Below are positions 1-64,000 of a stretch of DNA of 64,000 nucleotides, in pieces. The notes below the pieces were generated by a model. It ran no database searches, was not told where the DNA came from, and was given only the letters and a program-made list of their open reading frames with translations. Numbering within the stretch: the stretch's first letter is position 1; each line of letters starts with the position of its first letter. The stretch comes from an uncultured Eubacteriales bacterium (GTDB lineage: Bacteria; Bacillota_I; Bacilli_A; RFN20; JAISJY01): the NCBI GenBank assembly GCA_964646425.1, contig CAZYEI010000001.1, forward strand, positions 4,731 through 68,730, given 5' to 3'. Position numbers and translations under genes: made by a program.

Positions 1-1127
1 TTAATTTTTCAACATAGTCTAATCTTTCCCATGTTAAATCTAAATCAAGACGTCCAAAATGTCCATGAGAACCAAGTTTTGCATAAATTGGTTTACGTAA
101 TTCTAAACGATTGATAATTCCATTAGGAGTTAAATCAAACAAATCTTTAATTGCTGTTAAAATAACATCTTTTTCAACATGTTCTGTATTAAAAGTTTCT
201 ACCATTATTGAAATAGGCTCTGCTTGTCCAATTGCATAAGATAATTGAATTTCACATTTATCTGCAAGCCCAGCAGCTACAATATTTTTAGCAATATGGC
301 GTGCAGCATAAGCAGCACTCCTATCAACTTTAGTACAATCTTTTCCAGAAAATGCGCCTCCGCCATGACGTGCACTTCCACCATATGTATCTACAATTAT
401 TTTTCTACCGGTTAAACCTACATCTCCTTCAGGTCCACCAGTTACAAATCTACCAGTTGGATTAATTAATACTTTAAAATCATCATTTAATTTATATTCA
501 TAAGCAACAGGTTTCATAATATTATCGACAATATACTTTTTAAACTCTAGTTCATTAAAATCATCATCGTGTTGAATTGACATTAATATTGTATGAATTT
601 TAGGATTTTTTTCATCTGTATAATCAATTGTAACTTGAGATTTCATATCTGGTCTAGCCCACTTAAATTCGCCAGTTTTACGTAATTTTGTAGCTCTTTC
701 AATCAATCTATTTGCTAAAAAGATTGCCAATGGCATATAAGCTTCTGTTTCATTTGTAGCATAGCCAAACATAATTCCTTGATCGCCAGCACCACCAACA
801 TCAACACCCATTGAAATATCTAATGATTGTTTTTTAATAATAACTTTTATTTCACAAGTTTTAGCATCCATACCATATGCTAAATTTGTATAACCAATAT
901 CAGAAATTGTTTTACGAGCCACCGCTTCAAAATCAACTTTAGCTCTAGTTGTAATTTCTCCACCAATTATTAATAAATTAGTAGAAGCATAACATTCACA
1001 TGCTACACGAGAATATGGATCTTGAGCTAAGCAAGCATCAAGTATAGCATCACTTACCATATCACATAATTTATCAGGATGTCCCATTGAAACAGATTCT
1101 GATGTAAATAAATGCAAATTTTTCATT
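1..1127 (-). CDS. metK: S-adenosylmethionine synthetase. The CDS continues beyond position 1, so the C-terminus is outside the window.
   Basis: The minus-strand translation from the ATG at 1127..1125 reads MKNLHLFTSESVSMGHPDKLCD..., a typical MetK N-terminus. The 3' part ...DLDLTWERLDYVEKL matches the MetK C-terminal region. The ORF track does not list it because it runs off the window edge. Confidence 0.9.
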
Positions 1128-1146
1128 ACTACCACTCCACTCCTTT

Positions 1147-1314
1147 AAAAACAAAAAACTTCCCAAGAAGGAAGTAGTAATAATAATATTTACGACTTCT
1201 TCTTATTGTTCAGATAATGATATCTGCTGGGGATAAAGCACCTTTAATCCTTTTTTGATTGGGTTGCTACCACATTATCGATTCCCTCAATCTAGTGGTT
1301 CTTAATAAGAGATG
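1147..1314 (-). promoter_or_regulatory. S-box (SAM-I) riboswitch leader of metK, with an intrinsic terminator at 1147..1174
   Basis: The minus-strand RNA reads CUCUUAUUAAGAACCACUAGAUUGAGGGAAUCGAUAAUGUGGUAGCAACC...AAGGUGCUUUAUCCCCAGCAGAUAUCAUUAUCUGAACAAUAAGAAG. A P1 helix UCUUAUU/AAUAAGA, the GAGGGA and GCAACC motifs and the AAGGUGC...CAGCAGA segment resemble the SAM-I consensus. A hairpin CUUCCuucuugGGAAG plus UUUUUUGUUUUU follows. This is the location where Firmicute metK genes carry an S-box. Confidence 0.55.
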
Positions 1315-1342
1315 TTTTTTGTTAATTCTTATTTGCCTTATT

Positions 1343-1372
1343 ATTATACTCATCAATATTTTTATTGTCAAC
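1343..1372 (-). promoter_or_regulatory. Sigma-A type promoter driving the S-box-metK transcript
   Basis: On the minus strand, TTGACA (1372..1367), an 18-nt spacer and TATAAT (1348..1343) lie about 25 nt upstream of the riboswitch P1. Confidence 0.55.
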
Positions 1373-1561
1373 ACTTAAATACATTTTTAATTCTTCCTTT
1401 TCTAATCCTGATATCTTACTCACCAAATCTTCTTCCATTCCCATTTCATAAAATATTTTTGCTAATTCTATTTGTCTTCTTTTCCTATTTTTCATTTATT
1501 ACTCACCCAATAATATTATGGGAAAAAAATCAAAATTTAAACAAAAAAGTATCTAAATATC

Positions 1562-1807
1562 TTAGATACCTTTCATTGCTTTAGCTAATTGATCAGGACA
1601 AGAGGTTTGCTTAAACCCACATTTAATGCCTTCAAGAACTTTTGCTACCTGTTCCTTATCCATTCCTTCTACTAATGCAGCAATTCCTTTTAAATTGCCA
1701 TTGCAACCACCAACAAAGATAACATTATGTACTTTGTTGTTTTCATCTAAATCAAAAGATATTTCTCTTGAACATGTTCCTTGTGTTTTATATTGAATAT
1801 GTTTCAT
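1562..1807 (-). CDS. TSCPD-domain small protein (TIGR03905-like)
   Basis: The 81-aa product contains a CNGNLKG motif and the eponymous TSCPD motif (KQTSCPDQLAKA). The Shine-Dalgarno sequence GGAGGGTGG lies upstream. Confidence 0.7.
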   Translation of the reverse strand: MKHIQYKTQGTCSREISFDLDENNKVHNVIFVGGCNGNLKGIAALVEGMDKEQVAKVLEGIKCGFKQTSCPDQLAKAMKGI

Positions 1808-1861
1808 AATAAAATACCACCCTCCCTATCTATTTTATCAAATATTAATAAAGAAATAAAG

Positions 1862-2782
1862 TTACTTACTTAATACTTTTTCCTTAGCTTTCTTTTTCCA
1901 CCAGCTTTTTTTCTTATCATGAGGAATAGAAAGCACAATTTCTTGTTCATCATTCGGTAAATCATCAACAAATTTTGATAAATCATCATCATTTAATTCT
2001 TCAAAAGAAATACTTTCATCTAACGCTTGATGAATTTCTTCCATCATTTTTATATAACTAGGATCTTGTTCAATAAATGCTTGTTTAGAATATATTTTAT
2101 AAGTCTCCTCACCTGCAATAGAAATAATCATTAGAACAATCTTTTTTATAATTAGTGCAGTTGTTATCTTTGTAGCTATTTTTTTCATCCAAAAAAATGG
2201 ATTTACAGCATTAATAATCATTGATCCTGTTTTGATTATTTTAGTTAATTTATATTTTTTTGCTTGCTGAATAACTTGGGTATTATTAACTTTTTTTGAT
2301 GTATCCACTAAACTCATAATATAAGAAATTTTTAATTTTCTTATTATTTTTAAGCCTCTATATCCCAAAAGATTATCAACTCTATTAGTAATATATCTCA
2401 TTAACATTATCGATTCATCAATCGTTAACTCCAATAAAGGCCTTTTAGAGTCTGGAAAAAATTTGGTAGCAATCGTATGAACAACACCGAAAATCGCATC
2501 TTTCATTGCATTATCCGCTAATTCTTTATTATCTGATTTACGTTGCGATAAATATTCTTCTTGATATTCATTAATAATTTCCTTAATATCAGTTTCTTTT
2601 ATTTCATTTGCTAAATTAGACTCAATAATATATTTTTTTTCTTTTAAAGTTTTTAAAACTGAATAAAGATATAGTAATCCAAAAATTAATAATCCAAATA
2701 AAACACCAGACAAAAAAATGATAAGTGAGCCTAAATTAAATTCAATATCAAAAACTATCGATAAAATTATGTCATTCATCAT
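1862..2782 (-). CDS. Hypothetical membrane protein with an N-terminal TM segment and a K/E-rich body
   Basis: A 306-aa ORF with a hydrophobic N-terminus (LIIFLSGVLFGLLIFGLLYLY). I recognise no family. Confidence 0.5.
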   Translation of the reverse strand: MMNDIILSIVFDIEFNLGSLIIFLSGVLFGLLIFGLLYLYSVLKTLKEKKYIIESNLANEIKETDIKEIINEYQEEYLSQRKSDNKELADNAMKDAIFGVVHTIATKFFPDSKRPLLELTIDESIMLMRYITNRVDNLLGYRGLKIIRKLKISYIMSLVDTSKKVNNTQVIQQAKKYKLTKIIKTGSMIINAVNPFFWMKKIATKITTALIIKKIVLMIISIAGEETYKIYSKQAFIEQDPSYIKMMEEIHQALDESISFEELNDDDLSKFVDDLPNDEQEIVLSIPHDKKKSWWKKKAKEKVLSK

Positions 2783-2808
2783 TTATTTTCTTCCTCTCTC
2801 TTTTAATT

Positions 2809-4050
2809 TTACTTAGAGTCTATATTGGCAATTGCATTTCCTGCACAGTAACCAGTAGTAAAAGCAATTTGCAAATTATAGCCACCAGTTAATGCATCTA
2901 TATCTACTAATTCACCTACTATATATAATCCTTCAATCAGTTTACTTTCCATCGTTCTTGGATTTATTTCTTTAACATCTACTCCACCACATGTTATAAC
3001 TGCTCTATCAATACTATCTAATTTATTATATCTTAATGGGAAATTTTTTAAACATTTACAAATTATTTTTCTTTCTTGAACCGTAATTGCATTAATTAAT
3101 TTTTCCCCACTTATATGCATTATATTAAAAAAAGGATTAACTAATTTATGAGGTAATAACTCTTTCATTATTTTCTTCAATGAAGCATTTTTATCCTTAG
3201 TGAATTCTTTAAGTAATCTTGCATCAATTTGTTCTTCATTTAAAGCAGGTTTTAAATCTATAAATAATTCAATCTCTCCTTGACATTTATTAATATAACT
3301 ACTCATTTTTAGACTTATCGGTCCTTCTATTCCTTTATTATAAAAATCTAATTCGCCAAAAAAAGTATATGTTTTTGTTGAAGTTTTAGCAGTCAAATTG
3401 ACATTTTTTAAATTTAAACCATCAATTTCTCTTAAAAACGCATCTTTACATTCAATTCTAACCAGTCCTGGAATAATTGGATTTATCTTATGTCCTAATT
3501 TATTTAAAAACATATATCCTTGGCCATTACTTCCTGTTGCAGGATAAGAACTTCCACCCATTGCTAATACTAATTTATCACAAGTTAATTGATTATAATT
3601 TGCTTGATTATACATTATTGATAAAATAAATTTTCCATCTTTATATTGAATATCCTTAACTTCATTTTTATATAAAATACGCACTTTATATTTTAAACAC
3701 TCGTTAATTAAGCATTTTGTAATATCACTTGCTATATAACTTTTAGGATATACTCTATTTCCTCTTTCCACTACCAATGGTGTACCGTTTTTTTCAAAAA
3801 AATCCATTGTATCGCTTGGTTTAAATTTATTTAATGCCGAATAAAGAAATTTGGGATTTGTAACAATACTTTTTACAAAAGTGTTAATATCACAATTATT
3901 AGTTAAATTGCATCTTCCCTTACCAGTTATATATATTTTCTTTCCTGCTTTCTCATTTTTTTCTAAAACCCATACTTCGTTTCCACCTTTAGCTGCTTCA
4001 ATTGCCGCCATTAAGCCACTAGCTCCTGCTCCAACAACAATAACTCTCAC
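2809..4050 (-). CDS. HI0933-family (YhiN-like) NAD(P)/FAD-binding flavoprotein
   Basis: The N-terminus carries a Rossmann motif, VIVVGAGASGLMAAIEAA, followed by KIYITGKGRCNLTN. The 413-aa length is typical of the aminoacetone-oxidase-like family. Confidence 0.8.
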   Translation of the reverse strand: MRVIVVGAGASGLMAAIEAAKGGNEVWVLEKNEKAGKKIYITGKGRCNLTNNCDINTFVKSIVTNPKFLYSALNKFKPSDTMDFFEKNGTPLVVERGNRVYPKSYIASDITKCLINECLKYKVRILYKNEVKDIQYKDGKFILSIMYNQANYNQLTCDKLVLAMGGSSYPATGSNGQGYMFLNKLGHKINPIIPGLVRIECKDAFLREIDGLNLKNVNLTAKTSTKTYTFFGELDFYNKGIEGPISLKMSSYINKCQGEIELFIDLKPALNEEQIDARLLKEFTKDKNASLKKIMKELLPHKLVNPFFNIMHISGEKLINAITVQERKIICKCLKNFPLRYNKLDSIDRAVITCGGVDVKEINPRTMESKLIEGLYIVGELVDIDALTGGYNLQIAFTTGYCAGNAIANIDSK

Positions 4051-4110
4051 AAAGAATCCCTCTTTTCGTTTATTTATTTTATCACTTCTCTATTTATAAA
4101 TAAAGATATA

Positions 4111-4146
4111 AAAAAGAAGTAGAATAGATTAATTTTTCTCTACTTC
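4111..4146 (-). terminator. Intrinsic terminator downstream of the GH5 gene
   Basis: A hairpin GAAGTAGA(4116..4123)...TCTACTTC(4139..4146) is followed on the minus strand by a U-run (plus-strand AAAAA at 4111..4115). Confidence 0.55.
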
Positions 4147-4161
4147 TTAAAAAAATATATC

Positions 4162-5553
4162 TTAGTCAGCCTCAGTTTTTCCACCAATAAATTCAGCAAC
4201 AGCAGTATATACTACATTATTTTTAGAAATTGCTTTTCTTTGATCAGTCCACTTAGTAACAATAGCTGCATATGAATCATTTTTAACATCAACTGTGTAG
4301 GCATTAAAAATATTAAATAATCCCCATGTACTATTTCCTTTTACCTTGTATGACCATGTATTCCAGTGAATATCAAATTTATTTAAATAAGCTAAACACT
4401 TTCTCCACGATTCAATTTCAGAATGCATAGTAAATTCTCCCATTAAAATTGGAATGTTTAATTCAGCAGCAACAATGCGATCGATTTTATTCTTCATTTC
4501 TCCAAATTGAACTTCAACATTATTATAATCGCTCCATGTATATTGATGATATTGATACATGACATTTTCCCAATCTCTATTTTCAGGTCTAGGCAAATTT
4601 TCAACATCCCAACAAGATGACATTATAATAGTATGGTCAAAATCAATATTTCTTATCGCTTTATACAAGCGATCAAAAAAATCATATTCCCAACTAGTAG
4701 TAACATTTCCAGTCACACTTCCTGCGGGTTCATTTAAAATATCATAGGCAGCAATCACTGGATTATCTTTATATCTTTCAGCTAGAAATTCCCATAATTC
4801 TACTGTTTTATCTCTAAGTGCATCGCCTAAATCACCATAATACCACATTCTATCTCCTCTACCAGTATCTCCAGAATGATCTTGCCCATTTTGGCTACCT
4901 GGTGCACCATGTAAATCAAGAATAATATATATTCCTCTTTTTCCAGCTTCTTCGATATAATTATCAATTTTTGCCATCGAATCTTCCCTAACTGTGAATT
5001 TTAATGCTTTAAATTCTGCTGCAGTCAAATCTTTTTTAGCCATTACTGTATAATCAGTATCCCAAACATTCATATAAGTAATCGGAAGTCTAATACTATT
5101 TAATCCTAATTCAACGCAATTATCCCAATCTTCATCAGTCCAAAAGTTATCTTCATAAATTGAAAATAATTCATAAGCCTTATCTTTGCCAAATCTCTCA
5201 GTTAAAGTATTTAAAGCATCAAGTTGACATGAAGCATTTGTCAGTGTCATCCAATTTTCTTGCACGAACAAAGAACCGATATTTGTTCCTCTTAATTGAA
5301 CTGGTTCACCAACACCCTTATTTTTCATCATTTTTGGTTTTCCATATAAATAACCAACGCTTAAGAAATCGTATTCTCCAATTGGTGTTATTTGTTTATT
5401 TGCTGAAGATTGGCTTATAGTATTTGATGTTTGATTAGAAGAACTAGTTAAACTATTAGTTGAATTTTTATTTACGCTATTATTAGAATTACATGCATTT
5501 AAAATCGGTAATAATAAAAGACTAGATAATAGAATAATAAAATTTTTTTTCAT
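4162..5553 (-). CDS. Glycoside hydrolase family 5 lipoprotein, similar to exo-beta-1,3-glucanase (GH5_9-type)
   Basis: A lipobox signal is present (LLLLPILNAC) followed by an S/N/T-rich linker. The catalytic region IILDLHGAPGSQNG...ILNEP...GEFTMHSE resembles fungal-type Exg GH5 enzymes, with an NEP acid/base residue and a GEF nucleophile. Confidence 0.75.
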   Translation of the reverse strand: MKKNFIILLSSLLLLPILNACNSNNSVNKNSTNSLTSSSNQTSNTISQSSANKQITPIGEYDFLSVGYLYGKPKMMKNKGVGEPVQLRGTNIGSLFVQENWMTLTNASCQLDALNTLTERFGKDKAYELFSIYEDNFWTDEDWDNCVELGLNSIRLPITYMNVWDTDYTVMAKKDLTAAEFKALKFTVREDSMAKIDNYIEEAGKRGIYIILDLHGAPGSQNGQDHSGDTGRGDRMWYYGDLGDALRDKTVELWEFLAERYKDNPVIAAYDILNEPAGSVTGNVTTSWEYDFFDRLYKAIRNIDFDHTIIMSSCWDVENLPRPENRDWENVMYQYHQYTWSDYNNVEVQFGEMKNKIDRIVAAELNIPILMGEFTMHSEIESWRKCLAYLNKFDIHWNTWSYKVKGNSTWGLFNIFNAYTVDVKNDSYAAIVTKWTDQRKAISKNNVVYTAVAEFIGGKTEAD

Positions 5554-5565
5554 TTTTTAAATCCC

Positions 5566-6576
5566 CTATTTCATTGAATTTCGCTTTATAAATGTTGTAG
5601 GAATTCGTACCATTTTTTCTTTATATTCAGTATCATTCAACAACATATCAATTAATAAATTAGCAGCTGTTTCTCCAATTTTTTTAGTATCTTGCCTAAT
5701 AGTTGAAATACTTGGCTTATAGTATCTAGCGTATTCAATATCATCGAAGCCAAACACTGAAACTTGTTCTGGTACTTTAATATTACTATCTTCAAGTGCT
5801 ACAATAGCTCCCATGGCCAATAAATCAGAAACAGCAAAAATAACTTCTGGCAATTTATCGCATCTATCAATCATTTTTTTCATTGCGGTATATCCACTTT
5901 CAAAATCGTAACTTTCTGATTGAGTATACCATTCATCACGATATTCAAAGTTAAATTTTTGTTGATACTTAAAAAATGAAGTAAAGCGTTCAGTAAATGA
6001 ATAAGCACTATATGGCCCCATCAACAATCCCACACTCTTTGCTCCCATTTCATGAGCATAAGCAAAAGCCTCTTTAACACCATTATTATTATCACTAATT
6101 ACTGTTAGTACGTCATCAGTTACATAATCTGTAGACACAACCCTTAGTTCACTCTGAATGATATCATCTAAAAAATTATCTGATGATTTACCAGCGGCAA
6201 TTAAGACACCGCTAATATTTCTATTGCGACAATAATCTAAATAGTTTGTCTTATAATCACCTATTTTTGAAACAATAAAAGTCATCTCAAAGCCTTTAGC
6301 TTCAATTGTTTTCTTAAAACTTTGAAGTACTGCTGAAAAGAATGGATGTTCTAATCCAATATCTAACTCTTCCGAATATAATACCCCAATTGTATTACTT
6401 ACTTTAGCTTTTAAAGTTCTTGCATTTTGATTAGGAACATAACCAACTTTTCTAGCATATTCAATAATCATTTTTCTCTTTTCTTCACTAATTCCAGGAT
6501 TATTATTAAGTGCTTTAGAAATAGTACTTGGTGCAAAATTTAATTCTCTAGCTAATTCATAAATCGTTTTTTTCAT
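5566..6576 (-). CDS. LacI-family transcriptional regulator
   Basis: An N-terminal helix-turn-helix (TIYELARELNFAPSTISKALNN) is followed by a periplasmic-binding-protein-like sugar-binding domain. It lies 12 nt upstream of the GH5 gene. Confidence 0.9.
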   Translation of the reverse strand: MKKTIYELARELNFAPSTISKALNNNPGISEEKRKMIIEYARKVGYVPNQNARTLKAKVSNTIGVLYSEELDIGLEHPFFSAVLQSFKKTIEAKGFEMTFIVSKIGDYKTNYLDYCRNRNISGVLIAAGKSSDNFLDDIIQSELRVVSTDYVTDDVLTVISDNNNGVKEAFAYAHEMGAKSVGLLMGPYSAYSFTERFTSFFKYQQKFNFEYRDEWYTQSESYDFESGYTAMKKMIDRCDKLPEVIFAVSDLLAMGAIVALEDSNIKVPEQVSVFGFDDIEYARYYKPSISTIRQDTKKIGETAANLLIDMLLNDTEYKEKMVRIPTTFIKRNSMK

Positions 6577-6694
6577 TTTGGATTTCCTCCTAAAACATAT
6601 ATACTTTATGTAATAAAGTATATCATATATTTAAAAATATTGGAAACTTTTTCCACATAATTTCTTATTTAAAGAAACATTTAAGAAATAAATC

Positions 6695-7462
6695 TTATAA
6701 ATACTCTCGATTTTTATCTAAATCTATATATTTTTCCTCATTTTTTATTTTGTAATAACGAACATAATCGACTTCCATTGTAACAGGAAAAATAGAATCA
6801 TCTATTCCTCTACTTCCACCCCATTCTCCACCTATGGCAATATTCATAATTAAGGAATATGGATGATCAAATGGCCATTCTTTGTATGTATCGTTTTCTT
6901 TTTTTAGAAGCGAATAAATTCTTATATCATCAACATAAATATCAATAAAATCTTTTGTCCATTCCAATGCATAGACATGGAATTTTTCACAAACATCTTT
7001 TACATAAACTCGACCACCTCTTTGAGTATTAAATCTATGATTGCATGTTTCGGTATGAAACCAGCAATTAATAAAATTTGAGTTATATCCAACATGTTCC
7101 ATTAAATCAATTTCACCACATGCTGGCCATCTCATTGCTCTATTTTCAGGATGACCAATAAACCATAAGGCAGGCCAAGTTCCTCTTCCTTTAGGAATTT
7201 TAGCTTTTATTTCAATTCTTCCATATTTAAAATTATATTTATCCCTTGTGTTGATAAGACAAGATGTATATTCTTTATTTTGATATTTTTCTTTTTTTGC
7301 TATCAATACTAATTTGCTATCTTTAATATAATAATTATCATTTTTATAATACTGTAATTCTTTATTCGGAGAATCTCTTCTATCAATAACTGTCCATATT
7401 TTATCATTCAAAGTATTATCATCAAAATGATCTTCAAATATCAACTCTAATTCTCTACCCAT
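6695..7462 (-). CDS. Glycoside hydrolase family 16 (laminarinase / beta-1,3(4)-glucanase), cytoplasmic
   Basis: The GH16 catalytic motif ExDxxE occurs as GEIDLMEH. The 255-aa beta-jelly-roll-sized product has no signal peptide. Confidence 0.8.
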   Translation of the reverse strand: MGRELELIFEDHFDDNTLNDKIWTVIDRRDSPNKELQYYKNDNYYIKDSKLVLIAKKEKYQNKEYTSCLINTRDKYNFKYGRIEIKAKIPKGRGTWPALWFIGHPENRAMRWPACGEIDLMEHVGYNSNFINCWFHTETCNHRFNTQRGGRVYVKDVCEKFHVYALEWTKDFIDIYVDDIRIYSLLKKENDTYKEWPFDHPYSLIMNIAIGGEWGGSRGIDDSIFPVTMEVDYVRYYKIKNEEKYIDLDKNREYL

Positions 7463-7480
7463 TTTTTGTTTCCTTTCTTT

Positions 7481-7505
7481 TAAAAAGAGGCTTTAAAAGC
7501 CTCTT
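7481..7505 (-). terminator. Intrinsic terminator or attenuator after the 968-aa lipoprotein gene
   Basis: A hairpin AAGAGGCUU...AAGCCUCUU is followed by UUUUUA on the minus strand. The GH16 RBS follows directly after it. Confidence 0.5.
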
Positions 7506-7510
7506 ACTAA

Positions 7511-10417
7511 TTAGTTTTCATTAATTGTAAATACTTCTAATGTATACATAGAATATGGATAATTACTACCTTTTTCTAAACATGTTATTTTAACATATTT
7601 CGCATTTATAATTGTTTCTAGATTGATATAATCATGTCTTTTTTCTTGAACAGGTGTTGTTCTATATTGACAAACTGTTTCCCAATTTATTCCATCACTT
7701 GAAACTTCAATATCATATTGAGCAGCATTTGCACCTTCCCAATAAACATGAAAACCATAAATAGTATATTCTTTATCTAATGTTATTGTAATAGTAGGAG
7801 CACTGCCATCATTAATATCATCTTTAGTTGCAATCCAACGTGAGCCATCATTTCCATCAATAACAGAATCTCCATTTCCTGAAGTTGCTTCAGCATTTGC
7901 GCCTAGTGATGATAAAGCAACATTTACTAAATCATATTTAACATTTTGTTCTATTGTGTAGAAAGAATTATCGGCAATTGTACTACCTAAGGCTTTAACT
8001 TTTACAGTATAATCAAACAACATTGTTAAATCGTTTTCCACAAATTTAAATTCAGTTGTAGTAGTTGTGTAAGTATTTCCATTAATAATTACTTCATATC
8101 CTATAGCATTTTCGACTATATCCCATTTAATACCATTATAATCTGCAATAACATTTGTTGGAGCATTTAATTTTGTTTCACTAATATTGACTGTAAATTC
8201 TAATGAAGATACTTTACTACGATTAATTGTAATTTTATTTGTTGTTTCGCCATTAGTATAACTAACAGCTTTAATTAAAACATTATATTCCCCATTTAAA
8301 AGTTCAGCTAAACCTAAATCTATTGTTGTATTTGTAACAATTATTTCATATTCAATCGTAGGAATTGACACAACATAATATAAGGCATTTTCAACTTCAT
8401 CCCATGATAAATATAAAGTATCATTATCATATCTAATATTTTCTGGTCCAGCAAGATGATTTTCATTGACAATAATTGTTACTTCATTACTCCAAGCTGA
8501 AGGAGTTCCCCCATTATCTGCCATTGCTCTAATTTTTGCAGTATAAGTTCCAACAGGTAAATTTAAATCCTCAATATCAACTGAATAAGCAGTTCCTGAA
8601 TCAATTTCATCATCATATGATGTATAATAAGCTCTAAAATCATCAAATCTTATTTCATATCCACGATTCCAATTTCCAGTTGTCCAATTTAATTTTCCCT
8701 CAGATACAGATAATGATGAAATCGGCAATATTTGTCCAGCACCATTTACAGAAGTAGTAAATTTTACAAAATTTGAACTTTGATGTGTTGTTCCATTTCC
8801 TACAAACTGAACTACAAAATCCATATCTTCTGCCGTTAATGATTCTGCAAGTCCATTTAATCTATAATTATATGTTCCTACTGAAATTGGAAGTTCTCGA
8901 CGTAAAACACCATTTACATATACACGAACACTTGTAGCCCCTTCATACGCATTTGTATCCCATGAGAAAGAACTAACATTTTGAGTAATATAAGGATCTG
9001 CAACTTTTGGTAATTCAGAAATTGTTCCAAATTGAGTATTGCTTTCTCCCATTGCAATATAACCAACAATATCACCAGTTAATACATTAATTTTAACATT
9101 ATATTTTGTATCTATTGGCATACCATAATCAGCATATACGAATTCATTTGTAGTAACAATAAATACTTTATCTAAATCAGTAAATGTAATTTCATATCCC
9201 GTTGCAATATCAATTGCATCCCATGTTGCCTTTTTAGAATCTAATTTAACATTTTTAATTTCTAAATATTTACTTAATAATTCATCTAATTTATTTTTTA
9301 ATTCATCTGCATTATCTAATTCATTAAATATATTTTTTTGTGTTTCAGTTAAATTATCTAATTTAGTATTTACAGCATCAATGCGTGCTTTATCTTCCAA
9401 TGTAGCATTACCAAATGTAGGTAATTCTTCGATTAAATTAGCAATATATGCAACAACAGCACCATCATCTGCTGCAACTTGATAATCAAAAGAAATTGTT
9501 GTAGAAGCATTTCCAACTTGAATTGTAGCAGTTAGAACAAGAGTCCATTGCTCAGGTTTAGCTGGAAGAGTAATAATTGTATCATTAATAACTACATCAT
9601 CATCATTTGCTGACCATGAGATAATAGCATCATAATTTCCACTTATTAAAACTGATAAATTTTTATTATCGATTAATTCAGGCTTTATAAGGCTATCAGC
9701 AACTTTATTTACTCGTAGCAAATCATTTGCAATTATTTCATATACAAAATCAATACTATTTGTTATTGATCCTTTACTAATTGTAGCAGTTAATGTAAAT
9801 GTTGTGCCATCAAGAAAAGCATCTTCAGAGACATTTAAAATATTATCCTCAATAGTTGCATAATCATTTTGTGAAATTGTCCATTCAATTGAAACATCAT
9901 ATTTATTATCTAAAGTAATTAAAGTAACTCGAGTATTGTTATAATCTATTTCAGGCTTAGCAAGTACACCTTTAACTAAATCAATCTTTTCTTGTTCAGT
10001 ATAACCATAAACGATAGGCTTAAATTCAACCTTATGAATACCAGTCCCTTTATATTCATAAGTTGCCGTTAAGATAACAGTTGTATCATTAAGTGGTTTT
10101 GTAAATTTACCAGTTTCTGAAATTACACTTGTATTTTGAGAATGCCATGAAATTTCAATATTATATCCCTCTATTGAAGTAGGTAATGTAATATCACAAT
10201 CCACAACGTTTGGAATATAGCCTTTAATTATTTCATCAATTTTTGCCATTGTTTCACCAATATTTTCTACACTTATTGAACTAGATGGCTTATTAGTAGA
10301 ACTATTTATACTAGGTACAGAACTTGAATTTGGAATAGGTTTCGAATTATTTTCTCCACCACAAGCAGCAAGAACAAAACACATACTAGCAACTAGAAAT
10401 TTTAAATGCTTATTCAT
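7511..10417 (-). CDS. Large multi-domain surface lipoprotein with Ig-like/FN3-like repeats and a C-terminal F5/8 type C (discoidin) domain. It probably binds glycans.
   Basis: A lipobox is present (FVLAACGG) followed by an S/N-rich linker and repeated beta-sandwich segments. The C-terminal region ...NAEATSGNGDSVIDGNDGSRWIATK...YIKITCLEKGSNYPYSMYTLEVF is typical of a discoidin/F5_F8_type_C domain. Confidence 0.65.
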   Translation of the reverse strand: MNKHLKFLVASMCFVLAACGGENNSKPIPNSSSVPSINSSTNKPSSSISVENIGETMAKIDEIIKGYIPNVVDCDITLPTSIEGYNIEISWHSQNTSVISETGKFTKPLNDTTVILTATYEYKGTGIHKVEFKPIVYGYTEQEKIDLVKGVLAKPEIDYNNTRVTLITLDNKYDVSIEWTISQNDYATIEDNILNVSEDAFLDGTTFTLTATISKGSITNSIDFVYEIIANDLLRVNKVADSLIKPELIDNKNLSVLISGNYDAIISWSANDDDVVINDTIITLPAKPEQWTLVLTATIQVGNASTTISFDYQVAADDGAVVAYIANLIEELPTFGNATLEDKARIDAVNTKLDNLTETQKNIFNELDNADELKNKLDELLSKYLEIKNVKLDSKKATWDAIDIATGYEITFTDLDKVFIVTTNEFVYADYGMPIDTKYNVKINVLTGDIVGYIAMGESNTQFGTISELPKVADPYITQNVSSFSWDTNAYEGATSVRVYVNGVLRRELPISVGTYNYRLNGLAESLTAEDMDFVVQFVGNGTTHQSSNFVKFTTSVNGAGQILPISSLSVSEGKLNWTTGNWNRGYEIRFDDFRAYYTSYDDEIDSGTAYSVDIEDLNLPVGTYTAKIRAMADNGGTPSAWSNEVTIIVNENHLAGPENIRYDNDTLYLSWDEVENALYYVVSIPTIEYEIIVTNTTIDLGLAELLNGEYNVLIKAVSYTNGETTNKITINRSKVSSLEFTVNISETKLNAPTNVIADYNGIKWDIVENAIGYEVIINGNTYTTTTTEFKFVENDLTMLFDYTVKVKALGSTIADNSFYTIEQNVKYDLVNVALSSLGANAEATSGNGDSVIDGNDGSRWIATKDDINDGSAPTITITLDKEYTIYGFHVYWEGANAAQYDIEVSSDGINWETVCQYRTTPVQEKRHDYINLETIINAKYVKITCLEKGSNYPYSMYTLEVFTINEN

Positions 10418-10436
10418 ATTATTCCTCCTAAAAAAC

Positions 10437-10448
10437 GAAATCGTTTTC
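10437..10448. promoter_or_regulatory. cre/LacI-type operator-like palindrome (GAAATCGTTTTC) in the 5'UTR of the 968-aa lipoprotein gene, just upstream of its RBS
   Basis: The near-palindrome AAACGAAATCGTTTTC has a central CG. It matches the cre consensus TGNAANCGNWNNCW with one mismatch and shares its core with the sites at 10478 and 30074. Confidence 0.4.
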
Positions 10449-10463
10449 TCTAATTACAATTAT

Positions 10464-10492
10464 AATATAGCATTTTTTGAAATCGCTTTCAA
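10464..10492 (-). promoter_or_regulatory. Promoter of the 968-aa lipoprotein gene (TTGAAA-17-TATATT). A cre-like site, TGAAAGCGATTTCA (10478..10491), overlaps its -35 element.
   Basis: On the minus strand, TTGAAA (10492..10487), a 17-nt spacer and TATATT (10469..10464) form the promoter. The 14-mer TGAAAGCGATTTCA fits the catabolite-responsive-element consensus exactly. Confidence 0.5.
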
Positions 10493-10604
10493 TGATTTAT
10501 CGTTTATTTTTTTATAAAAAATAGAAATATTTCTTAAAATAATTAATTTAAATGGAAATGTTTCCAAAATAAAAGAAGCAAGTTTCCTTACTTCTTTAAA
10601 AAAT

Positions 10605-13600
10605 TTATTTAATATATGCAATTATTTGGTCATAATAACCATCACGAACTTTTTTAGCAATATCACCTTTAACAACATTGACAGTTGTTTTAACATTGTC
10701 TTTAATTAATTCATAATGAGAAATACAATTATCATTATAAACATTTTTCGCCTTATTTACTTTATAAGTAACTAATGTTTTTCCTAATAATTTAAAAGAT
10801 ACTTCACCATCTTTAGTGAAAAATGAACTGTGAATATGTGGATTAAGCGCCAATTTTAATTCATTATCTTCCATAATAAACATATGCTTTCCTACCATCA
10901 TATACAACCAAATACTTAGCATTTCAGCAGTTGTTCCTGAAAGTCTAGCAACAAAACCTTGTCCGTGAGTTAGAGGATCAGGATTTGCACTTGAAGCTAT
11001 AAATGAAGAATGTTCCATTGGAGATCTACCATAAACCGCAGGATTCATAAAACATACCAGATTAGTCTTCATCGCTTCATGGAATTCTTTATATAATCCA
11101 GCCTTTAATAAACCAAGTAAATACTTATATGTCATATGCATAAAATTTGATTCTCTTTCAAGCCATCCTTTAGTAAAGGCTCTAATTCTACCAATTTCTT
11201 GAGTTTCACCATCTAAATCTGCACTTGTTTTATATGTTTTAAGTTTTTCATCATAAATATCTGATTCTTTGATAAGCTTATACATTTCTTTAAGTTCTTG
11301 TTTATCTTTAACAACTTTTAAGGCTCTTGCAGGCCCTTCTAAGAATTTAGGCAATTCTCTAATTTTAAATTCTTTAACCTTGACTAAATTATATCCTTTA
11401 TAACCTGTTTTAACATTACCATTTTCATCTTTGATTAACTCATAATCAGTAACATCATATGCAATAAAAGTAGGATAAATTCCATTTCCTAATTCTTTTG
11501 CTTTTTCAATTGCAGAATTTAATTTAAGTTGCATTTTCTTTAAAATATTAGCAAAAGAATCAGCAGAAATCTCAATTTCGCCAGTAGCACCTAAACGTAA
11601 TTTTTCACGATAATCTTCTCTAGCACTACATACTTCATCCCAATATTTAAAATCATTGTTATATGTATCTAAAGCATTTTCAACTTTCTTGATAAATAAT
11701 TGTAATTCATTTGTTATATATAATTTTCCATTTGGATATTTTTTTGTCATATCAACTAAGAAATTTACAATCTTTAATGTTTCAAATGTTTCACTTACAC
11801 CAGAAGCAAACAATCCAGGTAAGCCATTCATAGCATCATTCCAACCTGGTTTTCCTGCTTCCATTTCAATACCAATTCCTTTATTATCTAATAATGCAAA
11901 TTTGTTAAATGCCAAAGAAAATAATTTTGAATATAAGTTTGTATAAATAATTTCTTGATTATCATATTTCGCCCAGTTTGTAGTCCATTTATTAATATTA
12001 AATTTATTAATTTTTAAATCATCTTCATGATATAAAGAACCATATTGACGAATTTTTCCTGTTTTTGTTAAAACAGTCTTTGCACTTCGAGGTTGGACAA
12101 AAGCACAAGATTCATAATATTTATAATCTTTTTCTTCAAATAAAGCTCTTTCTTCTTCATCAGGATATACTGATAAAAAGTTATCAACTAAATCCATTAA
12201 ATAAGAAAAATGATCGACCCAGAATCCTTCACCAAATGAAGCTTCAATATTTTGAACTGATTCTCCTAAAATTTGAGATAAATACTCGTCTTCAGTTAAT
12301 TTAGTTTTAACACCATTGTTTTCAACTGTATTAACAATGCTACCTGGAGTAAAACTATTTGATAGCAATTTAGTCATTAGCTCATGATGACTAGCAAAAC
12401 ATGTATCTACAATTTTACTAACATCTGCATTATTTACTAAATTAAATGTTGTACCATTAATTCCTAATGGATTATAACCATCTTGTTGAATCAGTGAAAC
12501 AAAATATTTTAAATTATAATCTTTTACTTTAGGACAAATCAAAGAATCACTTCTTCTATTTTGACAAATGTCACGGAAATTTCCATTACCTTGAGAATAA
12601 TATTCCGGAGCAATTGAAAAGAAATTATAATCTCTCTCTAAATCTCCATGTCTTCTTGAATATAAATAATAAATATACTCTTTATCTTTTGCTTTAAAGG
12701 CAAAAGGATATCCTCCACGAAGTAAATTGTCTAAATATGTGTTCTTTAAATATTCATCAAAAATAGGGAATGCTGTATGTGTTTCAACATCGCTCATCAT
12801 AATTTCAATTACATCTTTTGCTTCTTTTTCTTTTTGATTTACATATTCATGCGAACATAAATGAGGCAAAATTGCATTAAATGCTTCTAATGAATGGCAA
12901 TTACCTATAATAGTATCAAGACGTTTAGTTTCACCAGATTTTAAACATAAAGTAACTGGGGTAAAACCACACAATACTTTATTTGTACAATATTGAGGTT
13001 CTGCTTTCAAAGCCTCAATACCTCCCTTTACAAATTTATCATTTATATTTGTATATGAATTATCATAGCCAAATACAACATATGGATCACAAATAGGTTT
13101 AATTAGTTTGTTGTCAACAAAAGACAAGTAAAAATTACCTTCATAAACTTCAGCAACTTCTTCAGAATCACCTGTTGATGCTCGTAATTTATAGAATGCA
13201 CAATCATTTTCAAGATTGAATACTCCCATCCAAGAACGAAGTAAATTAGACATTACTTTAAATGAACCGTGTTCAGTTCCAGGAGTAAATATTTGTGAAC
13301 ATCCATCCAATAAATCAATTTTTAAATCACTATTCGAAATATTTGTTACTTCAACTTTTCTTACTAAGCCAACAATCGGCTCATTTGGAAGACCAAAATA
13401 AGTAACATCAACTCGAATACCAAGTTTTTTATTTTCTTCACTTATTCTGAATTTTTCTCTACTAATATACATTGTTCTTTTAGCAGAATCATTTTTTACA
13501 CAAAATATTTCTTGTACTTTATTATTTATTTTTACAAAAGTTCTAAAACCAATTCTATTAATAACTTCATACGCAGTGTAAGCAGGGAAAAATTCAAGAA

Positions 13601-13781
13601 TGGCACCATTTTTGTCTCTAACACCAAAACTACTCATTCCTTGGCCTCTATTTACATAAAAAGACCAACCTGGTACTCCTTTCTTACCAGCAATCGCTGG
13701 TAAAAAACTAGAAAATGTTTTTTGTTTATCAAAATTTTCAATTACAAATTCACCATTTGAAAAATAATAATCTTTTTTCAC
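10605..13781 (-). CDS. Large intracellular protein, possibly a GH94/GH149/GH161-like glycoside phosphorylase such as a beta-1,3-glucan phosphorylase. The function is not established from sequence alone.
   Basis: The 1058-aa product has no signal peptide. It is the last gene of an operon with GH16 and CUT1 ABC transporter genes and lies 12 nt after the GH16 lipoprotein gene. Its size and context are typical of beta-1,3-glucan phosphorylases, but I could not verify a catalytic motif by eye. Confidence 0.35.
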   Translation of the reverse strand: MKKDYYFSNGEFVIENFDKQKTFSSFLPAIAGKKGVPGWSFYVNRGQGMSSFGVRDKNGAILEFFPAYTAYEVINRIGFRTFVKINNKVQEIFCVKNDSAKRTMYISREKFRISEENKKLGIRVDVTYFGLPNEPIVGLVRKVEVTNISNSDLKIDLLDGCSQIFTPGTEHGSFKVMSNLLRSWMGVFNLENDCAFYKLRASTGDSEEVAEVYEGNFYLSFVDNKLIKPICDPYVVFGYDNSYTNINDKFVKGGIEALKAEPQYCTNKVLCGFTPVTLCLKSGETKRLDTIIGNCHSLEAFNAILPHLCSHEYVNQKEKEAKDVIEIMMSDVETHTAFPIFDEYLKNTYLDNLLRGGYPFAFKAKDKEYIYYLYSRRHGDLERDYNFFSIAPEYYSQGNGNFRDICQNRRSDSLICPKVKDYNLKYFVSLIQQDGYNPLGINGTTFNLVNNADVSKIVDTCFASHHELMTKLLSNSFTPGSIVNTVENNGVKTKLTEDEYLSQILGESVQNIEASFGEGFWVDHFSYLMDLVDNFLSVYPDEEERALFEEKDYKYYESCAFVQPRSAKTVLTKTGKIRQYGSLYHEDDLKINKFNINKWTTNWAKYDNQEIIYTNLYSKLFSLAFNKFALLDNKGIGIEMEAGKPGWNDAMNGLPGLFASGVSETFETLKIVNFLVDMTKKYPNGKLYITNELQLFIKKVENALDTYNNDFKYWDEVCSAREDYREKLRLGATGEIEISADSFANILKKMQLKLNSAIEKAKELGNGIYPTFIAYDVTDYELIKDENGNVKTGYKGYNLVKVKEFKIRELPKFLEGPARALKVVKDKQELKEMYKLIKESDIYDEKLKTYKTSADLDGETQEIGRIRAFTKGWLERESNFMHMTYKYLLGLLKAGLYKEFHEAMKTNLVCFMNPAVYGRSPMEHSSFIASSANPDPLTHGQGFVARLSGTTAEMLSIWLYMMVGKHMFIMEDNELKLALNPHIHSSFFTKDGEVSFKLLGKTLVTYKVNKAKNVYNDNCISHYELIKDNVKTTVNVVKGDIAKKVRDGYYDQIIAYIK

Positions 13782-13793
13782 ACTTAATTCCTC

Positions 13794-14984
13794 CTATAAA
13801 GCAGAAATTTCTTCTGCTTGGTATACACGAACATAATCAATTACAAATTTGGGACCGATTCCATTTTCATCAAAAATAGAATCATCAATTCCTTGGGCAC
13901 CACCCCAATTACCACCCCACGCAAAATTAAGGATGATAAAGAATTCTTGATCAAATGGCCATGACTTATAATCTGGACAAGCCACATGGCTATTTGGATT
14001 ATATGTATAATATGGATTACCATCAACATAATAAATTATTTTATCTGGCAACCATTCGGTAGTATATGTATGATATGTATCATATATATCGCTCAATTTT
14101 GTAGAGCCACCTTTTTGTAAACCATTCCCCCCATTGAAACTAGCTGTATGGATAGTTCCATGAATTACATTTTCACTATAGCCAACGGTTTCCATAAAAT
14201 CAATTTCTCCAGTATCTGGCCAACTCTTTTTACCATAAACACCAGTGTTTGGCAATGCCCAAAAAGCCGGCCAAGTACCTTTTCCTCTAGGCATTTTAGC
14301 TCTTATTTCAAATTTACCATATTTATATTTGACTTTATTTCTAGTAATAAGTCTTGCAGAAGTATAACTTGAACCTTCATATTCTTCTTTTCTTAATGTA
14401 ATAGTCAAATTTCCATCTTCGACTTTAGCATTTTCTTCTCTATTTGTATAATATTGAAGTTCGTTATTTCCCCAACCCCAACTACCAGTACCAATCTCCG
14501 GTGTCCAATAATCACTTGTAGGAAATCCTTCATAATCAAATTCATCAGACCATACTAATTCATAATTCAAAGTATCATAATTATAATTAAAATTATTAGC
14601 TTTACAAGCACTTGTTCCCTTACCAATAATTACAAAATAATAACCAGTTGCAGTCAAGCCACCACTATCTTCAACTGTAAATGTAACTTTATATTTATTA
14701 TCAATATTTAAGGGGATTGAATCTACATAATTTTTATTATCATAATCATAAATAGTATATGTAATTTTATCAGTTAAATTTCCATCTTCAGTATCATAAG
14801 CAGTAACATTTAACATAACATTATATGTTCCTGAAGATTTAGACGGCATTCTATCAAATAGACCACTTAGTTGTGGAGCCGTATTATTTTCATTATTACT
14901 TGAAGATGTTCCATTTCCTTGACATCCAACAACAGAACAACTTAGCACAAATAACAATCCTAATATTTTTATTTTACGATTCAT
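13794..14984 (-). CDS. Secreted glycoside hydrolase family 16 lipoprotein (laminarinase) with an extra N-terminal beta-sandwich domain
   Basis: A lipobox is present (VLSCSVVGC). The GH16 motif GEIDFMETVGY occurs in the C-terminal domain. Confidence 0.8.
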   Translation of the reverse strand: MNRKIKILGLLFVLSCSVVGCQGNGTSSSNNENNTAPQLSGLFDRMPSKSSGTYNVMLNVTAYDTEDGNLTDKITYTIYDYDNKNYVDSIPLNIDNKYKVTFTVEDSGGLTATGYYFVIIGKGTSACKANNFNYNYDTLNYELVWSDEFDYEGFPTSDYWTPEIGTGSWGWGNNELQYYTNREENAKVEDGNLTITLRKEEYEGSSYTSARLITRNKVKYKYGKFEIRAKMPRGKGTWPAFWALPNTGVYGKKSWPDTGEIDFMETVGYSENVIHGTIHTASFNGGNGLQKGGSTKLSDIYDTYHTYTTEWLPDKIIYYVDGNPYYTYNPNSHVACPDYKSWPFDQEFFIILNFAWGGNWGGAQGIDDSIFDENGIGPKFVIDYVRVYQAEEISAL

Positions 14985-15001
14985 ATAATATTCAAACCTT
15001 T

Positions 15002-15991
15002 CTATTGTCCAGTTAATCCTGTTTGCTCGATACCTTCAACGAATTGTTTTTGAAGAACTGCATATAAAATTAACAATGGAATAATTGAGATTAAAGTTCC
15101 CGCCATTCTTTTTGCTTCGTTAACCATCTCTTTGTTTCCTTTATCAACACCACCAAGCAATGTATCAATGGCATTTAATTGATTTGGCAAAATTTGTAAG
15201 CCACCAGCTAAATAATATTGAGTTCCTAAAGTATCATTCCAATTCCAGACAAATGAAAACAAAAAGACAGTAATAATGATTGGAATTGATAATTTAAAGA
15301 TTACATGATAGAAAGTTTGGAAAGATGTCGCACCATCCATAATTGATGCTTCATCTAAGTCATAAGGAATTTGTTTAAAGAAACTATAACAAATTAAGAT
15401 TAAAATAGTTGAATAAACACCTTGTCCAAATAATGCTAATAATATTTGTGGAAGCACTGTTCCAATCAATTTAATTCCAAGTTTATCATAAATAGTTGTA
15501 AAAATCATTCGACGAGGAATAATTAACATTGGTGCCGGAATAATAAAGGCAGCAATTAATAACCCCCACCAAAACTTTGCCCCCTTAATTTTATATCTTG
15601 CTAAGGCATATCCAGCTAAAGCAGATATAATTGTTTGGATAAAAGCAAGTAAAAATGAGAACCAAACTGAATTAAGCAATGATGTTAAATAATCTAATGC
15701 AAGATAAGCTGCTTTATAATTAACAAATTGCCATTTCTTTGGTAATACTATTACTTCCGGATCAACTAAATCAGAACTTGATTGAAATGATGTGAAAAAC
15801 ATATCTAAAATCGGTTCTAAAAATACAAATGCAATAACAATTAACAATGCATAATAGACAAGCATTGGTAAAAATCCATCACGTAATCCATTACCAAATA
15901 AAAAATTCTTAATCTTTACCCAATTTATTTTCTTAAATTTTTCATATAATGCAACACCAGCATTTTTAATTTTAGTAACTAAATTTTTCAT
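15002..15991 (-). CDS. Carbohydrate ABC transporter permease (MalG/CUT1 family)
   Basis: Multiple TM segments and the EAA-loop motif EASIMDGATSFQTF are present. I moved the start to the ATG at 15991..15989 (MKNLVTK...), which has the Shine-Dalgarno sequence AAGGGGGG and lies 2 nt after the upstream stop. The longer ORF-track start at 16048 overlaps the upstream gene by 56 nt. Confidence 0.85.
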   Translation of the reverse strand: MKNLVTKIKNAGVALYEKFKKINWVKIKNFLFGNGLRDGFLPMLVYYALLIVIAFVFLEPILDMFFTSFQSSSDLVDPEVIVLPKKWQFVNYKAAYLALDYLTSLLNSVWFSFLLAFIQTIISALAGYALARYKIKGAKFWWGLLIAAFIIPAPMLIIPRRMIFTTIYDKLGIKLIGTVLPQILLALFGQGVYSTILILICYSFFKQIPYDLDEASIMDGATSFQTFYHVIFKLSIPIIITVFLFSFVWNWNDTLGTQYYLAGGLQILPNQLNAIDTLLGGVDKGNKEMVNEAKRMAGTLISIIPLLILYAVLQKQFVEGIEQTGLTGQ

Positions 15992-15992
15992 T

Positions 15993-17108
15993 TTAATTAC
16001 CCCCCTTAGAAACATCATCATGTTGCTTCTTAAATTTTTTATTTTCACGTTCTAATTTTTTTCTACGAAGTTCAACTTCCTCTTCATGATCAAGTTGAGC
16101 CCTTCTTAAAGCTTTCATTTGGCGTCTTTGTGAAGCTTGTACACTTCTTAATTTTTTATTTCTTGCTTCAGATTCTTTTCTACCCATATTTTGAGTATAA
16201 GTAATTACCTCTTTAACTTTCTTTTGTCTAGGAAGTAAAATCAAAGCAAATAAACCAATCATTAATAAAATAAAGATTGTCATAATAAAGGCCATTGCTG
16301 CAGCTAAACCTTCTTGATTTATTGTAGTAATCATATTGTTCATAATTGTATATAATTGACTAGTTGGCAAAGTAGCAACTTGTACAATTGAAAATACAGC
16401 AATAATCATAGCAGTAGAACGCACATTAGGAATAGTTATTTTCCATAAACATTGCCATGAAGTTGCTCCATCAATTTGAGCAGCAGCATACAAATCTTTA
16501 CTAATCTTTTGCAATGCATTAATAAATAAAACAATAGGAATACCTGTAAGCCACAAAATTACGACAAACTCATCAAATATTGATTGAACTGCATTAGCAA
16601 GTGGCATACTATAGGAAGAAATAATTCTAAAAAGAAATGAAGTTTGCTCAGGGCCTTCAATAATATTTCCTGTTGTTCCTGTAGTAGTTGATTCAAATAA
16701 CATAGTTATTAATGCACCAGACATAATAATAACAGGCATAAAATAAATAGTTCTAAAGAATCCTCTACCTTTAATATTTTTATTTAATATTATTGCTAAG
16801 ATAAAAGAGATAACTAAGATAATCGGAACATAAATAATTTCCGTTTTCATAAAATCTCCAATTGCTGTTAAAAATGAAACATTTTGTGTCAATGCATTAA
16901 CAAAATTCTTTAAACCATTAAAAGTAAAATGATAGCCATGCACATCATGTTTAACAGTTGAGAAACTCATAATGACAGCAATAATAAAAGGTATAAATGT
17001 TAAAAATACAGCACCTATAATCCATGGAGAAAGGAAAGAATATCCTAAAATATTCTTTCTTTTAGCATTTTCATTTTTAAATTTATATTTTTTTGTTTTT
17101 TCTCCCAT
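15993..17108 (-). CDS. Carbohydrate ABC transporter permease (MalF/CUT1 family) with an unusual ~85-aa Lys/Arg/Glu-rich C-terminal tail
   Basis: The EAA loop AAAQIDGATSWQCLWKITIPN is present. I moved the start to the ATG at 17108..17106 (MGEKTKK...), which has the Shine-Dalgarno sequence GAGGTG and lies 1 nt after the upstream stop. The tail RQKKVKEV...RRKKLERENKKFKKQ looks like a charged coiled coil. Confidence 0.85.
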   Translation of the reverse strand: MGEKTKKYKFKNENAKRKNILGYSFLSPWIIGAVFLTFIPFIIAVIMSFSTVKHDVHGYHFTFNGLKNFVNALTQNVSFLTAIGDFMKTEIIYVPIILVISFILAIILNKNIKGRGFFRTIYFMPVIIMSGALITMLFESTTTGTTGNIIEGPEQTSFLFRIISSYSMPLANAVQSIFDEFVVILWLTGIPIVLFINALQKISKDLYAAAQIDGATSWQCLWKITIPNVRSTAMIIAVFSIVQVATLPTSQLYTIMNNMITTINQEGLAAAMAFIMTIFILLMIGLFALILLPRQKKVKEVITYTQNMGRKESEARNKKLRSVQASQRRQMKALRRAQLDHEEEVELRRKKLERENKKFKKQHDDVSKGGN

Positions 17109-17109
17109 A

Positions 17110-19557
17110 TTATAACACCTCGAATCCTTGAGCTGAAACTTTTGTTTCACCATAAGTAAGAGGTGAATCACTATAGTTTATTACAATTTTCTTTCCATTA
17201 CTATATTCATTTACAATTAAACCATTTTCTAATTTTGTACGATTAATCCAATCTGCATTAATTACTTTTCCTAAAGCACTATCAACTTGTGTATAAATAT
17301 TCTTAATCATCTCTTTATATAATGAATATTCAGTTGAATAATAATTTGAACTATTAGTATATGATAAATAATGCGAAGATTCTTGGCTTAAAACAAATGA
17401 AGGATAAACATTAAAATCTATCATTTTTAAAATACTTTCTTGATCATAGAAACTAAAATTACTATATGGTGCATATAGTTCCATACAACCATTTAAAACT
17501 AATTGTAGTAGTGGGATTTCTGTTTCTTCAATTAAATGTTGACTATTAAATACCGGAATATTGAAATATCTATCAACATATTTCCATAAATATTTATTTG
17601 GTTGTTCAGCATTTACCATACCTTTTCCATCTAAATATTTAAAAGCATTTTCAATATTTTCCATTGCTTTTTCTCTAGTGCCTTTATTATTTGATAAAAC
17701 ACGATTTGAAATACCAGTTACAGTCATTGAATTAATATTAGTTTTTTTACTTAATTCCTTATTTTGTGACTTAACCCATTTTAGTGAAGCATCACTTCTT
17801 GCATAACCAAATTCATTAATAAAGTAATGATTAAATGAAGTATATTCAATATATTTTCCATTATAATGTTTTGTTGCATTACCACTGAAACTTATTTGAC
17901 TTTCATTAATTAAGAAATAATCTTGGGAGAATGAAACATCAACATTTTGTTTTTCCATACTTGAAATTAATGATTTATATTCACTAGCAGTTCCTATTTT
18001 ACTTGTAAAATCTGCTTTATCAGGTCGTCCCAAAGTAATTCCTCCACTTTGCCAACCTAAAAGAGAAGTAACAATGTTGTCAATTCCATTATTTAAAGAA
18101 TCGTTTAAAATTGCTTTTACATCATTTGCTGTTGTTACAACAGCATCACTTGTCCCAAGAACACTTTCTTCAGCATCAGCCATAATGAAGTCTAAACGAG
18201 TAATAATATGCTCATTTTCAAAATTTTTCTTTGTTAATTGTTTTTCTTCATTTATTAAATAATCACGATAAGCCTTAGCAACACCAACATAGTTAGCATT
18301 ATCTCCTTCTAAAAAATCATAACGCATACCAATATCATAATCAAATGGATTATCATTTAATACCGGTGCACTAGATGTGCCATCTTGAGAATAGTATTCA
18401 GTATAATCAAAATTTGTTCTAAATGTTGCATATGCATAAATATAACTATCATTATCCGCGTTATCCGGACTAACATTAATAGCCATATGTTGTTCACCTT
18501 TAGTTGCATAAGCTACAACAGCTTTTTGTGAATTAGTTGCAGTTTCATTATGAACAACACCAAACATTGGCATTGATGCATCTTTCAAAGGAACCGTTGT
18601 TCTTCCTGATTCTGGACTATAATGTTGTTTATTTGTAGTATAATTTTGACCATATACATATGACTTATATACGCCAAGAGTTACATTACTATCTACAAAT
18701 GGAATAATTGCACCTGAACCATCAGGAACAATTATATATCCTTTAGCCATTTCTTTACTTATTTTTGTCTTAGTATCATAATCACCATTTTCAACAAATG
18801 TCTTAATTGTTTCTCCAGTTTCCGGATCAGTTGAATCTGATTCAACTTTTTTTGAAACAAATGGGCTACCTTCTCCACCTGTTGCGCCAATAAATGGGGC
18901 TATTGTTATATCTATTAATCTGTTTTTATCTGCACCAGTAATTTCTTCGTGACGAAGTTCAAATTCAATGCCTTTTTCATCAAAATAAATATGAACAGAA
19001 AGATTAATATCAGCCCATACTCCAATTTGAAAATCTAAACGATAGTGAGTATCACTATTATCGATTTTCATTAAAGTAGACTTACCATATTTTGGATTTT
19101 CATGAGCACTTGAAACTTTAAATAAATTAGTCATTGCTTTATCATCTTTTTTATAAATATATGCAGTAACTAAAGAATTGATTATTGAGTTTCCTGTTGT
19201 ATCTTCATATAAATCACAAACATAATTTGGATCAGCATTCATTGCCTTTCGACATGCATCTCTTGCTTCTCTTTTTGTTTGATAAGGAACATCAGCTCCT
19301 GTTTTCCATAATATTTCTTTTGAATTAACATCTTGAATTTGAATAATATCTAATGATTCTTTATATGAATATATATATTTACTATTACGATATAATTCAA
19401 CATATGTATCTTCATCCTTTGAAGATATGGCAGTTTTGGCAATTTCTTTTGTTGAGTTGTTATTTGCTTCTTCATTTCCAGCAATATTAATCAATGAAGA
19501 TAAAGGAAGCAAAAATACAATTAGTGCTAAATACTTAATTTTTTTAACTAATGACAT
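17110..19557 (-). CDS. Secreted protein of unknown function (815 aa) encoded within the ABC transporter operon
   Basis: The signal peptide MSLVKKIKYLALIVFLLPLSSLINIAG follows a strong Shine-Dalgarno sequence, AAGGAGG, and the start overlaps the upstream gene by 14 nt. I recognise no catalytic motif. It may be a DUF-type glycan-processing or glycan-binding protein. Confidence 0.5.
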   Translation of the reverse strand: MSLVKKIKYLALIVFLLPLSSLINIAGNEEANNNSTKEIAKTAISSKDEDTYVELYRNSKYIYSYKESLDIIQIQDVNSKEILWKTGADVPYQTKREARDACRKAMNADPNYVCDLYEDTTGNSIINSLVTAYIYKKDDKAMTNLFKVSSAHENPKYGKSTLMKIDNSDTHYRLDFQIGVWADINLSVHIYFDEKGIEFELRHEEITGADKNRLIDITIAPFIGATGGEGSPFVSKKVESDSTDPETGETIKTFVENGDYDTKTKISKEMAKGYIIVPDGSGAIIPFVDSNVTLGVYKSYVYGQNYTTNKQHYSPESGRTTVPLKDASMPMFGVVHNETATNSQKAVVAYATKGEQHMAINVSPDNADNDSYIYAYATFRTNFDYTEYYSQDGTSSAPVLNDNPFDYDIGMRYDFLEGDNANYVGVAKAYRDYLINEEKQLTKKNFENEHIITRLDFIMADAEESVLGTSDAVVTTANDVKAILNDSLNNGIDNIVTSLLGWQSGGITLGRPDKADFTSKIGTASEYKSLISSMEKQNVDVSFSQDYFLINESQISFSGNATKHYNGKYIEYTSFNHYFINEFGYARSDASLKWVKSQNKELSKKTNINSMTVTGISNRVLSNNKGTREKAMENIENAFKYLDGKGMVNAEQPNKYLWKYVDRYFNIPVFNSQHLIEETEIPLLQLVLNGCMELYAPYSNFSFYDQESILKMIDFNVYPSFVLSQESSHYLSYTNSSNYYSTEYSLYKEMIKNIYTQVDSALGKVINADWINRTKLENGLIVNEYSNGKKIVINYSDSPLTYGETKVSAQGFEVL

Positions 19558-21658
19558 TTCTAATCGCCTCCTTAAACAACGAACCAACATAATCAATCAA
19601 ATCACCAGCAAGCATTGTAATTATTAATATTACTAATAAAATTATCAACATAAATCCGATAGTAATAATAATACTCTTTATTGTTTGCCAGAAAGTATAA
19701 TTATGAATATTTTCAATACCCATAAAAATCATAAATCCTGTTAACCCAATTCCAGCATATTGAATTACTTGTAATAAAAAAACATCATCATATGTCAAGA
19801 AATGAGATAATATTGTAACAACAATCATTGAAATCATCCATGGAACAAGTGAATATCCAATCGTACGATAAATTGAAATCATTGTTCCTTCACCATCTTG
19901 AATAGAGGTTACCATATAATTACAATATATAAATAAACCAATAATGCCAACATATCCAGCAGTTAAAGCAATAAAGTCAACTTCAAAGGCTTCGACATAT
20001 TGATAGATAAATCCTTTACCTATTGTATACCATAAGAAAACTGCAAATGTAATAATATATAAAACTGTTGCCGCTAAAGTTGAACCTCTTTTTCCAGCCC
20101 TTAAATCATAAAAACTATCAGTTGGTTTCACTAATAATTGGTAAGTAAATTTTAAATCTTTAACCAGTTTAACATTATCTACCTTATTTTTAGCATTAAC
20201 AGCCACAGCTAAGCAATTAGTTCTCTTATGAACTTTCTTTAATATTACAATAGCAATGATTGCAATAAATAAAATCACTAATGCTGTAACTAAGTTATTT
20301 TGAATCCAAATATTACGAACTTCCCAATAAGCTTTTGAATATGATTGTCTATTTCTCGCAATTTCCAAATGGTACATTGCACTTTCATAATCTTCATTAT
20401 ATAAGTAATTTAAACCAATGTTATTATGAGCAAGTGAAGACATTTGATTCAATTCAATTACTTCTTCCCATAATGCAATTGATTCATCATAATGACCTAA
20501 ATCATATTCAGCAAGTGCTGCATAGATTTTTTTAGAGTAATCAGTAGGTGTAAAAGTGTGAACTGCAGCTTTTTCACTATCTAAACACCATATTTTTCCA
20601 TTATTATCAACAGCAATAGAAACTAATGAAGAGAACAATCCATCAATATCTTGAGTACTATCAGGTGTTTTACCACCAAACACACATAAAAATTCACCAT
20701 CATTAGTGTAAATATAAATATATCCATCATTACTTGCAGCATAAACAATACCTTGAGAATCAACATAAATATCAACTGGTGAGTTTGAAGAAACTAGATC
20801 ATACTTTGTAAATTGATTTACTCCTGCAGTATTGTGTTTTTGAATAAAAGCATAAGGTTTTGAATAATTTGTTGTAGTGTATAATAAACCATCTTTATCA
20901 GTAAATAAATTACTAAATAAAGGTGCTTGAATTGCTAAACCTAAATTTTCTTTTTGTTCTGTTGTAAATAGAATATCGTAAATATAATCCATAATTCCTT
21001 TAGTAACTTTGTTTGTTGCAAAATAGCCAAGGAATGAACCTTTCTTATCTAATTGAATTACACCATCGCCAATTCCATCTGCGATAACATAAACATTTCC
21101 ATTAATGTCGGCAGAAACTTTAGAAGGTTCAAAATCACGATCTCTAAATAAAGTGCTTGTTGGTTTTCCAAAAGCTGTATAATACTCAAATTTAGATGAT
21201 GAATCATTATATTGATAAATATATACATTTCTTGCTTCAGAATCCGCAATATAAAGCAAACGATTATTTAATTCGTTATTATATGTTATAAATACACCTC
21301 TAGGATTTTTTATATTTTCTCCTTCAATTGTATATAACAAATTCATATTATCATCAAAAACACGAACAGCACCCAAAGTATTTTTATCTAATTTTGAATC
21401 TGCAATATAAATAATATTGTCTTCATCAATAAAAATATCGTTTGGTTTATTTAGTCCAATATCTGTTAATGTTTTATTTGGTAAATAAGCATCTTGAGTT
21501 CTAATTAAACCATGTCCTCTTGCATCAAGAGAATATGTATATGATGTTGCATTTCCACTCATTTCTACTACCATAATATCTTTATTTTTTGGGGCCATTG
21601 CGAAACAAGTGAATAAAATAAGGACAACCGCAACAAATCCTTTTAATTTCATTTTCAT
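19544..21658 (-). CDS. Signal peptide + NHL/beta-propeller-like repeats + TPR + C-terminal polytopic Yip1-like membrane domain (704 aa)
   Basis: An N-terminal signal peptide (MKMKLKGFVAVVLILFTCFAMA) is followed by repeated ...IYIAD/VYVIAD/IVYAASNDGYIYIY... blades typical of NHL/YVTN propellers. TPR-like helices follow (ALAEYDLGHYDESIALWEEVIEL...NNIGLNYLYNEDYESAMYHLEIA), then a TM helix and a region of about 5 TM segments resembling the Yip1/DUF1282 family. The ORF is adjacent to, or overlaps, both neighbouring genes. Confidence 0.55.
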   Translation of the reverse strand: MKMKLKGFVAVVLILFTCFAMAPKNKDIMVVEMSGNATSYTYSLDARGHGLIRTQDAYLPNKTLTDIGLNKPNDIFIDEDNIIYIADSKLDKNTLGAVRVFDDNMNLLYTIEGENIKNPRGVFITYNNELNNRLLYIADSEARNVYIYQYNDSSSKFEYYTAFGKPTSTLFRDRDFEPSKVSADINGNVYVIADGIGDGVIQLDKKGSFLGYFATNKVTKGIMDYIYDILFTTEQKENLGLAIQAPLFSNLFTDKDGLLYTTTNYSKPYAFIQKHNTAGVNQFTKYDLVSSNSPVDIYVDSQGIVYAASNDGYIYIYTNDGEFLCVFGGKTPDSTQDIDGLFSSLVSIAVDNNGKIWCLDSEKAAVHTFTPTDYSKKIYAALAEYDLGHYDESIALWEEVIELNQMSSLAHNNIGLNYLYNEDYESAMYHLEIARNRQSYSKAYWEVRNIWIQNNLVTALVILFIAIIAIVILKKVHKRTNCLAVAVNAKNKVDNVKLVKDLKFTYQLLVKPTDSFYDLRAGKRGSTLAATVLYIITFAVFLWYTIGKGFIYQYVEAFEVDFIALTAGYVGIIGLFIYCNYMVTSIQDGEGTMISIYRTIGYSLVPWMISMIVVTILSHFLTYDDVFLLQVIQYAGIGLTGFMIFMGIENIHNYTFWQTIKSIIITIGFMLIILLVILIITMLAGDLIDYVGSLFKEAIRNVIS

Positions 21659-21659
21659 A

Positions 21660-22538
21660 TTATTTAATACCTGAATGAGCCATAGTATTCATAACTTTAC
21701 TTTGCATGAAAATAAAGATAATTAAATTTGGCACAAAGATAATAACAGACGCTGCAGCTTGCATACCGACCCCAATAATGCTATTTCCTGTAGTCGTCAT
21801 TGTTAATGTATTTAAGTAATAAGCAAATGTTTTTAGCGATTCTTCTTGAATGTATAAAGAAGAAGTTGAAGTATTATTCCAAACGCTTTGGAATGTTAAA
21901 ATACCTACCGTTGCAATCGCAGGTTTAATAATAGGAACAATTATCTTCCAGACAGTTTGGAAATCATTTGCACCATCTAACTTAGCTGATTCAATTAATT
22001 CATCTGGTGTTTGGTCCATAAATTGCTTAACTAAGAATAAACCAACTGGCATTGCAACAAGTGGAATTATATTTGCCCAGAAACTATTAATTAATCCAAT
22101 TTTACTAATAATAAAATAAGACGGAATTGAAAGAGCAGTACCAACAAACATAAGTGCAGTTTGATTTATAGAAACTAATTTACCACAAAATTTAAAATGC
22201 TTTTTTGATAAAGCATATGCTGCGAGCACTGTAATAACCCAGTTAATTAAAACCGTTAATACGGTAACGACAATTGAATTAAATAAATATCTAGACATTG
22301 GAATAAAGGTTGTTGAACCAGCCTTAAATAATCTTTTAAAATTATCTAATGTTGGATTTTGAACTAAAAACTTTGGTGGGAATGCAAATAATTCATCTAA
22401 AGGTTTTAGTGAGTGACAAAAAGTATATATTAAAGGTAAAATCATAAATGCTGCAATTGGAAGCAAGATTATATAAAATTTAATTTGGGATTTTGAAAAC
22501 TTTTTAGGGTTTATTGTGGATCCACTTAATTTTGCCAT
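21660..22538 (-). CDS. Carbohydrate ABC transporter permease (LplC/MalG-like, CUT1)
   Basis: The EAA loop ESAKLDGANDFQTVWKIIVPI is present, with 6 predicted TM segments. Confidence 0.85.
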   Translation of the reverse strand: MAKLSGSTINPKKFSKSQIKFYIILLPIAAFMILPLIYTFCHSLKPLDELFAFPPKFLVQNPTLDNFKRLFKAGSTTFIPMSRYLFNSIVVTVLTVLINWVITVLAAYALSKKHFKFCGKLVSINQTALMFVGTALSIPSYFIISKIGLINSFWANIIPLVAMPVGLFLVKQFMDQTPDELIESAKLDGANDFQTVWKIIVPIIKPAIATVGILTFQSVWNNTSTSSLYIQEESLKTFAYYLNTLTMTTTGNSIIGVGMQAAASVIIFVPNLIIFIFMQSKVMNTMAHSGIK

Positions 22539-22550
22539 ATACTACACCTC

Positions 22551-23522
22551 CTAATCCTTTTCACCAAATAGTTTATATGCAATTTTAGTAAAAATCATAA
22601 TAATTGCTAATAAAACTACTGATAATGCTGCTGCATAACCCATTTCATAACGTGCATAACCATAATCATCAATATGGTTAATAATCAATTGTGCTGAATA
22701 TTCAGGAGTTGGGTTTACTCCAGAAAGAGCAACACCTATACCTCCATTATTAAATGCACTGACAATTGCCATAACTGCTCCAAATAGCATTTGTGGTTTC
22801 ATGTTCGGAATTGTTACATACATAATTTCTTGAAATCTATTTTTTACGCCATCTATATGAGCTGCTTCATATTGTTCAGCATCAATATTAAGCATACCAG
22901 CTAATGTACTTAAAAAACCAACTCCCATTGAACTCCATAGAGCAACAACAATAACAATGGTCATTAAATACTTTGGATCTTGTAAAAATTGAATTGGCGT
23001 ATCTATTAATCCTAATTGCAATAAGATTGAATTTATATAACCACTTTGGTCACCTGAGAATAGTGTTTTCCAAATTACAGCCATAAATACACCACCAAGC
23101 ATACTTGGCAAATATAATATTAAAGCTAAAACTGTTCTAGGTTTATGTGGTAATTGAGCAAGCATCCATGCCAACATAAATGAAATTATATAACCACCAG
23201 GGCCAGTAATAATTGCATATTTAAATGTATTTGGCAATACATACTTTAAAAATATTTCATCTTGAGTTAATAAATAAATATAATTATCTAATCCACTAAA
23301 TTTTGGACTTTCAATAACGTTAAAAGAGGTAAATGAAAGACCGATTGCCACAGCAACTGGAATAGCAATGAATATACAGAAAAGTAATGCATAAGGTAAT
23401 AGCATAATAATGGTAGCACCCAAATCGCTAAATGTCATTCTTTTTAAGCGATTCCAAGCTGTATTTATGTAGCCACCTACACTCTTTCTTTCTTTAATTT
23501 CTTTTATTTTCTTTTCTTTCAT
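22551..23522 (-). CDS. Carbohydrate ABC transporter permease (LplB/MalF-like, CUT1)
   Basis: The EAA loop [22 protein letters not shown] is present. The N-terminal basic extension is typical of LplB-type permeases. Confidence 0.85.
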
Positions 23523-23524
23523 AA

Positions 23525-25153
23525 CTAATTACCTTTATTTTGGGCAATCATTTTTTCCACCCAATCTCTTTCTCTAATTGTATAACCATCTGTATAACCA
23601 AATTCTTCTAATTTTCTTGTTATTTCTCTATTTATTGAAATAACTGCAGTATCAATTGATCCCCTAACAGGTTCGTTGCTTAATACAACTTGTGTCCAAA
23701 TATTACTTAGTCCTCTTTCTAACATATATTGTCCTGGAGTTCTAGGAATATCGATAATATATTCAAGAGAATTTAAAATAACTTGTTTATCTTTTGAATC
23801 AATTGGCGCATTGGCAACTGCTTCTAGATTACAGCTTAACCATAAATATTCAGGTCCATATGTAGATTGCAAAGTATAACCAAATTCTGTTTGAACTTCA
23901 GTTGAAGTCCACCATTTTAAGAAATCCCAACATCTTTCAGCTTTGTTAGTATCAGCAAATATCATCGATGCAGAACCATTACTGATATATGTTCTATTTA
24001 TTGAACCATCATCTTGTTCTGTTCCAAGAGGCAAAGTAATTTGCCATTTACCATTTAATTCTGGAGCTGCATTTTTCATCATCAAGTAATCAGAGAATGA
24101 AGCAGTTCCAATTGGTTGAGTTCCATTTCTAAATGAATTATAGAAACTTTGAACTTGCGTTGATAAAGAATATTTTGTAAATAATTCTGTTAATTGAGTT
24201 ATTCCCTTAACAGCTGCTTCTGAATTAATAGCAGTAGCAGTTCCATTTGCATTATATAATTGTCCACCATTTTGATAAATCAATGGTGCAGTTTGATAGA
24301 ACCACTTAGTTGCATTTGTAGCACTAATTTGCATATAGTAATTCATTCCATATCTTTGTAATGTAGGAAGAATACCAATCATTTCAGTATAAGTATTTGG
24401 AACATCAATATCAAATGAATTAAAAATATCTTCACGATACATCATAACATTAAAATCAAGTGTTTCAGGTAATCCGTAAACTTTATCATTTAAAATATAT
24501 GATACTAAAGTTCCTGGAGCAAAATGGTTATCACTCATAACTTGCCAAAAATCTTCAAATTGAGTCATATCATATGCTGCATTTCTAACTGCAAAATCGA
24601 ATGGCATATGTGAACCAAGTCCCATAGCCATATCTGGTGTTTCGCCAGCAGCATTTGCCAATAATAATTTTGAAGCATCAGGCATAATTGCTAATTTTAC
24701 TTTGGTTTCCGTAGTATTAAATTCACGATCAATCATATTTTGCATAATATCAATGTAGGTCATTGGTCTATTTACCCAAATTGTTAAAACATTAGGATCT
24801 TCATCATCCAATGATTGTTTATACTTATCAGAAAAGAATGAATCCAGTAAGATTGTTGCATCAGCACCTAAAGTAACAAAAACATTTTTAGTTGCTCTTG
24901 GCAATTTAGTTTTTCCATAAACATACATCATATCTAAAGATATTGCTTGTCCAGAAAATGAAGAAATACTTTCACCAACAAGAGCGTTTATAGAACTTGT
25001 ACCACTATATAAATTTTCTAAATATAGAGGCAATTCATCAGGCTCTTCCATTAATTCTTCCAAAGTAGCAATTGCTTTTTGCACATATGAAAGTAATGAA
25101 GAATCAGCACCTTTTTCAGAATAAATTTTTCCTCTTGTAATTATTGCTTTCAT
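23525..25153 (-). CDS. Family-1 extracellular solute-binding-protein-like domain protein (LplA-like). It has no signal peptide of its own and no RBS.
   Basis: The 542-aa product has the size and composition of LplA-type oligosaccharide-binding proteins and is coupled to the permeases, with a 2-nt gap. The sequence upstream of its ATG (TATTTAAAAGCTTATGATACTTTAATG) has no Shine-Dalgarno element. It is in frame with the upstream ORF across a single TAA. Confidence 0.6.
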
Positions 25154-25177
25154 TAAAGTATCATAAGCTTTTAAATA

Positions 25178-26521
25178 TTATGAAGTTTCCGGAATATATT
25201 TTGTCAATTTCCAATCTTTATCCATATCAATATCATTTCCAGTAACTTTTAAAATTTCCAAGGCAAAATAATTTATATGATCAACAATTAATTGCAAATC
25301 GTTAATTAATGATGCCATATTTTCCATTTCAGCACGTAAAGTAATTTCATGTTTTCCAGCACTTAAATATACATAATATGGATTGCCATCATCATCTTGT
25401 AAATGGGTATTGCTCCATGTATTTCCAGTATGTGGGAATGAATAATTTTGTAACTCAGCAAATGGAATAACTCCATCTATATAGACACTTCTAAAAGCAT
25501 CATATTCATTTTTATCGTTAATATAATGGAATCCCAATTGATAATATCCGGCAACTTCTACCTCTACTTCATATGTTATACTTTGTCCGGCTTTTTGCCA
25601 TGATGTTCCAGAAATTACATTTAATTTTTTAATATCAGTTGAATATGGAGTAACATTTGGAGTTGACTCACTTTCTAATCTTACGTATGAAGAATTTTTT
25701 TCTATATATTCTGTTGCATTAATTTTGTAAAGAGATTTTTGTAAACTTTGTTCGCCATATTTTGCTTTTATTTCATTTTGATAATTAGCATAGGAAACAA
25801 TTTTTTGTGGGGACTTTGCTTTTAATTGTCCTAACGCTAAAACACCACTGCTCGAAATAGAATTAATTGTTATTTTATTTTCACCATTTTCTAAATAAAA
25901 AAGTAAAGGAGTAGATGATTTATATTGATTGTCATACATTTGTAATGACATCCATTCATCTATTCTAACACTTGATGGAATAGTCTCATCGCCATAAGAA
26001 TCTAAAGGAAAATCTTTTGTTGAATCTTGCCAGTATAAAGGAACATCAATTGTAGATGCTTCACTATATTGATATTTATCATTAATTTCAATTCCTATTG
26101 TTTGATTGGTTAAAACATTATCTCCTACAACTCGATAATCAACTTCAATCTCATATAATCCTGATGTTGGAATATCAACTAAATAGTCAACACTTTCACC
26201 ATATTCAATAGTATAGATATTTCCATTAGAATAGCCATAATTATTGTTCTCTTGATTAGTTTTTGAAGACATTGAAGCTATTTCACTATCCTTCAATGAA
26301 TAATTAATATCTTTTTCACCTAAAAAATCAACATATGTTGTTTCGTGTTTAAAACTACTCGTTTCAATAGATTTAACCAGTAAATCATATGCATTTTTTC
26401 TTTCTTCTTCATTTATATTAAAATCAGGAGCAGAACCACTATTTGCTATTACTACTACTCCAACGGATAATAGTGCAATTAAGGTAACAATCGACACTAC
26501 TCTTTTTGTTTTTCTTCTCAT
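25178..26521 (-). CDS. Membrane-anchored extracellular protein of unknown function. Its frame continues into the SBP-like ORF downstream. It may be the N-terminal half of a tethered SBP gene that is disrupted or read through.
   Basis: I placed the start at the ATG 26521..26519 (MRRKTKRVVSIVTLIALLSVGVVVIA), which has the Shine-Dalgarno sequence AAGGTGGGG. The ORF-track start at 26557 has no SD and lies inside a hairpin. After the single TM anchor the body is rich in beta strand. The ORF ends ...KYIPETS-TAA, then continues in frame with [13 protein letters not shown]... Confidence 0.5.
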   Translation of the reverse strand: MRRKTKRVVSIVTLIALLSVGVVVIANSGSAPDFNINEEERKNAYDLLVKSIETSSFKHETTYVDFLGEKDINYSLKDSEIASMSSKTNQENNNYGYSNGNIYTIEYGESVDYLVDIPTSGLYEIEVDYRVVGDNVLTNQTIGIEINDKYQYSEASTIDVPLYWQDSTKDFPLDSYGDETIPSSVRIDEWMSLQMYDNQYKSSTPLLFYLENGENKITINSISSSGVLALGQLKAKSPQKIVSYANYQNEIKAKYGEQSLQKSLYKINATEYIEKNSSYVRLESESTPNVTPYSTDIKKLNVISGTSWQKAGQSITYEVEVEVAGYYQLGFHYINDKNEYDAFRSVYIDGVIPFAELQNYSFPHTGNTWSNTHLQDDDGNPYYVYLSAGKHEITLRAEMENMASLINDLQLIVDHINYFALEILKVTGNDIDMDKDWKLTKYIPETS

Positions 26522-26560
26522 AATTAACCCCACCTTAATTAATTGTAAAGACTGCATAAG

Positions 26561-26587
26561 AGTAGGACAAAAAATGTCCTACTCTAT
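26561..26587 (-). other. Intercistronic stem-loop GAGUAGGACA-uuuu-UGUCCUACUC immediately downstream of the SBP gene
   Basis: A perfect 10-bp stem is visible, with no clear U-tract after it on the minus strand. It may act as a 3'-stabilising or processing element. Confidence 0.45.
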
Positions 26588-26610
26588 GTATCTTTTATTT
26601 AAAATATTAA

Positions 26611-28305
26611 TTAGAAATCAGACTCATTAAAGCCATAATAAGTAATCAATGATTGACGAATTAAACCAAATGCTTGCTCATAACGACCATTAATTACATC
26701 ATTATATTCGCTTAAGAACGCTGTATATGTGCTATACCAGTTCGGACTATCAATTGTAACACCTACAACATCTTCAACACCAAAGTTATCAATTTCATGT
26801 AAAATAGAAACTGTTTCTCCACCATCGTTCATATATTCTCTAGGGAATGCCTTATCTGAAACACCATAAATTTTTCCTTCTCCCCAAAGTCTAACAACTT
26901 CAGCAAATCCAGGGAATTTTTCAGCATCTGCAAATTCCATATGTCCAGGAGTAGATAACCAAATTTCCATTTGTTTATCATAATCATCACCCTTTGAAAT
27001 TAAAGGGAAAGATTGAGGAGTTGCATATGCATAAACATAATTACCATCATCATCTAATGTATCGGAATATTGTTGTTTACTTGCAGCTTCCCATGCATCT
27101 GTACTTGTTAGCCAGAAAGCAGTGAATGTATAGGCAATATCCATCTTCTTTAATTCAGCTTCACTACATGTATTGTTACCATCATCAGCACAATAGTTAT
27201 AAATAGAAATTGGATCTAAAACTACACCAACATGATTATCAACAATAACATCACCATTTGAATTTGTTAAAGCTGGACGAGGATAATAATCCCAATCATC
27301 TGATAATACTTCACTAGCTCCGCCTTCAGTATTTCCATAAACAAACATCCAAGGATGTTGATCAAGAGTTAGTAAACCACCTTTTGAGAAATAATAATAC
27401 TCATAATTGCCAAGTCTTGAAGTATAGTCTATAATTCCAGGATCAGTCCAATCTCCAGTAGCATTTTTAAAACTATATTGAGCTTGTTCAACAAGATTTG
27501 GAAGTGCTTGTTTAAAATCATCAGTAGCAAAATTTACATATGTTTCGCCACCTTCAAAATTTTGAAGTTGTGTTTCAATATATGCACCTTTTAGCATTGT
27601 CATACTAGCATCTAAGCTTCCATAATAAGAATAATCTACTTTATGTGAAACAAAGTCTGTGTAATCATCCCATGTCCAGTCAACATCTGGAGAAGCAATT
27701 TTTTGAGCTGTCGCTAATTCTCTATTTACATAAACTCCCCAAGGAATAGCATATTGAGGAAGCGCACCTTGGAATCCATAAAAATTACACATAGAAAGTA
27801 ATGATGGATTTAATTTCTTATATGCAGCATCATCTTTATATCTTGATAGATCTGCGATAATGCCTTGTTGCATATCATCATAAACATTTTTAGATAAGAA
27901 AATATCAGGATACGCTCCATTTGCAGCCTTATAATTTTCTAATTCAGCGCTCCAATCTTCCGGATCATCAGCTTTACTTGCTAAATTAATTTTAATATTT
28001 GGATATGTTTTATTAAATTCTTTAGCAATAGCATAAATCATTGCAGTATTAAATCCTGAAATTTCATTTGGTGCCCATTCAGCATGACCAATATCTTTAT
28101 GAGTTTGACCATCGCCAGCCCAAACCATAACAGTAATATCTCCACTTGTATTTTTATCAATTAAATCAGTTACTTGACCATTACCACCAGAAGCTGTATT
28201 ACTTGACTTATTTGGTTTTGAAGTATTACTGCCACCACACGCTGCAACTGACGTTAATAAAACTAATGAAGCAAGTAGAGTACTAAATTTATTAAATTTT
28301 TTCAT
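26611..28305 (-). CDS. Extracellular solute-binding lipoprotein (family 1, CUT1 oligosaccharide-binding)
   Basis: I placed the start at the ATG 28305..28303 (MKKFNKFSTLLASLVLLTSVAACGG, a lipobox), which has the Shine-Dalgarno sequence GGAGG 8 nt upstream. The ORF-track start at 28335 has no SD. An S/N/G-rich linker is followed by an SBP fold. Confidence 0.85.
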   Translation of the reverse strand: MKKFNKFSTLLASLVLLTSVAACGGSNTSKPNKSSNTASGGNGQVTDLIDKNTSGDITVMVWAGDGQTHKDIGHAEWAPNEISGFNTAMIYAIAKEFNKTYPNIKINLASKADDPEDWSAELENYKAANGAYPDIFLSKNVYDDMQQGIIADLSRYKDDAAYKKLNPSLLSMCNFYGFQGALPQYAIPWGVYVNRELATAQKIASPDVDWTWDDYTDFVSHKVDYSYYGSLDASMTMLKGAYIETQLQNFEGGETYVNFATDDFKQALPNLVEQAQYSFKNATGDWTDPGIIDYTSRLGNYEYYYFSKGGLLTLDQHPWMFVYGNTEGGASEVLSDDWDYYPRPALTNSNGDVIVDNHVGVVLDPISIYNYCADDGNNTCSEAELKKMDIAYTFTAFWLTSTDAWEAASKQQYSDTLDDDGNYVYAYATPQSFPLISKGDDYDKQMEIWLSTPGHMEFADAEKFPGFAEVVRLWGEGKIYGVSDKAFPREYMNDGGETVSILHEIDNFGVEDVVGVTIDSPNWYSTYTAFLSEYNDVINGRYEQAFGLIRQSLITYYGFNESDF

Positions 28306-28338
28306 TATTTTGCCTCCTATTTTACTAATTATCAATTC

Positions 28339-28368
28339 AAAGGTAACAACACTAAAGTTGTTACCTTT
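28339..28368. other. Perfect hairpin AAAGGTAACAAC-actaaa-GTTGTTACCTTT between the lipoprotein gene and the SBP gene
   Basis: A 12-bp stem is present. T-rich sequence follows it only on the plus strand. On the minus-strand operon transcript it would act as an intercistronic stability or processing structure rather than a terminator. Confidence 0.5.
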
Positions 28369-28378
28369 ATTTTTATTA

Positions 28379-30049
28379 TTAATTTTGAACTAATTTAACA
28401 TCCTTAATATAGAAAGTAATATCATCTGCTAATAAACCAAGTTCAATTGTTACCTTATTAACGCTATCGATTTCAGCAGCATTAATATTCAATGTAATAG
28501 TTTGGAAATCATTAGATGCAGATATTTCTGTTTCAGCATATGAAGTATAAGGATTTTGATTTTGAATAAAGGCAACCTTCATAGCGATACTTGTTTTAAT
28601 TTTGAATGTTAATGTATAAGAAAGTCCACCAATACATGGTAAATTATTCATATTTATTTGGTTAACATATGATTGTTCCCCTTTTCCTAAAGTATGAATT
28701 TTTACAGAGCCGTCTGTTTCATCGCTAAATGATTGTGTAATCCATGTTTCACACCATGAATCTTCTTTAAATTTAGCAGCATTATATGTTGGTAATAAGT
28801 TTGAACCAGCAGCAACAACAGTAATTGTACGTGAATCAGTAGTCTTATTTCCAGCAGCATCTTTTACTTCATAATTAACAGTATATGTTCCTGCTTTTGA
28901 AACATCTAATGTTGTAATTTCATTTCCATTATATGTTGCCTTAATATTAGCAGTTACATCACCATCAATATTATCACTAGCTGTTATTCCATGTAAAACG
29001 TTAAACTTTGTTGAAGATTCAGAAATTTTAATATTATTCATTCCACTAAATGAAGGTGCAGTTTCATCGACAACAGTGCCATCAAAAACGCCAACATAAA
29101 CATCTGTAAACCATAAAGTTGTCATTACATCTGCAGTTGGAGCAACTTTACCCATACTAAACAAGATTGAGCAACCATCTAATGTTGCATGAGTTGCAGT
29201 AAATGTATATTCAAATTCTTGCCAAGTAGAAGTAACTTCTGCAGTATAGATTTGTTGATCAGAAGTAAATCCTTCATACCAAGGAGATGCAGGCATTAAT
29301 TGACCAATAGAAACTTCGACGTATTTTGTAGTTAATGCTTTTGCTTTAAATGATACTTTATAATTTTGGCCACCAGTCATAGTAAAGCGCATATCTTCGC
29401 CACTGCCATTAGTTGCGTATGTTGCTGAGTTTAACCTTGGAGAAGATGCATTTGTCCAGTTTAATCCAGTCATAACAACTTTAGCAGCATTTTTGTTTTC
29501 TCCCATTACATCAGTTTTTTCAACTGAGAATTCGCCAGTACCACCTTCATGAGTAGCTAATTCCCAATCTTTTGTTCCTAGTTCAAAATTTGCATTTGAA
29601 ACTAGATTTCCAGCAGTAACAGTAGCTTCTATGATTTCAACATTTCTAGTAGCAGTTTCAGTTATTTCAACTCCACCAGTTTTAAAAGTTACTGAATAAT
29701 CAATTTTACAAGTACGAATTTCACTTGTATCAAGTAATTTTCCATTCAATGTACAATTAGATGTAGCGGTAGTTCTTGTCTTTAATTCAATACCAGTAGA
29801 AGTTAAAACACTAACTCCATCAAATACATTATAAGAGCTATGTTGTACAGCTTCACTTTCAACGCCAGAGAAATCATAAGCAATTGTTACTCCAGGGTTA
29901 ACATTAGTAGATTGTGAAGTACTTGGTGTGATAGACGGTGTTGATGTGCTTGATGAATTTGAAGTGGGTTTTGATGTATTATTTCCACCACAAGCAGCAA
30001 GAGCACATAACATCAATGTGGCAAGACTTGCCGTAAATATTTTTTTCAT
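28379..30049 (-). CDS. Surface lipoprotein with a DUF5011-type Ig-like domain and a CBM4_9-like carbohydrate-binding domain
   Basis: A lipobox is present (LMLCALAACGG). The segment ITASDNIDGDVTANIKATYNGNEITTLDVSKAGTYTVNYEVKDAAGNKTTDSRTITVV is a textbook DUF5011 pattern. The NANFELGTKDWE motif resembles the start of a CBM_4_9 domain. Confidence 0.6.
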   Translation of the reverse strand: MKKIFTASLATLMLCALAACGGNNTSKPTSNSSSTSTPSITPSTSQSTNVNPGVTIAYDFSGVESEAVQHSSYNVFDGVSVLTSTGIELKTRTTATSNCTLNGKLLDTSEIRTCKIDYSVTFKTGGVEITETATRNVEIIEATVTAGNLVSNANFELGTKDWELATHEGGTGEFSVEKTDVMGENKNAAKVVMTGLNWTNASSPRLNSATYATNGSGEDMRFTMTGGQNYKVSFKAKALTTKYVEVSIGQLMPASPWYEGFTSDQQIYTAEVTSTWQEFEYTFTATHATLDGCSILFSMGKVAPTADVMTTLWFTDVYVGVFDGTVVDETAPSFSGMNNIKISESSTKFNVLHGITASDNIDGDVTANIKATYNGNEITTLDVSKAGTYTVNYEVKDAAGNKTTDSRTITVVAAGSNLLPTYNAAKFKEDSWCETWITQSFSDETDGSVKIHTLGKGEQSYVNQINMNNLPCIGGLSYTLTFKIKTSIAMKVAFIQNQNPYTSYAETEISASNDFQTITLNINAAEIDSVNKVTIELGLLADDITFYIKDVKLVQN

Positions 30050-30073
30050 TTTATTATTTTCCTCCCTTTGTAA

Positions 30074-30085
30074 GAAATCGATTTC
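30074..30085. promoter_or_regulatory. Perfect 12-bp palindrome GAAATCGATTTC (cre/LacI-type operator candidate) in the 5'UTR of the lipoprotein/ABC operon, just upstream of its RBS
   Basis: The 12-mer is its own reverse complement and has a central CG. The same core occurs at 10437 and 10478 before the other surface lipoprotein gene. Confidence 0.45.
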
Positions 30086-30157
30086 GATATAATTGAATAA
30101 AAAAATACGCTACTTAATATTTTTTTATCTATTATTCAAAATATTTTTTACATTAAT

Positions 30158-30186
30158 ATTATATTAAATATTGTAAGCGGTGTCAA
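30158..30186 (-). promoter_or_regulatory. Consensus sigma-A promoter (TTGACA-17-TATAAT) for the polysaccharide-utilisation operon
   Basis: On the minus strand, TTGACA (30186..30181), a 17-nt spacer and TATAAT (30163..30158) form the promoter. It implies a 5'UTR of about 100 nt that contains the palindrome. Confidence 0.55.
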
Positions 30187-30310
30187 CTAAATTAAAATCA
30201 AAATAATAAATACTTTTTTATATTATAAAAAGTAATATTCTTTTAATTATTTTTTTAATAAAAAAATATCACGAAAAATTACATTTTTTTATAATTTAAA
30301 TCGTAAAATA

Positions 30311-30339
30311 TTGAGTTTTAGATTACATCATTATATAAT
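30311..30339 (+). promoter_or_regulatory. Candidate promoter for the PAP2 gene (TTGAGT-17-TATAAT)
   Basis: TTGAGT at 30311..30316 and TATAAT at 30334..30339, with a 17-nt spacer. Confidence 0.4.
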
Positions 30340-30355
30340 AAATTAGGTGATTTTT

Positions 30356-31069
30356 ATGAAAAATTTTATTAAAAAATATTTTCCAGTTGAAGCATTAATT
30401 CCTCTTGCATTTATTTTAATTGTACAATGTATTTGCTACTATACTCCAAAATTATTCGTTGAAATGGGATGGTATATCAAAATTTTTGATTTTACAACAC
30501 AATTTGATATTGATACACCATGGATTCCTGAATTCATTGTTATTTATGTCGGTTGTTTCTTATTCTGGTTTTTTGGTATTTTTGTAGCCTACCGTGTAAA
30601 AAACAAAAAAATACCTTATGATGCTGTATTATCACTAATTATTTGTCATTTTGTTTGTTTAATTATCTATCTATTAATGCCTACAACTACCAACATTAGA
30701 CCTGATATGACAAATTACACCGGAAATAATGTTTTTAAATTATTATGTAAATTAATTTATTCAACCGATTCACCTTATAATTTATTTCCAAGCATGCATG
30801 TTACAGTTACTTGGTTTTGCTATATTGCGATTAGAGGACAAAAAGATATATCCTTAAAATATCGTATTTTTTCCTTGCTATTCAGTTTTGCAATTTTTGC
30901 ATCAATTCTTTTCACAAAGCAACATTATGTTTTAGACATTCTACCAAGTATTATTTTATGTGAAATTATTTATTTCATTGTTAAAAAAACAAATATTTCT
31001 GTTAAATTCAAAAATATTTGTTTTAAAATAAATAACTTAATTGGTTTTGAAAAATTTATTACAAAATAA
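30356..31069 (+). CDS. PAP2-family (phosphatidic acid phosphatase type 2 / undecaprenyl-PP phosphatase-like) membrane protein
   Basis: The protein is polytopic and carries the PAP2 motifs RPD, PSMHV and QHYVLD. I placed the start at the ATG 30356 (MKNFIKK...), which has the Shine-Dalgarno sequence AGGTGA. Confidence 0.65.
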   Translation: MKNFIKKYFPVEALIPLAFILIVQCICYYTPKLFVEMGWYIKIFDFTTQFDIDTPWIPEFIVIYVGCFLFWFFGIFVAYRVKNKKIPYDAVLSLIICHFVCLIIYLLMPTTTNIRPDMTNYTGNNVFKLLCKLIYSTDSPYNLFPSMHVTVTWFCYIAIRGQKDISLKYRIFSLLFSFAIFASILFTKQHYVLDILPSIILCEIIYFIVKKTNISVKFKNICFKINNLIGFEKFITK

Positions 31070-31092
31070 TTTTTATGTTATATATAATTATT

Positions 31093-31125
31093 GCAGTCTT
31101 TCATAAGACTGCTTTTTTATTTTTT
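31093..31125 (+). terminator. Intrinsic terminator after the PAP2 gene
   Basis: A hairpin GCAGTCTT-tcat-AAGACTGC is followed by TTTTTTATTTTTT. Confidence 0.7.
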
Positions 31126-31259
31126 AATAAAAAAAGCCAAGAAGATTATTATTTCTCTTGGTTTTATCATACGAAAATCTCATAATAAAAACCCCTAAAT
31201 TTTTCTAACTAAATTTAATTTGTTATCCAAACTTCAAGGGGTAATACTTAATTATATTT

Positions 31260-31388
31260 TTAAAATAATAATTTTATAATAACATAAACCAAATAAACAC
31301 CAATCAATAAATTAATAAATAATAATAAATAATTTTGTCTTTTTAACGCAAGTTTTCTTCTTACATTATCTTCTTCTTTTTTTGCCAT
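31260..31388 (-). CDS. Possible small single-TM protein (42 aa) translationally coupled to asnS
   Basis: The ATG lies 2 nt after the asnS stop, in the arrangement TAATAATG. The product MAKKEEDNVRRKLALKRQNYLLLFINLLIGVYLVYVIIKLLF has a basic N-terminus followed by one hydrophobic helix. The region is AT-rich, so the ORF could be spurious. Confidence 0.2.
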   Translation of the reverse strand: MAKKEEDNVRRKLALKRQNYLLLFINLLIGVYLVYVIIKLLF

Positions 31389-31390
31389 TA

Positions 31391-32788
31391 TTAATACATT
31401 AAATTTTTAGGTGTTCTTGGGAATGGTAAGACATCACGAATGTTTTGCATGCCTGTAATATACATTAAAAATCTTTCAAAGCCAAGTCCAAATCCTGCAT
31501 GCTTGCAACCACCATATTTTCTTAATTGAAGATACCAATCATATCCATCAAGTTTCATTCCTAATTCTTCCATACGTTTAACTAATAAGTCATATCTTTC
31601 TTCTCTTTGAGAACCACCTATTAATTCTCCAACTGTAGGAACTAATAAATCACAAGCAGCAACTGTTTTTCCATCGGCATTTTGGCGCATGTAGAAAGCT
31701 TTAATATCTTTTGGATAATCAATTAAAAACATAGGTCCTTTAGCTATTTGTTCACATAAATATCTCTCGTGTTCAGATTGCAAATCCATTCCCCAATAAA
31801 TATTTTTATTTTCAAATTGATGTCCTTCTTCAACAGCTTTTTGTAATAATTCAATTCCACGAGTGTATGTCATTTTAACAAAATCACTATTTACAACATG
31901 ATCCAATCTTTCTAATAATGTTTTATCAATCATTGAGTTAAAGAAATTCATTTCTTCTTCACAGTTTTCTCTTACATAATTTATGCAAAACTTAACCATA
32001 TCTTCTGCCAAATCCATATCATCTTCTAAATCAGCAAAAGCAATTTCAGGTTCAATCATCCAAAATTCAGCAGCATGTCTTAGGGTATTAGAATTTTCAG
32101 CTCTAAATGTTGGGCCAAAAGTATATACATCACGATAAGCAAGAGCAAATGCTTCAGCCTCAAGTTGACCAGAAACCGTTAAACTAGCATGTTTACCGAA
32201 AAAGTCTTCTTCATAATTTCCATCATTTCTTGTTGTTACTGTAAACGCTTCTCCTGCACCCTCAGCATCATTTCCTGTAATTATTGGAGCATGAACATAA
32301 ATGAAACCTTGTGATTGAAAGAACTCATGAATTGCCATAGATAAAACACTTCTTACTCTAAACACAGCACTAAAAGTATTTGTACGAGGTCTTAAATGAG
32401 CAATATCTCTTAAAAATTCAAAACTATGGCGTTTCTTTTGTAAAGGATAATCATTATCACAAGTACCTTCAACTTCTAATTCAGTAACTTGAATCTCAAA
32501 AGGTTGTCTATTTTCTGGAGTATATACATATTTTCCAACAACTCTAATAGCAAAACCTGTATTACATTTTCCAGCTTCTAAAAAATTACTTAATGTTGAG
32601 TTATAAACTAACTGAGCATTTTTAAAATAAGTTCCATCATTTAATTCAATAAAACCTAACGAACCATTATTACGATTAGTACGCACCCAACCTTCAATTT
32701 CAACATATTCAAGTGCGTCAATTTCCATTTGAGAACCATTTTTTGATATTTCATATAATTCTCTAATAGTCATAAATTCTAATCCCAT
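31391..32788 (-). CDS. asnS: Asparagine--tRNA ligase
   Basis: The 465-aa product has a class IIb aaRS architecture, the motif-3 region [15 protein letters not shown] and a C-terminal ...[12 protein letters not shown] typical of AsnRS. Confidence 0.85.
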
Positions 32789-32794
32789 AAAATT

Positions 32795-33015
32795 TCCCCC
32801 TTAATTATAAAAAAAGCATAATTTTAGAACGAAAAAACATCGTGCCATCTAGAATTCGCTTTCTTATAGTATCTTTAACGCAGATATACGATTAAGCTCA
32901 AAAAGTGTTTGCAAATAAAATAATCATGTTTCTTTTTCACCATAAACAAGAACTCTCTAGGCACTTTCTAATTACTGCTTGCTTTTTTCATCGCTTAGAA
33001 TAAATATCTAACTGG
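32795..33015 (-). promoter_or_regulatory. Putative T-box leader (tRNA-Asn specific) upstream of asnS
   Basis: The leader is about 220 nt long. It contains a stem-I-like GCGAUGA...AGCAGUAAUU (AGUA box) and AGAGAG, a candidate specifier GAAACA (AAC = Asn), and a degenerate T-box sequence AAUUCUAGAUGGCACG whose UGGC would pair with an NCCA end carrying a G discriminator. A U-run precedes the RBS. Confidence 0.45.
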
Positions 33016-33021
33016 CTTTAT

Positions 33022-33050
33022 TATAGTAATTTAATTTATTTTTTTCAAGT
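33022..33050 (-). promoter_or_regulatory. Promoter of the asnS leader (TTGAAA-17-TATAAT)
   Basis: On the minus strand, TTGAAA (33050..33045), a 17-nt spacer and TATAAT (33027..33022). Confidence 0.55.
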
Positions 33051-33131
33051 CTAAACATACATTTATTAGTCTTTTTTAATTGAATTTCTTTTAAAACAAG
33101 TGTAATATTATGATGAATTGAGGTAGATAAG

Positions 33132-33614
33132 ATGAAAAGACAAGCAATATATCCTGGTAGTTTTGATCCAATTACACTTGGACACGTTGATATTATCGAA
33201 AGAGCAGCGCAATTATTTGACCATATCTATGTGGTAATAAGTTTAAATTCCAATAAAACATCACCCTTCTTTTCATTAGAAGAAAGAATTAATCTTGCTA
33301 AATTAAGTTTAGCACATATTCCAAACGTTACCGTAGATTGTCATAAAGGCTTTGTTTATCAATATGCACTTGAACATGATTGTTGTGCTATTATTAGAGG
33401 ACTTAGAACTCTAACTGATTATCAAAGTGAAAATCAACTTTTTGATTTCAATTATCGCTTATCAAATAAAAAAATAGATACTGTCGCTTTATTCGCCGAT
33501 TCAAAACATGTTTTCTTATCGAGTTCAAGTGTTAAAGAAATATTAACATTTGGTGGAGATATTTCGCCATATGTGCCAAAAGTCATTTTACCATACATAC
33601 ATGAAAAAAAATAA
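33132..33614 (+). CDS. coaD: Phosphopantetheine adenylyltransferase
   Basis: The N-terminus AIYPGSFDPITLGHVDII carries the HxGH-type nucleotidyltransferase motif. The product is 160 aa. Confidence 0.9.
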   Translation: MKRQAIYPGSFDPITLGHVDIIERAAQLFDHIYVVISLNSNKTSPFFSLEERINLAKLSLAHIPNVTVDCHKGFVYQYALEHDCCAIIRGLRTLTDYQSENQLFDFNYRLSNKKIDTVALFADSKHVFLSSSSVKEILTFGGDISPYVPKVILPYIHEKK

Positions 33615-33634
33615 ACTTAATTATCTTGTGCTTA

Positions 33635-33669
33635 AAAAGGAATGAAATCCGATTTTCATTCCTTTTTTA
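33635..33669. terminator. Bidirectional intrinsic terminator between coaD and the convergent 148-aa gene
   Basis: A hairpin AAGGAATGAAA-tccgat-TTTCATTCCTT is flanked by an A-run on one side and a T-run on the other. Confidence 0.65.
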
Positions 33670-33712
33670 CTAATTAAATTTCATTATTTCAAAGAGCAAA
33701 TACAATAAAATT

Positions 33713-34159
33713 TTATTTTGAATCTAAAAAATCCATATTTGTTTGATATAAACTCATTCTTTCAATCGGAGTTAAATGCAGAAAACTAGTTATTAAAACA
33801 CTAGCTTCCTTATCAATCGAATTTAAGATTTCCCTTATTCGTAATATATCATCTTGATAATGACTATAAATATATGAACTTAAACGATAAATATCTTTAT
33901 TAGTTAAATATTCTTCAAATATTTCTTTTTTTTCTTCTAAATTTTCTAATGCTTCTTCATCAAATTGTGCCAATAATACTGCAGCTCTATTTTTTTCTTC
34001 TATATATGCATTTAATAACCGATAAATACTATTTCTTGTTTCACTAACCTTATCATCTAATTTATTCAATAATACTTTTAAAAAAGTAATATCCTCATTT
34101 AAACTGATATTAAGATTTTTTAAAAACAATATTTTTGCTTCGTCATTCATAAAATTCAA
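33713..34159 (-). CDS. Hypothetical all-helical cytoplasmic protein
   Basis: A 148-aa acidic protein with no recognisable motif. Confidence 0.4.
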   Translation of the reverse strand: MNFMNDEAKILFLKNLNISLNEDITFLKVLLNKLDDKVSETRNSIYRLLNAYIEEKNRAAVLLAQFDEEALENLEEKKEIFEEYLTNKDIYRLSSYIYSHYQDDILRIREILNSIDKEASVLITSFLHLTPIERMSLYQTNMDFLDSK

Positions 34160-34196
34160 CTTCTTTCAATAAATATTATGAACGCATAAATTAAAT

Positions 34197-34841
34197 TTAT
34201 TCTACTAATTTTCTCCATGTATTACATCCAACTATTCCATCAACTATTAATCCATTATTTCTTTGATATGATTTTATTGCTTGTAAAGTAGCATTTCCAA
34301 CTATACCATCCATCGAAATATTGTAATTATTATTTGCAAGAATTTCCTGAAGAACAAAAATATAATTTCCTTTACTTCCATTTTTTAAAGTCGGATAGCC
34401 AGCCCCACAAGCTGCTTTGCCATATCTTTTATCAATATGAATCCACCTAGGTGTCATACTTATCGGTTCAACATATGACCATATCCCCATTTTCACTGCT
34501 AAGTTTCGAAGTTTTTTTCTTTGTGAAGATGTTAAATTTTGAGCAATGTCTAAAGCTGTCCCTGCATAATGTTGACTTTGTGAAGCATGGCCACCACGAG
34601 TTATTCTTTGAAAAGCAAAGCCAACATAAATTGGACTTCCCCATTTTGCTCTAAATTTATTAAATGCTTCCATTGTTTGTTTACTTGTCCACAAAACATT
34701 AGAATTACTGCTTCCTCTAAACTCTTTAACAGATAAATACTTATTTTTAATATATGGCATTTGATCAGTTAAATTTTTATTATATCTTTGAATTTTTTGT
34801 GTTACTTCATCATAAACATATATAATCATAGTTATATTCAC
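34197..34841 (-). CDS. Peptidase M15 (VanY/DUF882-like zinc D,D- or L,D-peptidase) with a C-terminal PG_binding_1 domain. It has an endolysin-like architecture and no signal peptide.
   Basis: The metal-site region GGHASQSQHYAGTALDI...WIHID is typical of Peptidase_M15_3. The C-terminus LQEILANNNYNISMDGIVGNATLQAIKSYQRNNGLIVDGIVGCNTWRKL is a typical peptidoglycan-binding repeat. Confidence 0.65.
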   Translation of the reverse strand: MNITMIIYVYDEVTQKIQRYNKNLTDQMPYIKNKYLSVKEFRGSSNSNVLWTSKQTMEAFNKFRAKWGSPIYVGFAFQRITRGGHASQSQHYAGTALDIAQNLTSSQRKKLRNLAVKMGIWSYVEPISMTPRWIHIDKRYGKAACGAGYPTLKNGSKGNYIFVLQEILANNNYNISMDGIVGNATLQAIKSYQRNNGLIVDGIVGCNTWRKLVE

Positions 34842-34877
34842 CCTAATTAGTATATGAATAAAAAAAGAATATGTGCT

Positions 34878-36125
34878 TTATTCAATCACATATTCTTCAT
34901 ATTGACTTTTAAGATAAGATGGTCCAAAAAGCCTAATCATAATTCCTTCATTATCTTCAATTCTACTTGTTATGCAATATGCATCATTAATTTTATAATA
35001 ATCTTGAATTTTCTGATAAGGAATGTATAGGCTTAATCTAATATAATCTTTAAAAATATGTTTTTTAATTTCATTAATTAGTGGAAATAAATTATTATCT
35101 TTTAATGCACTCATACTAATCATATTTTGATATAAACTATAATCTTTATCATATTGGATATCAGCCTTATTAAAAACAAATATAACCGGAATATCTTCAA
35201 CCCCTAGTTCTTGTAATGTCGTTACTGTTACTTCTAATTGATTTTCAATATTTGCATCACTTGAATCGACCACAATAATCAATAAATCAGAATCTAGAGC
35301 TTCTTCAAGGGTTGATCTAAATGCATTTACTAAGAAAGTTGGCAAGTTAGAAATAAAACCTACTGTATCTTTTAAAATAAAGTTTAAATTTTGTGGTAAT
35401 GTTATTTTTCGAGAATATGTTTCTAATGTTGCAAATAACATATCTTTTTGAATAACCGTTTTTTCATTATTTGCTCCATATTCTTTTACAAAACGATTCA
35501 TAATTGTTGATTTTCCTGAATTTGTATAACCCACAAGTGTAACTTGAGGTATTTCATTTTTTCCTCTGCGTTTTCTAATATTAGTTCTATTTTTCTTTAT
35601 ATTTTCAAGTTCAAGTTGGTAACGATAAATTTGACGTCTTAATCTATTTTTTAATAATTGTGTTTGTTTTTCTCCTTCACCCTTATTTTTTACTCCACCA
35701 CCGACTTGCTGATTGTAATTAGCTTTTTCATCTCTAAGACGAGGTAATTCATATTGTAATTTAGCAATTTGAATTTGTAATTTTGCTTCATATGTAGTAG
35801 CACGTAGTTTAAAGATTTCTAAAATCAAACCTGTTCTATCTAATAATTCACAAGTTATTTTAGCACTTATATTACTATATTGTGCTGGTGTTAATTCATT
35901 ATCAAAAATTACTATATCAACATTATAAAAATTAATTGCAGCACACAATTCATCCATCTTGCCTTGACCAATATAATATTGTTCATTTATTTGTTTAATG
36001 TTTTGAATAAATTCCCCTACAATTTTATAATTCATACTTTCAGTCATTCTTCTTAATTCTTGAAACGAATAATTAAATTGAGAATTATTTAAATTGGCCC
36101 CAACTATTAATGCTCTTTGATTCAT
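34878..36125 (-). CDS. hflX: GTPase HflX
   Basis: The HflX N-terminal domain and glycine-rich segment are present, with the G1 motif GYTNSGKST, G3 DTVGF and G4 NKAD. Confidence 0.85.
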   Translation of the reverse strand: MNQRALIVGANLNNSQFNYSFQELRRMTESMNYKIVGEFIQNIKQINEQYYIGQGKMDELCAAINFYNVDIVIFDNELTPAQYSNISAKITCELLDRTGLILEIFKLRATTYEAKLQIQIAKLQYELPRLRDEKANYNQQVGGGVKNKGEGEKQTQLLKNRLRRQIYRYQLELENIKKNRTNIRKRRGKNEIPQVTLVGYTNSGKSTIMNRFVKEYGANNEKTVIQKDMLFATLETYSRKITLPQNLNFILKDTVGFISNLPTFLVNAFRSTLEEALDSDLLIIVVDSSDANIENQLEVTVTTLQELGVEDIPVIFVFNKADIQYDKDYSLYQNMISMSALKDNNLFPLINEIKKHIFKDYIRLSLYIPYQKIQDYYKINDAYCITSRIEDNEGIMIRLFGPSYLKSQYEEYVIE

Positions 36126-36134
36126 ATATCTCTA

Positions 36135-36185
36135 CTTCCTTTCATAATAAATAAGAAGTGATAAATATAAAATCTATCACTTTGC
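36135..36185 (-). terminator. Probable intrinsic terminator after the acyltransferase gene
   Basis: On the minus strand, the hairpin AGUGAUAGAUUUUAUAUUUAUCACUU is followed by CUUAUUUAUU. Confidence 0.4.
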
Positions 36186-36188
36186 ATT

Positions 36189-36947
36189 TTATTTAGAATA
36201 AGGATAATTTTTTTTACCAACATTATTATACGGAACAACCTTATGTCGAGGTAATTCTTGCGCAAGTCTTGTTATTTCACCTTGCAAATATTCACAAATA
36301 ACTTTTCTTTGTTCATTTATATCCATTTCAGGATTATACTCGATTGGTTTTCCAAATATAACTTCCTTTAATTTCGCAGCATTATATGTAGGAATAAATT
36401 TAAGTTTTTTACCAGTTTTCTTATAATAAAGCCTAGCCACATCTATAAATTTATTTTGAAATTCGTTAACTATATTATTATATGTTGCAGGACATTCTGG
36501 AAAAATAACAATATTAGCTCCTTCTTCTAACTTTTCTATAGTTTCTCGATATGTTGCCATTAATCTAACATCTTTATAAACTGCAATAGTATCTGCTTGA
36601 TTTAAAACATATGATGCAAGTGGAGCAATAAGATAAGATATAATTTTAAACAACCACTTAATATATTTAGGCTTCATGCTCCAAAAATCTTTATAAGCAT
36701 AAGCAGGCACTTCTTTGCATTTCATCATTTCGCCGATACACCAAATATATTTCTTTTTTGGAAAAAAAAGTTCACTGGCAAGTGGTCCATTCATCTGAGC
36801 ATGATTACCAACATAAATCGCAGGTTCTTCAGGCATATATTCTAGTCCCTTATATTCTCTTTTACGATAAAAAATGCCACATAATCTTCTTAGGAATTTA
36901 AAAAATAATCCTTTTTTCTTTGTTTCACTATATTTGCTCATTTTCAA
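36189..36947 (-). CDS. Acyltransferase-like protein (PlsC/LPLAT family candidate)
   Basis: The 252-aa product has a GNHAQMNGP segment resembling the NHxxxxD acyltransferase motif and a basic N-terminus. Confidence 0.4.
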   Translation of the reverse strand: MKMSKYSETKKKGLFFKFLRRLCGIFYRKREYKGLEYMPEEPAIYVGNHAQMNGPLASELFFPKKKYIWCIGEMMKCKEVPAYAYKDFWSMKPKYIKWLFKIISYLIAPLASYVLNQADTIAVYKDVRLMATYRETIEKLEEGANIVIFPECPATYNNIVNEFQNKFIDVARLYYKKTGKKLKFIPTYNAAKLKEVIFGKPIEYNPEMDINEQRKVICEYLQGEITRLAQELPRHKVVPYNNVGKKNYPYSK

Positions 36948-37070
36948 TCACCATTTTAATTATAATCATTTAATGACTTTTTTTCTATATAATTACTCTA
37001 AAATATATTATTTTTATTGAAAATAACATTATATTTAGATAATATTATAATATTAGAAAAGGAGATAAAT

Positions 37071-38834
37071 ATGAAAAACTCATGGAATTTAACACATTTA
37101 TTTAAAAATGACAACGATTGGAAAACTGCGCTTGATTTACTATCACCTATGATTGAAAAAATCGCAACATTTAAAGGGAAATTAGAAAATGATGATGATT
37201 TTCATTCACTTTTACTTTTAGATTTAGAAATATCTAATATAATAGAGCCAGTTTTTTCATATGCTCATTTAGCACATGATTTAAATACCAAAGATGTTTC
37301 TTTAACACAAAAAATGCAACAAGCCTACATTGCTTATCTTAAATATGAAGAAGCAACAAGTTGGGTTACACCTGAAATTATTTCACTTGGTAAAGATAAA
37401 GTTTTTGAAGTAATTAATAAATATGAAGATTTACATCAATTTAAATTTTATATTGAAAAAATATTTCATAATCAAGAACATATTTTGGATGATGAAAAAG
37501 AATTAATAATTGCAAACTTTAATAATATAACAAGTGGCAGTGATATGTATACTGCTCTTGCTGTTGCCGATCACAATAATAAAAGTATTAAACTAAGTGA
37601 TGGAAAAAAATACAAAATAACTCATGGTAATTTTAGAGGTCTTCTTGCTGAGTTAAAAGAAGATAAAGATCGTCGAAAAGTACTAGGCACAATTTTTAAA
37701 GATTACGAAAAATATAAAAATACATACGCTGCAATTTATACCAATGTAATGAAATCAGAATGGGCTAATGCAAAATCTCGTGGCTTCTCATCAGTTCTAG
37801 AAAGCAAACTATTTGTTAAAAATATCCCAACTTCAGTTTTTCTTTCATTGATAAATACAACAAGAAACAATACTGAACCAGTAAAAAGATATTACAAATT
37901 ACGCAAAAAATATTTTAATTTAAAAGAAATCCATACATATGATAGATTTTTAGAAATGTCAAATTCTAACAAAAAATATTCATACGAAGAAGGAAAAGAA
38001 TTATTCTTTGCATCTTTAAACGGCATGAATGATGAATTTATAAAAAATCAACATCGAGCTAGTGAAGAGGGTTTTGTTGATGTATACGAAAAAGAAGGAA
38101 AAATCACTGGAGCATATTCAAGTGGAATCTATGGAAAACATCCATATATATTACTAAATTATAATAATGACTTAGATAATGTATTTACATTAGCACATGA
38201 AAGTGGCCATTCTGCTCATACCTTATTTTCCAATGAAACCCAATCTTCTATTAACGCAAACTATGCAATTTTTGTTGCTGAAATTGCTTCAACATTTAAC
38301 GAACATAATCTTTTAGATTATATGTTGGCTAATGCAAAAACAAAAAATGAAAAAATTTGTTTATTACAAAAAGCCATCGATGATATTTTAAGCACATATT
38401 ACCGTCAAGCTTTATTTGCAAATTATGAATACGAAGCATTTAAATTAGTTGAAGAAAATAAACCTGTTACAGAAACAGATTTATGTCAAATTATGATTGA
38501 TTTATATAAAGACTATTATGATATCGATATTTCAAAAGAGCCAGGTAAAAAATATATTTGGGCATATATTCCTCATTTATTTAATACCCCATATTATGTA
38601 TATCAATATGCTACATCGTTTAGTGCTTCATTGAAGATTTATGAAAATATTAAGAATAAAGTTCCTAATGCAATGGAAAATTATATAAAAATGCTAAAAG
38701 CTGGTGGTAGCAATTATCCAATTGAAATTGTTAAAATTGCTGGAGTTGATTTAACTACCGAAGCTCCATTTATTGCCGTTGTAAAACGTTTAAATGATTT
38801 AGTTGATCAATTGGAAAAAATTATTAATGAATAA
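37071..38834 (+). CDS. pepF: Oligoendopeptidase F (M3B)
   Basis: The zinc motif HESGHSAH (HExxH) occurs in the M3-type C-terminal half. I placed the start at the ATG 37071 (MKNSWNLTHLF), which has the Shine-Dalgarno sequence AAAGGAG. The ORF-track start at 37017 has no SD. Confidence 0.85.
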   Translation: MKNSWNLTHLFKNDNDWKTALDLLSPMIEKIATFKGKLENDDDFHSLLLLDLEISNIIEPVFSYAHLAHDLNTKDVSLTQKMQQAYIAYLKYEEATSWVTPEIISLGKDKVFEVINKYEDLHQFKFYIEKIFHNQEHILDDEKELIIANFNNITSGSDMYTALAVADHNNKSIKLSDGKKYKITHGNFRGLLAELKEDKDRRKVLGTIFKDYEKYKNTYAAIYTNVMKSEWANAKSRGFSSVLESKLFVKNIPTSVFLSLINTTRNNTEPVKRYYKLRKKYFNLKEIHTYDRFLEMSNSNKKYSYEEGKELFFASLNGMNDEFIKNQHRASEEGFVDVYEKEGKITGAYSSGIYGKHPYILLNYNNDLDNVFTLAHESGHSAHTLFSNETQSSINANYAIFVAEIASTFNEHNLLDYMLANAKTKNEKICLLQKAIDDILSTYYRQALFANYEYEAFKLVEENKPVTETDLCQIMIDLYKDYYDIDISKEPGKKYIWAYIPHLFNTPYYVYQYATSFSASLKIYENIKNKVPNAMENYIKMLKAGGSNYPIEIVKIAGVDLTTEAPFIAVVKRLNDLVDQLEKIINE

Positions 38835-38850
38835 ATAATATCATTACAAT

Positions 38851-38904
38851 AAAAAACATAAATCCAAAATGTCATACTATATAATGGATTTATGTTTTTT
38901 TTAT
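38851..38904. terminator. Bidirectional intrinsic terminator between pepF and the convergent LRR gene
   Basis: A hairpin AACATAAATCCA...TGGATTTATGTT is flanked by an A-run and a T-run. Confidence 0.7.
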
Positions 38905-38924
38905 TAATTTTATCTATCAATCTT

Positions 38925-40427
38925 TTAATCTTTAAAATAACTTAAATTTACATATTCCTGAAAATCTAAAAAATAATTTGCCCACTCACTATTTTTATAT
39001 ACTGTGGCATTAAAACTAAAACAAATATTTCTACTTTCTTCATAAAAAGCTCTTGAGTCAATCGAAACAGCAGTATCAGGAAATACCAACAAATTACTTT
39101 GATTTAATGATAAAAATAAATATTTTTCAACATTTTTTACATTTGTAAAATAAATCGTATTAATATTATCAAGTGAATAGAAAGCCCCGCTATTTATTTT
39201 AGAAATTTCAGCTGACAAATGATATTCGCTTCCGCTATGATTAGAATTAAAATATACTAATGCATAAGTTCCATCATCTAATTTTTCTAAAATATTATCA
39301 TCATCAAGCAAATATTTTTTATTTGTCCTAATACTTATTTCTTTTAATACCCCAGTTTGAAAAGCTCCCCTACCAATATATGTAATGGAAGTAGGAATAC
39401 TAATCGAAGTAATCATAGTATTTTTAAAAGCATAATCACCAATAGTGTCTAATGGACTATATATTATAATTTCATTCAAATATGAATTTGCAAATGCATA
39501 CTCTCCTATTTCAATAAGCTCATCATTCATATAAAATTTCATAATCCCTGAATTTGCAAATGCATATTTTCCTATTTTTGTAATTCCATATGGTAATTGA
39601 ATACTTTGAATATTCTTTCTTCCATAGAAACAATAAGGAGCAATACTTACAATTTTAATATTATTGCTATAATATTTTCGAGTAATATCAATAGTGCTAT
39701 CACCAAATAATGAATGAATTTCACAAGTGCCCTCGTTATCAAGTTTTTCAAATAATGTCATATTATGAATTAAATACTTATTATTTTTTTCGATTTTTAA
39801 TTCTTTGATATTATTTGCTCCAATAAATGCTCCATGTGCGATATCTGTAATATTATTTCCTAATTCAATATATTCTAACTCGCTTTCATAGAAACTACTA
39901 AATCCTATTGTTTTAATAAAATAAGGCACATATAATTTTTTTATTTGTGAATAAGAAAAACCATAATCCATAATTCCAGTAACTTTATAGCCATCAATAT
40001 AAGTAGGTATTGAAACATTTTTTTGATTAATTCCCTTATTATTTAGACCAATACACGCCTCAAAACTATCATTTAACTGATATGTATAATAAGCATCTGT
40101 CCATTTAGCATATAAATCTAAATCACCTGTTACTTCGTATGTAGTTAAATCCAATGGTTGCGTTAATTTTGAATCAAAATACCAATTGACAAATTGCTTT
40201 TCTTCTTTTTGAGGAATATACCGATTATTAAAAAAATAATTTTCATCAATTTTTATAGAAATATCATTTGATGTTGTTTGTTCATTGACAATTAAATATC
40301 CACCATTCAAATGAAAAGTAACTCTAATTTCATCGCCTTTTACATATGGAGTTGACTCATTAAATGTGTTACAAGAAACTATACCAAAGCTTAACATTAA
40401 TAATAATAATATATTTTTTGCTTTCAT
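38925..40427 (-). CDS. BspA-type leucine-rich-repeat (LRR_5) surface lipoprotein
   Basis: I placed the start at the ATG 40427 (MKAKNILLLLMLSFGIVSCN, a lipobox), which has the Shine-Dalgarno sequence GGAGGAG 13 nt after the trmD stop. The repeated ...IGxxAFxxxxxLxxIxIP... units are typical of BspA-like LRRs. Confidence 0.7.
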   Translation of the reverse strand: MKAKNILLLLMLSFGIVSCNTFNESTPYVKGDEIRVTFHLNGGYLIVNEQTTSNDISIKIDENYFFNNRYIPQKEEKQFVNWYFDSKLTQPLDLTTYEVTGDLDLYAKWTDAYYTYQLNDSFEACIGLNNKGINQKNVSIPTYIDGYKVTGIMDYGFSYSQIKKLYVPYFIKTIGFSSFYESELEYIELGNNITDIAHGAFIGANNIKELKIEKNNKYLIHNMTLFEKLDNEGTCEIHSLFGDSTIDITRKYYSNNIKIVSIAPYCFYGRKNIQSIQLPYGITKIGKYAFANSGIMKFYMNDELIEIGEYAFANSYLNEIIIYSPLDTIGDYAFKNTMITSISIPTSITYIGRGAFQTGVLKEISIRTNKKYLLDDDNILEKLDDGTYALVYFNSNHSGSEYHLSAEISKINSGAFYSLDNINTIYFTNVKNVEKYLFLSLNQSNLLVFPDTAVSIDSRAFYEESRNICFSFNATVYKNSEWANYFLDFQEYVNLSYFKD

Positions 40428-40440
40428 ATTTTCTCCTCCA

Positions 40441-41211
40441 TTACATAAATTTTTTAGCATTTTTAATTGCATCAACCAACCATTTTGGTTCCTCAACGCC
40501 ATCTTCAATTTCTTTTAATAGTTTTATTTCTTCTTTGCTATATCTTCTATTTATTAGTAAATCTGGACGACTATTTTTTGTTAGTTTTAGGCTTTCTTTT
40601 AAACGCCATTTTTTTATAGCTTTGTGATTACCTGAAAACAAAATATCCGGTACTTTTTTCCCTTGATATTCACGAGGAAAAGTATATTGGGGATATTCTA
40701 ATAAACCATTTTCAAAGGACTCTTCCAAAGTAGAACCCTCACTTATCGCACCATCAAGCAATCTAATAATGGCATCACTAATTACCATACTTGCAAGTTC
40801 CCCACCAGTAAGAACATAATCTCCAATTGAAATCATATCGGTAAAAGCAGAATTTACTCTTTCATCAAGCCCCTCATAATGTCCACAAACTAAAACAATA
40901 TGTTCTTCTTTTGCTAAGCAACGAGCCATTTCTTGATTAAATTTTTTTCCTCTAGGAGACATAAGAAAAACCTTTGAATTTTCTTTTTTTACTGAATTTA
41001 ATGAATCTAATATTGGTTGACATTTCATTACTAATCCAGCACCACCACCGATAGGATAGTCATCAATTCGTCCATTTTTATCTTTTGTGAATGATCTTAT
41101 ATCAATGACATTAACCTTTACAATTTCTTGAGAAATTGCTCTAGCAATAATTGATGTTGCTAAGAAATCATTAAACATCGAAGGAAATATCGTCAAAATA
41201 TCAATTACCAT
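40441..41211 (-). CDS. trmD: tRNA (guanine37-N1)-methyltransferase
   Basis: MVIDILTIFPSMF...GGGAGLVMK...SPRG motifs of the SPOUT-class TrmD. Confidence 0.9.
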   Translation of the reverse strand: MVIDILTIFPSMFNDFLATSIIARAISQEIVKVNVIDIRSFTKDKNGRIDDYPIGGGAGLVMKCQPILDSLNSVKKENSKVFLMSPRGKKFNQEMARCLAKEEHIVLVCGHYEGLDERVNSAFTDMISIGDYVLTGGELASMVISDAIIRLLDGAISEGSTLEESFENGLLEYPQYTFPREYQGKKVPDILFSGNHKAIKKWRLKESLKLTKNSRPDLLINRRYSKEEIKLLKEIEDGVEEPKWLVDAIKNAKKFM

Positions 41212-41213
41212 AA

Positions 41214-41729
41214 TTAAATTCCTTCCATATCAATAATTTCAATTTTTTTATTATCAATATCAACATTAACTAACCAAGATTTTACAAATGGAATAAGTTT
41301 TATATGATTGTCAGGCGTTGCAATACGTAATAAATCATGTGCACCATTATTTTCAACAGAAACTACATCACCAATCAAATTTTCCTTTATATAAACGCTA
41401 CATTGTAATAAATCATGGTGATAATATTGGTCTTTTTTTAATTTGTGCATATTTTCTTCATTCATATATACTGCAAACCCCTTATATTTTTCAGCAGTCG
41501 TCATATCATCAATATCTTTAAAATGAACAATAATAAATTTACCATTATTTCTTGAAAAAGTAACTTCTACCTCTTTTGTTAAATTTCTTAATTCATCAAC
41601 TAAAAAAAGAATACTTCCCTTCTTAAAACGGAGATTAGAAAAATCAGTCAATGAATAAATTTTTAAATCTCCTTTTACGCCAAATGTAGATACAACACTT
41701 CCGATAATAATTTTATTCACAAAAAACAC
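41214..41729 (-). CDS. rimM: Ribosome maturation factor RimM
   Basis: The 171-aa product has the GxVxxxFGxKGxL N-terminal motif and a PRC-barrel C-terminus. Confidence 0.8.
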   Translation of the reverse strand: MFFVNKIIIGSVVSTFGVKGDLKIYSLTDFSNLRFKKGSILFLVDELRNLTKEVEVTFSRNNGKFIIVHFKDIDDMTTAEKYKGFAVYMNEENMHKLKKDQYYHHDLLQCSVYIKENLIGDVVSVENNGAHDLLRIATPDNHIKLIPFVKSWLVNVDIDNKKIEIIDMEGI

Positions 41730-41770
41730 ACTCCCTTTTGTTATTATACATTATTTAATGATAAAAACAT

Positions 41771-41813
41771 AGAAAAAAGTGTTCACTAATGCTTTTTTAC
41801 AGCTGGAACACTT
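41771..41813 (-). terminator. Intrinsic terminator after the tetR-family gene
   Basis: On the minus strand, a hairpin AGUGUUC...GAACACU is followed by UUUUUUCU. Confidence 0.5.
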
Positions 41814-41818
41814 TTATT

Positions 41819-42421
41819 TTATTTGTATGTACCATATTTTAAAATATTAAAGGAAATTCTTAATTCTTCTCTTACTACATTTGGATCTCTATTAAATACT
41901 AAAACTTGAGACATTGCATCAACTAAATTAGTAATTAACATTTTTCTAAGCATTCTAAATTCAATTTGAGTTGTTATTGAATAATCTTCAGGAACAAAAG
42001 AAATATCTTGAACAAAATTATGCTTTTCGCCTTCCGATAATAAATTATGAACTTGAATAAAATTAATCGGATTAGCGTTTCTTAATATATTTGCAATAAA
42101 TCCAATACTATCATCTAAATTTGATTCGATTATTATATAATCATAAACATCCATTACTGCAAAGAAAATATTATTACCTCTTGCCAATGTTTCTTTTATT
42201 CTTTCTAACACTTTGTTAAATGTGCATTTCAAAAGATGCGAATATATATCCCATTTGTCCTCAAAATATAAATAAAAACTTCCTCTAGAAATATTAGATC
42301 TGCTAACAATTTCATTAATAGATACTTCATCATATGGTTTCAAAGAAAATTCATCTCTGGCCGCTAAAATAATCTTTTCACGCTTTTCTAATTTTAATTT
42401 AAAGAAATTTTCTTTAGGCAT
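41819..42421 (-). CDS. TetR/AcrR-family transcriptional regulator inserted between the KH-protein gene and rimM
   Basis: An N-terminal TetR helix-turn-helix is present (ILAARDEFSLKPYDEVSINEIVSRSNISRGSFYLYF). The product is 200 aa. Confidence 0.8.
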   Translation of the reverse strand: MPKENFFKLKLEKREKIILAARDEFSLKPYDEVSINEIVSRSNISRGSFYLYFEDKWDIYSHLLKCTFNKVLERIKETLARGNNIFFAVMDVYDYIIIESNLDDSIGFIANILRNANPINFIQVHNLLSEGEKHNFVQDISFVPEDYSITTQIEFRMLRKMLITNLVDAMSQVLVFNRDPNVVREELRISFNILKYGTYK

Positions 42422-42492
42422 TAAAAATCCCCCCCTTATACTAAAAAATATATCAGGAAAATATTAACTTAATATTAACAAACAATAAAAAA

Positions 42493-42520
42493 TGTAAAAA
42501 AAAAGAGAGATGAAATCTCT
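42493..42520. terminator. Hairpin with flanking T/A runs after the KH-domain gene
   Basis: AGAGAgaugaaaUCUCU is followed on the plus strand by T7, and on the minus strand the equivalent hairpin by T9. Confidence 0.45.
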
Positions 42521-42524
42521 TTTT

Positions 42525-42788
42525 TTAATCCTCGGTACTTGTTTCGTAAGATTCAAATTTTACAAAAACTCTTGTACCATTAATTTTTCCAGCAACATTA
42601 ACTACTTCTCTAATAGCAGTTGCAGTAATTCCACCTTTACCAATTAATCGTGCGATATCATTTGATTCAGCACACACTAAGATTACTACATGTTTTTCTT
42701 CTTCTGTCGGTAAAGCACGAATTAATAATGCATCTTTATTAACTACTAAAGGAGAAACAATGTTGCGAACTACGCTTTCGTAATCCAT
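42525..42788 (-). CDS. KH-domain RNA-binding protein (YlqC-like)
   Basis: The 87-aa product contains a GKGG KH motif, IGKGGITATAIREV. It lies between rpsP and rimM, as ylqC does in Firmicutes. Confidence 0.75.
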   Translation of the reverse strand: MDYESVVRNIVSPLVVNKDALLIRALPTEEEKHVVILVCAESNDIARLIGKGGITATAIREVVNVAGKINGTRVFVKFESYETSTED

Positions 42789-42807
42789 CTCTTATCTCCT
42801 CTATATC

Positions 42808-43080
42808 TTACTTAGAGTATTTCTTTTCGTGTAATTTTGTCATAACACCTGCATCAGATAAAAGTGTTCTAACAGTATCAGTTGGTTGTGCGCCTTTTTC
42901 TAACCAAGCCAAAGCTAAATCAGCATTTAAAGTTACTTTAGCAGGTTGTCTTTTAGGTTCATAAGTTCCTAATTCTTCAATAAAACGACCATCACGAGGT
43001 GAATGTGAATCTGCTACAACAATTCTATATTGAGCTAAATGATGACGACCAACTCTTTTTAATCTAATTTTTACTGCCAT
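42808..43080 (-). CDS. rpsP: 30S ribosomal protein S16
   Basis: [35 protein letters not shown]... Confidence 0.9.
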
Positions 43081-43161
43081 AAAAAATCCTCCTTATTTTT
43101 AAGTACTATGACATTATAACATTTAATACATATATGTCAAGTATTTTTACTTAACATTTAA

Positions 43162-44493
43162 TTATTTTTTAAATTTTGGCATCATACCAGATTTCATCAT
43201 CTTGCCTAATTGTTGCATTTGGACACTCATTTGTTCAAATTGGCGAAGTAATCTATTGACATCTGAGACTTCTTTTCCACAACCTTTAGCAATACGAGCT
43301 TTTCTAGAAGCCTTAATTATATCAGGATTTTTTCTTTCTTGAGGCGTCATACTATAAATAATTGCACGAGTTATCTTTAATTTATCTTCTGCTTCTTGTT
43401 TTTGTTCTTCACTTAACTTTGGCATACCTGGAATTAATTTTAAAATCATTTTTAATGGTCCCATTTTATTCATTTGTTCCATTTGAGTTAACATATCTTC
43501 TAAATCGAATTTTCCAGCCATTAAACGATTCATACTTTTTTGTAATTTCTTTTCATCTAAATTTTCTTGAGCTTTTTCAATTAATTGAAGAATATCCCCC
43601 ATTCCTAAGATTCTTTCAGCCATTCTATCAGGATAAAAAATCTCAATATCATCAGGTTTTTCACCAGTTGTAATAAATTTCAAAGGAACTCCAGTCATAT
43701 GACGAATTGATAAAGCAGCTCCGCCCCTTGCATCGCCATCCATTTTTGTCATTACAGCTCCACTAATTTTAATTTGTTTATAAAATGAATCAGCAACATT
43801 TACAGCATCCTGTCCACTCATTGCATCAACAACTAATAAAACTTCTGTCGGATTAATTGCTTCTTGGATTTTTTTCAATTCATCCATTAATTGTTCATCA
43901 ATATGCAAACGTCCTGCTGTATCAACAATAATTGTATCATAGCCATGATATTTAGCATATTCTAATGAATTTTTTGAAATAGTTACAGGATCAACTTTAT
44001 CTCCTTCTTGAAAAACTTCTACATCTATTTTCTTGCCTAATTGAACTAATTGTTCAATTGCACCAGGACGATATATATCGCATGCAACAAGCATTGGCTT
44101 TTTATTAAATTTTTTTCTTACAATAGTAGCAATTTTACTTGCTGTTGTCGTTTTACCACTACCTTGTAAACCAACCATCATAATAATTGTTGGTTTATTA
44201 GTGTTAAAAGTTAATTGACAAACATCTTTACCTAAAAGAATTTTTAATTCTTCATTTACAAGTTTAACAACCATTTGGCTTGGTGTTAGAGTTGGCAATA
44301 CTTTCATTCCTACAAGACGATTTTTTAAACTAGCAACAAATTCTCTTGCAACTTTTACATTAACATCAGCTTCTAAAAGAGCAATACGAATTTCCTCAAG
44401 AATCTCTTTCATGTTATTTTCTGAAAGTGTCGATTCTCCTTTTATCTTTTTAAATATACCATTTAATCTTTCACTTAAAGCTTCAAATGCCAT
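43162..44493 (-). CDS. ffh: Signal recognition particle protein Ffh
   Basis: The NG domain carries a GLQGSGKTTT P-loop and DTAGR, followed by the Met-rich M domain. Confidence 0.95.
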   Translation of the reverse strand: MAFEALSERLNGIFKKIKGESTLSENNMKEILEEIRIALLEADVNVKVAREFVASLKNRLVGMKVLPTLTPSQMVVKLVNEELKILLGKDVCQLTFNTNKPTIIMMVGLQGSGKTTTASKIATIVRKKFNKKPMLVACDIYRPGAIEQLVQLGKKIDVEVFQEGDKVDPVTISKNSLEYAKYHGYDTIIVDTAGRLHIDEQLMDELKKIQEAINPTEVLLVVDAMSGQDAVNVADSFYKQIKISGAVMTKMDGDARGGAALSIRHMTGVPLKFITTGEKPDDIEIFYPDRMAERILGMGDILQLIEKAQENLDEKKLQKSMNRLMAGKFDLEDMLTQMEQMNKMGPLKMILKLIPGMPKLSEEQKQEAEDKLKITRAIIYSMTPQERKNPDIIKASRKARIAKGCGKEVSDVNRLLRQFEQMSVQMQQLGKMMKSGMMPKFKK

Positions 44494-44504
44494 AATTATT
44501 CCCC

Positions 44505-44807
44505 CTAACGATTAAGAATTTTCATTACTTTATTTTTTAATTCATTGTGATTTTCTAAAATACTATTTATTTCTTCTATTTTATCAAGTAAATGCATTTT
44601 CGATTCATAATCTTCAAGTATTATTTCAACTCTTTTTAAAACATCATGAACCGCATTTCTCGATATATCTAAGTCTTCTGCAATTTCTTTTAAAGATAAA
44701 TCATCTTGATAATAGCTTTGAAAAATTTGTATTTGGTGTGAAGTCAACAAATTTTCATAAATATCAAACAAAAGATTTATTCTTTCTGTTTTTTCAATAT
44801 TACCCAT
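44505..44807 (-). CDS. ylxM: YlxM/UPF0122 putative helix-turn-helix protein of the SRP operon
   Basis: The product is 100 aa and lies immediately upstream of ffh, with the sigma-70 region-4-like helix-turn-helix [20 protein letters not shown]. Confidence 0.7.
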
Positions 44808-45094
44808 TAAAAGATAAAAATTTCAATAATAGAAATCACAAAGAAAACTGTAAAGTAAACTAATACGACACGATGAAACTCAGGTGTCTTTATCGCATTA
44901 CGACGATATCCTGCAGGCACATAAAATAAATTCAAAAAGAATGAACATAAGTAATATATTACTGCAGTTGCAATAATCAAGCCTGGATATCCCGGAATAA
45001 TTGTCATAACTAAAGGAAATAGCCAAAGTTCTCCTACCCATTGGACTACTAAAAGAATTAATAGTCCTCCAAATAATCTCTTAAAATCTATCAT
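44807..45094 (-). CDS. Small two- or three-TM membrane protein of unknown function between ftsY and ylxM
   Basis: A 95-aa hydrophobic ORF that is tightly packed against its neighbours (its stop overlaps the ylxM start). Confidence 0.4.
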
Positions 45095-45098
45095 GATT

Positions 45099-46082
45099 TT
45101 ACTCCCTTCCTAAAAATAATCCATTTAAATATTGGTCCAGATCAAATTCTTCTAAATCTTCCATTTTTTCTCCTAAACCAATAAATTTAACAGGAATTCC
45201 CAACGCTGATTTTATTGCGATAATGATACCACCTTTACTTGTACCATCCATTTTTGTCAAAACAATTCCATTAACACCTGTTGCTTCTGCAAAAGCTTTA
45301 GCTTGGAAAACGCCATTTTGACCAGTGGTTGCATCAATAACAAGTAACACTTCATGAGGAGCATTTGGAATCTCCTTTCCAAGAACACGGCGAACTTTGC
45401 TTAATTCGTTCATTAAATTCACCTTTGTTTGTAATCTACCAGCAGTATCACATATCAAAATATCAATATTATTATCTTTTGCTTTCTTAGCAGCATCAAA
45501 CATAACCGAAGCAGGGTCACCACCTAATTTCCCCTCAACAACTTCAACGCCAAGACGCTCACCCCATATTTTTAATTGTTCAGTTGCGCCTGCTCTAAAT
45601 GTATCACCAGCTGCAAGTAAAACTTTTTTGCCCATTTTTAAATACCTGTGTGTAAGTTTAGCTATTGTAGTAGTCTTGCCAACACCATTTACTCCAACCA
45701 TTAGAATAACAGTAGGCCCTTCTTTAGCAAAATTAATTTCACTTTCAAGTTCATCATTTGAAGCATAAGAAACAAATATTTTATCAATAACAATATCATT
45801 GATTGTTTGAGGATCTGTAATATTTTCTAATTTAACTTGAGACTTAGTAGCATTAATAATTTCAATAACTTCATGAACACCAACATCTGCTTCTATTAGT
45901 ATTTGTTCAAGTTCATCAAAATAATCATCATCAACAACACGATATCTTGCCACCAAAGCATTTAGCTTATCAGAAAATGAAGTTCGTGCTTTATCTAAAC
46001 CAGCAATATATTTTTCTTGTTGTTTAACTGATTTACCTAATATTTTTTCTTTTATTTTTGAAAAAAACGACATATTTGTCAC
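45099..46082 (-). CDS. ftsY: Signal recognition particle receptor FtsY
   Basis: The NG domain carries GVNGVGKTTT, DTAGR and TKMDG. A short N-terminus is typical of Gram-positives. Confidence 0.9.
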   Translation of the reverse strand: MTNMSFFSKIKEKILGKSVKQQEKYIAGLDKARTSFSDKLNALVARYRVVDDDYFDELEQILIEADVGVHEVIEIINATKSQVKLENITDPQTINDIVIDKIFVSYASNDELESEINFAKEGPTVILMVGVNGVGKTTTIAKLTHRYLKMGKKVLLAAGDTFRAGATEQLKIWGERLGVEVVEGKLGGDPASVMFDAAKKAKDNNIDILICDTAGRLQTKVNLMNELSKVRRVLGKEIPNAPHEVLLVIDATTGQNGVFQAKAFAEATGVNGIVLTKMDGTSKGGIIIAIKSALGIPVKFIGLGEKMEDLEEFDLDQYLNGLFLGRE

Positions 46083-46088
46083 ACCTTC

Positions 46089-46799
46089 CTATTCAGCTTC
46101 AATTGCAAGTGCAGCTTTAGCAGCTTCTTGTTCAGCTTCCTGTTTTGATTTACCTTTTCCTTCACCAAAACGAATTCCATCTACTTCAACAACAACAGTA
46201 AATAATTTAGTGTTATCATCAAAGTCTTCTTCATTAATTACTCTATAACCTATGCTACCACGATCATCATTTTGAATTCGTTCTTGTAGTTTTGTTTTAT
46301 AATCCTTGAAATCAACTTCTTTTCCATTTCTTTTTTCTTCTATAAAATCTTTTATTAATTCTTCAAAATTAATCAAAAAAATTTTTCTTGCTTCCTTAAA
46401 TCCTAAATCAATATAAATAGCGCCAAAAATAGATTCTAAATTATCACATAACAAAGAATTTCTATCTCTTGCACCATTTTTTTCTTCACCTTTACCCAAA
46501 AATAGATACTTACCTAGATTAATTGTTCTTGCAAGATAAGCAAGAAAAGGTTCTTCTACAATTTTTTGACGACAAAGTGATAGAGTTCCTTCAGAAAATT
46601 CAGGATAAGAGTTAAATAAATATTCAGTCACTATTAATTGAATTACTGCATCGCCCATCAATTCAAGTCTTTGATAGTGATTTAATTGTAATTGATGTTC
46701 ATTAACATAAGTTGGATGAGTTAATGCCTCAATATATAATTGAGGATTTCTTGGTCGTATCTCTAAATACTTTAGTAAAGGAATAATATGATTAATCAT
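46089..46799 (-). CDS. rnc: Ribonuclease III
   Basis: The RNase III signature ERLELMGDAV is followed by a C-terminal dsRBD. Confidence 0.9.
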   Translation of the reverse strand: MINHIIPLLKYLEIRPRNPQLYIEALTHPTYVNEHQLQLNHYQRLELMGDAVIQLIVTEYLFNSYPEFSEGTLSLCRQKIVEEPFLAYLARTINLGKYLFLGKGEEKNGARDRNSLLCDNLESIFGAIYIDLGFKEARKIFLINFEELIKDFIEEKRNGKEVDFKDYKTKLQERIQNDDRGSIGYRVINEEDFDDNTKLFTVVVEVDGIRFGEGKGKSKQEAEQEAAKAALAIEAE

Positions 46800-47772
46800 T
46801 TGAACACATTGCTTCTTTTAAAGAAGCAACCACTCCACTTTCAACCATTTCTTTCGTAATTCTAATTGCGTGATAGAACGAACGAGCATCACTATTTCCA
46901 TGACCTTTTACAACCACACCATTTACGCCAACCAACATTGCACCACCATATTGTTTATAGTCCATAATTTTCATCATTTCAGCTACTCCACTTTTTGCAA
47001 AAATATAGCCGATTTTTGTAAATATATTTTTCTTAAAAGCATTTTTCATCAATGTTGCCATCATTTTTGCTGCTCCTTCAGTAGATTTCAAGAAAACATT
47101 ACCATCAAAGCCATTAGTAATTATTACATCAGCATCTCCATTTAAGGCATATCTTGCTTCTAAATTACCTTTAAAATAATCAAGATTTTCATTTTTCAAT
47201 AATTGATGAGCTTCTTTTACTAAAGGACTTCCCTTTTTTTCCTCTGCTCCATTACTTAATAAAAATACTCTAGGATTTGCCACTTTTCTAACGCATTTAG
47301 CATATAAGGCACCGATATGTGCAAATTGTTTTAAGTGTTCTGGCGTATTTTCATTATTAGCACCAATATCAGTAATTACAACTCCCTTACCATCAACTGT
47401 TGGGAAAGTTGTTAATAATGCCGCTCTTAGAACTCCAGGAATCAATTTTAATTTAATTGTTGCTGCAGTCAAAAAAGCTCCAGTTGAACCAGCACTAACA
47501 ACACCATCACAAGTACCATTAGCCACTAAATCTACAGCTTTAAGCATACTTGTTTCTCTTTTACGCATTACTTCTAATGCTCCATCTTCCATTTTCATCA
47601 CATCACGAGCATCGATAATTTTACAAAAAGAAACTAACTCACTTAATTCTTCTTTTTTACCACATACATAAAATTCAACATCTCTATATTCTTCATGAAA
47701 CTTTTTAATAGCCTCAACAACAATTTTACTTCCATTATCGCTACCCATTGCATCAACAGCAAGTTTAATCAT
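46792..47772 (-). CDS. plsX: Phosphate acyltransferase PlsX
   Basis: MIKLAVDAMGSDNG...GNGFDGNVFLK... is typical of PlsX. Confidence 0.9.
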   Translation of the reverse strand: MIKLAVDAMGSDNGSKIVVEAIKKFHEEYRDVEFYVCGKKEELSELVSFCKIIDARDVMKMEDGALEVMRKRETSMLKAVDLVANGTCDGVVSAGSTGAFLTAATIKLKLIPGVLRAALLTTFPTVDGKGVVITDIGANNENTPEHLKQFAHIGALYAKCVRKVANPRVFLLSNGAEEKKGSPLVKEAHQLLKNENLDYFKGNLEARYALNGDADVIITNGFDGNVFLKSTEGAAKMMATLMKNAFKKNIFTKIGYIFAKSGVAEMMKIMDYKQYGGAMLVGVNGVVVKGHGNSDARSFYHAIRITKEMVESGVVASLKEAMCSND

Positions 47773-47818
47773 AATAATTTCACCTCATATATTCTTAATC
47801 TTATTTATTTTACCATTT

Positions 47819-49831
47819 TTAAGCTTCTTGTGCTATCTTTTTATTAAGATATTCTTTACTTCTAATTAAAATATTATGATTTTCAGCTTCATTTATACGA
47901 TAAATGATTGATTGTGCATCTTTTTGAGCAATATCAAGTATCTTAATATCATCCACTAATGAAGCAAACATCATTGTCGGTAAACCACTTTGTTTTAAGC
48001 CTAAAATTTGACCAGGTCCTCTAAACGATAAATCAAAACGTGCGATTTCAAAACCATCATTACAATTTTCTAGATATTGTAATCTTTTTAAAGTGTCTTC
48101 TTCTTTTTTCGTTGTCAATAAATAACATTTAGCTTGACTTCCATCTCTACCAATTCTTCCTCTTAGTTGGTGAATTTGTGCTAGTCCAAAATTTTCAGAA
48201 TCATAGATAATCATCATAGTTGCGCTTTTAACATCAACCCCTACTTCAACAACTGTAGTAGAAATTAGTATTTGATATTTACCATTTGCAAAATCTGTCA
48301 TTACGTTTAATTTTTCTTCATCGTTCATTTTTCCATGAAGAAGACCTACATTAGCAAATTGTTTTACATATTCTTTTAACCCATTATAAACATCTGTGAC
48401 ATTTCTTCTTAACTCATTATCTCCTTCAATCATACTACAAATTATATAAACACTTTTTCCACTTAAAACTGCTTTTCTTATTTCTGGAATTAGTGAAATA
48501 ATTGTATTAGATTGAATGACTTTTGTTTCAACCTTCCTTTTTCCAGATGGGAAGCATTGAAGGGTTGAAACATCCATATCACCATACAATGAAATCGCTA
48601 AAGTTCTAGGAATTGGTGTAGCACTCATTGATAACAAATCAACAAATTCACCTTTTTCTTTCAACATTCTTCTTTGTTGCACTCCAAAACGATGTTGCTC
48701 ATCAATAACAATTAAGCCTAACTTAGCAAATTGAACACTCTCTTGAATTAAAGCATGAGTTCCTACAACAATATCTATTTTATGCTCTTTTAAATCTAAA
48801 TATATTTTTTCCTTTTCTTTTAAAGATAAACTTCCTACAAGTAATGATACTTTGAATTCTTTAGGAGCCATTTTCTTTAGTAAATTAAAATGCTGTCTTG
48901 CTAAAATATCGGTAGGAGCCATTAAGACACTTTGATATGAAGCAAAAGAAGTTGCAATCAAAGCCGTCATTGCCACAAGTGTTTTACCAGTACCAACATC
49001 TCCTTGCAATAAACGATACATTACTTTTTCACTATTTAAATCATTTAAAATATCTTTAATACAATTACTTTGATCTATCGTAGGTTTAAATTCTAAAGAA
49101 TTTAACCAATCATTAACTTTATTTATTGGAATATTTTTATTTACTTTTTTTTCTTTTAAACTATTAGAATTTTTTTGCAATTGCATAGCTAAAGAAAACA
49201 CCAATAATTCTTCATATTTTAAATAACGTAATGCTTGTTTGATATCATCTCGTGAAGAAGGAAAATGTACAAAAAAATAAGCCATTCTTCTTGAAATTAA
49301 ATGGTATTTTTCTCGAAATGACTCTGGAACTATTTCTTCAAAAAAGCCTTTTTTATCTAAATAAATATAAGTTTTATTAACTAAATTTGCAAATTCTTTA
49401 TTTTTAACATCTTGAGGTAATGAATATAAAGGTTTTATCACTCCGTCTTTTTCAATATTAAGCAATAAATCTTGTACTATGATTTCTTTTTTATAATAAT
49501 TATATTTTCCTTTAATTAATATTTCTTTACCTATGGACAAATTTTTGTAGTAAAAAGTTCTATTAAATACAATGCAATTATATTCTTCTTCATTGTACAA
49601 AACTTTAAAAGAAAATCTCGTTAAATTTCCTCTTATTCTCACAAATGCCGATTTTGCCACTATCATACCTTTAAAACAGACTAAATTATTATTCATTTCA
49701 ATATTTAAAGAAGTAATAGTCATATCCTCATAGCGATATGGCAAATAAGAAATAATTTCTTCACAAGAATTAATATTTAGTTTATTAAGATATTCTTTTC
49801 TTTTATTTGTTAATTTAAAATCTTTATCCAT
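47819..49831 (-). CDS. recG: ATP-dependent DNA helicase RecG
   Basis: The SF2 helicase motifs GDVGTGKT and DEQHRFG are present, with a wedge domain N-terminus. The product is 670 aa. Confidence 0.9.
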   Translation of the reverse strand: MDKDFKLTNKRKEYLNKLNINSCEEIISYLPYRYEDMTITSLNIEMNNNLVCFKGMIVAKSAFVRIRGNLTRFSFKVLYNEEEYNCIVFNRTFYYKNLSIGKEILIKGKYNYYKKEIIVQDLLLNIEKDGVIKPLYSLPQDVKNKEFANLVNKTYIYLDKKGFFEEIVPESFREKYHLISRRMAYFFVHFPSSRDDIKQALRYLKYEELLVFSLAMQLQKNSNSLKEKKVNKNIPINKVNDWLNSLEFKPTIDQSNCIKDILNDLNSEKVMYRLLQGDVGTGKTLVAMTALIATSFASYQSVLMAPTDILARQHFNLLKKMAPKEFKVSLLVGSLSLKEKEKIYLDLKEHKIDIVVGTHALIQESVQFAKLGLIVIDEQHRFGVQQRRMLKEKGEFVDLLSMSATPIPRTLAISLYGDMDVSTLQCFPSGKRKVETKVIQSNTIISLIPEIRKAVLSGKSVYIICSMIEGDNELRRNVTDVYNGLKEYVKQFANVGLLHGKMNDEEKLNVMTDFANGKYQILISTTVVEVGVDVKSATMMIIYDSENFGLAQIHQLRGRIGRDGSQAKCYLLTTKKEEDTLKRLQYLENCNDGFEIARFDLSFRGPGQILGLKQSGLPTMMFASLVDDIKILDIAQKDAQSIIYRINEAENHNILIRSKEYLNKKIAQEA

Positions 49832-49907
49832 ACAATATTACCTCATAATAATTATACAAAAAAAATATTAAAATATAAAGAAAAAAGGAGGTAATACCTC
49901 CTTAAAT

Positions 49908-51539
49908 TTATTCGACACTTAAATAATAAGAATATACTGGTTGTCCCCCAAAATGAACTTCAACATCAATTGGATAATTATTTGAAACATAATTTGCTAA
50001 TGCTTCAGCTTCTTCTTTGGTAGCTCCTTCACCATAAATAATAGTGGCAATCGCAGAATCTTCATCAATCATTCTTGCTAATAAATCTTTAGCGACTGTT
50101 GTTCTATCTTTATGAGCACAAATAATTTTCTTTTCCATAATTCCCATAAAATCATCTTGATTAATTTCAACTCCATCAATAACAGTTGATTTAATTGAAA
50201 AAGTAATTTGACCTGATTTAACCATATGTAAAGCTTCTTTCATCTCTTCTACATTTGATTCAAAATCAGCCTCAGGATTGAACATCATACACGCAGTTAG
50301 TCCTTGAGAAATTGTTTTTGAAGGAATTACACAACAATTTTCGCACTCTGCAACTTCGCAAGCTTGCGTAGCAGCCATTACTATATTTGAGTTATTCGGT
50401 AATATAAAAATATTTTTAGCATTAGTTTCCTTAATTGCTTTAACAAAATCTTCTGTTGAAGGATTCATAGTTTGACCACCACTCACAATAGTAGTAACTC
50501 TTAAATCTTTAAACATTTTGTCTAGTCCATCACCAACGGAAACAGCAATAATTGCATTTTCAACCTTAGGCTTATCTGGCGCTTTATTTTGTTCAATCAA
50601 ATTATTATGCTGTTCTTGCATGTTTTCTATTTTCAATGTCACAAATTCACCAAAAGATTGAGCATAATTTAAAACTGCTCCAGGCTTTAAAGTATGTACA
50701 TGAACTTTTACAATATCTTCATCACGAACAACAACAGCAGATACACCAAATTTTTGAATCATATCAGAAAAATTCTTTTTAATAAAAGTCTTTTTTCCTT
50801 CGCCTTCTTTTCCCAAACGTAAAATAAACTCTGTACAATATCCATACGCTTCTTCATCATCGCTATTGTCAATTTTAGCACCGACAGCTTCCACATGAAC
50901 TTGTGAAATTTCTTTTCTAGGAACAACTTGATTTTTTAATCCAAATAAAAATCCCTCTAAAACATAAAGTAATCCAGCACCGCCAGAATCAACTACACCA
51001 ACATCTTTTAATACAGGTAATAAATCAGGAGTTCTTTTTAATGAAGCTTTTGCTTCTTTTAATAAAAATTCCATTGCAGCTTCAATTGTTTGAAATTCAT
51101 CAACATGATGTTTTAAAGCAGTACTGCTTTCTCTTATAACCGTCAATACAGTTCCTTCAACAGGACGCATTACAGCTTTATAAGCAACTTCTCTTGCTTT
51201 ATCCCATGCCTCGGTAAATTCGATAACATTAACTTCAGCTTTTCCTTCCATTCCTTGAGCAAATCCCCTAAAGATTTGAGACAAAATAACACCAGAATTT
51301 CCTCTTGCCCCCATCAATAATCCTTTAGAAAAAGCTCTTGCAATTTCATAAATATTTGCATTAGATATATTCATAACTTCTTTTGAGCCAGAAGTTATTG
51401 TTAAATTCATATTTGTACCTGTATCACCATCAGGAACTGGAAACACATTTAATGCATCCACTTCAGGATAATGATTAAATAGGTTATTCGCACCTGAAAT
51501 AATCATTTGCTTCAGGATATGACCATTTATAGTTTTCAT
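49908..51539 (-). CDS. DAK2-domain fusion protein (YloV-like)
   Basis: A Dak2 phosphatase-like N-terminus (DGDTGTNM) is followed by a DegV-like C-terminal half. The product is 543 aa. It lies downstream of the Asp23 gene, as yloU-yloV do in Firmicutes. Confidence 0.8.
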   Translation of the reverse strand: MKTINGHILKQMIISGANNLFNHYPEVDALNVFPVPDGDTGTNMNLTITSGSKEVMNISNANIYEIARAFSKGLLMGARGNSGVILSQIFRGFAQGMEGKAEVNVIEFTEAWDKAREVAYKAVMRPVEGTVLTVIRESSTALKHHVDEFQTIEAAMEFLLKEAKASLKRTPDLLPVLKDVGVVDSGGAGLLYVLEGFLFGLKNQVVPRKEISQVHVEAVGAKIDNSDDEEAYGYCTEFILRLGKEGEGKKTFIKKNFSDMIQKFGVSAVVVRDEDIVKVHVHTLKPGAVLNYAQSFGEFVTLKIENMQEQHNNLIEQNKAPDKPKVENAIIAVSVGDGLDKMFKDLRVTTIVSGGQTMNPSTEDFVKAIKETNAKNIFILPNNSNIVMAATQACEVAECENCCVIPSKTISQGLTACMMFNPEADFESNVEEMKEALHMVKSGQITFSIKSTVIDGVEINQDDFMGIMEKKIICAHKDRTTVAKDLLARMIDEDSAIATIIYGEGATKEEAEALANYVSNNYPIDVEVHFGGQPVYSYYLSVE

Positions 51540-51571
51540 TTTATACCTCCGAGTTTTGCAGGTTCATTTTT

Positions 51572-51925
51572 TTATAAATTTTTTATATTTTGAACATAAA
51601 CATTAATTGTATTAAATTTTCTATTTAATGTTTTTTCTAAAACATATTTAACTTTCTTTTGAACTTCGGAAACCACTTCAGTAATACGCACACCATAGCT
51701 AACAACAATATACATATCAATTTCAATTCCATGATTTCTCTTTTTAGCGAAAACTCCACGGCTATAATTATCTTTACCAAGAAGTTCGGCGATACCATCT
51801 CGAATAGTATTTTTTGAAGCCATACCAACCACACCATAACATTCTAATGCAGCATTTGCAGTAATTGTTGCAATCGCATTCATTGTTACATTTGTATTGC
51901 CTTGCATAGCATTGTTATTCATCAA
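51572..51925 (-). CDS. Asp23/Gls24-family (alkaline shock protein-like, YloU-like) protein
   Basis: The 117-aa product shows the Asp23 family pattern (ECYGVVGMAS...GVRITEV). Confidence 0.75.
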   Translation of the reverse strand: MMNNNAMQGNTNVTMNAIATITANAALECYGVVGMASKNTIRDGIAELLGKDNYSRGVFAKKRNHGIEIDMYIVVSYGVRITEVVSEVQKKVKYVLEKTLNRKFNTINVYVQNIKNL

Positions 51926-52143
51926 ACAGCATCTCCTTTCGCCCTAACTATTATATAGAAAAAATTATTTTTTTCAAGTGTTATTTATTTTTAGCCTGCT
52001 TTTCTACTAAAACGCCATAACAACACGCATATATTTTAGCACACTTTTTATAAAAATGCTATAAATATATTTTCTTCTTATTTTATTTAAAATAAAAAGA
52101 CACATTTTTACTAAAAAGTTAGTTAAATGTATCCTTTTAAAAA

Positions 52144-54036
52144 CTATGTATTTAATCCTTTAAATTGTGTATCATATAATTTTTTATAAACACCTTTTAT
52201 ACTTAAAAGTTCATTATGATTACCTTGCTCAACAACACGACCTTTATCTAAAACAACAATTAAATCTGCATCTTGAATTGTTGATAATCTATGGGCAATA
52301 ATTATTGATGTACGATTCTTCATTAGTTTTACCATCGCATCTTGGATTCTTTTTTCAGTTCTTGTATCGACGCTTGAGGTTGCTTCATCAAGAATTAATA
52401 TCTTAGGATTAGCTAAAACAGCTCTTGCAATGGTCAATAATTGACGTTGACCTTGACTTATATTCGTTGCCCCTTCAGTTAGCATCGTTTTCTTTCCATT
52501 TGGAAGTTTATTAATAAAAGAATCACAATTAGCAAATTTTAACGCTTCATCAATCTCGATATCACTAGCATTACTTCTACCATACTTAATATTATTTTCT
52601 ATTGTATCCCCAAATAAAATCGGATCTTGAAGTACTATTGAAATCGCCTCTCTTAACTGTCTTTTAGAAACTTTAGAAATATCTTTACCATCAATTTTTA
52701 TTACTCCAGAATCAACATCATAAAATCTTAATAATAAATTAACAATTGTTGTTTTACCAGAACCAGTCGCTCCAACAAAAGCTATTTTATGTCCAGGTTT
52801 TATATAAAGATTTAAATTTTTAATCACCGGTACATCTTTAGAATAACCAAAATTGACATCTTCAAAATCAATTCTTCCAATAATCTTTTCATTATTTAAT
52901 TCATCACCATCAAATTTTTCAATATCTTCATCTAAAATATCAAAAATTCTTTCAGCACACGCTAATGCAGTTACAATTGAAGTATATAAATTAGCAATTT
53001 CATTTATTGGACGAGTAAATTGTTTAGTAGTAGTTAAAAACATAATTACAATAGGAATTGTTAAAGGATTGCCATTAAGAGTATTTCCGATTCCATTAAC
53101 AATAAATAATGCTCCGAATATACAAACTAAGAAATAACCTATATTTCCAATAAAATTCATTATAGGTCCCATCGCACCACCAAGAATTTGTGCATTAATT
53201 GCTGTTTTGGTAAATTGGTTAGAATACTCATTAAATTCATTGATTGCTTCTTTTTGTCGATTATTTGTAATAACAGTTTTATAGCCCGTAACCATTTCTT
53301 CAGTTTGCGTATTTAATTTTCCAAGAATTGTCTGTTGCTTTTTAAACAAAGGACTAACATGTTTTGACATAAATCGTGTAAATAATAAAGTTAAAACTAA
53401 AACAATTAACGAAACACAAGTTAATAACGGAGAATACCAAATCATGATACCTAAGCACCCTAAAATAGTTAATATACCTGAGATTAAGGAAGTAATCGAT
53501 GAAGAAATAGCACTAGAAACACTATCAACATCATTTGTCATACGGGACATTATGTCACCATATTGATTTTTATCCAAATAAGAAACTGGCAAATAAACTA
53601 TTTTAGCGAATAAATCATCACGCATTTTTCTTACAGTTTTATTTGCTATATAAGTTCCTAATAGAGAAGAAAAATATTGAAGAATCGAGTAAATAATATA
53701 AGTAATTAATAAGATAATTAGATATGAAAAAAACTTTTCCTCATTTGGTAATTCTGTAAAAACTTTATTCTCATAATCATAAATTCCTAAAGCTCCCACA
53801 ACATCTTTGATTAAAATATTTGTATATAAATTAGCTAAAGTATAAAATATCACAATAATTATTAATGAAATAAACAACAAATTCGAACTAGTTACATATC
53901 CTAATAATCTCTTAATTGCTTTTTTAGTATTTTGTGGTTTTTCTTTGTGCTTTGCAAATCTTGAAGCAGGACCACCAGGTCTTCCCATCATTCTTTTTTC
54001 TTGCATTTGGCTACGTTCATTTTTAGGCTCATTCAT
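52144..54036 (-). CDS. ABC exporter, fused permease/ATPase (heterodimeric multidrug-type, subunit B)
   Basis: A 6-TM domain is followed by Walker A GATGSGKTT, the signature LSQGQRQ and Walker B ILILDEATS. Confidence 0.85.
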   Translation of the reverse strand: MNEPKNERSQMQEKRMMGRPGGPASRFAKHKEKPQNTKKAIKRLLGYVTSSNLLFISLIIIVIFYTLANLYTNILIKDVVGALGIYDYENKVFTELPNEEKFFSYLIILLITYIIYSILQYFSSLLGTYIANKTVRKMRDDLFAKIVYLPVSYLDKNQYGDIMSRMTNDVDSVSSAISSSITSLISGILTILGCLGIMIWYSPLLTCVSLIVLVLTLLFTRFMSKHVSPLFKKQQTILGKLNTQTEEMVTGYKTVITNNRQKEAINEFNEYSNQFTKTAINAQILGGAMGPIMNFIGNIGYFLVCIFGALFIVNGIGNTLNGNPLTIPIVIMFLTTTKQFTRPINEIANLYTSIVTALACAERIFDILDEDIEKFDGDELNNEKIIGRIDFEDVNFGYSKDVPVIKNLNLYIKPGHKIAFVGATGSGKTTIVNLLLRFYDVDSGVIKIDGKDISKVSKRQLREAISIVLQDPILFGDTIENNIKYGRSNASDIEIDEALKFANCDSFINKLPNGKKTMLTEGATNISQGQRQLLTIARAVLANPKILILDEATSSVDTRTEKRIQDAMVKLMKNRTSIIIAHRLSTIQDADLIVVLDKGRVVEQGNHNELLSIKGVYKKLYDTQFKGLNT

Positions 54037-54037
54037 T

Positions 54038-55780
54038 TTATTTATCCTCCTTTAATTGAGATAAATAGATATCACGATAAACATTTGACTTTTGCATAAG
54101 TTCTTCATGACTACCAATTGATTCAATTTGCCCATTATCTAGCACCATAATTCTATCAGCGTTTTTAGCAGTAGCAATTCTTTGAGCAACAATTATTTTA
54201 GTTATATTAGGCATTTTTTCATTTAATTCTCGATATAAATTAGCTTCAGTCACCAAATCAAGAGCACTTGTCGAGTCATCGAAAATTAAAATTTCTGGTT
54301 TTCTTAAGATTGCTCTAGCAATTGATAGTCTTTGCTTTTGTCCCCCAGATAATGATGCGCCTTTTTCAGCAACAAATTCATCATATTTCAAATCTTTTTC
54401 AACAATAAAGTTATTAGCTTGAGCAATTTTAGCTGCTTTTATAATTTCTTCATTGCCAATATTTTCAACACCAAAAGCAATATTTTCTTTAATAGTACCT
54501 GCAAATAATTCTGATTTTTGTAAACAAATACCTACAATATTTCTTAAATCTTCTTTCTTATATTTTTTTACGTTAACATTATCAACCAACACTTCACCAT
54601 CAGTTGAATCATAAAATCTAACCAACAAATTAACCAATGTTGATTTACCACAACCAGTTGAACCGACAATTGCCAATGTTTCACCTGCGTTTATTTTAAA
54701 AGTAAGATTGTTCAAAACATTATTACTTGTCAAAGGATATTTAAAAGAAACATTTTTAAATTCTATAACTCCCTTTTCTTTTTTGTTACTTATATCAAAA
54801 TCACCATCTAATAATTCTGGAATAGTCTCTAATACTTCACTAATTCTAGAACTAGAAGCATATGCTTTAGCAATATTTGTAAACATCATTCCCAACATCA
54901 TAATTGACATACAAATCATAGAAATATATGTAACTGCTTGAGTGATTTGTCCGACAAGAATTTCAGGACCGACGATTGATTTAGCGCCATCAATTATTGC
55001 AGTTCCACCAATGTAGTAAATAATTATTTGAGCAAAATAAACAATCAAATTAAGTAATGGCATCAAAAAAGAGGTAATCTTTCCGACATATAAATTTTCA
55101 CCAGTATAATCATCATTTACCTTTTTAAATCTATGATATTCATAATCTTCTTTGCAAAAAGCCTTAACAACTCTAGCACCAGTTACATTTTCATGCATTA
55201 CGGTATTTACTCTATCTAACTTTTCCTGAATTTTTTTAAAAACAGGGAAAACAAGTTTCATAAAAATAATTAATAATATTATTTCAATTGGTAAAATAAT
55301 TAATAATATTATTCCAAATTTTTTAGTAATGGAAAGCGTAAAAATAATTCCAAGTATAAAGAAACTTAATGCTCTTACTAAGCCTCGCAAGCACATTGAA
55401 ATCATATTTTGAATTTGCGTAATATCATTGGTTACTCTCGTAACAAGTGAACCGGTCTTAAAATTATCTGCTTGATGACTAGATAAATTCATAATTTTAT
55501 CAAATACAGCTTTTCGCAAATCATTGCCAAATTTAAAACTTGCAATATTCGTAAAAACATTAGCAAGAATCCCTCCAATCACACCACATATCAAAATAAT
55601 TATCATTATTAGTCCATATTTAATGATATTATTAAAATTATTTGTTGAAATACCAAAATCAACAATTTTTTGCATATAAGAAGTTAAAAACATATCCATT
55701 GCAACTTCTACTATCATAAATAATGGGGCAAGAAGTGCAAAATACCAGTATTTTTTTAAATACTTTAATATCTTAATCAT
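54038..55780 (-). CDS. ABC exporter, fused permease/ATPase (subunit A)
   Basis: Walker A GSTGCGKST, the signature LSGGQKQR and Walker B ILIFDDSTSALD are present. It overlaps the marR stop. Confidence 0.85.
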   Translation of the reverse strand: MIKILKYLKKYWYFALLAPLFMIVEVAMDMFLTSYMQKIVDFGISTNNFNNIIKYGLIMIIILICGVIGGILANVFTNIASFKFGNDLRKAVFDKIMNLSSHQADNFKTGSLVTRVTNDITQIQNMISMCLRGLVRALSFFILGIIFTLSITKKFGIILLIILPIEIILLIIFMKLVFPVFKKIQEKLDRVNTVMHENVTGARVVKAFCKEDYEYHRFKKVNDDYTGENLYVGKITSFLMPLLNLIVYFAQIIIYYIGGTAIIDGAKSIVGPEILVGQITQAVTYISMICMSIMMLGMMFTNIAKAYASSSRISEVLETIPELLDGDFDISNKKEKGVIEFKNVSFKYPLTSNNVLNNLTFKINAGETLAIVGSTGCGKSTLVNLLVRFYDSTDGEVLVDNVNVKKYKKEDLRNIVGICLQKSELFAGTIKENIAFGVENIGNEEIIKAAKIAQANNFIVEKDLKYDEFVAEKGASLSGGQKQRLSIARAILRKPEILIFDDSTSALDLVTEANLYRELNEKMPNITKIIVAQRIATAKNADRIMVLDNGQIESIGSHEELMQKSNVYRDIYLSQLKEDK

Positions 55781-56219
55781 AATAGTCCCCCTTTAAAACT
55801 TCTATCATTTTATCCAGTATTACATTAAAAATTTGTAATTCTTCATCAGTGATTGCCGACTCCATTAAGCTATCAACTTCTTTAAAAAGTTTTTTAAATT
55901 TTTTACTTTGTTCTTCACCTTTATCAGTTAAAGATATTATTGTTTTTCGATTATCATTTAATGATTTTTTTCTAGCAATTAATTTATCATTTTCTAAATT
56001 AGATAAAGTAATGGAAATTGTTGAAGCCTTCATTTTCAAAAAATCACAAATATCTTTTTGAGTTATTTCCAAATTGCGATTTTTATCTAAAAATTTAATA
56101 ATTTGGAATTGTGTTACACTCATTCCACTTTTTATCACTTTGCTTTTAACTGTTTCTCCAAACAACTTTGAAACTTCTTTTATTCTGTATCCTATCGGTT
56201 CCATAGTTTCTCCTTTCAT
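55773..56219 (-). CDS. MarR-family transcriptional regulator
   Basis: The 148-aa product has a winged helix-turn-helix (ITQKDICDFLKMKASTISITLSNLENDKLIARK). It is the first gene of the ABC-exporter operon. Confidence 0.85.
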   Translation of the reverse strand: MKGETMEPIGYRIKEVSKLFGETVKSKVIKSGMSVTQFQIIKFLDKNRNLEITQKDICDFLKMKASTISITLSNLENDKLIARKKSLNDNRKTIISLTDKGEEQSKKFKKLFKEVDSLMESAITDEELQIFNVILDKMIEVLKGDYYD

Positions 56220-56238
56220 ATCAATATAATTATATATT

Positions 56239-56252
56239 TAGTTTTAAAACTA
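56239..56252. promoter_or_regulatory. Perfect 14-bp palindrome TAGTTTTAAAACTA in the marR / divergent-gene intergenic region (candidate MarR operator)
   Basis: The 14-mer is self-complementary and lies about 20 nt upstream of the marR start codon. Confidence 0.35.
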
Positions 56253-56330
56253 ATCAACAATAAAATATATATTTTACTTTGCAAATCATCAAAATCATGC
56301 TAAAATTATAACGCTGGAGTGTGAAATATT

Positions 56331-57461
56331 ATGATAACAATTAAAGAAGTAGTTACAAAAAGCGATATAAAGAAATTCGTAAAATTTCCTTTGAAATTAT
56401 ACAAAGATAGCAAAAATTTTATTCCTCCTCTTACTGGAGATGAGATTAATAGTTTTAACCCAAAGAAAAATTATTCATATACTTATGGTGAAACAAAATT
56501 ATGGTTAGCATATAAAGATGGCGAAATTGTTGGACGTATTGCTGGTTTAATTAATTTTGCATATAATAAAAAAACTGAAAGCAATATTTTAAGATTTAAT
56601 CATTTTGATGTTATTGATGATATCGAAGTATCAAAAGCCCTATTTAACGAACTAGTTGCTTGGGGAAAAGAAAAGCAATGTACCGATATTATGGGACCAA
56701 TTGGTTTTAATGATTTTGATCATCAAGGATTTTTAATCGAAGGATATGATCAACCAGGAATGTTTATTACAATCTATAATCATCCATACTACATTGAACA
56801 TTTAGAACAACTTGGTTTTATCAAAAAAGTAGATTGGGTTGAATATAAAATTGGAGTTCCTAAGGAAATTGACCCTCGAATTGAAAAAGTATGTACATTC
56901 TTAGAAAAAAGAGGTATTAGATGTTTAAAACTTAAAAATAAAAAACACTTAATGCAATATATTTATAAAGCATTTGACACATATAATGATGCTTTTGCAC
57001 CATTATTTGGTACAGTTCGTTTGCCTAAAGAACAAATAGATCGCATTGTAAAACAATATTTACCTCTATTAGACTTGGATTTAGTATTTGTTGTAGTAAA
57101 TGATAAGGATGATGTAATAGCTTTTGGTGTATGTATGCCTAGTTTTGCTGAAGCATCTAAAAAAACTAATGGAAAATTATTCCCATTCGGATTCATACAT
57201 TTCTTAAAAGCAATTAAAAAATCAAAAATTATGGACATGTATTGGATTGCAGTACATCCTACTTATCAAAAATTAGGTGTTAATGCTCTTATTCTTGCAG
57301 AAGCAATTAAAGCTGCTAAAAAGAAAGGAATTGAATTTGCAGAAACAGGTCCAGAACTAGAAGAAAATTTTGCTGTTCGTTCACAATGGAACAATTTTGA
57401 TGCAGAATTAATTAGAAAACGTCGATGTTTTACAATAAATATTAATGAAGTAAAATTATAA
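56331..57461 (+). CDS. Hypothetical protein, possibly a GNAT-fold acyltransferase
   Basis: The 376-aa product, transcribed divergently from marR, has an FPLKLYKDSKNFIPPL-type N-terminus. I have no firm family assignment. Confidence 0.3.
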   Translation: MITIKEVVTKSDIKKFVKFPLKLYKDSKNFIPPLTGDEINSFNPKKNYSYTYGETKLWLAYKDGEIVGRIAGLINFAYNKKTESNILRFNHFDVIDDIEVSKALFNELVAWGKEKQCTDIMGPIGFNDFDHQGFLIEGYDQPGMFITIYNHPYYIEHLEQLGFIKKVDWVEYKIGVPKEIDPRIEKVCTFLEKRGIRCLKLKNKKHLMQYIYKAFDTYNDAFAPLFGTVRLPKEQIDRIVKQYLPLLDLDLVFVVVNDKDDVIAFGVCMPSFAEASKKTNGKLFPFGFIHFLKAIKKSKIMDMYWIAVHPTYQKLGVNALILAEAIKAAKKKGIEFAETGPELEENFAVRSQWNNFDAELIRKRRCFTININEVKL

Positions 57462-57572
57462 GGTTTGACATTTTTCTGAAATTAAACAAAAAAGTGTTGA
57501 AATTACTTATCTAATATGATAATATAAATAAGCATTTATGAACAAAACTTACTGTGAAGGGGGAAGAACAAG

Positions 57573-57758
57573 ATGTCAAGAGTATGTGTATTAACTAACA
57601 AAGGTCCTATGAGCGGAAATAAGCGTTCTCACTCATTAAGAGCTACTAGACGTAGCTGGGGCGTAAACTTACAAAAAGTTAAAGTTAACATTAATGGTAA
57701 AGTTACTACTATTAAAGTTTCAGCTAGAGCTCTAAGAACCCTTAAAAAAGCAGGTTAA
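57573..57758 (+). CDS. rpmB: 50S ribosomal protein L28
   Basis: [36 protein letters not shown]... is a canonical L28. Confidence 0.9.
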
Positions 57759-57770
57759 TTAATATTAAAA

Positions 57771-57797
57771 AAGAGGGAAATTCTCCCTCTTTTTATT
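57771..57797 (+). terminator. Intrinsic terminator after rpmB
   Basis: A hairpin AGAGGGA-aattc-TCCCTCT is followed by TTTTATTT. Confidence 0.6.
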
Positions 57798-57817
57798 TCC
57801 TAAAAAGGAGGTTAAAT

Positions 57818-59161
57818 ATGAATCATACTATTAGAAAAAACATTATTCAATTATTTTGGCCGATTTTTTTAGAAACATTACTTATGACACTTGCCGGAAG
57901 CGTTGACACTTGGATGATTTCTAATGTAAGTGACAATGCTGCAGGAGCAATTGGTACAAGTAACACCTTTATTGCTTTATTTGTAATTTCATTTAGTATA
58001 ATTAGCAGTGGTGTTATGGCTGTAATGACTCAATATATCGGTGCCAAAAAAGAAAGTGTTGCAGTTAGAGCATTTAAACTCGGATTAGTTCTTAATTTAA
58101 TACTTGGAATGGTTATTTCTTCTATTTTGTTTTTTTTCGCTGAGGATTTATTACATTTAATGAGTGTTAACAAAATTCAATTTAATGATGCTTTAACTTA
58201 TACTAAAATTATTGGAGCCACTGTCTTTTTAAACTCAATTACTCCAATATTCAGTTCTTATTTAAGAGCCTTCGGTAGAACATCACTTCCAATGATTTCA
58301 TCATTAGTTGCAAATTTATTAAATGTTGTTTTTAATGCAATTTGGATTTTTGGCTTATTTGGAGCTCCTAAATGGGGAGTAATGGGTGTTGCTTTGGCCA
58401 CGGTTATTTCAAAAATTTTTAATTTGGCACTAAATATATTATTTTCGATATTTCTAATTAAAACAAATAAAGATAAATATCAAATATCAAACATCAATAT
58501 TTTAAAACAAATTATCAAAATAGGTATGCCAGCTGCCCTTGAAACAACACTATATAATTTAGCAATGACATTAGTTTCTAAAATGATTAATTCAATGGAT
58601 AATGAGGGACTAAATAATACTGCAAGATCTTATGCACAAACCATTACAAATTTTTCTTATGTTGCTGGTGTTTCATTAGCACAAGCCAATGCTATAATGG
58701 TTGGCTGGGCAATTGGTGAAGAAAAGCAAGATGACGCTTATAAATTTACTTTAAATAGATTAAAATACGGACTAGTGATAAGTATAATTTGTTCAACAAT
58801 AATTGCACTTTCTTCTTCTTATATTCTTTCTTTATTTACTAAAAATCCTGAGATTATTAGATTATGTAAAATAATTTTATTTATTGATATAGTTTTGGAA
58901 TTAGGAAGAGTGACCAATTTAACAATTGGGCTTGCTCTAAAAACTTCTGGTGATGCATTATATATTGTAATAACAGGAATTATCTTTATGTTCATCTTTG
59001 GTGTTGGTCTTTCTTATATTTTTGGTATTTCACTAAAAATGATGGTAGTTGGTTGCTACATTGGGCTTGCCGCTGATGAATTGATGAGAGGGTTTTTAGC
59101 ACTTATTCGCTGGAAATCAAAAAAATGGACTACTAAGGGCTTAATAAAAAACCAAGCATAA
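57818..59161 (+). CDS. MATE-family efflux transporter
   Basis: The 447-aa product has 12 TM segments and a MATE-like N-terminal pattern (IFLETLLMTLAGSVDTWMIS). Confidence 0.8.
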   Translation: MNHTIRKNIIQLFWPIFLETLLMTLAGSVDTWMISNVSDNAAGAIGTSNTFIALFVISFSIISSGVMAVMTQYIGAKKESVAVRAFKLGLVLNLILGMVISSILFFFAEDLLHLMSVNKIQFNDALTYTKIIGATVFLNSITPIFSSYLRAFGRTSLPMISSLVANLLNVVFNAIWIFGLFGAPKWGVMGVALATVISKIFNLALNILFSIFLIKTNKDKYQISNINILKQIIKIGMPAALETTLYNLAMTLVSKMINSMDNEGLNNTARSYAQTITNFSYVAGVSLAQANAIMVGWAIGEEKQDDAYKFTLNRLKYGLVISIICSTIIALSSSYILSLFTKNPEIIRLCKIILFIDIVLELGRVTNLTIGLALKTSGDALYIVITGIIFMFIFGVGLSYIFGISLKMMVVGCYIGLAADELMRGFLALIRWKSKKWTTKGLIKNQA

Positions 59162-59164
59162 AAA

Positions 59165-59215
59165 AACGTATGTCAAGTTATGGTGAAGAATTTTCCCACA
59201 ACTTACATACGTTTT
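59165..59215. terminator. Bidirectional intrinsic terminator between the MATE gene and the convergent hydrogenase gene
   Basis: A hairpin AACGTATGT-AAGTT...AACTT-ACATACGTT is flanked by an A-run and a T-run. Confidence 0.7.
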
Positions 59216-59218
59216 TAT

Positions 59219-60646
59219 TTATTTTAAAACACCAATAGCATCAGAAATTGTTTTTTCCATTGCTTCTTTACCATATTTATCAACTTCATTTTTATCTTTA
59301 GCTTCATGAGTAAGGTTACAAGGTCCCCCAATACAACCTCCAACGCATGCCATACCTTCGACAAAGTTGTTTGGTAATGCTCCACGAGACGCTTTCATCA
59401 AAGCCATTTTACATTGTTCAATTCCATCACAAACGAGAGGATTAATAATTGATGTATCTAGGTTCATTTCAGTTGCTGCTTGTTTTACAGCATCTGTTAA
59501 TCCTCCGATACGAGCAAAAATACGGCCAAAATATGATGCATTATCTAAATAGTCTAATGGTAATGTTGACATATCAATTTCTTTTGAATCGATTAGTGCT
59601 TGTAATTCCTCAAAAGTTAATACTGAATCAACATATGGTTTAACCTTTTCTTTTTGCATCTCCATTTTTTTAGCAGTACATGGTCCGATAAAAACAATTT
59701 TACTTGTTGGATCAATTTCTTTAATATATTTTCCCAACTCAGCCATTGGCGAAAAATTATGAGAAATTTTATCTACCATTGTTGGAAAGTTTTTCTCGAT
59801 AAAACTAACAAATGCAGGACAACAAGAACTTGTTAAGAAACCTTTTTCATATAATTCTTTTGTTTCTTTCATTGCAACCATATCAGCTCCAAGTGCTGCC
59901 TCTACAACACTATAGAAACCAAGTTGTTTCATTGCACTGACTACTTGGCCCAATTTAATTGCAGGAAATTGAGCTGAAATTGAAGGAGCAACAATAGCAT
60001 ATACCTTATATTTACTATTTTGTTCACTCTTTTTAATCATATCAATTACTTCAACAATATATGATTTATCATTAATAGCTCCAAATGGACATTGATAAAC
60101 GCATGCCCCACATCTAATACACTTTTCTTCAGATATTTGAGCAGCATGTGTATCTTCATTCATTGAAATTGCTTTAACCTTACAAGCATTTTCGCATGGT
60201 CTTTTTCTATTGCCAATTGCATTATATGGACACACATTTGAGCATAATCCACAATTAACACATTTTGATTTATCAATATGTGCTTTTAGATGTTCATCAA
60301 ATGTAATTGCACCTTTTCTACATGCATTAGCACATCTATGAGCTATACATCCTCGACAAGCATCAGTAACATAATAACCACCAACAGGACATTCATCACA
60401 AGCAATATCGATTACTTCAATAACATTAGGATTGTTTTTATCGCCACCCATTGCTAGTTTAATTCTTTCACCAACAATTGCTCTTTCCTTATATACACAA
60501 CAACGCATTGTTGCTTTTGGTCCTGGAACAATTTCTTTAGGAATTTCTGTAAAACATTCCATTAATCTATCTTCAAATGCATGTTTAGCTACGCTTTTCA
60601 AAACATTATACTTTAATAATTGAACGGTTGTATCAAACTTCGCCAT
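59219..60646 (-). CDS. [FeFe]-hydrogenase catalytic subunit (HfsD/HydA-like) with N-terminal ferredoxin-like cluster-binding domains
   Basis: 4Fe-4S motifs CVNCGLCSNVCP and CIRCGACVYQCP are present. The H-cluster motifs are L1 TSSCCPAF, L2 GPCTAKKME and L3 EGMACVGGCIGGPCN. Confidence 0.8.
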   Translation of the reverse strand: MAKFDTTVQLLKYNVLKSVAKHAFEDRLMECFTEIPKEIVPGPKATMRCCVYKERAIVGERIKLAMGGDKNNPNVIEVIDIACDECPVGGYYVTDACRGCIAHRCANACRKGAITFDEHLKAHIDKSKCVNCGLCSNVCPYNAIGNRKRPCENACKVKAISMNEDTHAAQISEEKCIRCGACVYQCPFGAINDKSYIVEVIDMIKKSEQNSKYKVYAIVAPSISAQFPAIKLGQVVSAMKQLGFYSVVEAALGADMVAMKETKELYEKGFLTSSCCPAFVSFIEKNFPTMVDKISHNFSPMAELGKYIKEIDPTSKIVFIGPCTAKKMEMQKEKVKPYVDSVLTFEELQALIDSKEIDMSTLPLDYLDNASYFGRIFARIGGLTDAVKQAATEMNLDTSIINPLVCDGIEQCKMALMKASRGALPNNFVEGMACVGGCIGGPCNLTHEAKDKNEVDKYGKEAMEKTISDAIGVLK

Positions 60647-60658
60647 TCTAACTTCCTC

Positions 60659-61834
60659 CTAAAAATAACTGACTTTAATTTTTTTATTCATTTTTTCAAG
60701 ACACTTAGATAAATCTTCAACTAATTGCATCTTTATATTAAATGTAATAGGTAATTCTGGATTTTGGTGGGCAGGATTTATTGCCTTACCAACAAAGAAA
60801 TTAATATCAGTTGCTTCTTCAAACAATACTTTTGCGATTTTTGAAGCGCCATCATGACGATAATTCCATTCATAATAAAATTCATTATCATTTAAGTAAT
60901 CTTTAGCATATTCTAAAACCTTTGCAAAAGTAATAACCCCTTCTGTAACTAAGTCTATACCTTCAATTTTAGCCATTGGAGGAATATCAGGAGATAAACT
61001 TTCTAAATCAACTTCTATTTCTTTACCTAAATATTTTGCCACAATATTTGATGTAGTGCCACCACAAACAATATGTTTTCCATCTTTTCCTAAGAAAAGC
61101 GATAACATTTTATTATCATTAGCTGAATCAACTGGAGGCCCAATCAATAAATTAACTGGCTTTCTTTCTCTAATTTTAATGGCACAAACTGTTGTATCAT
61201 CACCAGGTTTAAATGCATATAATTGATTGCATTTATCAAGCAATAATGTTGCTGTAGACTTTGCCGAACGATCATTTTCAAAGTTTTCTTCCATAAATTT
61301 AACAATATTCTTTCTAGTCCAACCTAAATTTAATGATTGTCCAACACCAGCATGAATTGCGCCATCACTCATAAGCACGAAAACATCATCTTTCATTAAT
61401 GATATTCTTGCCTTATATATTGTTTTCCCCTCAATTTCTAAAGCCGTTTCTGGATATGCTCTACTTAATCCATTTCGCAATAAAATAACTGAAGGATTAT
61501 CAAAATTAATAATTTCAGCTTCGGAATTATTAACAATACGTAAAATTGTGAAAGTCGAATAAGCTAATTTTCTAACTTCACAAATTGGTAATGTTGAAGC
61601 AATTGTGGAAACACATTCTTCAAGCGGCATATTACTCGCCATCATAGTTGAAATAATCGTTGAAGTTAAGGTAGATAAAATACTAGCTTTAACCCCACTT
61701 CCAAGACCATCAGCAAGCACAATAACCGTAGATTGCTCATTTTCTTGCTCAATTATTTTTATGTGATCACCACATAATTGTTCGCCATATTTATTAACAC
61801 TAGAATAACCGATTTCTGTTGTAAGATTATTCAT
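60659..61834 (-). CDS. PP2C-type (SpoIIE-family) serine phosphatase, HfsC-like
   Basis: The N-terminal region ...CGDHIKIIEQENEQSTVIVLADGLGSGVKASI... carries the PPM metal-binding Asp residues. The gene overlaps the sensory hydrogenase gene by 8 nt. Confidence 0.7.
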   Translation of the reverse strand: MNNLTTEIGYSSVNKYGEQLCGDHIKIIEQENEQSTVIVLADGLGSGVKASILSTLTSTIISTMMASNMPLEECVSTIASTLPICEVRKLAYSTFTILRIVNNSEAEIINFDNPSVILLRNGLSRAYPETALEIEGKTIYKARISLMKDDVFVLMSDGAIHAGVGQSLNLGWTRKNIVKFMEENFENDRSAKSTATLLLDKCNQLYAFKPGDDTTVCAIKIRERKPVNLLIGPPVDSANDNKMLSLFLGKDGKHIVCGGTTSNIVAKYLGKEIEVDLESLSPDIPPMAKIEGIDLVTEGVITFAKVLEYAKDYLNDNEFYYEWNYRHDGASKIAKVLFEEATDINFFVGKAINPAHQNPELPITFNIKMQLVEDLSKCLEKMNKKIKVSYF

Positions 61835-63509
61835 CTTTCAAAGTCTCCTTTAATTTAGTTAAAGCAATCTTTGTTTCAGCAGTTGTCTCACCAAGCAATG
61901 AAGCAATTTCTTGTACAACTCTCATTTGCTTTTCAATCACTTTATCGGTTACTTCAATTGTTTTACGACTCATTTCATCTTTCTTTTCATGTTGAATTTC
62001 TTCTTTAGTAATATCACGCATAATAGACATTAAAATATGATAGTTTTTATCATAGATAATTGTTTCTTCGATATATTTTTTATACTCTGCTAAATATGAA
62101 CGCTTATCTTTAATTGTAATTTCATCAGTCATAGCATGCATATAATCACGAGGGTCTAATATGCTAACGCTAGAAACACCGATAACATCTTTAGGCTCTC
62201 TAATATTCAAAATATTACAAGCTGATTGATTTATTAGTTGGATTTCTAACGCTTCATTTAAAACAATAATTCCATTTGGAGAATTATTAATTATTGTGTC
62301 TGAAAATGATTCAGCTTTTTCCTTTAAAAATGGCAAGCACATTGAAATATCGGCTTTTCTTTGATAAACAGCTATCGCTTTTTCACGACATGTATCATAA
62401 CCACAACTTCCACAATTTAATTCATCTTCTTTGCGGGTTTTGCCCATATCTTTTAAGATTTGTTTTATGATATCTTCGCTTGGACGAGGCATATAGACAT
62501 CTTTAACTTTTATTTCTTTATGCAAGTCAGTAGCGCTAGGTTGCTTAATATTAATGTCTTCTTTTCCTGTATATTTGTTGACTTCAACATAATCACGAAT
62601 TAAATGCCTACGTTTTGATTTATCCATAACTGGACCACCGATACAACTGCCAATACATGCAGACATTTCAATAAAACAATGTGAAAGATTTCCATTTTTA
62701 ATATCTTCTAAAGCATTCATACAATTCTCAACACCATCAAGTGTTATATATGTATAATCTGTTGGAAACTTATCCATTGAGGCAATAACACCACCAGTTG
62801 TTGGAAAAATTCGTGCCTTTCCTTTTTCATCTATATCTTTTTCATTTGGATCTAGTTCAATATTATTTTCTTCAAGCCACTTAGAAAATTCTTCAAAAGA
62901 AAGCACGCAATCAATATATCCTTGATATTCATCTGCCTCAGCCTTTTTAGAAATGCAAGGTCCTACAAAGATTGTTTTGCAATTTGGATGTTCTTGTTTT
63001 AATTTTGCCCCATGGGCAAGCATTGGTGATAAAACATCAGCTAAATATGGTAGCAAACTAGGATAATATTTTTGAATTAAAGTATTAATTGAATGACAAC
63101 AAGAAGTAATAATAATATCTTTTTCTTGGTTTTTAACCATTTCTTCATAACGCTTTTTGACAATAGTAGCACCTACTGCTGTTTCTTCAGCACCTGCTAA
63201 TCCTAATTTTTTAACAGCCTTATCAATAGCCTTAATAGTAATACCATCATAATTTGCAATAAAAGAAGGGGCTATGCTAACATAGACCTCTTCCTTATTT
63301 TGTACGAACGATTTAGCAATTGGCAAATCATCACGAATTAACTTTGCATTTTGTGGACAAACGACAAAACACTTACCACACATTATACATTCATCATATA
63401 CAATAAGGGCTTGGTCATTTGCAAAACTAATTGCTTTTACAGGACAATTACGAATGCATTTATAGCAATTTTTGCAATTTGATTTTTTTAACTTTAGATA
63501 TTCTCTCAT
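61827..63509 (-). CDS. Sensory-type [FeFe]-hydrogenase-like protein with a C-terminal PAS domain (HydS/HfsB-like)
   Basis: An N-terminal 2x[4Fe-4S] domain (CIRNCP, CGKCFVVCP) is followed by H-cluster-like motifs with an altered L1 (TSCCHS), GPCISKK and EMSACIGSCIGGP. A PAS-like C-terminus ends the protein (...IINNSPNGIIVLNEALEIQLINQSACNIL...). Confidence 0.7.
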   Translation of the reverse strand: MREYLKLKKSNCKNCYKCIRNCPVKAISFANDQALIVYDECIMCGKCFVVCPQNAKLIRDDLPIAKSFVQNKEEVYVSIAPSFIANYDGITIKAIDKAVKKLGLAGAEETAVGATIVKKRYEEMVKNQEKDIIITSCCHSINTLIQKYYPSLLPYLADVLSPMLAHGAKLKQEHPNCKTIFVGPCISKKAEADEYQGYIDCVLSFEEFSKWLEENNIELDPNEKDIDEKGKARIFPTTGGVIASMDKFPTDYTYITLDGVENCMNALEDIKNGNLSHCFIEMSACIGSCIGGPVMDKSKRRHLIRDYVEVNKYTGKEDINIKQPSATDLHKEIKVKDVYMPRPSEDIIKQILKDMGKTRKEDELNCGSCGYDTCREKAIAVYQRKADISMCLPFLKEKAESFSDTIINNSPNGIIVLNEALEIQLINQSACNILNIREPKDVIGVSSVSILDPRDYMHAMTDEITIKDKRSYLAEYKKYIEETIIYDKNYHILMSIMRDITKEEIQHEKKDEMSRKTIEVTDKVIEKQMRVVQEIASLLGETTAETKIALTKLKETLKDE

Positions 63510-63539
63510 ACTAAAGTCCCCCTAACTGAAATTTTTTTA

Positions 63540-63785
63540 TTATAAAGCTTCTAGTACATATTTGTTAAAAACTTCTTCAAAATTTTCTGGAGTAACACCT
63601 GTTACAATTTCGTCATTAAATTTTACACTAACTCCAGCAGAAGCACATTTTCCTAAGCAGAAAGCAGCACTTAATTTAACTTTTTCAGTTAAATTATTCT
63701 TTGCTAAATGTTCTTTCATTAATTCAATAATTGGATAAGATCCTTTTAAATGACAAGAACTTCCTACACATACATAAATGTTCAT
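63540..63785 (-). CDS. Small thioredoxin-like [2Fe-2S] ferredoxin (HfsA/NuoE-like)
   Basis: The 81-aa product has four Cys in the CxxxxC...CxxxC arrangement (CVGSSCH...CLGKC). Confidence 0.55.
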   Translation of the reverse strand: MNIYVCVGSSCHLKGSYPIIELMKEHLAKNNLTEKVKLSAAFCLGKCASAGVSVKFNDEIVTGVTPENFEEVFNKYVLEAL

Positions 63786-63804
63786 ACAAATAATTCCTCC
63801 TAAA

Positions 63805-64000
63805 TTAATTTCCTTTATAAGCTTTTCTTAAAATTTCTTCCATGTCTTCTACTAATGGAACACGTGGATTTGCAGGAGAACATTGATCCTCATAAGCAAG
63901 TAAAGCAACTTTTTTGATTTGAGCATTCCATTCTTCTTCTTCAATTCCACAATCTTGGAAATTCATACCGATTCCAATTTCTTTTCCTAAATTCATAACT
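63805..64000 (-). CDS. Iron-containing (class III) alcohol dehydrogenase, C-terminal fragment. The gene starts beyond the window end.
   Basis: The C-terminal sequence ...AYEDQCSPANPRVPLVEDMEEILRKAY matches the conserved Fe-ADH tail (A..D.C...NPR....ED...I). The ORF remains open to position 64000. Confidence 0.5.
   Translation of the reverse strand, partial: VMNLGKEIGIGMNFQDCGIEEEEWNAQIKKVALLAYEDQCSPANPRVPLVEDMEEILRKAYKGN

Follow-up and report, generated by a model that had tools for sequence, protein, structure and literature searches.

Leader palindromes at two predicted beta-1,3-glucan operons as the most likely operators of a locus-encoded LacI-family repressor

Introduction

The operators of LacI-family repressors and the catabolite-responsive elements (cre) of Bacillota are recognized by both their sequence and their placement. 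In Escherichia coli, the centre of lacO1 lies just downstream of the transcription start, with the gene for its repressor, LacI, linked to the target, and PurR binds an even palindrome of 16 bp that has AAA/TTT arms and CpG at its centre. In Bacillus subtilis, repressing cre sites typically lie over the promoter. A survey of the LacI family found that 1173 of 1303 regulators have even palindromes centred on CG, with the sites mostly near the start codon and most of the local regulators autoregulated (PMC4052901). By its arrangement, the closest characterized analog of the system described here appears to be GlyR3 of Clostridium thermocellum, a LacI-family repressor whose gene lies between those of a GH5 (celC) and a GH16 (licA) enzyme in the celC-glyR3-licA cluster; it is negatively autoregulated via a 14-bp CG-centred cre-like palindrome near the celC start, and laminaribiose relieves the repression (PMC5483248). 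A second point of reference is the Acholeplasmatales, which, unlike other Mollicutes, are reported to have a CcpA homolog (ACL_RS05870 in A. laidlawii) besides the HPr kinase, with TTGTAAGNNCTTACAA as the predicted site of that homolog (Fisunov et al., PMC5138195).

The locus considered here lies in a window of 64 kb, by which we mean the whole stretch of DNA that was analyzed, and resembles the GlyR3 operon in its gene order of GH16, LacI-family gene, and GH5.

Organization of the locus

All genes around the sites are on the minus strand. Pfam and PDB comparisons identify among them two GH16 genes, a GH5, a homolog of GH161 phosphorylases, two sets of ABC-transporter permease genes, and a LacI-family gene, a content that points to the utilization of beta-1,3-glucan (laminarin-type) by the products of two predicted operons, read from the promoters P2 and P1:

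10605..30049, minus strand: operon A, predicted to be transcribed from P2; surface/lipoproteins, a solute-binding protein, four ABC permease genes, a Yip1/TPR protein, DUF5696, GH16, and the GH161 homolog
4162..10417, minus strand: operon B, predicted to be transcribed from P1; a 968-aa lipoprotein (aBig_2, F5/8 type C), GH16, the LacI-family gene, and GH5
5566..6576, minus strand: LacI-family regulator gene (336 aa), in operon B after GH16 and before GH5; the proposed repressor
30049..30047, minus strand: ATG of the 556-aa ORF downstream of the P2 leader
10417..10415, minus strand: ATG of the 968-aa first ORF of operon B

The 1058-aa product of 10605..13781 (minus strand) has no Pfam match and is a homolog of solved GH161 beta-1,3-glucan phosphorylases (PDB 9qqk, E 3.5e-215; also 9h8v). 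Proteins of ~1000–1060 aa, likewise without a Pfam match, occur in most of the orthologous loci from other lineages (L009, L010, L012, L093, L094; L numbers designate the fetched loci), the likeness to the 1058-aa ORF being one of size alone. A further block (17110..21658, minus strand) codes for an 828-aa DUF5696 protein and a 704-aa Yip1/TPR/NHL membrane protein along with ABC permease genes, and this set is kept in glucan loci across lineages (L009, L094, L097–L101). Structure comparison found no solved homolog of the DUF5696 protein. We consider it and the Yip1/TPR/NHL protein candidates for unassigned steps in beta-glucan uptake or degradation.

The remainder of the window consists of housekeeping genes, so P1 and P2 are its only catabolic promoters. 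In that remainder, 34197..34841 (minus strand) codes for a protein combining Peptidase_M15 and PG_binding_1, which is kept in the syntenic congeners L097 and L100 and would be odd in a wall-less Acholeplasma-like host, to which the regulator's nearest named relatives point.

The LacI-family regulator

The regulator combines a somewhat divergent LacI HTH domain (PF00356, 31.9 bits) with a Peripla_BP_1/3 sugar-binding domain (PF00532/PF13377). Its identity as CcpA is ruled out by a score of 122 bits against TIGR01481 (ccpA), the cutoff of which is 442, and it reaches no NCBIfam equivalog. The best PDB match is E. coli PurR (E 2.7e-37, full length), with the Leu-Lys pair of the hinge aligned with PurR L54-K55, which fits the invariant central CG of the operator motif described below. 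The chain ends where dimeric PurR ends and would therefore have no C-terminal tetramerization helix, so that DNA looping between sites is not expected. Across 32 aligned orthologs (41–92% identity), the recognition helix (APSTISKALNN) and the hinge (AR.LK) are near-invariant and L54 is invariant; one shared DNA motif is thus expected for the group.

Homologs are numerous in metagenomes, the named ones coming from Acholeplasmataceae, Acholeplasma equirhinis, Izemoplasma, and 'Tenericutes' bins; a search of genome contigs with the single regulator protein returned only an unrelated LacI-family gene of Virgibacillus. Public assemblies gave no exact match to the regulator, and the source contig was matched only by the first gene of operon A, at 100% identity. 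The ortholog adjoins a GH16 or GH94 gene in every context fetched, and its other neighbors include GH3, GH30, the ~1000–1060-aa protein without a Pfam match, and the DUF5696/Yip1/ABC genes. The GH94 family includes laminaribiose and cellobiose phosphorylases.

The regulator gene has a promoter-like sequence of its own (TTTCCA-18-TATACT), the -35 of which is overlapped by a palindrome of the form TGGAAA-N3-TTTCCA (6641..6655, minus strand). Counterparts of this palindrome occur in related loci (L002 802..816, L003 7739..7753, L004 697..711), with the arms kept and the spacer changed (AAG vs TTG) in the sister lineage whose regulator is 92% identical, and a similar TGGAAA-N2-TTTCCA lies at 10553..10566, ~60 bp upstream of the P1 -35. 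Their half-sites are like the operator arms described below (GGAAA/TTTCC) at a spacing 1–2 bp too short; such palindromes could be low-affinity autoregulatory sites, sites of another protein, or chance occurrences.

Promoters and palindromes

The two intergenic regions ahead of the operons contain the following elements:

30158..30186, minus strand: P2 (operon A), TTGACA-17-TATAAT, 12 of 12 consensus matches
30172..30185, minus strand: P2 -35 site, TGACACCGCTTACA on the minus and TGTAAGCGGTGTCA on the plus strand; matches the cre consensus TGNAANCGNWNNCW and overlaps the P2 -35
30074..30085, no strand assigned: P2 leader site, perfect palindrome GAAATCGATTTC, a motif match and putative operator of the locus-encoded repressor
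10572..10597, minus strand: intrinsic-terminator-like hairpin ending operon A, directly after the stop of the GH161-like gene
10464..10492, minus strand: P1 (operon B), TTGAAA-17-TATATT with a TG extension, 10 of 12 consensus matches
10478..10491, minus strand: P1 -35 site TGAAAGCGATTTCA, overlapping TTGAAA at 10492..10487 and matching TGNAANCGNWNNCW exactly
10437..10448, minus strand: P1 leader site GAAAACGATTTC, an exact motif match and putative operator of the locus-encoded repressor

P1 lies downstream of the operon A terminator, and the minus strand there reads, in order, the terminator-like hairpin, P1 with TGAAAGCGATTTCA on its -35, GAAAACGATTTC, 7 nt, and AGGAGG. The corresponding order at P2 is TTGACA-17-TATAAT, a leader of ~105 nt that includes the palindrome GAAATCGATTTC, 7 nt, and GGGAGG. 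The first-pass annotation had listed three palindromes (10437..10448, 10478..10491, and 30074..30085), all of which are present where it placed them, and had put the first and third directly before a Shine-Dalgarno (SD) sequence, from which each indeed ends 7 nt upstream. Its description of both promoters as near-consensus TTGACA-17-TATAAT is accurate for P2 and not for P1, and its placement of the sites at promoters, conversely, applies to P1 and not to the P2 leader site, which lies ~72 nt downstream of the -10 and hence not beside the promoter. Its further argument, that such strong promoters would call for tight repression, is speculative. With the start assumed 7 nt after the -10, the P1 leader site occupies ~+9..+20, and the P2 leader site lies at ~+66..+77; a consensus scan found no second promoter near the latter. 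The centres of the leader sites are ~26 and 30 bp upstream of the respective ATG, and those of the -35 sites are ~67 (P1) and ~129 bp (P2) upstream; these positions are compatible with repression, for which a site would overlap the promoter or the transcription start or lie at roughly -140..-30 from the start codon.

The palindromes are far more frequent than composition would predict. The motif GAAATCGNTTTC is found at 3 sites in the 64-kb window, as against 0.03 expected (100 dinucleotide-preserving shuffles, none reaching 3), and these are confined to the two intergenic promoter regions of the glucan locus; a strand-wise count gives four matches because 30074..30085 is perfectly palindromic. 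One-mismatch matches to the operator core lie in coding sequence at 5365, 8027, and 59837, and upstream of an AsnRS-like gene at 32852 (11.2 bits with the weight matrix described below). The leader motif, GAAA-N-CG-N-TTTC, is an even palindrome with a central CG, as the LacI-family operator rule has it, and the leader-site results as a whole are in line with the rules of that family (PMC4052901). With their flanks included, the leader sites fall outside the cre consensus, the outer bases being G/A...C/T and not T...A.

The P1 leader operator extends to GAAAACGATTTCGTTTT(TT) (10432..10448, minus strand), in which a second palindrome, AAAACG-ATTT-CGTTTT, is set in another register and followed by a T-run, the whole resembling a weak terminator or attenuator. 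This extended sequence recurs in the sister lineage (L003 6209..6225) and once in a distant locus (L094 12542..12560).

Conservation of the motif in related loci

For comparison we used 11 loci of other lineages with an ortholog of the regulator (37–92% identity), 181.7 kb in all, with the window left out. The form GAAANCGNTTTC has 18 exact matches in these loci, as against 0.17 expected (maximum of 2 in 100 dinucleotide shuffles), every one of them upstream of glucan-locus genes; no occurrence was seen at any other promoter in the ~180 kb. Taken together, the shuffle counts in the window and in the orthologous loci rule out a chance origin of the palindromes. A metagenome scan with the regulator alignment yielded four useful orthologous loci (L013–L016), one of which (L015) has no exact motif site; the other 76 were generic LacI-family loci that served as controls only. 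In the commonest layout, TATAAT is followed by 8 nt, usually ending in TAG, and then by GAAACCGATTTC (L010, L012, L013, L016, L093; 9 nt in L094), and this TATAAT-N8-GAAAnCGnTTTC arrangement would set the operator over the transcription start. Some promoters have two or three copies of the motif (L012, L093, L096).

A weight matrix was built from 14 sites of distant loci only, i.e., with both the window and the 92% sister lineage left out. Its consensus is (A/G)GAAA[C/T]CG[A/G]TTTC(C/T), with GAAA and CG invariant in 28 of 28 half-sites. When this matrix was run on the 64-kb window, the two leader sites took the first two ranks, 10437..10448 with 17.0 and 30074..30085 with 16.9 bits, followed at rank 3 by a site in coding sequence with 13.3 bits. 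Closer relatives are consistent with this: the P1-equivalent promoter of the sister lineage (L003) keeps GAAAACGATTTCGTTTT exactly amid diverged surroundings, and the P2 leader block TCGAAATCGATTTCTTACAAAGGGAGG is invariant in the congeneric syntenic loci L097–L101, the first genes of which are 68–71% identical. Since the motif is conserved with the orthologs and the two leader sites are ranked first and second by an independently derived matrix, we infer that the leader palindromes are most likely the operators of the locus-encoded LacI-family repressor, which would bind them to control the two beta-1,3-glucan operons. The first-pass annotation had left the choice between CcpA and the local LacI-family regulator open; for the leader sites, this comparative evidence assigns them to the latter.

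The sequences GAAAACGATTTC or GGGAAAGCGCTTTCCC also occur just upstream of unrelated LacI-family genes (L018 3273..3284, L043 9780..9791) on high-GC metagenomic contigs from other phyla, whose LacI-family proteins are 25–30% identical to the regulator. Other branches of the family thus employ the GAAAnCGnTTTC core as well, and its presence is not in itself enough to tell which protein is involved.

Sites on the -35 hexamers

The palindromes that overlap the -35 hexamers appear to constitute a second, looser class, marked by cre-type TG...CA ends. That 10478..10491 overlaps a -35 element and matches the cre consensus exactly had been recognized in the first pass; however, its three palindromes are neither a single class nor the full set, as a fourth site (30172..30185), absent from that list, lies on the P2 -35 and belongs with the P1 -35 site in this cre-type class. 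Written as motifs, the two classes are GGAAAnCGnTTTCC for the operator and TGWAANCGNTNWCA for the cre. Among the intergenic sites of the window, only those at 10478 and 30172 match the cre consensus; the other matches in the window, 13850 and 51869, are inside GH16 and Asp23 coding sequences and were taken as chance.

Cre-consensus 14-mers fused to a -35 hexamer (TTGAAA, TTGCAA, or TTGACA) are found at seven promoters, viz., P1 and P2 of the window and those in L010, L012, L014, L093, and L094, and further sites of the TGTAAG/TGTAAA type lie near other promoters of L012, L013, and L096. At P2, the sequence comprising the -35 site, GTTGACACCGCTTACA, is invariant in L097–L101, which differ from one another in the spacer, the -10 region, and the upstream DNA, and one half of the site is identical to TTGTAAGNNCTTACAA, the predicted site of the A. 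laidlawii CcpA homolog. The sister-lineage promoter (L003) lacks the P1 -35 site, which is thus dispensable in at least one relative. We consider it slightly more probable than not that the -35 sites are catabolite-responsive elements for a CcpA homolog, which would add glucose repression; the CcpA alternative of the first-pass annotation, which does not suit the local regulator, is in this form plausible for the -35 class. The fetched loci contained no informative sugar promoters besides the glucan ones, and no ccpA, ptsH, or hprK gene was found in the 64-kb window.

In L010, a TTGACA promoter is closely preceded by a perfect match to the cre consensus, TGAAACCGTTTACA (7376..7389). The genes that follow it have no connection to sugars (a small ORF, an HTH_3 protein, and a transpeptidase), and next to them is a possible prophage, a block of small genes without annotation.

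Alternative explanations

The strongest competing explanation is that a single regulator accounts for all four sites, these being operators of the local LacI-family repressor, with the -35 sites as weaker auxiliaries and no involvement of CcpA; the T at position -7 of the -35 sites would then be forced by the TTG of the hexamer. The P1 -35 site has the complete GAAAnCGnTTTC core, and five of the seven -35 sites are within one base of it and could thus be weaker operators of the same protein. Moreover, every promoter at which a -35 site was seen also has a leader operator, and an operator-to-operator spacing of 42–45 bp recurs (P1 of the window, L012, L014, L093). However, the operator matrix that gives the P1 -35 site 10.0 bits (rank 7) gives that of P2 only 0.7 bits (rank 84), yet the latter is invariant in congeners. 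Furthermore, the outer base distal to the -35, which is free of any constraint from the hexamer, is A in 6 of 7 cre-type sites versus 2 of 28 leader-class half-sites (Fisher p=1.1e-4), and the arms of the cre-type sites vary (TGTAAG, TGCAAA, ATTCA, TTACA), whereas GAAA is constant in all 28 leader half-sites. The protein is also predicted to lack the LacI-type tetramerization tail that looping between sites would use. A single regulator at all four sites thus appears the less likely reading, although the P1 -35 site, which conforms to the local operator core as well as to the cre consensus, may be a cre-type site or an auxiliary operator and could serve both proteins.

An action at the RNA level, in which the palindromes, as leader hairpins by the SD, would influence translation, stability, or attenuation, is highly improbable. 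It would account for the position of the gene-proximal site, which ends 2–13 nt before the SD in most promoters, and within the extended sequence that is also present in L003 and L094, the P1 leader has the potential to fold into GAAAACGAUUUCGUUUUUU, a hairpin of 8 bp with a U-run behind it (-5.7 kcal/mol). The whole P2 leader is likewise conserved, and the long hairpin predicted for it takes in the site (z=-2.7). Nevertheless, the motif by itself folds no better than shuffled sequences (P2, -1.8 kcal/mol, z=-0.4), the P1 leader reaches only z=-1.4, and copies upstream of or inside promoters are untranscribed (L094, L095). The conserved feature is instead a DNA palindrome with the invariant arms and central CG that are the signature of the LacI family. 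Rfam gave no match to any RNA family within the 64-kb window, and 2 of 34 predicted pairs co-vary, in a comparison of three sequences.

As an observation on the P2 leader itself (~105 nt, 30047..30151, minus strand), it is, with its counterparts (L097 and L100 9899..10003), far better conserved than the DNA upstream of the promoter, and its predicted fold is a long AU-rich hairpin (-16.6 kcal/mol) in which the 5' end of the leader is paired with the operator region.

That all the sites are cre for CcpA/HPr-Ser-P, with the local LacI-family protein using some other site, draws on the cre matches at 10478..10491 and 30172..30185 and on the CcpA homolog and HPr kinase reported in Acholeplasmatales, but is very hard to sustain given that the leader sites, flanks included, do not conform to the cre consensus, that their motif tracks the orthologous local regulator across lineages, that the predicted A. 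laidlawii CcpA site is of the TGTAAG and not the GAAA type, and that no other conserved palindrome fit for the local regulator was found at these promoters.

Discussion

We propose a model in which the local repressor acts on the leader sites of two operons and a second, cre-type class of sites lies on the -35 hexamers, and we put the probability of this model as a whole at about 0.7. By analogy with characterized LacI-family repressors, a dimer of the repressor would sit on the leader operators in the absence of inducer. At P1, a repressor at ~+9..+20, a classical location for such a block, would prevent initiation or promoter escape. At P2, one at ~+66..+77, just before the SD, may act as a roadblock to transcription, the likeliest mode there as the consensus scan found no second promoter near that site. 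This is the weakest step of the model; repression at such a distance calls for either a roadblock or an unrecognized proximal promoter. A beta-1,3-gluco-oligosaccharide, probably laminaribiose or a relative, would release the repressor. As the regulator gene is inside operon B, it would be negatively autoregulated, and a CcpA homolog on the -35 sites would add repression by glucose. The most economical reading, and one to which we incline slightly, is a design in two tiers: the -35 would carry a cre-type site for a CcpA homolog, and the specific operator would lie either at the start or farther along the leader.

More tentatively, and with somewhat less confidence than an even chance would warrant, we suggest that an undescribed orthologous group of LacI-family regulators from Acholeplasma-, Izemoplasma-, and related uncultured lineages runs beta-1,3-glucan loci through conserved two-tier promoters. 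The loci in question would combine GH16, GH94 or GH161, and ABC transporters with a cre-type site for a CcpA homolog fused to the -35 hexamer and an GGAAAnCGnTTTCC operator at the start or in the leader. If true, the two-tier reading would be the first regulon-level evidence of CcpA-type repression layered on a substrate-specific switch in Mollicutes-related bacteria.

The GAAAnCGnTTTC motif has no entry for A. laidlawii in supplementary Table 4 of Fisunov et al. 2016, and our literature search found no paper linking GH161 loci to a LacI-family regulator. The arrangement is probably a standard LacI-family operator and repressor, with cre-type catabolite control probably added, in a lineage where it has been undescribed; as the mechanism would be textbook LacI-family repression, the conceptual gain is small. 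The results do provide a testable operator motif and regulon for an uncharacterized LacI-family group in little-studied, mostly uncultured Acholeplasma-like bacteria, the predicted regulon comprising GH16 endoglucanases, a GH161 beta-1,3-glucan phosphorylase, GH5, DUF5696, and two ABC transporter systems. With the motif, laminarin/beta-glucan utilization loci can be annotated in metagenomes, and DUF5696, the Yip1/TPR protein, and the large lipoproteins, all of unknown function, can be assigned to beta-glucan use.

Among the known systems, the Bacillota CcpA/cre pair is approached by the -35-overlapping sites, both of which match TGNAANCGNWNNCW, and is unlike the present system in that the locus-encoded regulator is not CcpA and the leader sites with their flanks depart from the cre consensus. 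PurR shares the HTH and the hinge-helix Leu-Lys pair with the regulator, but the overall similarity is low and the effector and regulon differ; PurR needs a corepressor for DNA binding, whereas in the sugar-sensing LacI-family repressors the ligand causes release. As with LacI and lacO1, the P1 operator is centred just downstream of the inferred start, and the genes of repressor and target are linked; unlike LacI, the 336-aa regulator is predicted to have no C-terminal tetramerization helix. GlyR3, which we liken to the regulator by its arrangement, has TGAACGCGCGTACA as its operator in place of the GAAA[A/T]CGATTTC found here, and the regulon predicted here is much larger, with two operons that include ABC transporters and a GH161 phosphorylase and with two sites per promoter; the laminaribiose-type effector established for GlyR3 is, for the present regulator, an expectation drawn from this likeness.

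Follow-up and report, generated by a model that had tools for sequence, protein, structure and literature searches.

A probable beta-1,3-glucan utilisation locus from an uncultured member of the Bacilli, containing a widespread eight-gene transporter cassette

The window, a 64 kb stretch of DNA from an uncultured, low-GC member of the Bacilli, carries between 30049 and 10605 the co-directional array of 12 minus-strand open reading frames (ORFs) that an earlier reading of the sequence, made without database searches (the sequence-only reading), had described as 12 genes. We count 11 (G1 to G12; Table 1), two of the ORFs being one interrupted gene, G3+G4; further genes, D1 to D4, lie downstream. 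The perfect consensus promoter noted earlier stands, and is the sole 12/12 sigma-70 match in 20000-33000; weaker promoter-like matches occur at chance level (88, against 87.9 expected from shuffled sequence). At the other end, a terminator-like hairpin sits directly 3' of the last stop codon; between 5500 and 20500 the minus strand has no other such site. Other minus-strand matches fall within G5 (23111-23092) and G6 (22265-22252), and the total number of such sites is within the shuffle range. The domain list given earlier was also recovered (a lipoprotein with PF16403, formerly DUF5011, the permeases, an NHL/TPR/Yip1 protein, an 815-aa protein, a GH16 and a 1058-aa enzyme), so that in promoter, packed array and domain content the original observation is upheld.

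Table 1. Genes and other sequence features of the locus, with positions in the window.
Feature	Position	Strand	Evidence
Sigma-70 promoter, TTGACA-17 nt-TATAAT	30158..30186	-	12/12 match
Perfect palindrome of 12 bp, GAAATCGATTTC, within the 5' leader, ~25 nt upstream of the G1 start	30074..30085	.	sequence
G1, 556-aa surface lipoprotein, lipobox LAAC, PF16403 Ig-like domain	28379..30049	-	Pfam E 1e-11
Stem-loop in the G1-G2 gap, no T-run	28339..28368	-	-16.5 kcal/mol, z -4.2
G2, 564-aa lipoprotein, CUT1-type solute-binding protein	26611..28305	-	PDB 22hh (SBP family 1) 2e-7
Stem-loop in the G2-G3 gap, 11 bp core, no clear T-run	26559..26585	-	-25 kcal/mol, z -5.6
G3+G4, ~998-aa membrane-tethered binding protein gene, interrupted by in-frame TAA	23525..26521	-	
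Premature stop codon TAA inside G3+G4	25178..25180	-	
G5, MalF-type ABC permease, first pair	22551..23522	-	BPD_transp_1; EAA loop EAAHIDG
G6, MalG-type ABC permease, first pair	21660..22538	-	BPD_transp_1; EAA loop ESAKLDG
G7, 704-aa membrane protein, NHL/TPR/Yip1	19544..21658	-	Pfam Yip1 2.4e-10, plus NHL and TPR
G8, 815-aa DUF5696 protein, N-terminal TM anchor, GH129-like ectodomain	17110..19557	-	
G9, MalF-type ABC permease, second pair, 371 aa	15993..17108	-	BPD_transp_1
G10, MalG-type ABC permease, second pair, 329 aa	15002..15991	-	BPD_transp_1
G11, GH16 endo-beta-1,3-glucanase (laminarinase) lipoprotein	13794..14984	-	PF00722 2e-26
G12, cytoplasmic GH161 beta-1,3-glucan phosphorylase, 1058 aa	10605..13781	-	PDB 9qqk (GH161A) 3.5e-215
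Terminator-like hairpin and T-run	10572..10597	-	-12.7 kcal/mol, z -4.05
Downstream-unit promoter-like site TTGAAA-17-TATATT with TG, and two operator-like palindromes (10479-10490, 10437-10448)	10437..10492	-	
D1, 968-aa surface lipoprotein, aBig_2 repeats, C-terminal F5/8 type C (CBM32-like) domain	7511..10417	-	
D2, 255-aa GH16, no signal peptide (cytoplasmic)	6695..7462	-	PF00722 2.1e-24
D3, LacI-family transcription regulator	5566..6576	-	LacI helix-turn-helix and Peripla_BP_1/3
D4, GH5 lipoprotein, candidate exo-beta-1,3-glucanase	4162..5553	-	PF00150 4.7e-27

The gaps between genes had been given as at most 53 nt throughout; those of G1-G2 and G2-G3 are longer (73 and 89 nt), and each contains a stable stem-loop. 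Using start codons with Shine-Dalgarno sequences and agreement with relatives, we obtain for the junctions after G3+G4, in order to G12, gaps of 2, 12, 1, -14, 1, 1, 17 and 12 nt. The G2 start (ATG 28305) is preceded by GGAGG, G9 begins 1 nt past the G8 stop (ATG 17108) and has the length of the 371-aa gene in the related locus L083, and G10 begins 1 nt past the G9 stop (ATG 15991) with GGGGGG as its Shine-Dalgarno sequence and equals in length the 329-aa gene of another relative, L085. The G1-G2 stem-loop has 13 bp as folded (12 pairs in the scan), and a hairpin occupies the same position in L083 and, with a different sequence, in L085. The G2-G3 stem-loop is conserved in both L083 and L085, and a stable structure fills this gap in 42 of 48 relatives. 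Both are stabler than the hairpin at the end of the array, and a substantial fraction of transcripts might stop at them.

The palindrome in the G1 leader is a probable operator of the LacI/CcpA family. With it, perfect matches to GAAANCGNTTTC number only three in the 64 kb, all within the two promoter regions of the locus. In the downstream promoter region TGAAAGCGATTTCA fits what we take to be the cre consensus, and L085, in which a D1 homologue comes after the GH161 gene, has TGAAAGCGTTTACA in the equivalent gap.

The sequence-only reading had recognised one clear solute-binding protein (SBP); we find two SBP genes, G2 and G3+G4. The window copy of G2 has no Pfam match, and its orthologue in L083 has a precomputed match to PF01547. 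G3+G4 had been read as an anchored protein followed by a separate SBP-like ORF. Because the two ORFs (25178-26557 and 23525-25153) share a frame, are separated by a single TAA and the second lacks a Shine-Dalgarno sequence, we consider them one interrupted gene of about 1000 aa, laid out as a TM anchor, a weak CBM35-like region and a C-terminal SBP_bac_1/8 domain (Pfam). The full-length relatives all have an intact single ORF of 960-1061 aa (59 of 59); the L083 orthologue is 998 aa long and 94% identical, and its C-terminal domain matches the Lin1841 SBP (5ysb, 2.4e-12). At the position of the TAA the closest relatives have CAA (Gln), so that a single C-to-T change explains the stop, and the alignment runs across it into a conserved YL.AY motif. 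The stop truncates the large binding protein of this genome after residue 447 and, provided that the base was called correctly, probably impairs one of the two uptake routes. The system may thus be less than fully functional in this organism, or an assembly error may account for the base.

The two permease pairs noted earlier, G5/G6 and G9/G10, were found again, each of their members with a BPD_transp_1 domain; G5 is 25% identical to G9, which has a charged C-terminal tail, and G6 is 24% identical to G10. CUT1-family sugar importers share an MsmK/MsmX-type ATPase, and because the EAA coupling loop is present in all four permeases, powering by such a shared MsmK-type ATPase would be expected. 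A tblastn search of the window with an MsmK-type query from a related locus found no such ATPase, as had been claimed, the best matches (23-29% identity) being to nucleotide-binding domains in two exporter-like genes at 52144-55780. An MsmK-type gene lies near the cassette in 8 of 50 related loci. The proposal that the ATPase is encoded elsewhere fits the ATPase-free window and the statement by Kuhaudomlarp et al. 2019 (PMC6484121) that most GH161 loci are without nucleotide-binding genes.

Among the enzymes, G12 matches GH161 structures over its full length (also 9h8v, 1.3e-214); with the NCBIfam GH149 model it reaches only 91.5 bits, as compared to a cut-off of 1150. The best PDB match of G11, which has the catalytic motif EIDFME, is the laminarinase 3iln (5e-79), and its other top matches are beta-1,3-glucanases; D2 (motif EIDLME) is 39% identical to G11. 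For D4, the best solved match is a putative beta-xylosidase (9ku5, 7.6e-25), followed by glucan 1,3-beta-glucosidase A (8z2w, 2.3e-21). The second GH16, the GH5 and the LacI regulator that had been placed in the locus are D2, D4 and D3. A substrate of the beta-1,3-glucan type, also proposed earlier, is backed by these homologies as well as by motifs, and by the genes next to the cassette in relatives; the region is most likely a Gram-positive PUL for the utilisation of laminarin-type beta-1,3-glucan. Neighbours of the cassette in 50 related loci include GH16 (43), GH161 (27), GH3 (20), GH30 (16), GH94 (11) and GH5 (11). The window contains no GH1, GH3 or GH94 gene for finishing laminaribiose; genes of these types adjoin the cassette in many relatives.

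Genes G2 to G10 form an eight-gene cassette of fixed order (SBP, big SBP, two permeases, NHL/TPR/Yip1 protein, DUF5696 protein, two permeases) that is colinear in at least 50 genomes from several Bacillota orders, and in the Acholeplasmataceae genomes of our comparison set it is complete and followed by GH16 and GH161. The core stretch that runs from the large SBP through the second permease pair persists among other neighbours at DUF5696 identities of 22-31%; the cassettes of such distant relatives adjoin enzymes unrelated to glucan, and sometimes the small SBP is absent. The cassette is thus widespread in Bacillota, with only partial descriptions in the literature that we found, and what had been called an unusually elaborate arrangement is not peculiar to this genome. 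Loci of this type are common, and this one is an ordinary example; their core machinery includes two unstudied membrane proteins, G7 and G8. The fixed cassette, the nonsense codon and the GH161, DUF5696 and GH129-like identities had been missed in the sequence-only reading. G1, which can be aligned at the DNA level in L083 (a relative 87.5% identical) and has by BLASTP a homologue in only one compared locus (L036), is a lineage-specific addition.

G7 runs from an N-terminal helix through an outward six-bladed NHL propeller, TPR helices and a TM helix to a C-terminal multi-pass Yip1 domain (AF2 model, pLDDT 81.9), and Foldseek ranks NHL domains and the sensor domain of PknD as its best matches. 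The ectodomain of G8 consists of beta-sandwiches, a (beta/alpha)8 barrel and a C-terminal beta domain. DUF5696, for which our literature search found no paper mentioning the name, is a membrane-anchored remote homologue of the GH129 glycosidases, with 13-15% sequence identity between G8 and GH129. Family-wide, D279 is the only invariant acidic residue and D408 is nearly so; within the beta-glucan clade the barrel-region residues D456, D461, D540, E693, D714 and E743 are also invariant. The positions that differ between NagBb 5wzn and 5wzq, which we take to be those mutated in 5wzq, align with non-identical residues of the DUF5696 profile. To our knowledge the characterised GH129 enzymes are all alpha-glycosidases, which leaves no obvious bond for G8 to cleave in a beta-glucan.

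We are fairly confident of the overall explanation that combines a beta-1,3-glucan locus, an 11-gene operon with one promoter, and G7 and G8 as accessory transporter subunits. The last part follows from gene order: both genes always lie between the two permease pairs, very distant relatives included, which suggests that they are built-in subunits of the transporter assembly, and their overlap here, -14 nt, equals the median of 50 complete loci. This fixed order is circumstantial evidence for contact of G7 and G8 with the permeases. It is possible, though in our view rather unlikely, that G8 is instead a free-standing membrane-anchored surface glycoside hydrolase (e.g. debranching or exo-acting), G7 an unrelated sensor or adhesin, and the permease pairs two ordinary, independent ABC importers that have a binding protein each and form no supercomplex. 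The many barrel-region acidic residues invariant in the beta-glucan clade would suit such a hydrolase, PknD has an extracellular sensor domain similar to the G7 propeller, and two binding proteins with two complete permease pairs are enough for independent importers. Yet the enzymes around the cassette (GH16, GH161, GH3, GH30, GH5, GH94) vary in presence and order, whereas G7 and G8 keep their place between the permease pairs in the 50 complete loci and in five distant loci with other neighbouring enzymes; their start-stop overlap is conserved, and the GH129 activities known so far are alpha-specific.

G1 to G12 are most likely a single 11-gene operon under one strong promoter, with which the promoter, terminator and coupled junctions are consistent; the two conserved internal stem-loops qualify this part of the earlier reading and probably modulate expression without dividing the operon. 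We think it improbable that they are true terminators that would make G1, G2 and G3-G12 separate units: they exceed the final terminator in stability (-16.5 and -25 against -12.7 kcal/mol), are conserved in position and occupy the sole long gaps of the array, but neither is followed by a T-run, and the tails in relatives are mostly U-poor. Moreover, neither gap contains a minus-strand promoter-like site of at least 10/12 (on this strand the 10/12 sites of the stretch are inside coding sequence, in a number expected by chance), so that a G3-G12 unit would be without a recognisable promoter of its own. Still less probable, we believe, is another beta-glucan as the target, either mixed-linkage glucan/lichenan or beta-1,6-glucan. 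Some of the solved GH16 enzymes closest to G11 are beta-1,3(4)-glucanases (7wwc), D4 is closest to a putative beta-xylosidase, and GH30 genes accompany 16 of the 50 related loci; against this, the best GH16 matches of G11 are laminarinases, GH94 and GH17-like neighbours in relatives indicate beta-1,3 linkages, and G12 matches at 1e-215 a family known only for beta-1,3-glucan phosphorylases (PMC6484121).

Among the closest known counterparts are the GH161/GH94 laminari-oligosaccharide clusters of Acholeplasma laidlawii PG-8A and other bacteria, in which GH161 lies by two ABC permeases and a GH16 laminarinase, again with no ATPase gene (Kuhaudomlarp et al. 2019, PMC6484121); we equate the two on the basis of related Acholeplasmataceae genomes rather than of A. 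laidlawii sequence. The part of that paper devoted to these clusters treats the region as two adjoining clusters, proposes that the “SBP-less” GH161 cluster relies on a binding protein of its neighbour, and makes no mention of Yip1, DUF5696, the large tethered SBP or the eight-gene order. The gpPULs of Roseburia and Eubacterium rectale (PMC5320581) likewise combine polysaccharide-degrading enzymes, ABC carbohydrate transport and a LacI-type regulator, and a C-to-T nonsense change is reported there in a transporter gene of one strain that fails on inulin. A typical gpPUL has one binding protein and one permease pair, whereas here there are two of each plus two conserved membrane proteins. With CUT1 importers that use a shared ATPase, the locus has in common SBP_bac_1/8 domains, MalF/MalG-type permeases, EAA loops and the lack of an ATPase gene; it differs in its two divergent permease pairs interleaved with Yip1 and glycosidase-like proteins, and in a binding protein of about 1000 aa anchored by a TM helix. 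The beta-1,3-glucan PULs of Bacteroides, with their surface glycan-binding proteins and GH16 (PMC7157763), follow the same logic of surface capture, cleavage by a surface endo-GH16, oligosaccharide import and breakdown inside, but with SusC/SusD outer-membrane transport and hydrolases instead of single-membrane ABC import and a cytoplasmic phosphorylase.

For G7, a precedent is Bacillus YknWXYZ, in which a Yip1-family protein is likewise encoded with an ABC transporter and this membrane protein, YknW, modulates transporter assembly (PMC4887032); YknW is without a propeller/TPR ectodomain and serves a MacB-type exporter that includes a membrane fusion protein. G8 differs from the GH129 enzymes (NagBb 5wzn; the Zobellia 3,6-anhydro-D-galactosidase 5opq) in its N-terminal membrane anchor, and their known substrates are alpha-linked whereas this locus would handle beta-glucan. 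To 4F2hc/CD98hc, the glycosidase-like heavy chain of LAT1-type transporters, G8 bears only a generic likeness of barrel fold; the partner there is an SLC7 carrier and here would be an ABC importer, and we regard the analogy as a lead rather than evidence.

From these homologies we infer the following mechanism. The Ig-like and CBM-like surface lipoproteins G1 and D1, with the tethered large binding protein, would hold glucan at the membrane, where G11 and probably D4 would cleave it to oligosaccharides. G2 and G3+G4 may then hand these to G5/G6 and G9/G10, two distinct permease heterodimers that would both be energised by one MsmK-type ATPase encoded outside the locus. Above the translocators the glycosidase-like ectodomain of G8 may bind or trim glycan, with G7 as a putative membrane scaffold. 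In the cytoplasm G12 would release glucose-1-phosphate from chains of at least 3 residues, and D2 may cleave longer or branched imports. The LacI-family repressor, CcpA or both could bind the GAAANCGNTTTC palindromes at the two promoters, and the stem-loops after G1 and G2 may raise the transcript amount of these genes relative to the membrane subunits.

The twelve ORFs within 30049-10605 all lie on the minus strand, in a window of about 28% G+C throughout, and they carry the sequence marks of a single operon: a consensus promoter upstream, a hairpin with a T-run (-12.7 kcal/mol, z -4.05) directly 3' of the last stop codon (10605), and internal intergenic hairpins that have no T-run. A reading made earlier from the sequence alone had taken this array for a promoter-headed beta-1,3-glucan operon of closely packed, translationally coupled genes; that finding is real and its interpretation largely correct. 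The promoter is the sole 12/12 match in 20000-33000, while weaker promoter-like matches are as frequent as in shuffled sequence and carry no evidential weight, and the sizes of the junction gaps bear out both the packing and the coupling. The upper limit of 53 nt set on those gaps holds for the maximal ORFs but not with starts supported by a Shine-Dalgarno sequence, when two gaps exceed it; likewise, twelve ORFs are present, but the third and fourth are one interrupted gene. At the upstream end of the locus, a divergent gene for a PAP2-family membrane phosphatase borders the operon promoter region and is followed by the gene for AsnRS.

Internal terminators that would split the locus were looked for, and hairpins were found between genes but none with a T-run. 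Stem-loops occupy the only two long gaps, G1-G2 (-16.5 kcal/mol, z -4.2) and G2-G3 (-25 kcal/mol, z -5.6), and neither gap holds a minus-strand promoter-like site of at least 10/12. Both stem-loops are present again in the two closest related loci, L083 and L085, and the first differs in sequence in L085, which argues for selection on structure. Among 48 wider relatives, 42 have a gap 3' of the G2-type gene with an MFE of -10 kcal/mol or lower and z of -2 or lower, most of these structured gaps also being without a U-rich tail. Such stem-loops are a frequent device in binding-protein-dependent transport operons, and we read those found here as 3'-end stabilisers or leaky attenuators that would raise the levels of G1 and G2 relative to the membrane subunits. 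They would qualify the single-operon reading, not overturn it.

Features of the locus and of other parts of the window; gaps to the next operon gene use start codons with a Shine-Dalgarno sequence and gene lengths matching relatives, a negative value being an overlap
Feature	Position	Strand	Gap to next gene (nt)	Description
Operon promoter	30186-30158	-		TTGACA-17 nt-TATAAT
Perfect palindrome	30074-30085			GAAANCGNTTTC
G1		-	73	PF16403 (formerly DUF5011) lipoprotein (Pfam)
G2		-	89	Binding protein
G3	25178-26557	-		Large binding protein, part before the stop
In-frame stop	25178-25180	-		TAA
G4	23525-25153	-	2	Large binding protein, part after the stop
G5		-	12	Permease
G6		-	1	Permease
G7		-	-14	NHL, TPR and Yip1 protein
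G8		-	1	DUF5696 protein
G9		-	1	Permease
G10		-	17	Permease
G11		-	12	GH16 (PF00722)
G12		-		Predicted GH161 phosphorylase
Terminal hairpin and T-run	10597-10572	-		3' end of operon
Perfect palindrome	10479-10490			GAAANCGNTTTC
Perfect palindrome	10437-10448			GAAANCGNTTTC
Possible cre	10478-10491			TGAAAGCGATTTCA
D1				968-aa lipoprotein, aBig_2 and F5/8 type C
D2				Cytoplasmic GH16
D3	5566-6576			LacI-family regulator
D4				GH5 lipoprotein
G9 C-terminal tail	15993-16230	-		About 75 aa, Lys/Arg/Glu-rich
PAP2 gene	30347-31069	+		PAP2-family membrane phosphatase
AsnRS gene	31391-32788			AsnRS
BspA-type gene	38925-40508	-		527-aa repeat protein
Hydrogenase-like gene set	59219-63509	-		Two [FeFe]-hydrogenase-like genes
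Phosphatase gene	60659-61834	-		SpoIIE/PP2C-type

The interrupted gene encodes the large binding protein. Its two ORFs, originally described as an anchored protein (G3) and an SBP-like protein (G4), share one frame and are parted by a single TAA, across which the alignment to relatives continues into a conserved YL.AY motif. The second ORF has neither a Shine-Dalgarno sequence nor a signal peptide, and in all 59 relatives with full coverage the gene is a single ORF of 960-1061 aa. Two separate genes, or reinitiation at the ATG at 25153, were rejected on the shared frame, the missing Shine-Dalgarno sequence and signal peptide, and the fusion in all relatives. The closest relative (two metagenome contigs, 87.5% DNA identity over 14.5 kb) has an intact gene of 998 aa, with 94% protein identity and CAA (Gln) at the stop position, so that one C-to-T change or a base-call error suffices to truncate the protein of the window. 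The half that is retained comprises the membrane anchor and a weakly CBM35-like region. The SBP domain is lost; its counterpart in the intact L083 orthologue has the Listeria oligosaccharide SBP Lin1841 as closest match (2.4e-12). The point mutation is a probable loss-of-function change.

The window has two SBP genes, not the one clear SBP that was originally counted. The G4 part matches SBP_bac_1/8 (PF13416, PF01547), as a CUT1 binding protein should, albeit in the stop-interrupted large protein; G2 has no Pfam match in the window but matches the solved family-1 SBP 22hh (2e-7), and an orthologue of the 88-91% type carries PF01547. BPD_transp_1 was found in G5, G6, G9 and G10, all four translations having EAA-type loops. 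Between the two pairs, each permease shares only 24-25% identity with its counterpart, which makes the duplication of the pair ancient. The ATPase component of CUT1 is missing: the sequence-only reading had seen none in the operon, and no MalK/MsmK-type gene occurs in the 64-kb window. Absence of this gene from the locus is usual for CUT1 importers, and an MsmK-type ATPase gene lies nearby in eight of 50 related loci. The G9 protein ends in a charged tail (see table), and the equivalent gene encodes about 500-990 aa in L060, L069, L072 and L088, pointing to a variable extra domain.

To place the locus among others, we scanned one genome per species (185,579 species genomes) with a pattern derived from an alignment of closer DUF5696 homologues, which gave 229 confirmed stretches, and compared the window proteins by BLASTP with all ORFs of the best 80 of these. 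No identity among the 80 exceeds 42%, and the species of the window is thus not included; Ffh brings it closest, among named relatives, to MAGs of Erysipelotrichaceae, Erysipelotrichales and Bacilli, with an identity of about 60%. One fixed order emerged: a G2-type SBP (~550 aa), the fused large SBP (~1000 aa), G5, G6, G7, G8, G9 and G10. It was seen in Haloplasmataceae, Izemoplasmatales, Acholeplasmataceae, Erysipelotrichaceae, Lachnospiraceae, Eubacterium, Defluviitaleaceae and others, and the complete colinear core is present in fifty loci among the best 80 of the 229 stretches. The arrangement, which had been thought unusually elaborate, is instead this fixed eight-gene order, and, slight damage apart, the locus of the window is ordinary for a widespread type. 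Around the constant core, accessory enzymes differ in presence and order among the 50 loci; the neighbours are GH16 (43 loci), LacI (31), GH161 (27), GH3 (20), GH30 (16), GH5 (11), GH94 (11) and the MsmK-type ATPase (8). In five Erysipelotrichaceae-type loci (L007, L010, L015, L016 and L032), about 1.5 kb separates the upstream G2-type match from the large SBP, and an ORF in between belongs to a cluster with a GH4-like representative (from L032). G1 is aligned at the DNA level in L083 and found by BLASTP in just one compared locus; it appears to be a lineage-specific addition.

The cassette also extends beyond beta-1,3-glucan loci. Five far DUF5696 genes (22-31% identity; L087 from Pseudalkalibacillus sp. 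Hm43, L088, L089, L090 and L091) stand in the order large SBP, permease, permease, NHL/Yip1, DUF5696, permease, permease, a small SBP-type gene lying upstream in only some of the five; in L090, the gene call for the NHL part is distinct from that for a short ORF downstream, with no Yip1 match recorded. These cassettes neighbour either GH35/42-type enzymes, accompanied by a GFO/MocA oxidoreductase and AraC, or beta-helix proteins, or no CAZyme. With such distant versions beside other neighbours, the cassette is a general module, of which the beta-1,3-glucan loci form one large clade.

Two membrane proteins set this module apart. G8 matches Pfam DUF5696 (E 6.8e-131), a family of 6284 clusters at 50% identity (E of 1e-3 or lower; 3888 at 1e-30 or lower). 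Its AF2 model (pLDDT 84.5, pTM 0.86) combines a TM helix at the N-terminus and a beta domain at the C-terminus with beta-sandwich domains and a (beta/alpha)8-type barrel, an arrangement shared with the multi-domain GH129 fold and its catalytic (beta/alpha)8 barrel. A search with the family profile picks up GH129 (E 6.6e-5, over about 130 aligned positions of the profile), and one with the single G8 sequence gives no GH129 match. This indicates that DUF5696 is a remote homologue of GH129, not a family member by sequence, and we do not class G8 among the GH129 enzymes. Many acidic residues are invariant in the beta-glucan clade; the family as a whole keeps a single one invariant, D279 (motif PDGSG), with D408 close to invariant. 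G7, with Pfam NHL, TPR and Yip1 matches, is modelled (pLDDT 81.9) with an N-terminal helix, a six-bladed NHL propeller and TPR helices; a long TM helix then leads to a helical segment in the cytoplasm and to the multi-pass Yip1 domain. NCBIfam adds nothing for G1-G4, G7, G8 or D1. In the searchable library we found no paper containing the word DUF5696, and neither the papers found there on Yip1 and sugar transport nor a 2026 review of glycoside transporters has anything on the cassette.

We lean towards reading G7 and G8 as fixed accessory subunits of the transport assembly, because their position is invariant, their overlap is conserved (14 nt is the median over the 50 loci) and there is a precedent in YknW of YknWXYZ, a Yip1-family accessory subunit that modulates ABC transporter assembly (PMC4887032). 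On this reading G8 would contribute a glycosidase-like ectodomain, binding or trimming substrate above the translocators. G8 could instead be a free-standing enzyme, and the nearest solved folds of G7, which are NHL domains and the extracellular sensor domain of PknD, would suit an unrelated sensor; set against the invariant position and conserved overlap, we consider that pair of roles rather unlikely. Building on the accessory-subunit reading, a bolder and quite tentative proposal is that the cassette, running from the large tethered binding protein to the second permease pair and usually with a small SBP ahead of it, encodes a hitherto undescribed supercomplex for ABC import in Bacillota. 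It would be the equivalent, for cells with one membrane, of the Bacteroidetes utilisome, in which the Yip1 membrane scaffold with its outward propeller and the GH129-like type-II membrane protein would join two different translocators and feed them glycan fragments, the module being re-used for different polysaccharides by exchange of neighbouring enzymes.

The domains listed in the sequence-only reading agree with Pfam and, with further matches, point to the substrate. G11 is closest among solved proteins to laminarinases and beta-1,3-glucanases (3iln, 5e-79), and the GH16 catalytic motif E-x-D-x-x-E is kept both here (EIDFME) and in D2 (EIDLME). G12 has no Pfam match and aligns over its full length to solved GH161 phosphorylases (9qqk, GH161A, 3.5e-215, residues 9-1048; 9h8v, ~1e-215). 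By this similarity we assign it to GH161 and predict phosphorolysis, the activity described for the family (PMC6484121), on beta-1,3-gluco-oligosaccharides of DP 3 or more. Assignments of G12 to GH149 (91.5 bits, where the cut-off is 1150) and to GH94 (laminaribiose phosphorylase, E-value 0.93) were dropped. The second GH16, the GH5 and the LacI regulator that had been noted are all present in a separate downstream unit (D1-D4) with its own promoter-like site and two operator-like palindromes.

A gpPUL is defined by enzymes, a transporter and a regulator (PMC5320581). The locus has the laminarinase G11, the GH16 D2 and the GH5 D4; two SBP genes and four BPD_transp_1 permeases; and the LacI-family D3, and a laminarin-type gpPUL is its best-supported account. 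The glucan would be captured at the cell surface, cleaved by GH16 and GH5, imported via two CUT1 translocators powered by an ATPase encoded elsewhere, and phosphorolysed in the cytoplasm by GH161, under control by LacI/CcpA. The closest published description is the GH161 cluster of Acholeplasma laidlawii, given in PMC6484121 as "GH161, two permeases, GH16, GH3, SBP missing", beside a GH94 cluster with an SBP. Related Acholeplasmataceae genomes in our set indicate that these clusters are parts of the cassette; the published description covers the locus only in part.

The putative control has candidate sites at the locus's two promoters, where all three perfect matches to GAAANCGNTTTC in the 64 kb lie. 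With at most one mismatch there are seven matches against 2.15 expected, a number reached in one of 100 shuffles. The three perfect palindromes fit LacI/CcpA-family operators. One of them is contained in TGAAAGCGATTTCA, a match to what we take to be the cre (CcpA) consensus that overlaps the downstream promoter's -35; the equivalent gap of L085 (about 19010-19030) holds TGAAAGCGTTTACA. Catabolite repression may act on the locus alongside the local LacI.

Both marine and gut habitats have a major carbon source in beta-1,3-glucans (laminarin and the glucans of yeast and fungi), and to our knowledge the uptake of these glucans by bacteria without an outer membrane is poorly known. The window itself is typical, and the interest lies in the locus type: an eight-gene double-importer cassette with two unstudied membrane proteins that is common, rigidly ordered and re-used beside other enzyme sets. 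Should G7 and G8 prove to be transporter subunits, they would represent a new ABC sugar-import architecture and a route to understanding glycan import in Bacillota. Cultured carriers (Haloplasma contractile, Eubacterium segne and E. album) make direct testing feasible.

Elsewhere in the window, TGA seems to be avoided as a stop: it ends none of 40 complete ORFs of at least 200 aa (32 TAA, 8 TAG). An alternative code with TGA as sense was dropped, since table 4 translation merges no genes. A SpoIIE/PP2C-type phosphatase gene lies between two [FeFe]-hydrogenase-like genes (Fe_hyd_lg_C and Fe-S domains, with an additional 'FeS' domain in the 560-aa protein), in what we presume to be a sensory-hydrogenase arrangement. 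A further protein, probably located at the surface, combines BspA-type leucine-rich repeats with a Listeria-Bacteroides repeat.

Follow-up and report, generated by a model that had tools for sequence, protein, structure and literature searches.

A propeller–TPR–Yip1 membrane protein as a candidate accessory subunit of a conserved seven-gene glycan-import cassette

In the window that we have analysed, i.e. a stretch of 64,000 nucleotides from an uncultured Eubacteriales bacterium, the genes of a carbohydrate ABC importer enclose a gene (19544..21658, minus strand, as are all the features described here) that encodes, from an ATG start codon, a protein of 704 residues with an NHL-type propeller, probable TPR motifs, a transmembrane (TM) helix and a Yip1 domain. 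What is the role of such a protein inside an importer locus? The first-pass annotation could match it to no known component of carbohydrate ABC systems, and suggested that it captures glycans at the surface, acts as a scaffold, or acts as a sensor coupled to the transporter.

The open reading frame is a real gene for a real membrane protein: we have found at least 197 full-length homologs (37-91% identity) and, in a search of 1.84 billion representatives, more than 140 full-length 50%-identity clusters at E<1e-120. The protein belongs to a large uncharacterised family, carried by hundreds of Gram-positive and mollicute species; the family is widespread and not peculiar to the source genome, which had been overlooked, and our literature search has found no paper that describes the protein or its family.

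The N-terminus (residues 1-23, 21590..21658; AF2 helix 2-20) is predicted to be either a signal peptide or an uncleaved signal anchor: the hydrophobic segment (residues 5-23) of the proposed signal peptide is present, but its cleavage is not established, as the obvious A-M-A site is directly followed by a proline. The next region (residues 29-371, 20546..21574) forms an extracellular NHL-type beta-propeller of six blades, into which a helical segment (residues 222-239) is inserted. The AF2 model (pLDDT 84.9, pTM 0.72) has beta strands throughout this region, which Foldseek matches to the six-bladed NHL domains of Thin, Brat, TRIM71, NHL-2 and PknD (target-normalised TM 0.68-0.75, E-values down to 8e-12); the sequence shows the blade signature D-x-x-G-x-[IVL]-[YW] six times, and these signatures and the fold together identify an NHL-repeat propeller of six blades. 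The Pfam NHL score over the whole protein is 26.7 bits (cutoff 20), and NHL, SGL and Reg_prop give weak matches across residues 66-310.

The weak matches to SGL (E 4e-5) and SSL_N, and the source annotations of homologs, among them "sugar lactone lactonase YvrE" and "streptogramin lyase", would suit a catalytic propeller of the SGL/gluconolactonase, strictosidine-synthase or lyase type that modifies the glycan before uptake. We give this reading very little credence, and have rejected an SGL/SMP-30/gluconolactonase assignment: SGL scores 23.7 bits, below the gathering cutoff of 26.3 bits; the conserved Asp and Gly residues sit in the repeated structural blade signature and not at one central site; the top structural matches are non-catalytic NHL domains; and the same core residues are kept while the cassettes described below serve different glycans.

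After the propeller, four AF2 helices (residues 373-434, 20357..20542), continuous with the juxtamembrane helix, are compatible with about two TPR motifs: TPR_2 (24.4 bits, cutoff 27) and TPR_11 (23.5 bits, cutoff 26.8) both fall slightly under threshold at residues 379-434, and a PDB consensus TPR protein matches at E 4e-6. A long AF2 helix (residues 437-480) contains TM helix 1 (residues 455-473, 20240..20296; hydropathy 3.09), which is predicted to run from the outside to the inside and leads to a basic cytoplasmic loop (residues 474-527, 20078..20239; 13 K/R versus 4 D/E). The C-terminal part is a five-TM Yip1 bundle (residues 528-681, 19616..20077), with TM segments predicted from hydropathy at residues 528-546, 560-583, 599-620, 626-646 and 663-681; the AF2 helices agree with these segments and continue across the bundle as far as residue 703. 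The Pfam family PF04893 (Yip1, which includes the former DUF1282) matches residues 507-677 over profile positions 2-172 of 173 (41.0 bits, cutoff 28.6, E 2.4e-10), and is present in all 120 homologs among the matches listed; the protein is a Yip1 member both by this score above the gathering threshold and by its predicted five-TM bundle after a cytoplasmic segment. The first-pass annotation had proposed the order of signal peptide, propeller, TPR, TM helix, loop and about five Yip1 TM segments, and had called for domain and structure searches: with the exception of signal-peptide cleavage, and with the TPR scores slightly short of threshold, Pfam, AF2, Foldseek and hydropathy agree with it, Yip1 being above its Pfam cutoff and the six-bladed NHL fold being found by AF2 and Foldseek.

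The gene is one of seven in an invariant cassette that contains two permease pairs, where a single importer had been assumed: the order giant substrate-binding protein (SBP), P1, P2, target, DUF5696, P3, P4 is one tightly packed unit in every locus examined. In the window, the giant TM-anchored family-1 SBP (23525..26557; about 1000 residues in relatives) contains an in-frame stop codon, TAA at 25178-25180, which may leave the local cassette less than fully functional; an intact ortholog of 996 residues is found in locus L083. The N-terminus of this SBP has CBM-like domains (weak CBM35 match), and its C-terminal half resembles Lin1841 (E 7e-13). The permeases P1 (22551..23522), P2 (21660..22538), P3 (15993..17108, probable start ATG 17108, with a K/R/E-rich C-terminal tail) and P4 (15002..15991, probable start ATG 15991) are BPD_transp_1 proteins, and all four carry EAA loops. 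Around the cassette, a second family-1 SBP of lipoprotein type (26611..28335, about 560 residues) lies upstream, a secreted GH16 lipoprotein of endo-beta-glucanase type (13794..14984) lies downstream, and it is followed by a cytoplasmic GH161 beta-1,3-glucan phosphorylase homolog (10605..13781; PDB 9qqk, E 3.5e-215); in our census of 73 loci, these three genes are neighbours of the cassette in 58, 54 and 41 loci respectively.

The tightest partner of the target, missed so far, is the DUF5696 protein (17110..19557), a membrane-anchored protein of 815 residues with an N-terminal TM anchor and an ectodomain of GH129-like glycosidase fold. Its closest known relatives, the GH129 glycosidase NagBb (5wzn) and the Zobellia 3,6-anhydro-D-galactosidase (5opq), share only 13-14% identity with it; the likeness is at the level of the fold, and the DUF5696 protein differs from the GH129 enzymes in being TM-anchored and always encoded between permease genes. 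Its start is the ATG at 19557 and not the TTG at 19596, which gives a 14-nt overlap with the target gene, and its AAGGAGG ribosome-binding site lies inside the last codons of the target; this arrangement suggests that it is translationally coupled to the target. Overlaps had been claimed on both sides of the target gene: the downstream one is there, but upstream the TAA stop of P2 is separated from the target ATG by 1 nt, a junction (stop, 1 nt, ATG) that recurs from DUF5696 to P3 and from P3 to P4. Together, these tight junctions suggest co-translation.

A genomic survey of the linkage to ABC permeases had been named beforehand as what could refute a functional tie; our survey strongly favours it. 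The upstream half of the cassette (SBP-P1-P2-target) is intact in 60/60 testable loci and the downstream half (target-DUF5696-P3-P4) in 68/69, the single exception (L046) having P3 and P4 fused; the target gene lies between the second permease gene and DUF5696, on the same strand, across Clostridia, Lachnospiraceae, Erysipelotrichaceae, Acholeplasmataceae, Haloplasma, Izemoplasmatales and Christensenellales. The order is also unchanged in five very distant cassettes that have other glycan enzymes alongside (PF10091/GH35/GH3 in one; GH20/GH3/GlcN6P-isomerase/NamZ in another); the DUF5696 relatives encoded there share 20-29% identity and come from Paenibacillus, from Oscillospiraceae and from further MAGs. 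Synteny as strict as this is proof of a shared function, and not of a scaffold mechanism.

In relation to canonical CUT1 importers (MalEFGK2 and the sophoro-oligosaccharide system of Lin1841), the cassette has in common the family-1 SBPs, the EAA-loop BPD_transp_1 permeases and an ATPase encoded elsewhere (GH161 loci have been noted as lacking NBD genes; PMC6484121), and differs in having two permease pairs, a TM-anchored SBP of about 1000 residues and two obligatory extra membrane proteins, the target and DUF5696. The domain search of the target found no SBP_bac_1/8, BPD_transp_1 or ABC_tran domain; the target stands beside the three canonical CUT1 parts (SBP, TMD and NBD) as an additional component, as the earlier failure to match it to a known component had implied. 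In function, it may be analogous to the Sus-like accessory proteins of Bacteroidota (SusD/E/F-type), which are also at the cell surface, encoded inside a glycan locus and associated with a transporter; the two are not homologous, and differ in envelope, transporter (TonB-dependent versus ABC) and anchoring (lipoprotein versus polytopic).

A propeller outside the membrane beside a TM helix is also seen in M. tuberculosis PknD, whose NHL sensor domain, also extracellular, closely resembles the propeller in structure (TMt 0.70), and in the hybrid two-component sensor BT4663 of Bacteroides. The target could thus be a transmembrane sensor or gate, whose propeller senses a glycan and whose Yip1 domain and loop, where both the loop and the cytoplasmic motif are conserved, relay the signal to the transporter (ATPase coupling) or to a regulator. 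PknD and BT4663, however, have cytoplasmic kinase or response output domains, whereas the target has the Yip1 bundle: the domain search found no kinase, HATPase, receiver, HTH, GGDEF or other output domain, and the cytoplasmic part consists only of the 54-residue loop and short Yip1 loops. Moreover, the regulators beside the cassette vary (LacI in 32/73 loci, an AraC-type response regulator in Paenibacillus and L085, none in others), and therefore the target is not tied to one signalling partner. We have rejected a receptor of the PknD or hybrid two-component kind; the classical sensor role suggested earlier is unlikely, and we consider sensing or gating in general highly improbable.

The Bacillus subtilis YknWXYZ system had been proposed as a precedent for a partnership of Yip1 proteins with ABC transporters, and PMC4887032 states as much: YknW, a polytopic Yip1-domain membrane protein encoded, like the target, with ABC transporter genes, is described there (citing Yamada 2012) as modulating YknXYZ assembly, and its partners are the MacB-type exporter YknYZ and a membrane-fusion protein (MFP). 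The partners of the target are type-I importer permeases, SBPs and a GH129-like protein. Since the exporter has a different ABC architecture, the analogy is loose; Pfam searches of the neighbours found no MacB/FtsX or MFP gene at the target locus, which sets it apart from a YknW-type exporter accessory. To our knowledge, YknW has no propeller/TPR ectodomain.

The action of YknW on assembly, as PMC4887032 presents it, is also what would be expected if the target were a membrane chaperone that inserts or assembles the four permeases and the TM-anchored partners and stays outside the working complex; eukaryotic Yip1 proteins, to judge from paper titles, function in membrane trafficking, and the strict synteny is equally compatible. 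Nevertheless, a chaperone has no obvious need for a strongly constrained extracellular propeller/TPR region of 430 residues, and the tight packing suggests near-stoichiometric production; a role in biogenesis only is, in our judgement, improbable.

The reading that we put forward, at somewhat better than even confidence, is that the target is an obligate, non-canonical membrane accessory or scaffold subunit of the seven-gene glycan-import cassette, which links modules outside the cell with two CUT1 translocators. Residues conserved in all the divergent cassettes occur in the blade cores, in the TPR (W397) and in the juxtamembrane helix (R448), and are strongest in the Yip1 part: the motif N580..[ST][IL]xDGxG, in general form N-x4-[ST]-[IL]-x-D-G-x-G, which is universal and located at the cytoplasmic end of TM3, and P606 and Y654. 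Such residues fit protein contacts that are independent of the substrate. In two of the five distant cassettes (L086 and L089), we have observed that the Yip1 part is encoded by a gene of its own, next to one for the propeller, TPR and TM helix, and that the split lies exactly within the cytoplasmic loop; in L086, the second of these genes comes with a separate GGAGG ribosome-binding site and start.

Solely from the synteny, the gene packing and the gene fission and fusion, we infer that the target may contact the permeases and DUF5696. In the membrane, the Yip1 bundle, together with the TM helix ahead of it, would dock against the permease heterodimer(s); the continuous juxtamembrane helix would keep the TPR and the six-bladed propeller rigid just above the outer membrane face, where they would coordinate the hand-over among GH129-like ectoprotein, tethered SBP and translocators; the ATPase of the cassette is encoded elsewhere. 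By docking and by coordinating the hand-over, the target would thus be an assembly or scaffold subunit, as YknW is for YknXYZ, and neither a transporter nor an enzyme nor a transcriptional sensor.

Other strongly conserved motifs are specific to clades, i.e. TQDAYLP (residues 54-60), H275 and Q405/S407/H411, and differ where the flanking enzymes differ; they are equally compatible with a glycan ligand site. Reg_prop-type propellers bind glycans in hybrid two-component sensors. Variation with the flanking enzymes is what a substrate site would show. A rival reading is surface capture, where the extracellular propeller, held near the membrane and possibly aided by the TPR, binds a polysaccharide or long oligosaccharide, as the glycan-binding surface proteins of the Sus-like systems do, and feeds it to GH16/DUF5696 and the SBP, with Yip1 as a mere anchor; the Foldseek matches include BT4663 (4a2m), and the weak Reg_prop match points the same way. 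Against capture, a five-TM domain with a universal cytoplasmic motif far exceeds the needs of an anchor, the CBM-like domains of the giant SBP are already available, the propeller matches no carbohydrate-binding family, and the clade-specific motifs could instead co-vary with partner proteins; we regard it as rather unlikely.

Since GH16 and GH161 are the usual flanks of the cassette in the source clade, beta-1,3-glucan is the probable substrate at this locus: the cargo would be a beta-1,3-gluco-oligosaccharide, made by the surface GH16 and used by the cytoplasmic GH161. The target very probably serves a glycan importer as an accessory subunit that has not been described before.

The gene at positions 19544-21658 (minus strand), set in a genomic G+C content of 29%, is an ATG-initiated open reading frame of 704 residues, and its product belongs to the Yip1 Pfam family and carries an NHL-type propeller. 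The Pfam search has located a Yip1 domain (PF04893) at residues 507-677 (41 bits vs a cutoff of 28.6), weak matches to NHL, SGL and Reg_prop spread over residues 66-310, and TPR matches at residues 379-434 that fall just under the cutoff; the NCBIfam search has returned only insignificant partial matches (ScyF, CIS12 and MamA), far under their cutoffs. The AlphaFold2 model, for which an alignment of 37 family members was used, is confident (pLDDT 84.9, pTM 0.72): an N-terminal helix (residues 2-20) is followed by an all-beta region (residues 29-371), four TPR-like helices (residues 373-434), a single long helix that includes the first transmembrane (TM) segment (residues 437-480), and a helical bundle that reaches the C-terminus. 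The comparison of structures with Foldseek has matched the beta region with the six-bladed NHL domains of Thin, Brat, TRIM71, NHL-2 and PknD (target-normalised TM-score 0.68-0.75), and inspection of the sequence itself reveals the blade signature D-x-x-G-x-[IVL]-[YW] six times.

Hydropathy and charge place residues 24-454 in the ectodomain and residues 455-473 in the first TM segment, followed by a basic cytoplasmic loop (residues 474-527; 13 K/R vs 4 D/E), five TM segments (residues 528-681) and a short external C-terminal helix. Cleavage of the putative signal peptide is uncertain, because a proline directly follows the A-M-A site. The architecture that had been proposed in the first-pass annotation is correct, as Pfam, AlphaFold2, Foldseek and hydropathy concur, and the protein is shown to be a polytopic membrane protein of predicted topology, on which, according to the modelled fold, the extracellular propeller/TPR part is rigidly mounted. 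A catalytic role of the propeller is a less likely reading, since the SGL score is sub-threshold and the conserved acidic residues are part of the blade repeat.

Several other identities have been considered and set aside: a chance open reading frame is ruled out by the homologs, and a canonical part of an ABC importer, i.e. a solute-binding protein (SBP), a membrane domain or a nucleotide-binding domain, by the lack of any such domain; a YknW-type partner of a MacB exporter is rejected; the gene context gives no hint of a defence or phage element; and a classical sensor or receptor would need an output domain, which the protein does not have.

The word-indexed search has returned 197 full-length homologs of ~680 residues (37-91% identity) from Clostridia, Lachnospiraceae, Herbinix, Haloplasma and Acholeplasmatales, annotated uninformatively as “YIP1 family protein”, “NHL repeat containing protein” and similar, while the Yip1 part alone (residues 476-704) returned a single fragment in the same kind of search. 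With the family profile, more than 140 full-length 50%-identity clusters were found at E<1e-120 among 1.84 billion representatives, the metagenome clusters including gut and rumen Lachnospiraceae. Two conserved peptides led to 268 relatives at sites in species-representative genomes, from which the best-scoring 80 loci were fetched, and the neighbouring proteins of the window were compared by BLAST with all open reading frames of these 80 loci. Wherever the flanking DNA sufficed among the best 80 of the 268, the same genes occur on the same strand in an identical order: a giant SBP (~1000 residues), the permeases P1 and P2, the Yip1-propeller protein, a DUF5696 protein, and the permeases P3 and P4. 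Within this set of 80, the upstream half of the cassette is present in 60 of 60 testable loci and the downstream half in 68 of 69, the sole exception being locus L046. The order is confirmed by the gene calls of the source databases and Pfam in Haloplasma contractile, in a 2-Mb genome and in a close relative with synteny across the entire operon of the window. The Yip1-propeller protein co-occurs obligately with DUF5696, the four permeases and the tethered SBP.

At the place of P3 and P4, L046 has one long open reading frame (14890-17520), an apparent P3-P4 fusion. In another locus, L049, the contig that carries the cassette was assigned to Anaerolineaceae, as a result of either horizontal transfer or mis-binning.

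The junctions between the genes are tight. The gene overlaps that had been noted on both sides of the Yip1-propeller gene are borne out downstream, where DUF5696 starts at ATG 19557 with an overlap of 14 nt and its AAGGAGG ribosome-binding site sits in the conserved C-terminal F-K-E-A codons of the Yip1-propeller gene; upstream there is no overlap, the order being TAA, 1 nt, ATG. This “stop, 1 nt, ATG” arrangement occurs at P2 to the Yip1-propeller gene, at DUF5696 to P3 and at P3 to P4 (15989-21662, minus strand), and such junctions all along the cassette are consistent with co-translation.

Five further contigs, one from Paenibacillus sp. MBLB4367, one from an Oscillospiraceae MAG and three of other metagenomic origin, were looked up through DUF5696 proteins with 20-29% identity to that of the window, and the seven-gene order is kept in all five; by these comparisons, the cassette is older than the clade of the window and is not bound to one substrate. 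The Paenibacillus cassette (L085) has no adjoining glycosidases and has an AraC-type response regulator gene upstream; in L087 the flanking genes encode PF10091 “Glycoamylase”-like proteins, GH35 and GH3, and in L089 they encode GH20, GH3, a glucosamine-6-P isomerase and NamZ. Because such different enzyme sets flank the same cassette, it seems to be an import platform of general use, employed for several different glycans. The regulators beside the cassette also vary among loci; together with the missing output domain, this makes a sensor or gating role of the Yip1-propeller protein less likely. A role in biogenesis only is likewise a less likely reading.

In two of the distant cassettes, L086 (7681-9979) and L089 (5310-7986), the gene is split into two adjacent genes, the first encoding a propeller-TPR-TM protein (557 or 664 residues) and the second a Yip1 protein (211 or 226 residues); in L086 the coding sequence is broken within the cytoplasmic loop, and the Yip1 gene is equipped with a separate GGAGG site and ATG. 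The natural occurrence of the two modules, ectodomain-TM and Yip1, in both split and fused form indicates that they probably work together. L086 also has two ABC_tran ATPase genes immediately upstream of the giant SBP gene, unlike most loci.

All four permeases have EAA loops in their sequences, therefore both permease pairs should couple to an ATPase. P3 ends in a cytoplasmic tail of ~70 residues, K/R/E-rich and of low complexity (~15996-16220, minus strand; …RQKKVKEV…RRKKLERENKKFKKQHDD…), which seems variable, because the length of the P3 open reading frame differs widely among loci. The model of the DUF5696 protein (AlphaFold2; pLDDT 81.9, pTM 0.84) consists of an N-terminal TM helix, a large beta-sandwich, a (beta/alpha)8-type barrel and a C-terminal beta-sandwich; the family profile picks up GH129 by sequence (5opq, E 1.3e-9; 5wzq, E 6e-5), and conserved acidic columns occur in the barrel (D662, E678, D714 and E749). 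As modelled, DUF5696 is a GH129-like ectoprotein anchored in the membrane, which would serve either as an enzyme or as a structural subunit without activity.

The giant SBP gene of the window (23525-26557, minus strand) contains an in-frame TAA at 25178-25180, which cuts the product into a 459-residue N-terminal part (TM anchor and CBM-like region) and a 542-residue SBP part that has no export signal. In the relatives the protein is encoded by one open reading frame of ~996 residues, and an 85%-identical ortholog has a lysine at this place; the TAA stems either from a nonsense mutation of recent origin or from an error in the assembly, and the local system of the window may be impaired by it. 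Between the genes of the lipoprotein SBP and the giant SBP, the spacer is occupied by a hairpin (26559-26585, minus strand; perfect 10-bp stem, 7-nt loop, AGAGTAGGAC-ATTTTTT-GTCCTACTCT), with 1 nt between its end and the first ATG of the giant SBP; the hairpin may be mRNA-stabilising or attenuating, and the true start may be the ATG 12 codons downstream (MRRKTKR...).

The operon of the window (from ~30049 down to 4162, minus strand) begins with an Ig-like lipoprotein, a family-1 SBP lipoprotein and the giant SBP, continues with P1, P2, the Yip1-propeller protein, DUF5696, P3 and P4, and then encodes a GH16 lipoprotein, a GH161 phosphorylase homolog (10605-13781, GTG start; PDB 9qqk, E 3.5e-215), a 968-residue surface lipoprotein with aBig_2 and F5/8 type C domains, a second GH16 with no signal, LacI and, lastly, GH5. 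The segment 4162-14984 (minus strand) and the cassette make up a complete predicted laminarin-type utilisation locus, in which there is no ABC ATPase gene. Clustering of the flanking open reading frames across 73 loci has revealed a ~560-residue SBP lipoprotein, always upstream, in 58 of them, GH16 in 54, GH161 in 41, LacI in 32, GH3 in 23, GH30 in 14, GH5 in 9 and GH4 in 7.

GH161 enzymes are beta-1,3-glucan phosphorylases, and their genes have been noted beside ABC permeases without NBD genes (PMC6484121); because of the GH161 and GH16 neighbours, the cargo in the clade of the window is likely a beta-1,3-gluco-oligosaccharide. The loci appear to drive the use of beta-glucan, and in other clades of amino sugars or beta-1,2-glucan, in Bacillota and Mycoplasmatota of the gut, the rumen and sediments. 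The same study describes in Acholeplasma laidlawii a GH161 cluster with “two permeases, GH16, GH3” and no SBP, next to which lies a further ABC cluster, this one with an SBP; the study mentions no hypothetical or membrane proteins for the GH161 clusters, nor the two intervening genes. We infer that this arrangement corresponds to the two halves of the cassette. The searchable literature contains no description of DUF5696, of the propeller-TPR-Yip1 architecture or of the cassette, which would be a new form of CUT1-type ABC importer, in which the permease pair is duplicated and two further membrane subunits, both obligatory and uncharacterised, have been added.

Gene context and predicted structure are the basis of our functional readings. 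On balance, we favour an accessory scaffold or assembly subunit, which would couple the GH129-like DUF5696 and the tethered SBP to both translocators. The closest precedent is YknW, a Yip1-family protein of an ABC transporter, which is reported to modulate the assembly of YknXYZ (PMC4887032). Two kinds of conserved residues bear on the contacts of the protein. Kept even at 23-28% identity are G121, P166, D184, G199, G207, F209, G279, D360, T372, W397, R448, N580, S/T585, G589, G591, P606, Y654 and E697, which make up the blade cores, one tryptophan of the TPR part, an arginine next to the membrane and, most striking, a Yip1 motif at the cytoplasmic face, by which the Yip1 bundle would make a substrate-independent contact with the transport machinery. 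The clade-specific invariants (TQDAYLP at 54-60, H275, Q405/S407/H411, W445/E446 and K548/Q553/D561) cluster on the propeller, the TPR part and the outer ends of the TM helices, where the ectodomain may contact partner ectodomains, the glycan or both in a clade-specific manner. Direct capture of the glycan by the propeller, the main rival of the scaffold reading, is in our judgement unlikely. Since L086 and L089 encode a single SBP for two permease pairs, the propeller/GH129-like pair might take over from a classical SBP the delivery of substrate to the second permease pair. Beyond the scaffold reading, we propose only tentatively that the Yip1-propeller protein and DUF5696 are stoichiometric subunits that unite P1P2, P3P4 and the tethered giant SBP in one membrane super-complex, a monoderm counterpart of the Bacteroidota “utilisome”, in which long glycan chains would be captured, trimmed and imported in physically coupled steps.

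The ABC sugar importers of Gram-positive bacteria are three-part machines, composed of a binding protein, two permeases and an ATPase; in contrast, the cassette has two permease pairs instead of one and, in addition, two obligatory membrane proteins. If its products form a complex, monoderm bacteria would have a novel way of taking up glycans, DUF5696 and a large bacterial subfamily of Yip1 would each gain their first function, and the apparently “SBP-less” permease pair beside GH161 in Acholeplasma (PMC6484121) would be accounted for. As the cassette is not peculiar to the window but occurs in hundreds of species, it is biologically weightier and less a one-genome curiosity, and it offers a concrete route to the role of bacterial Yip1 domains.
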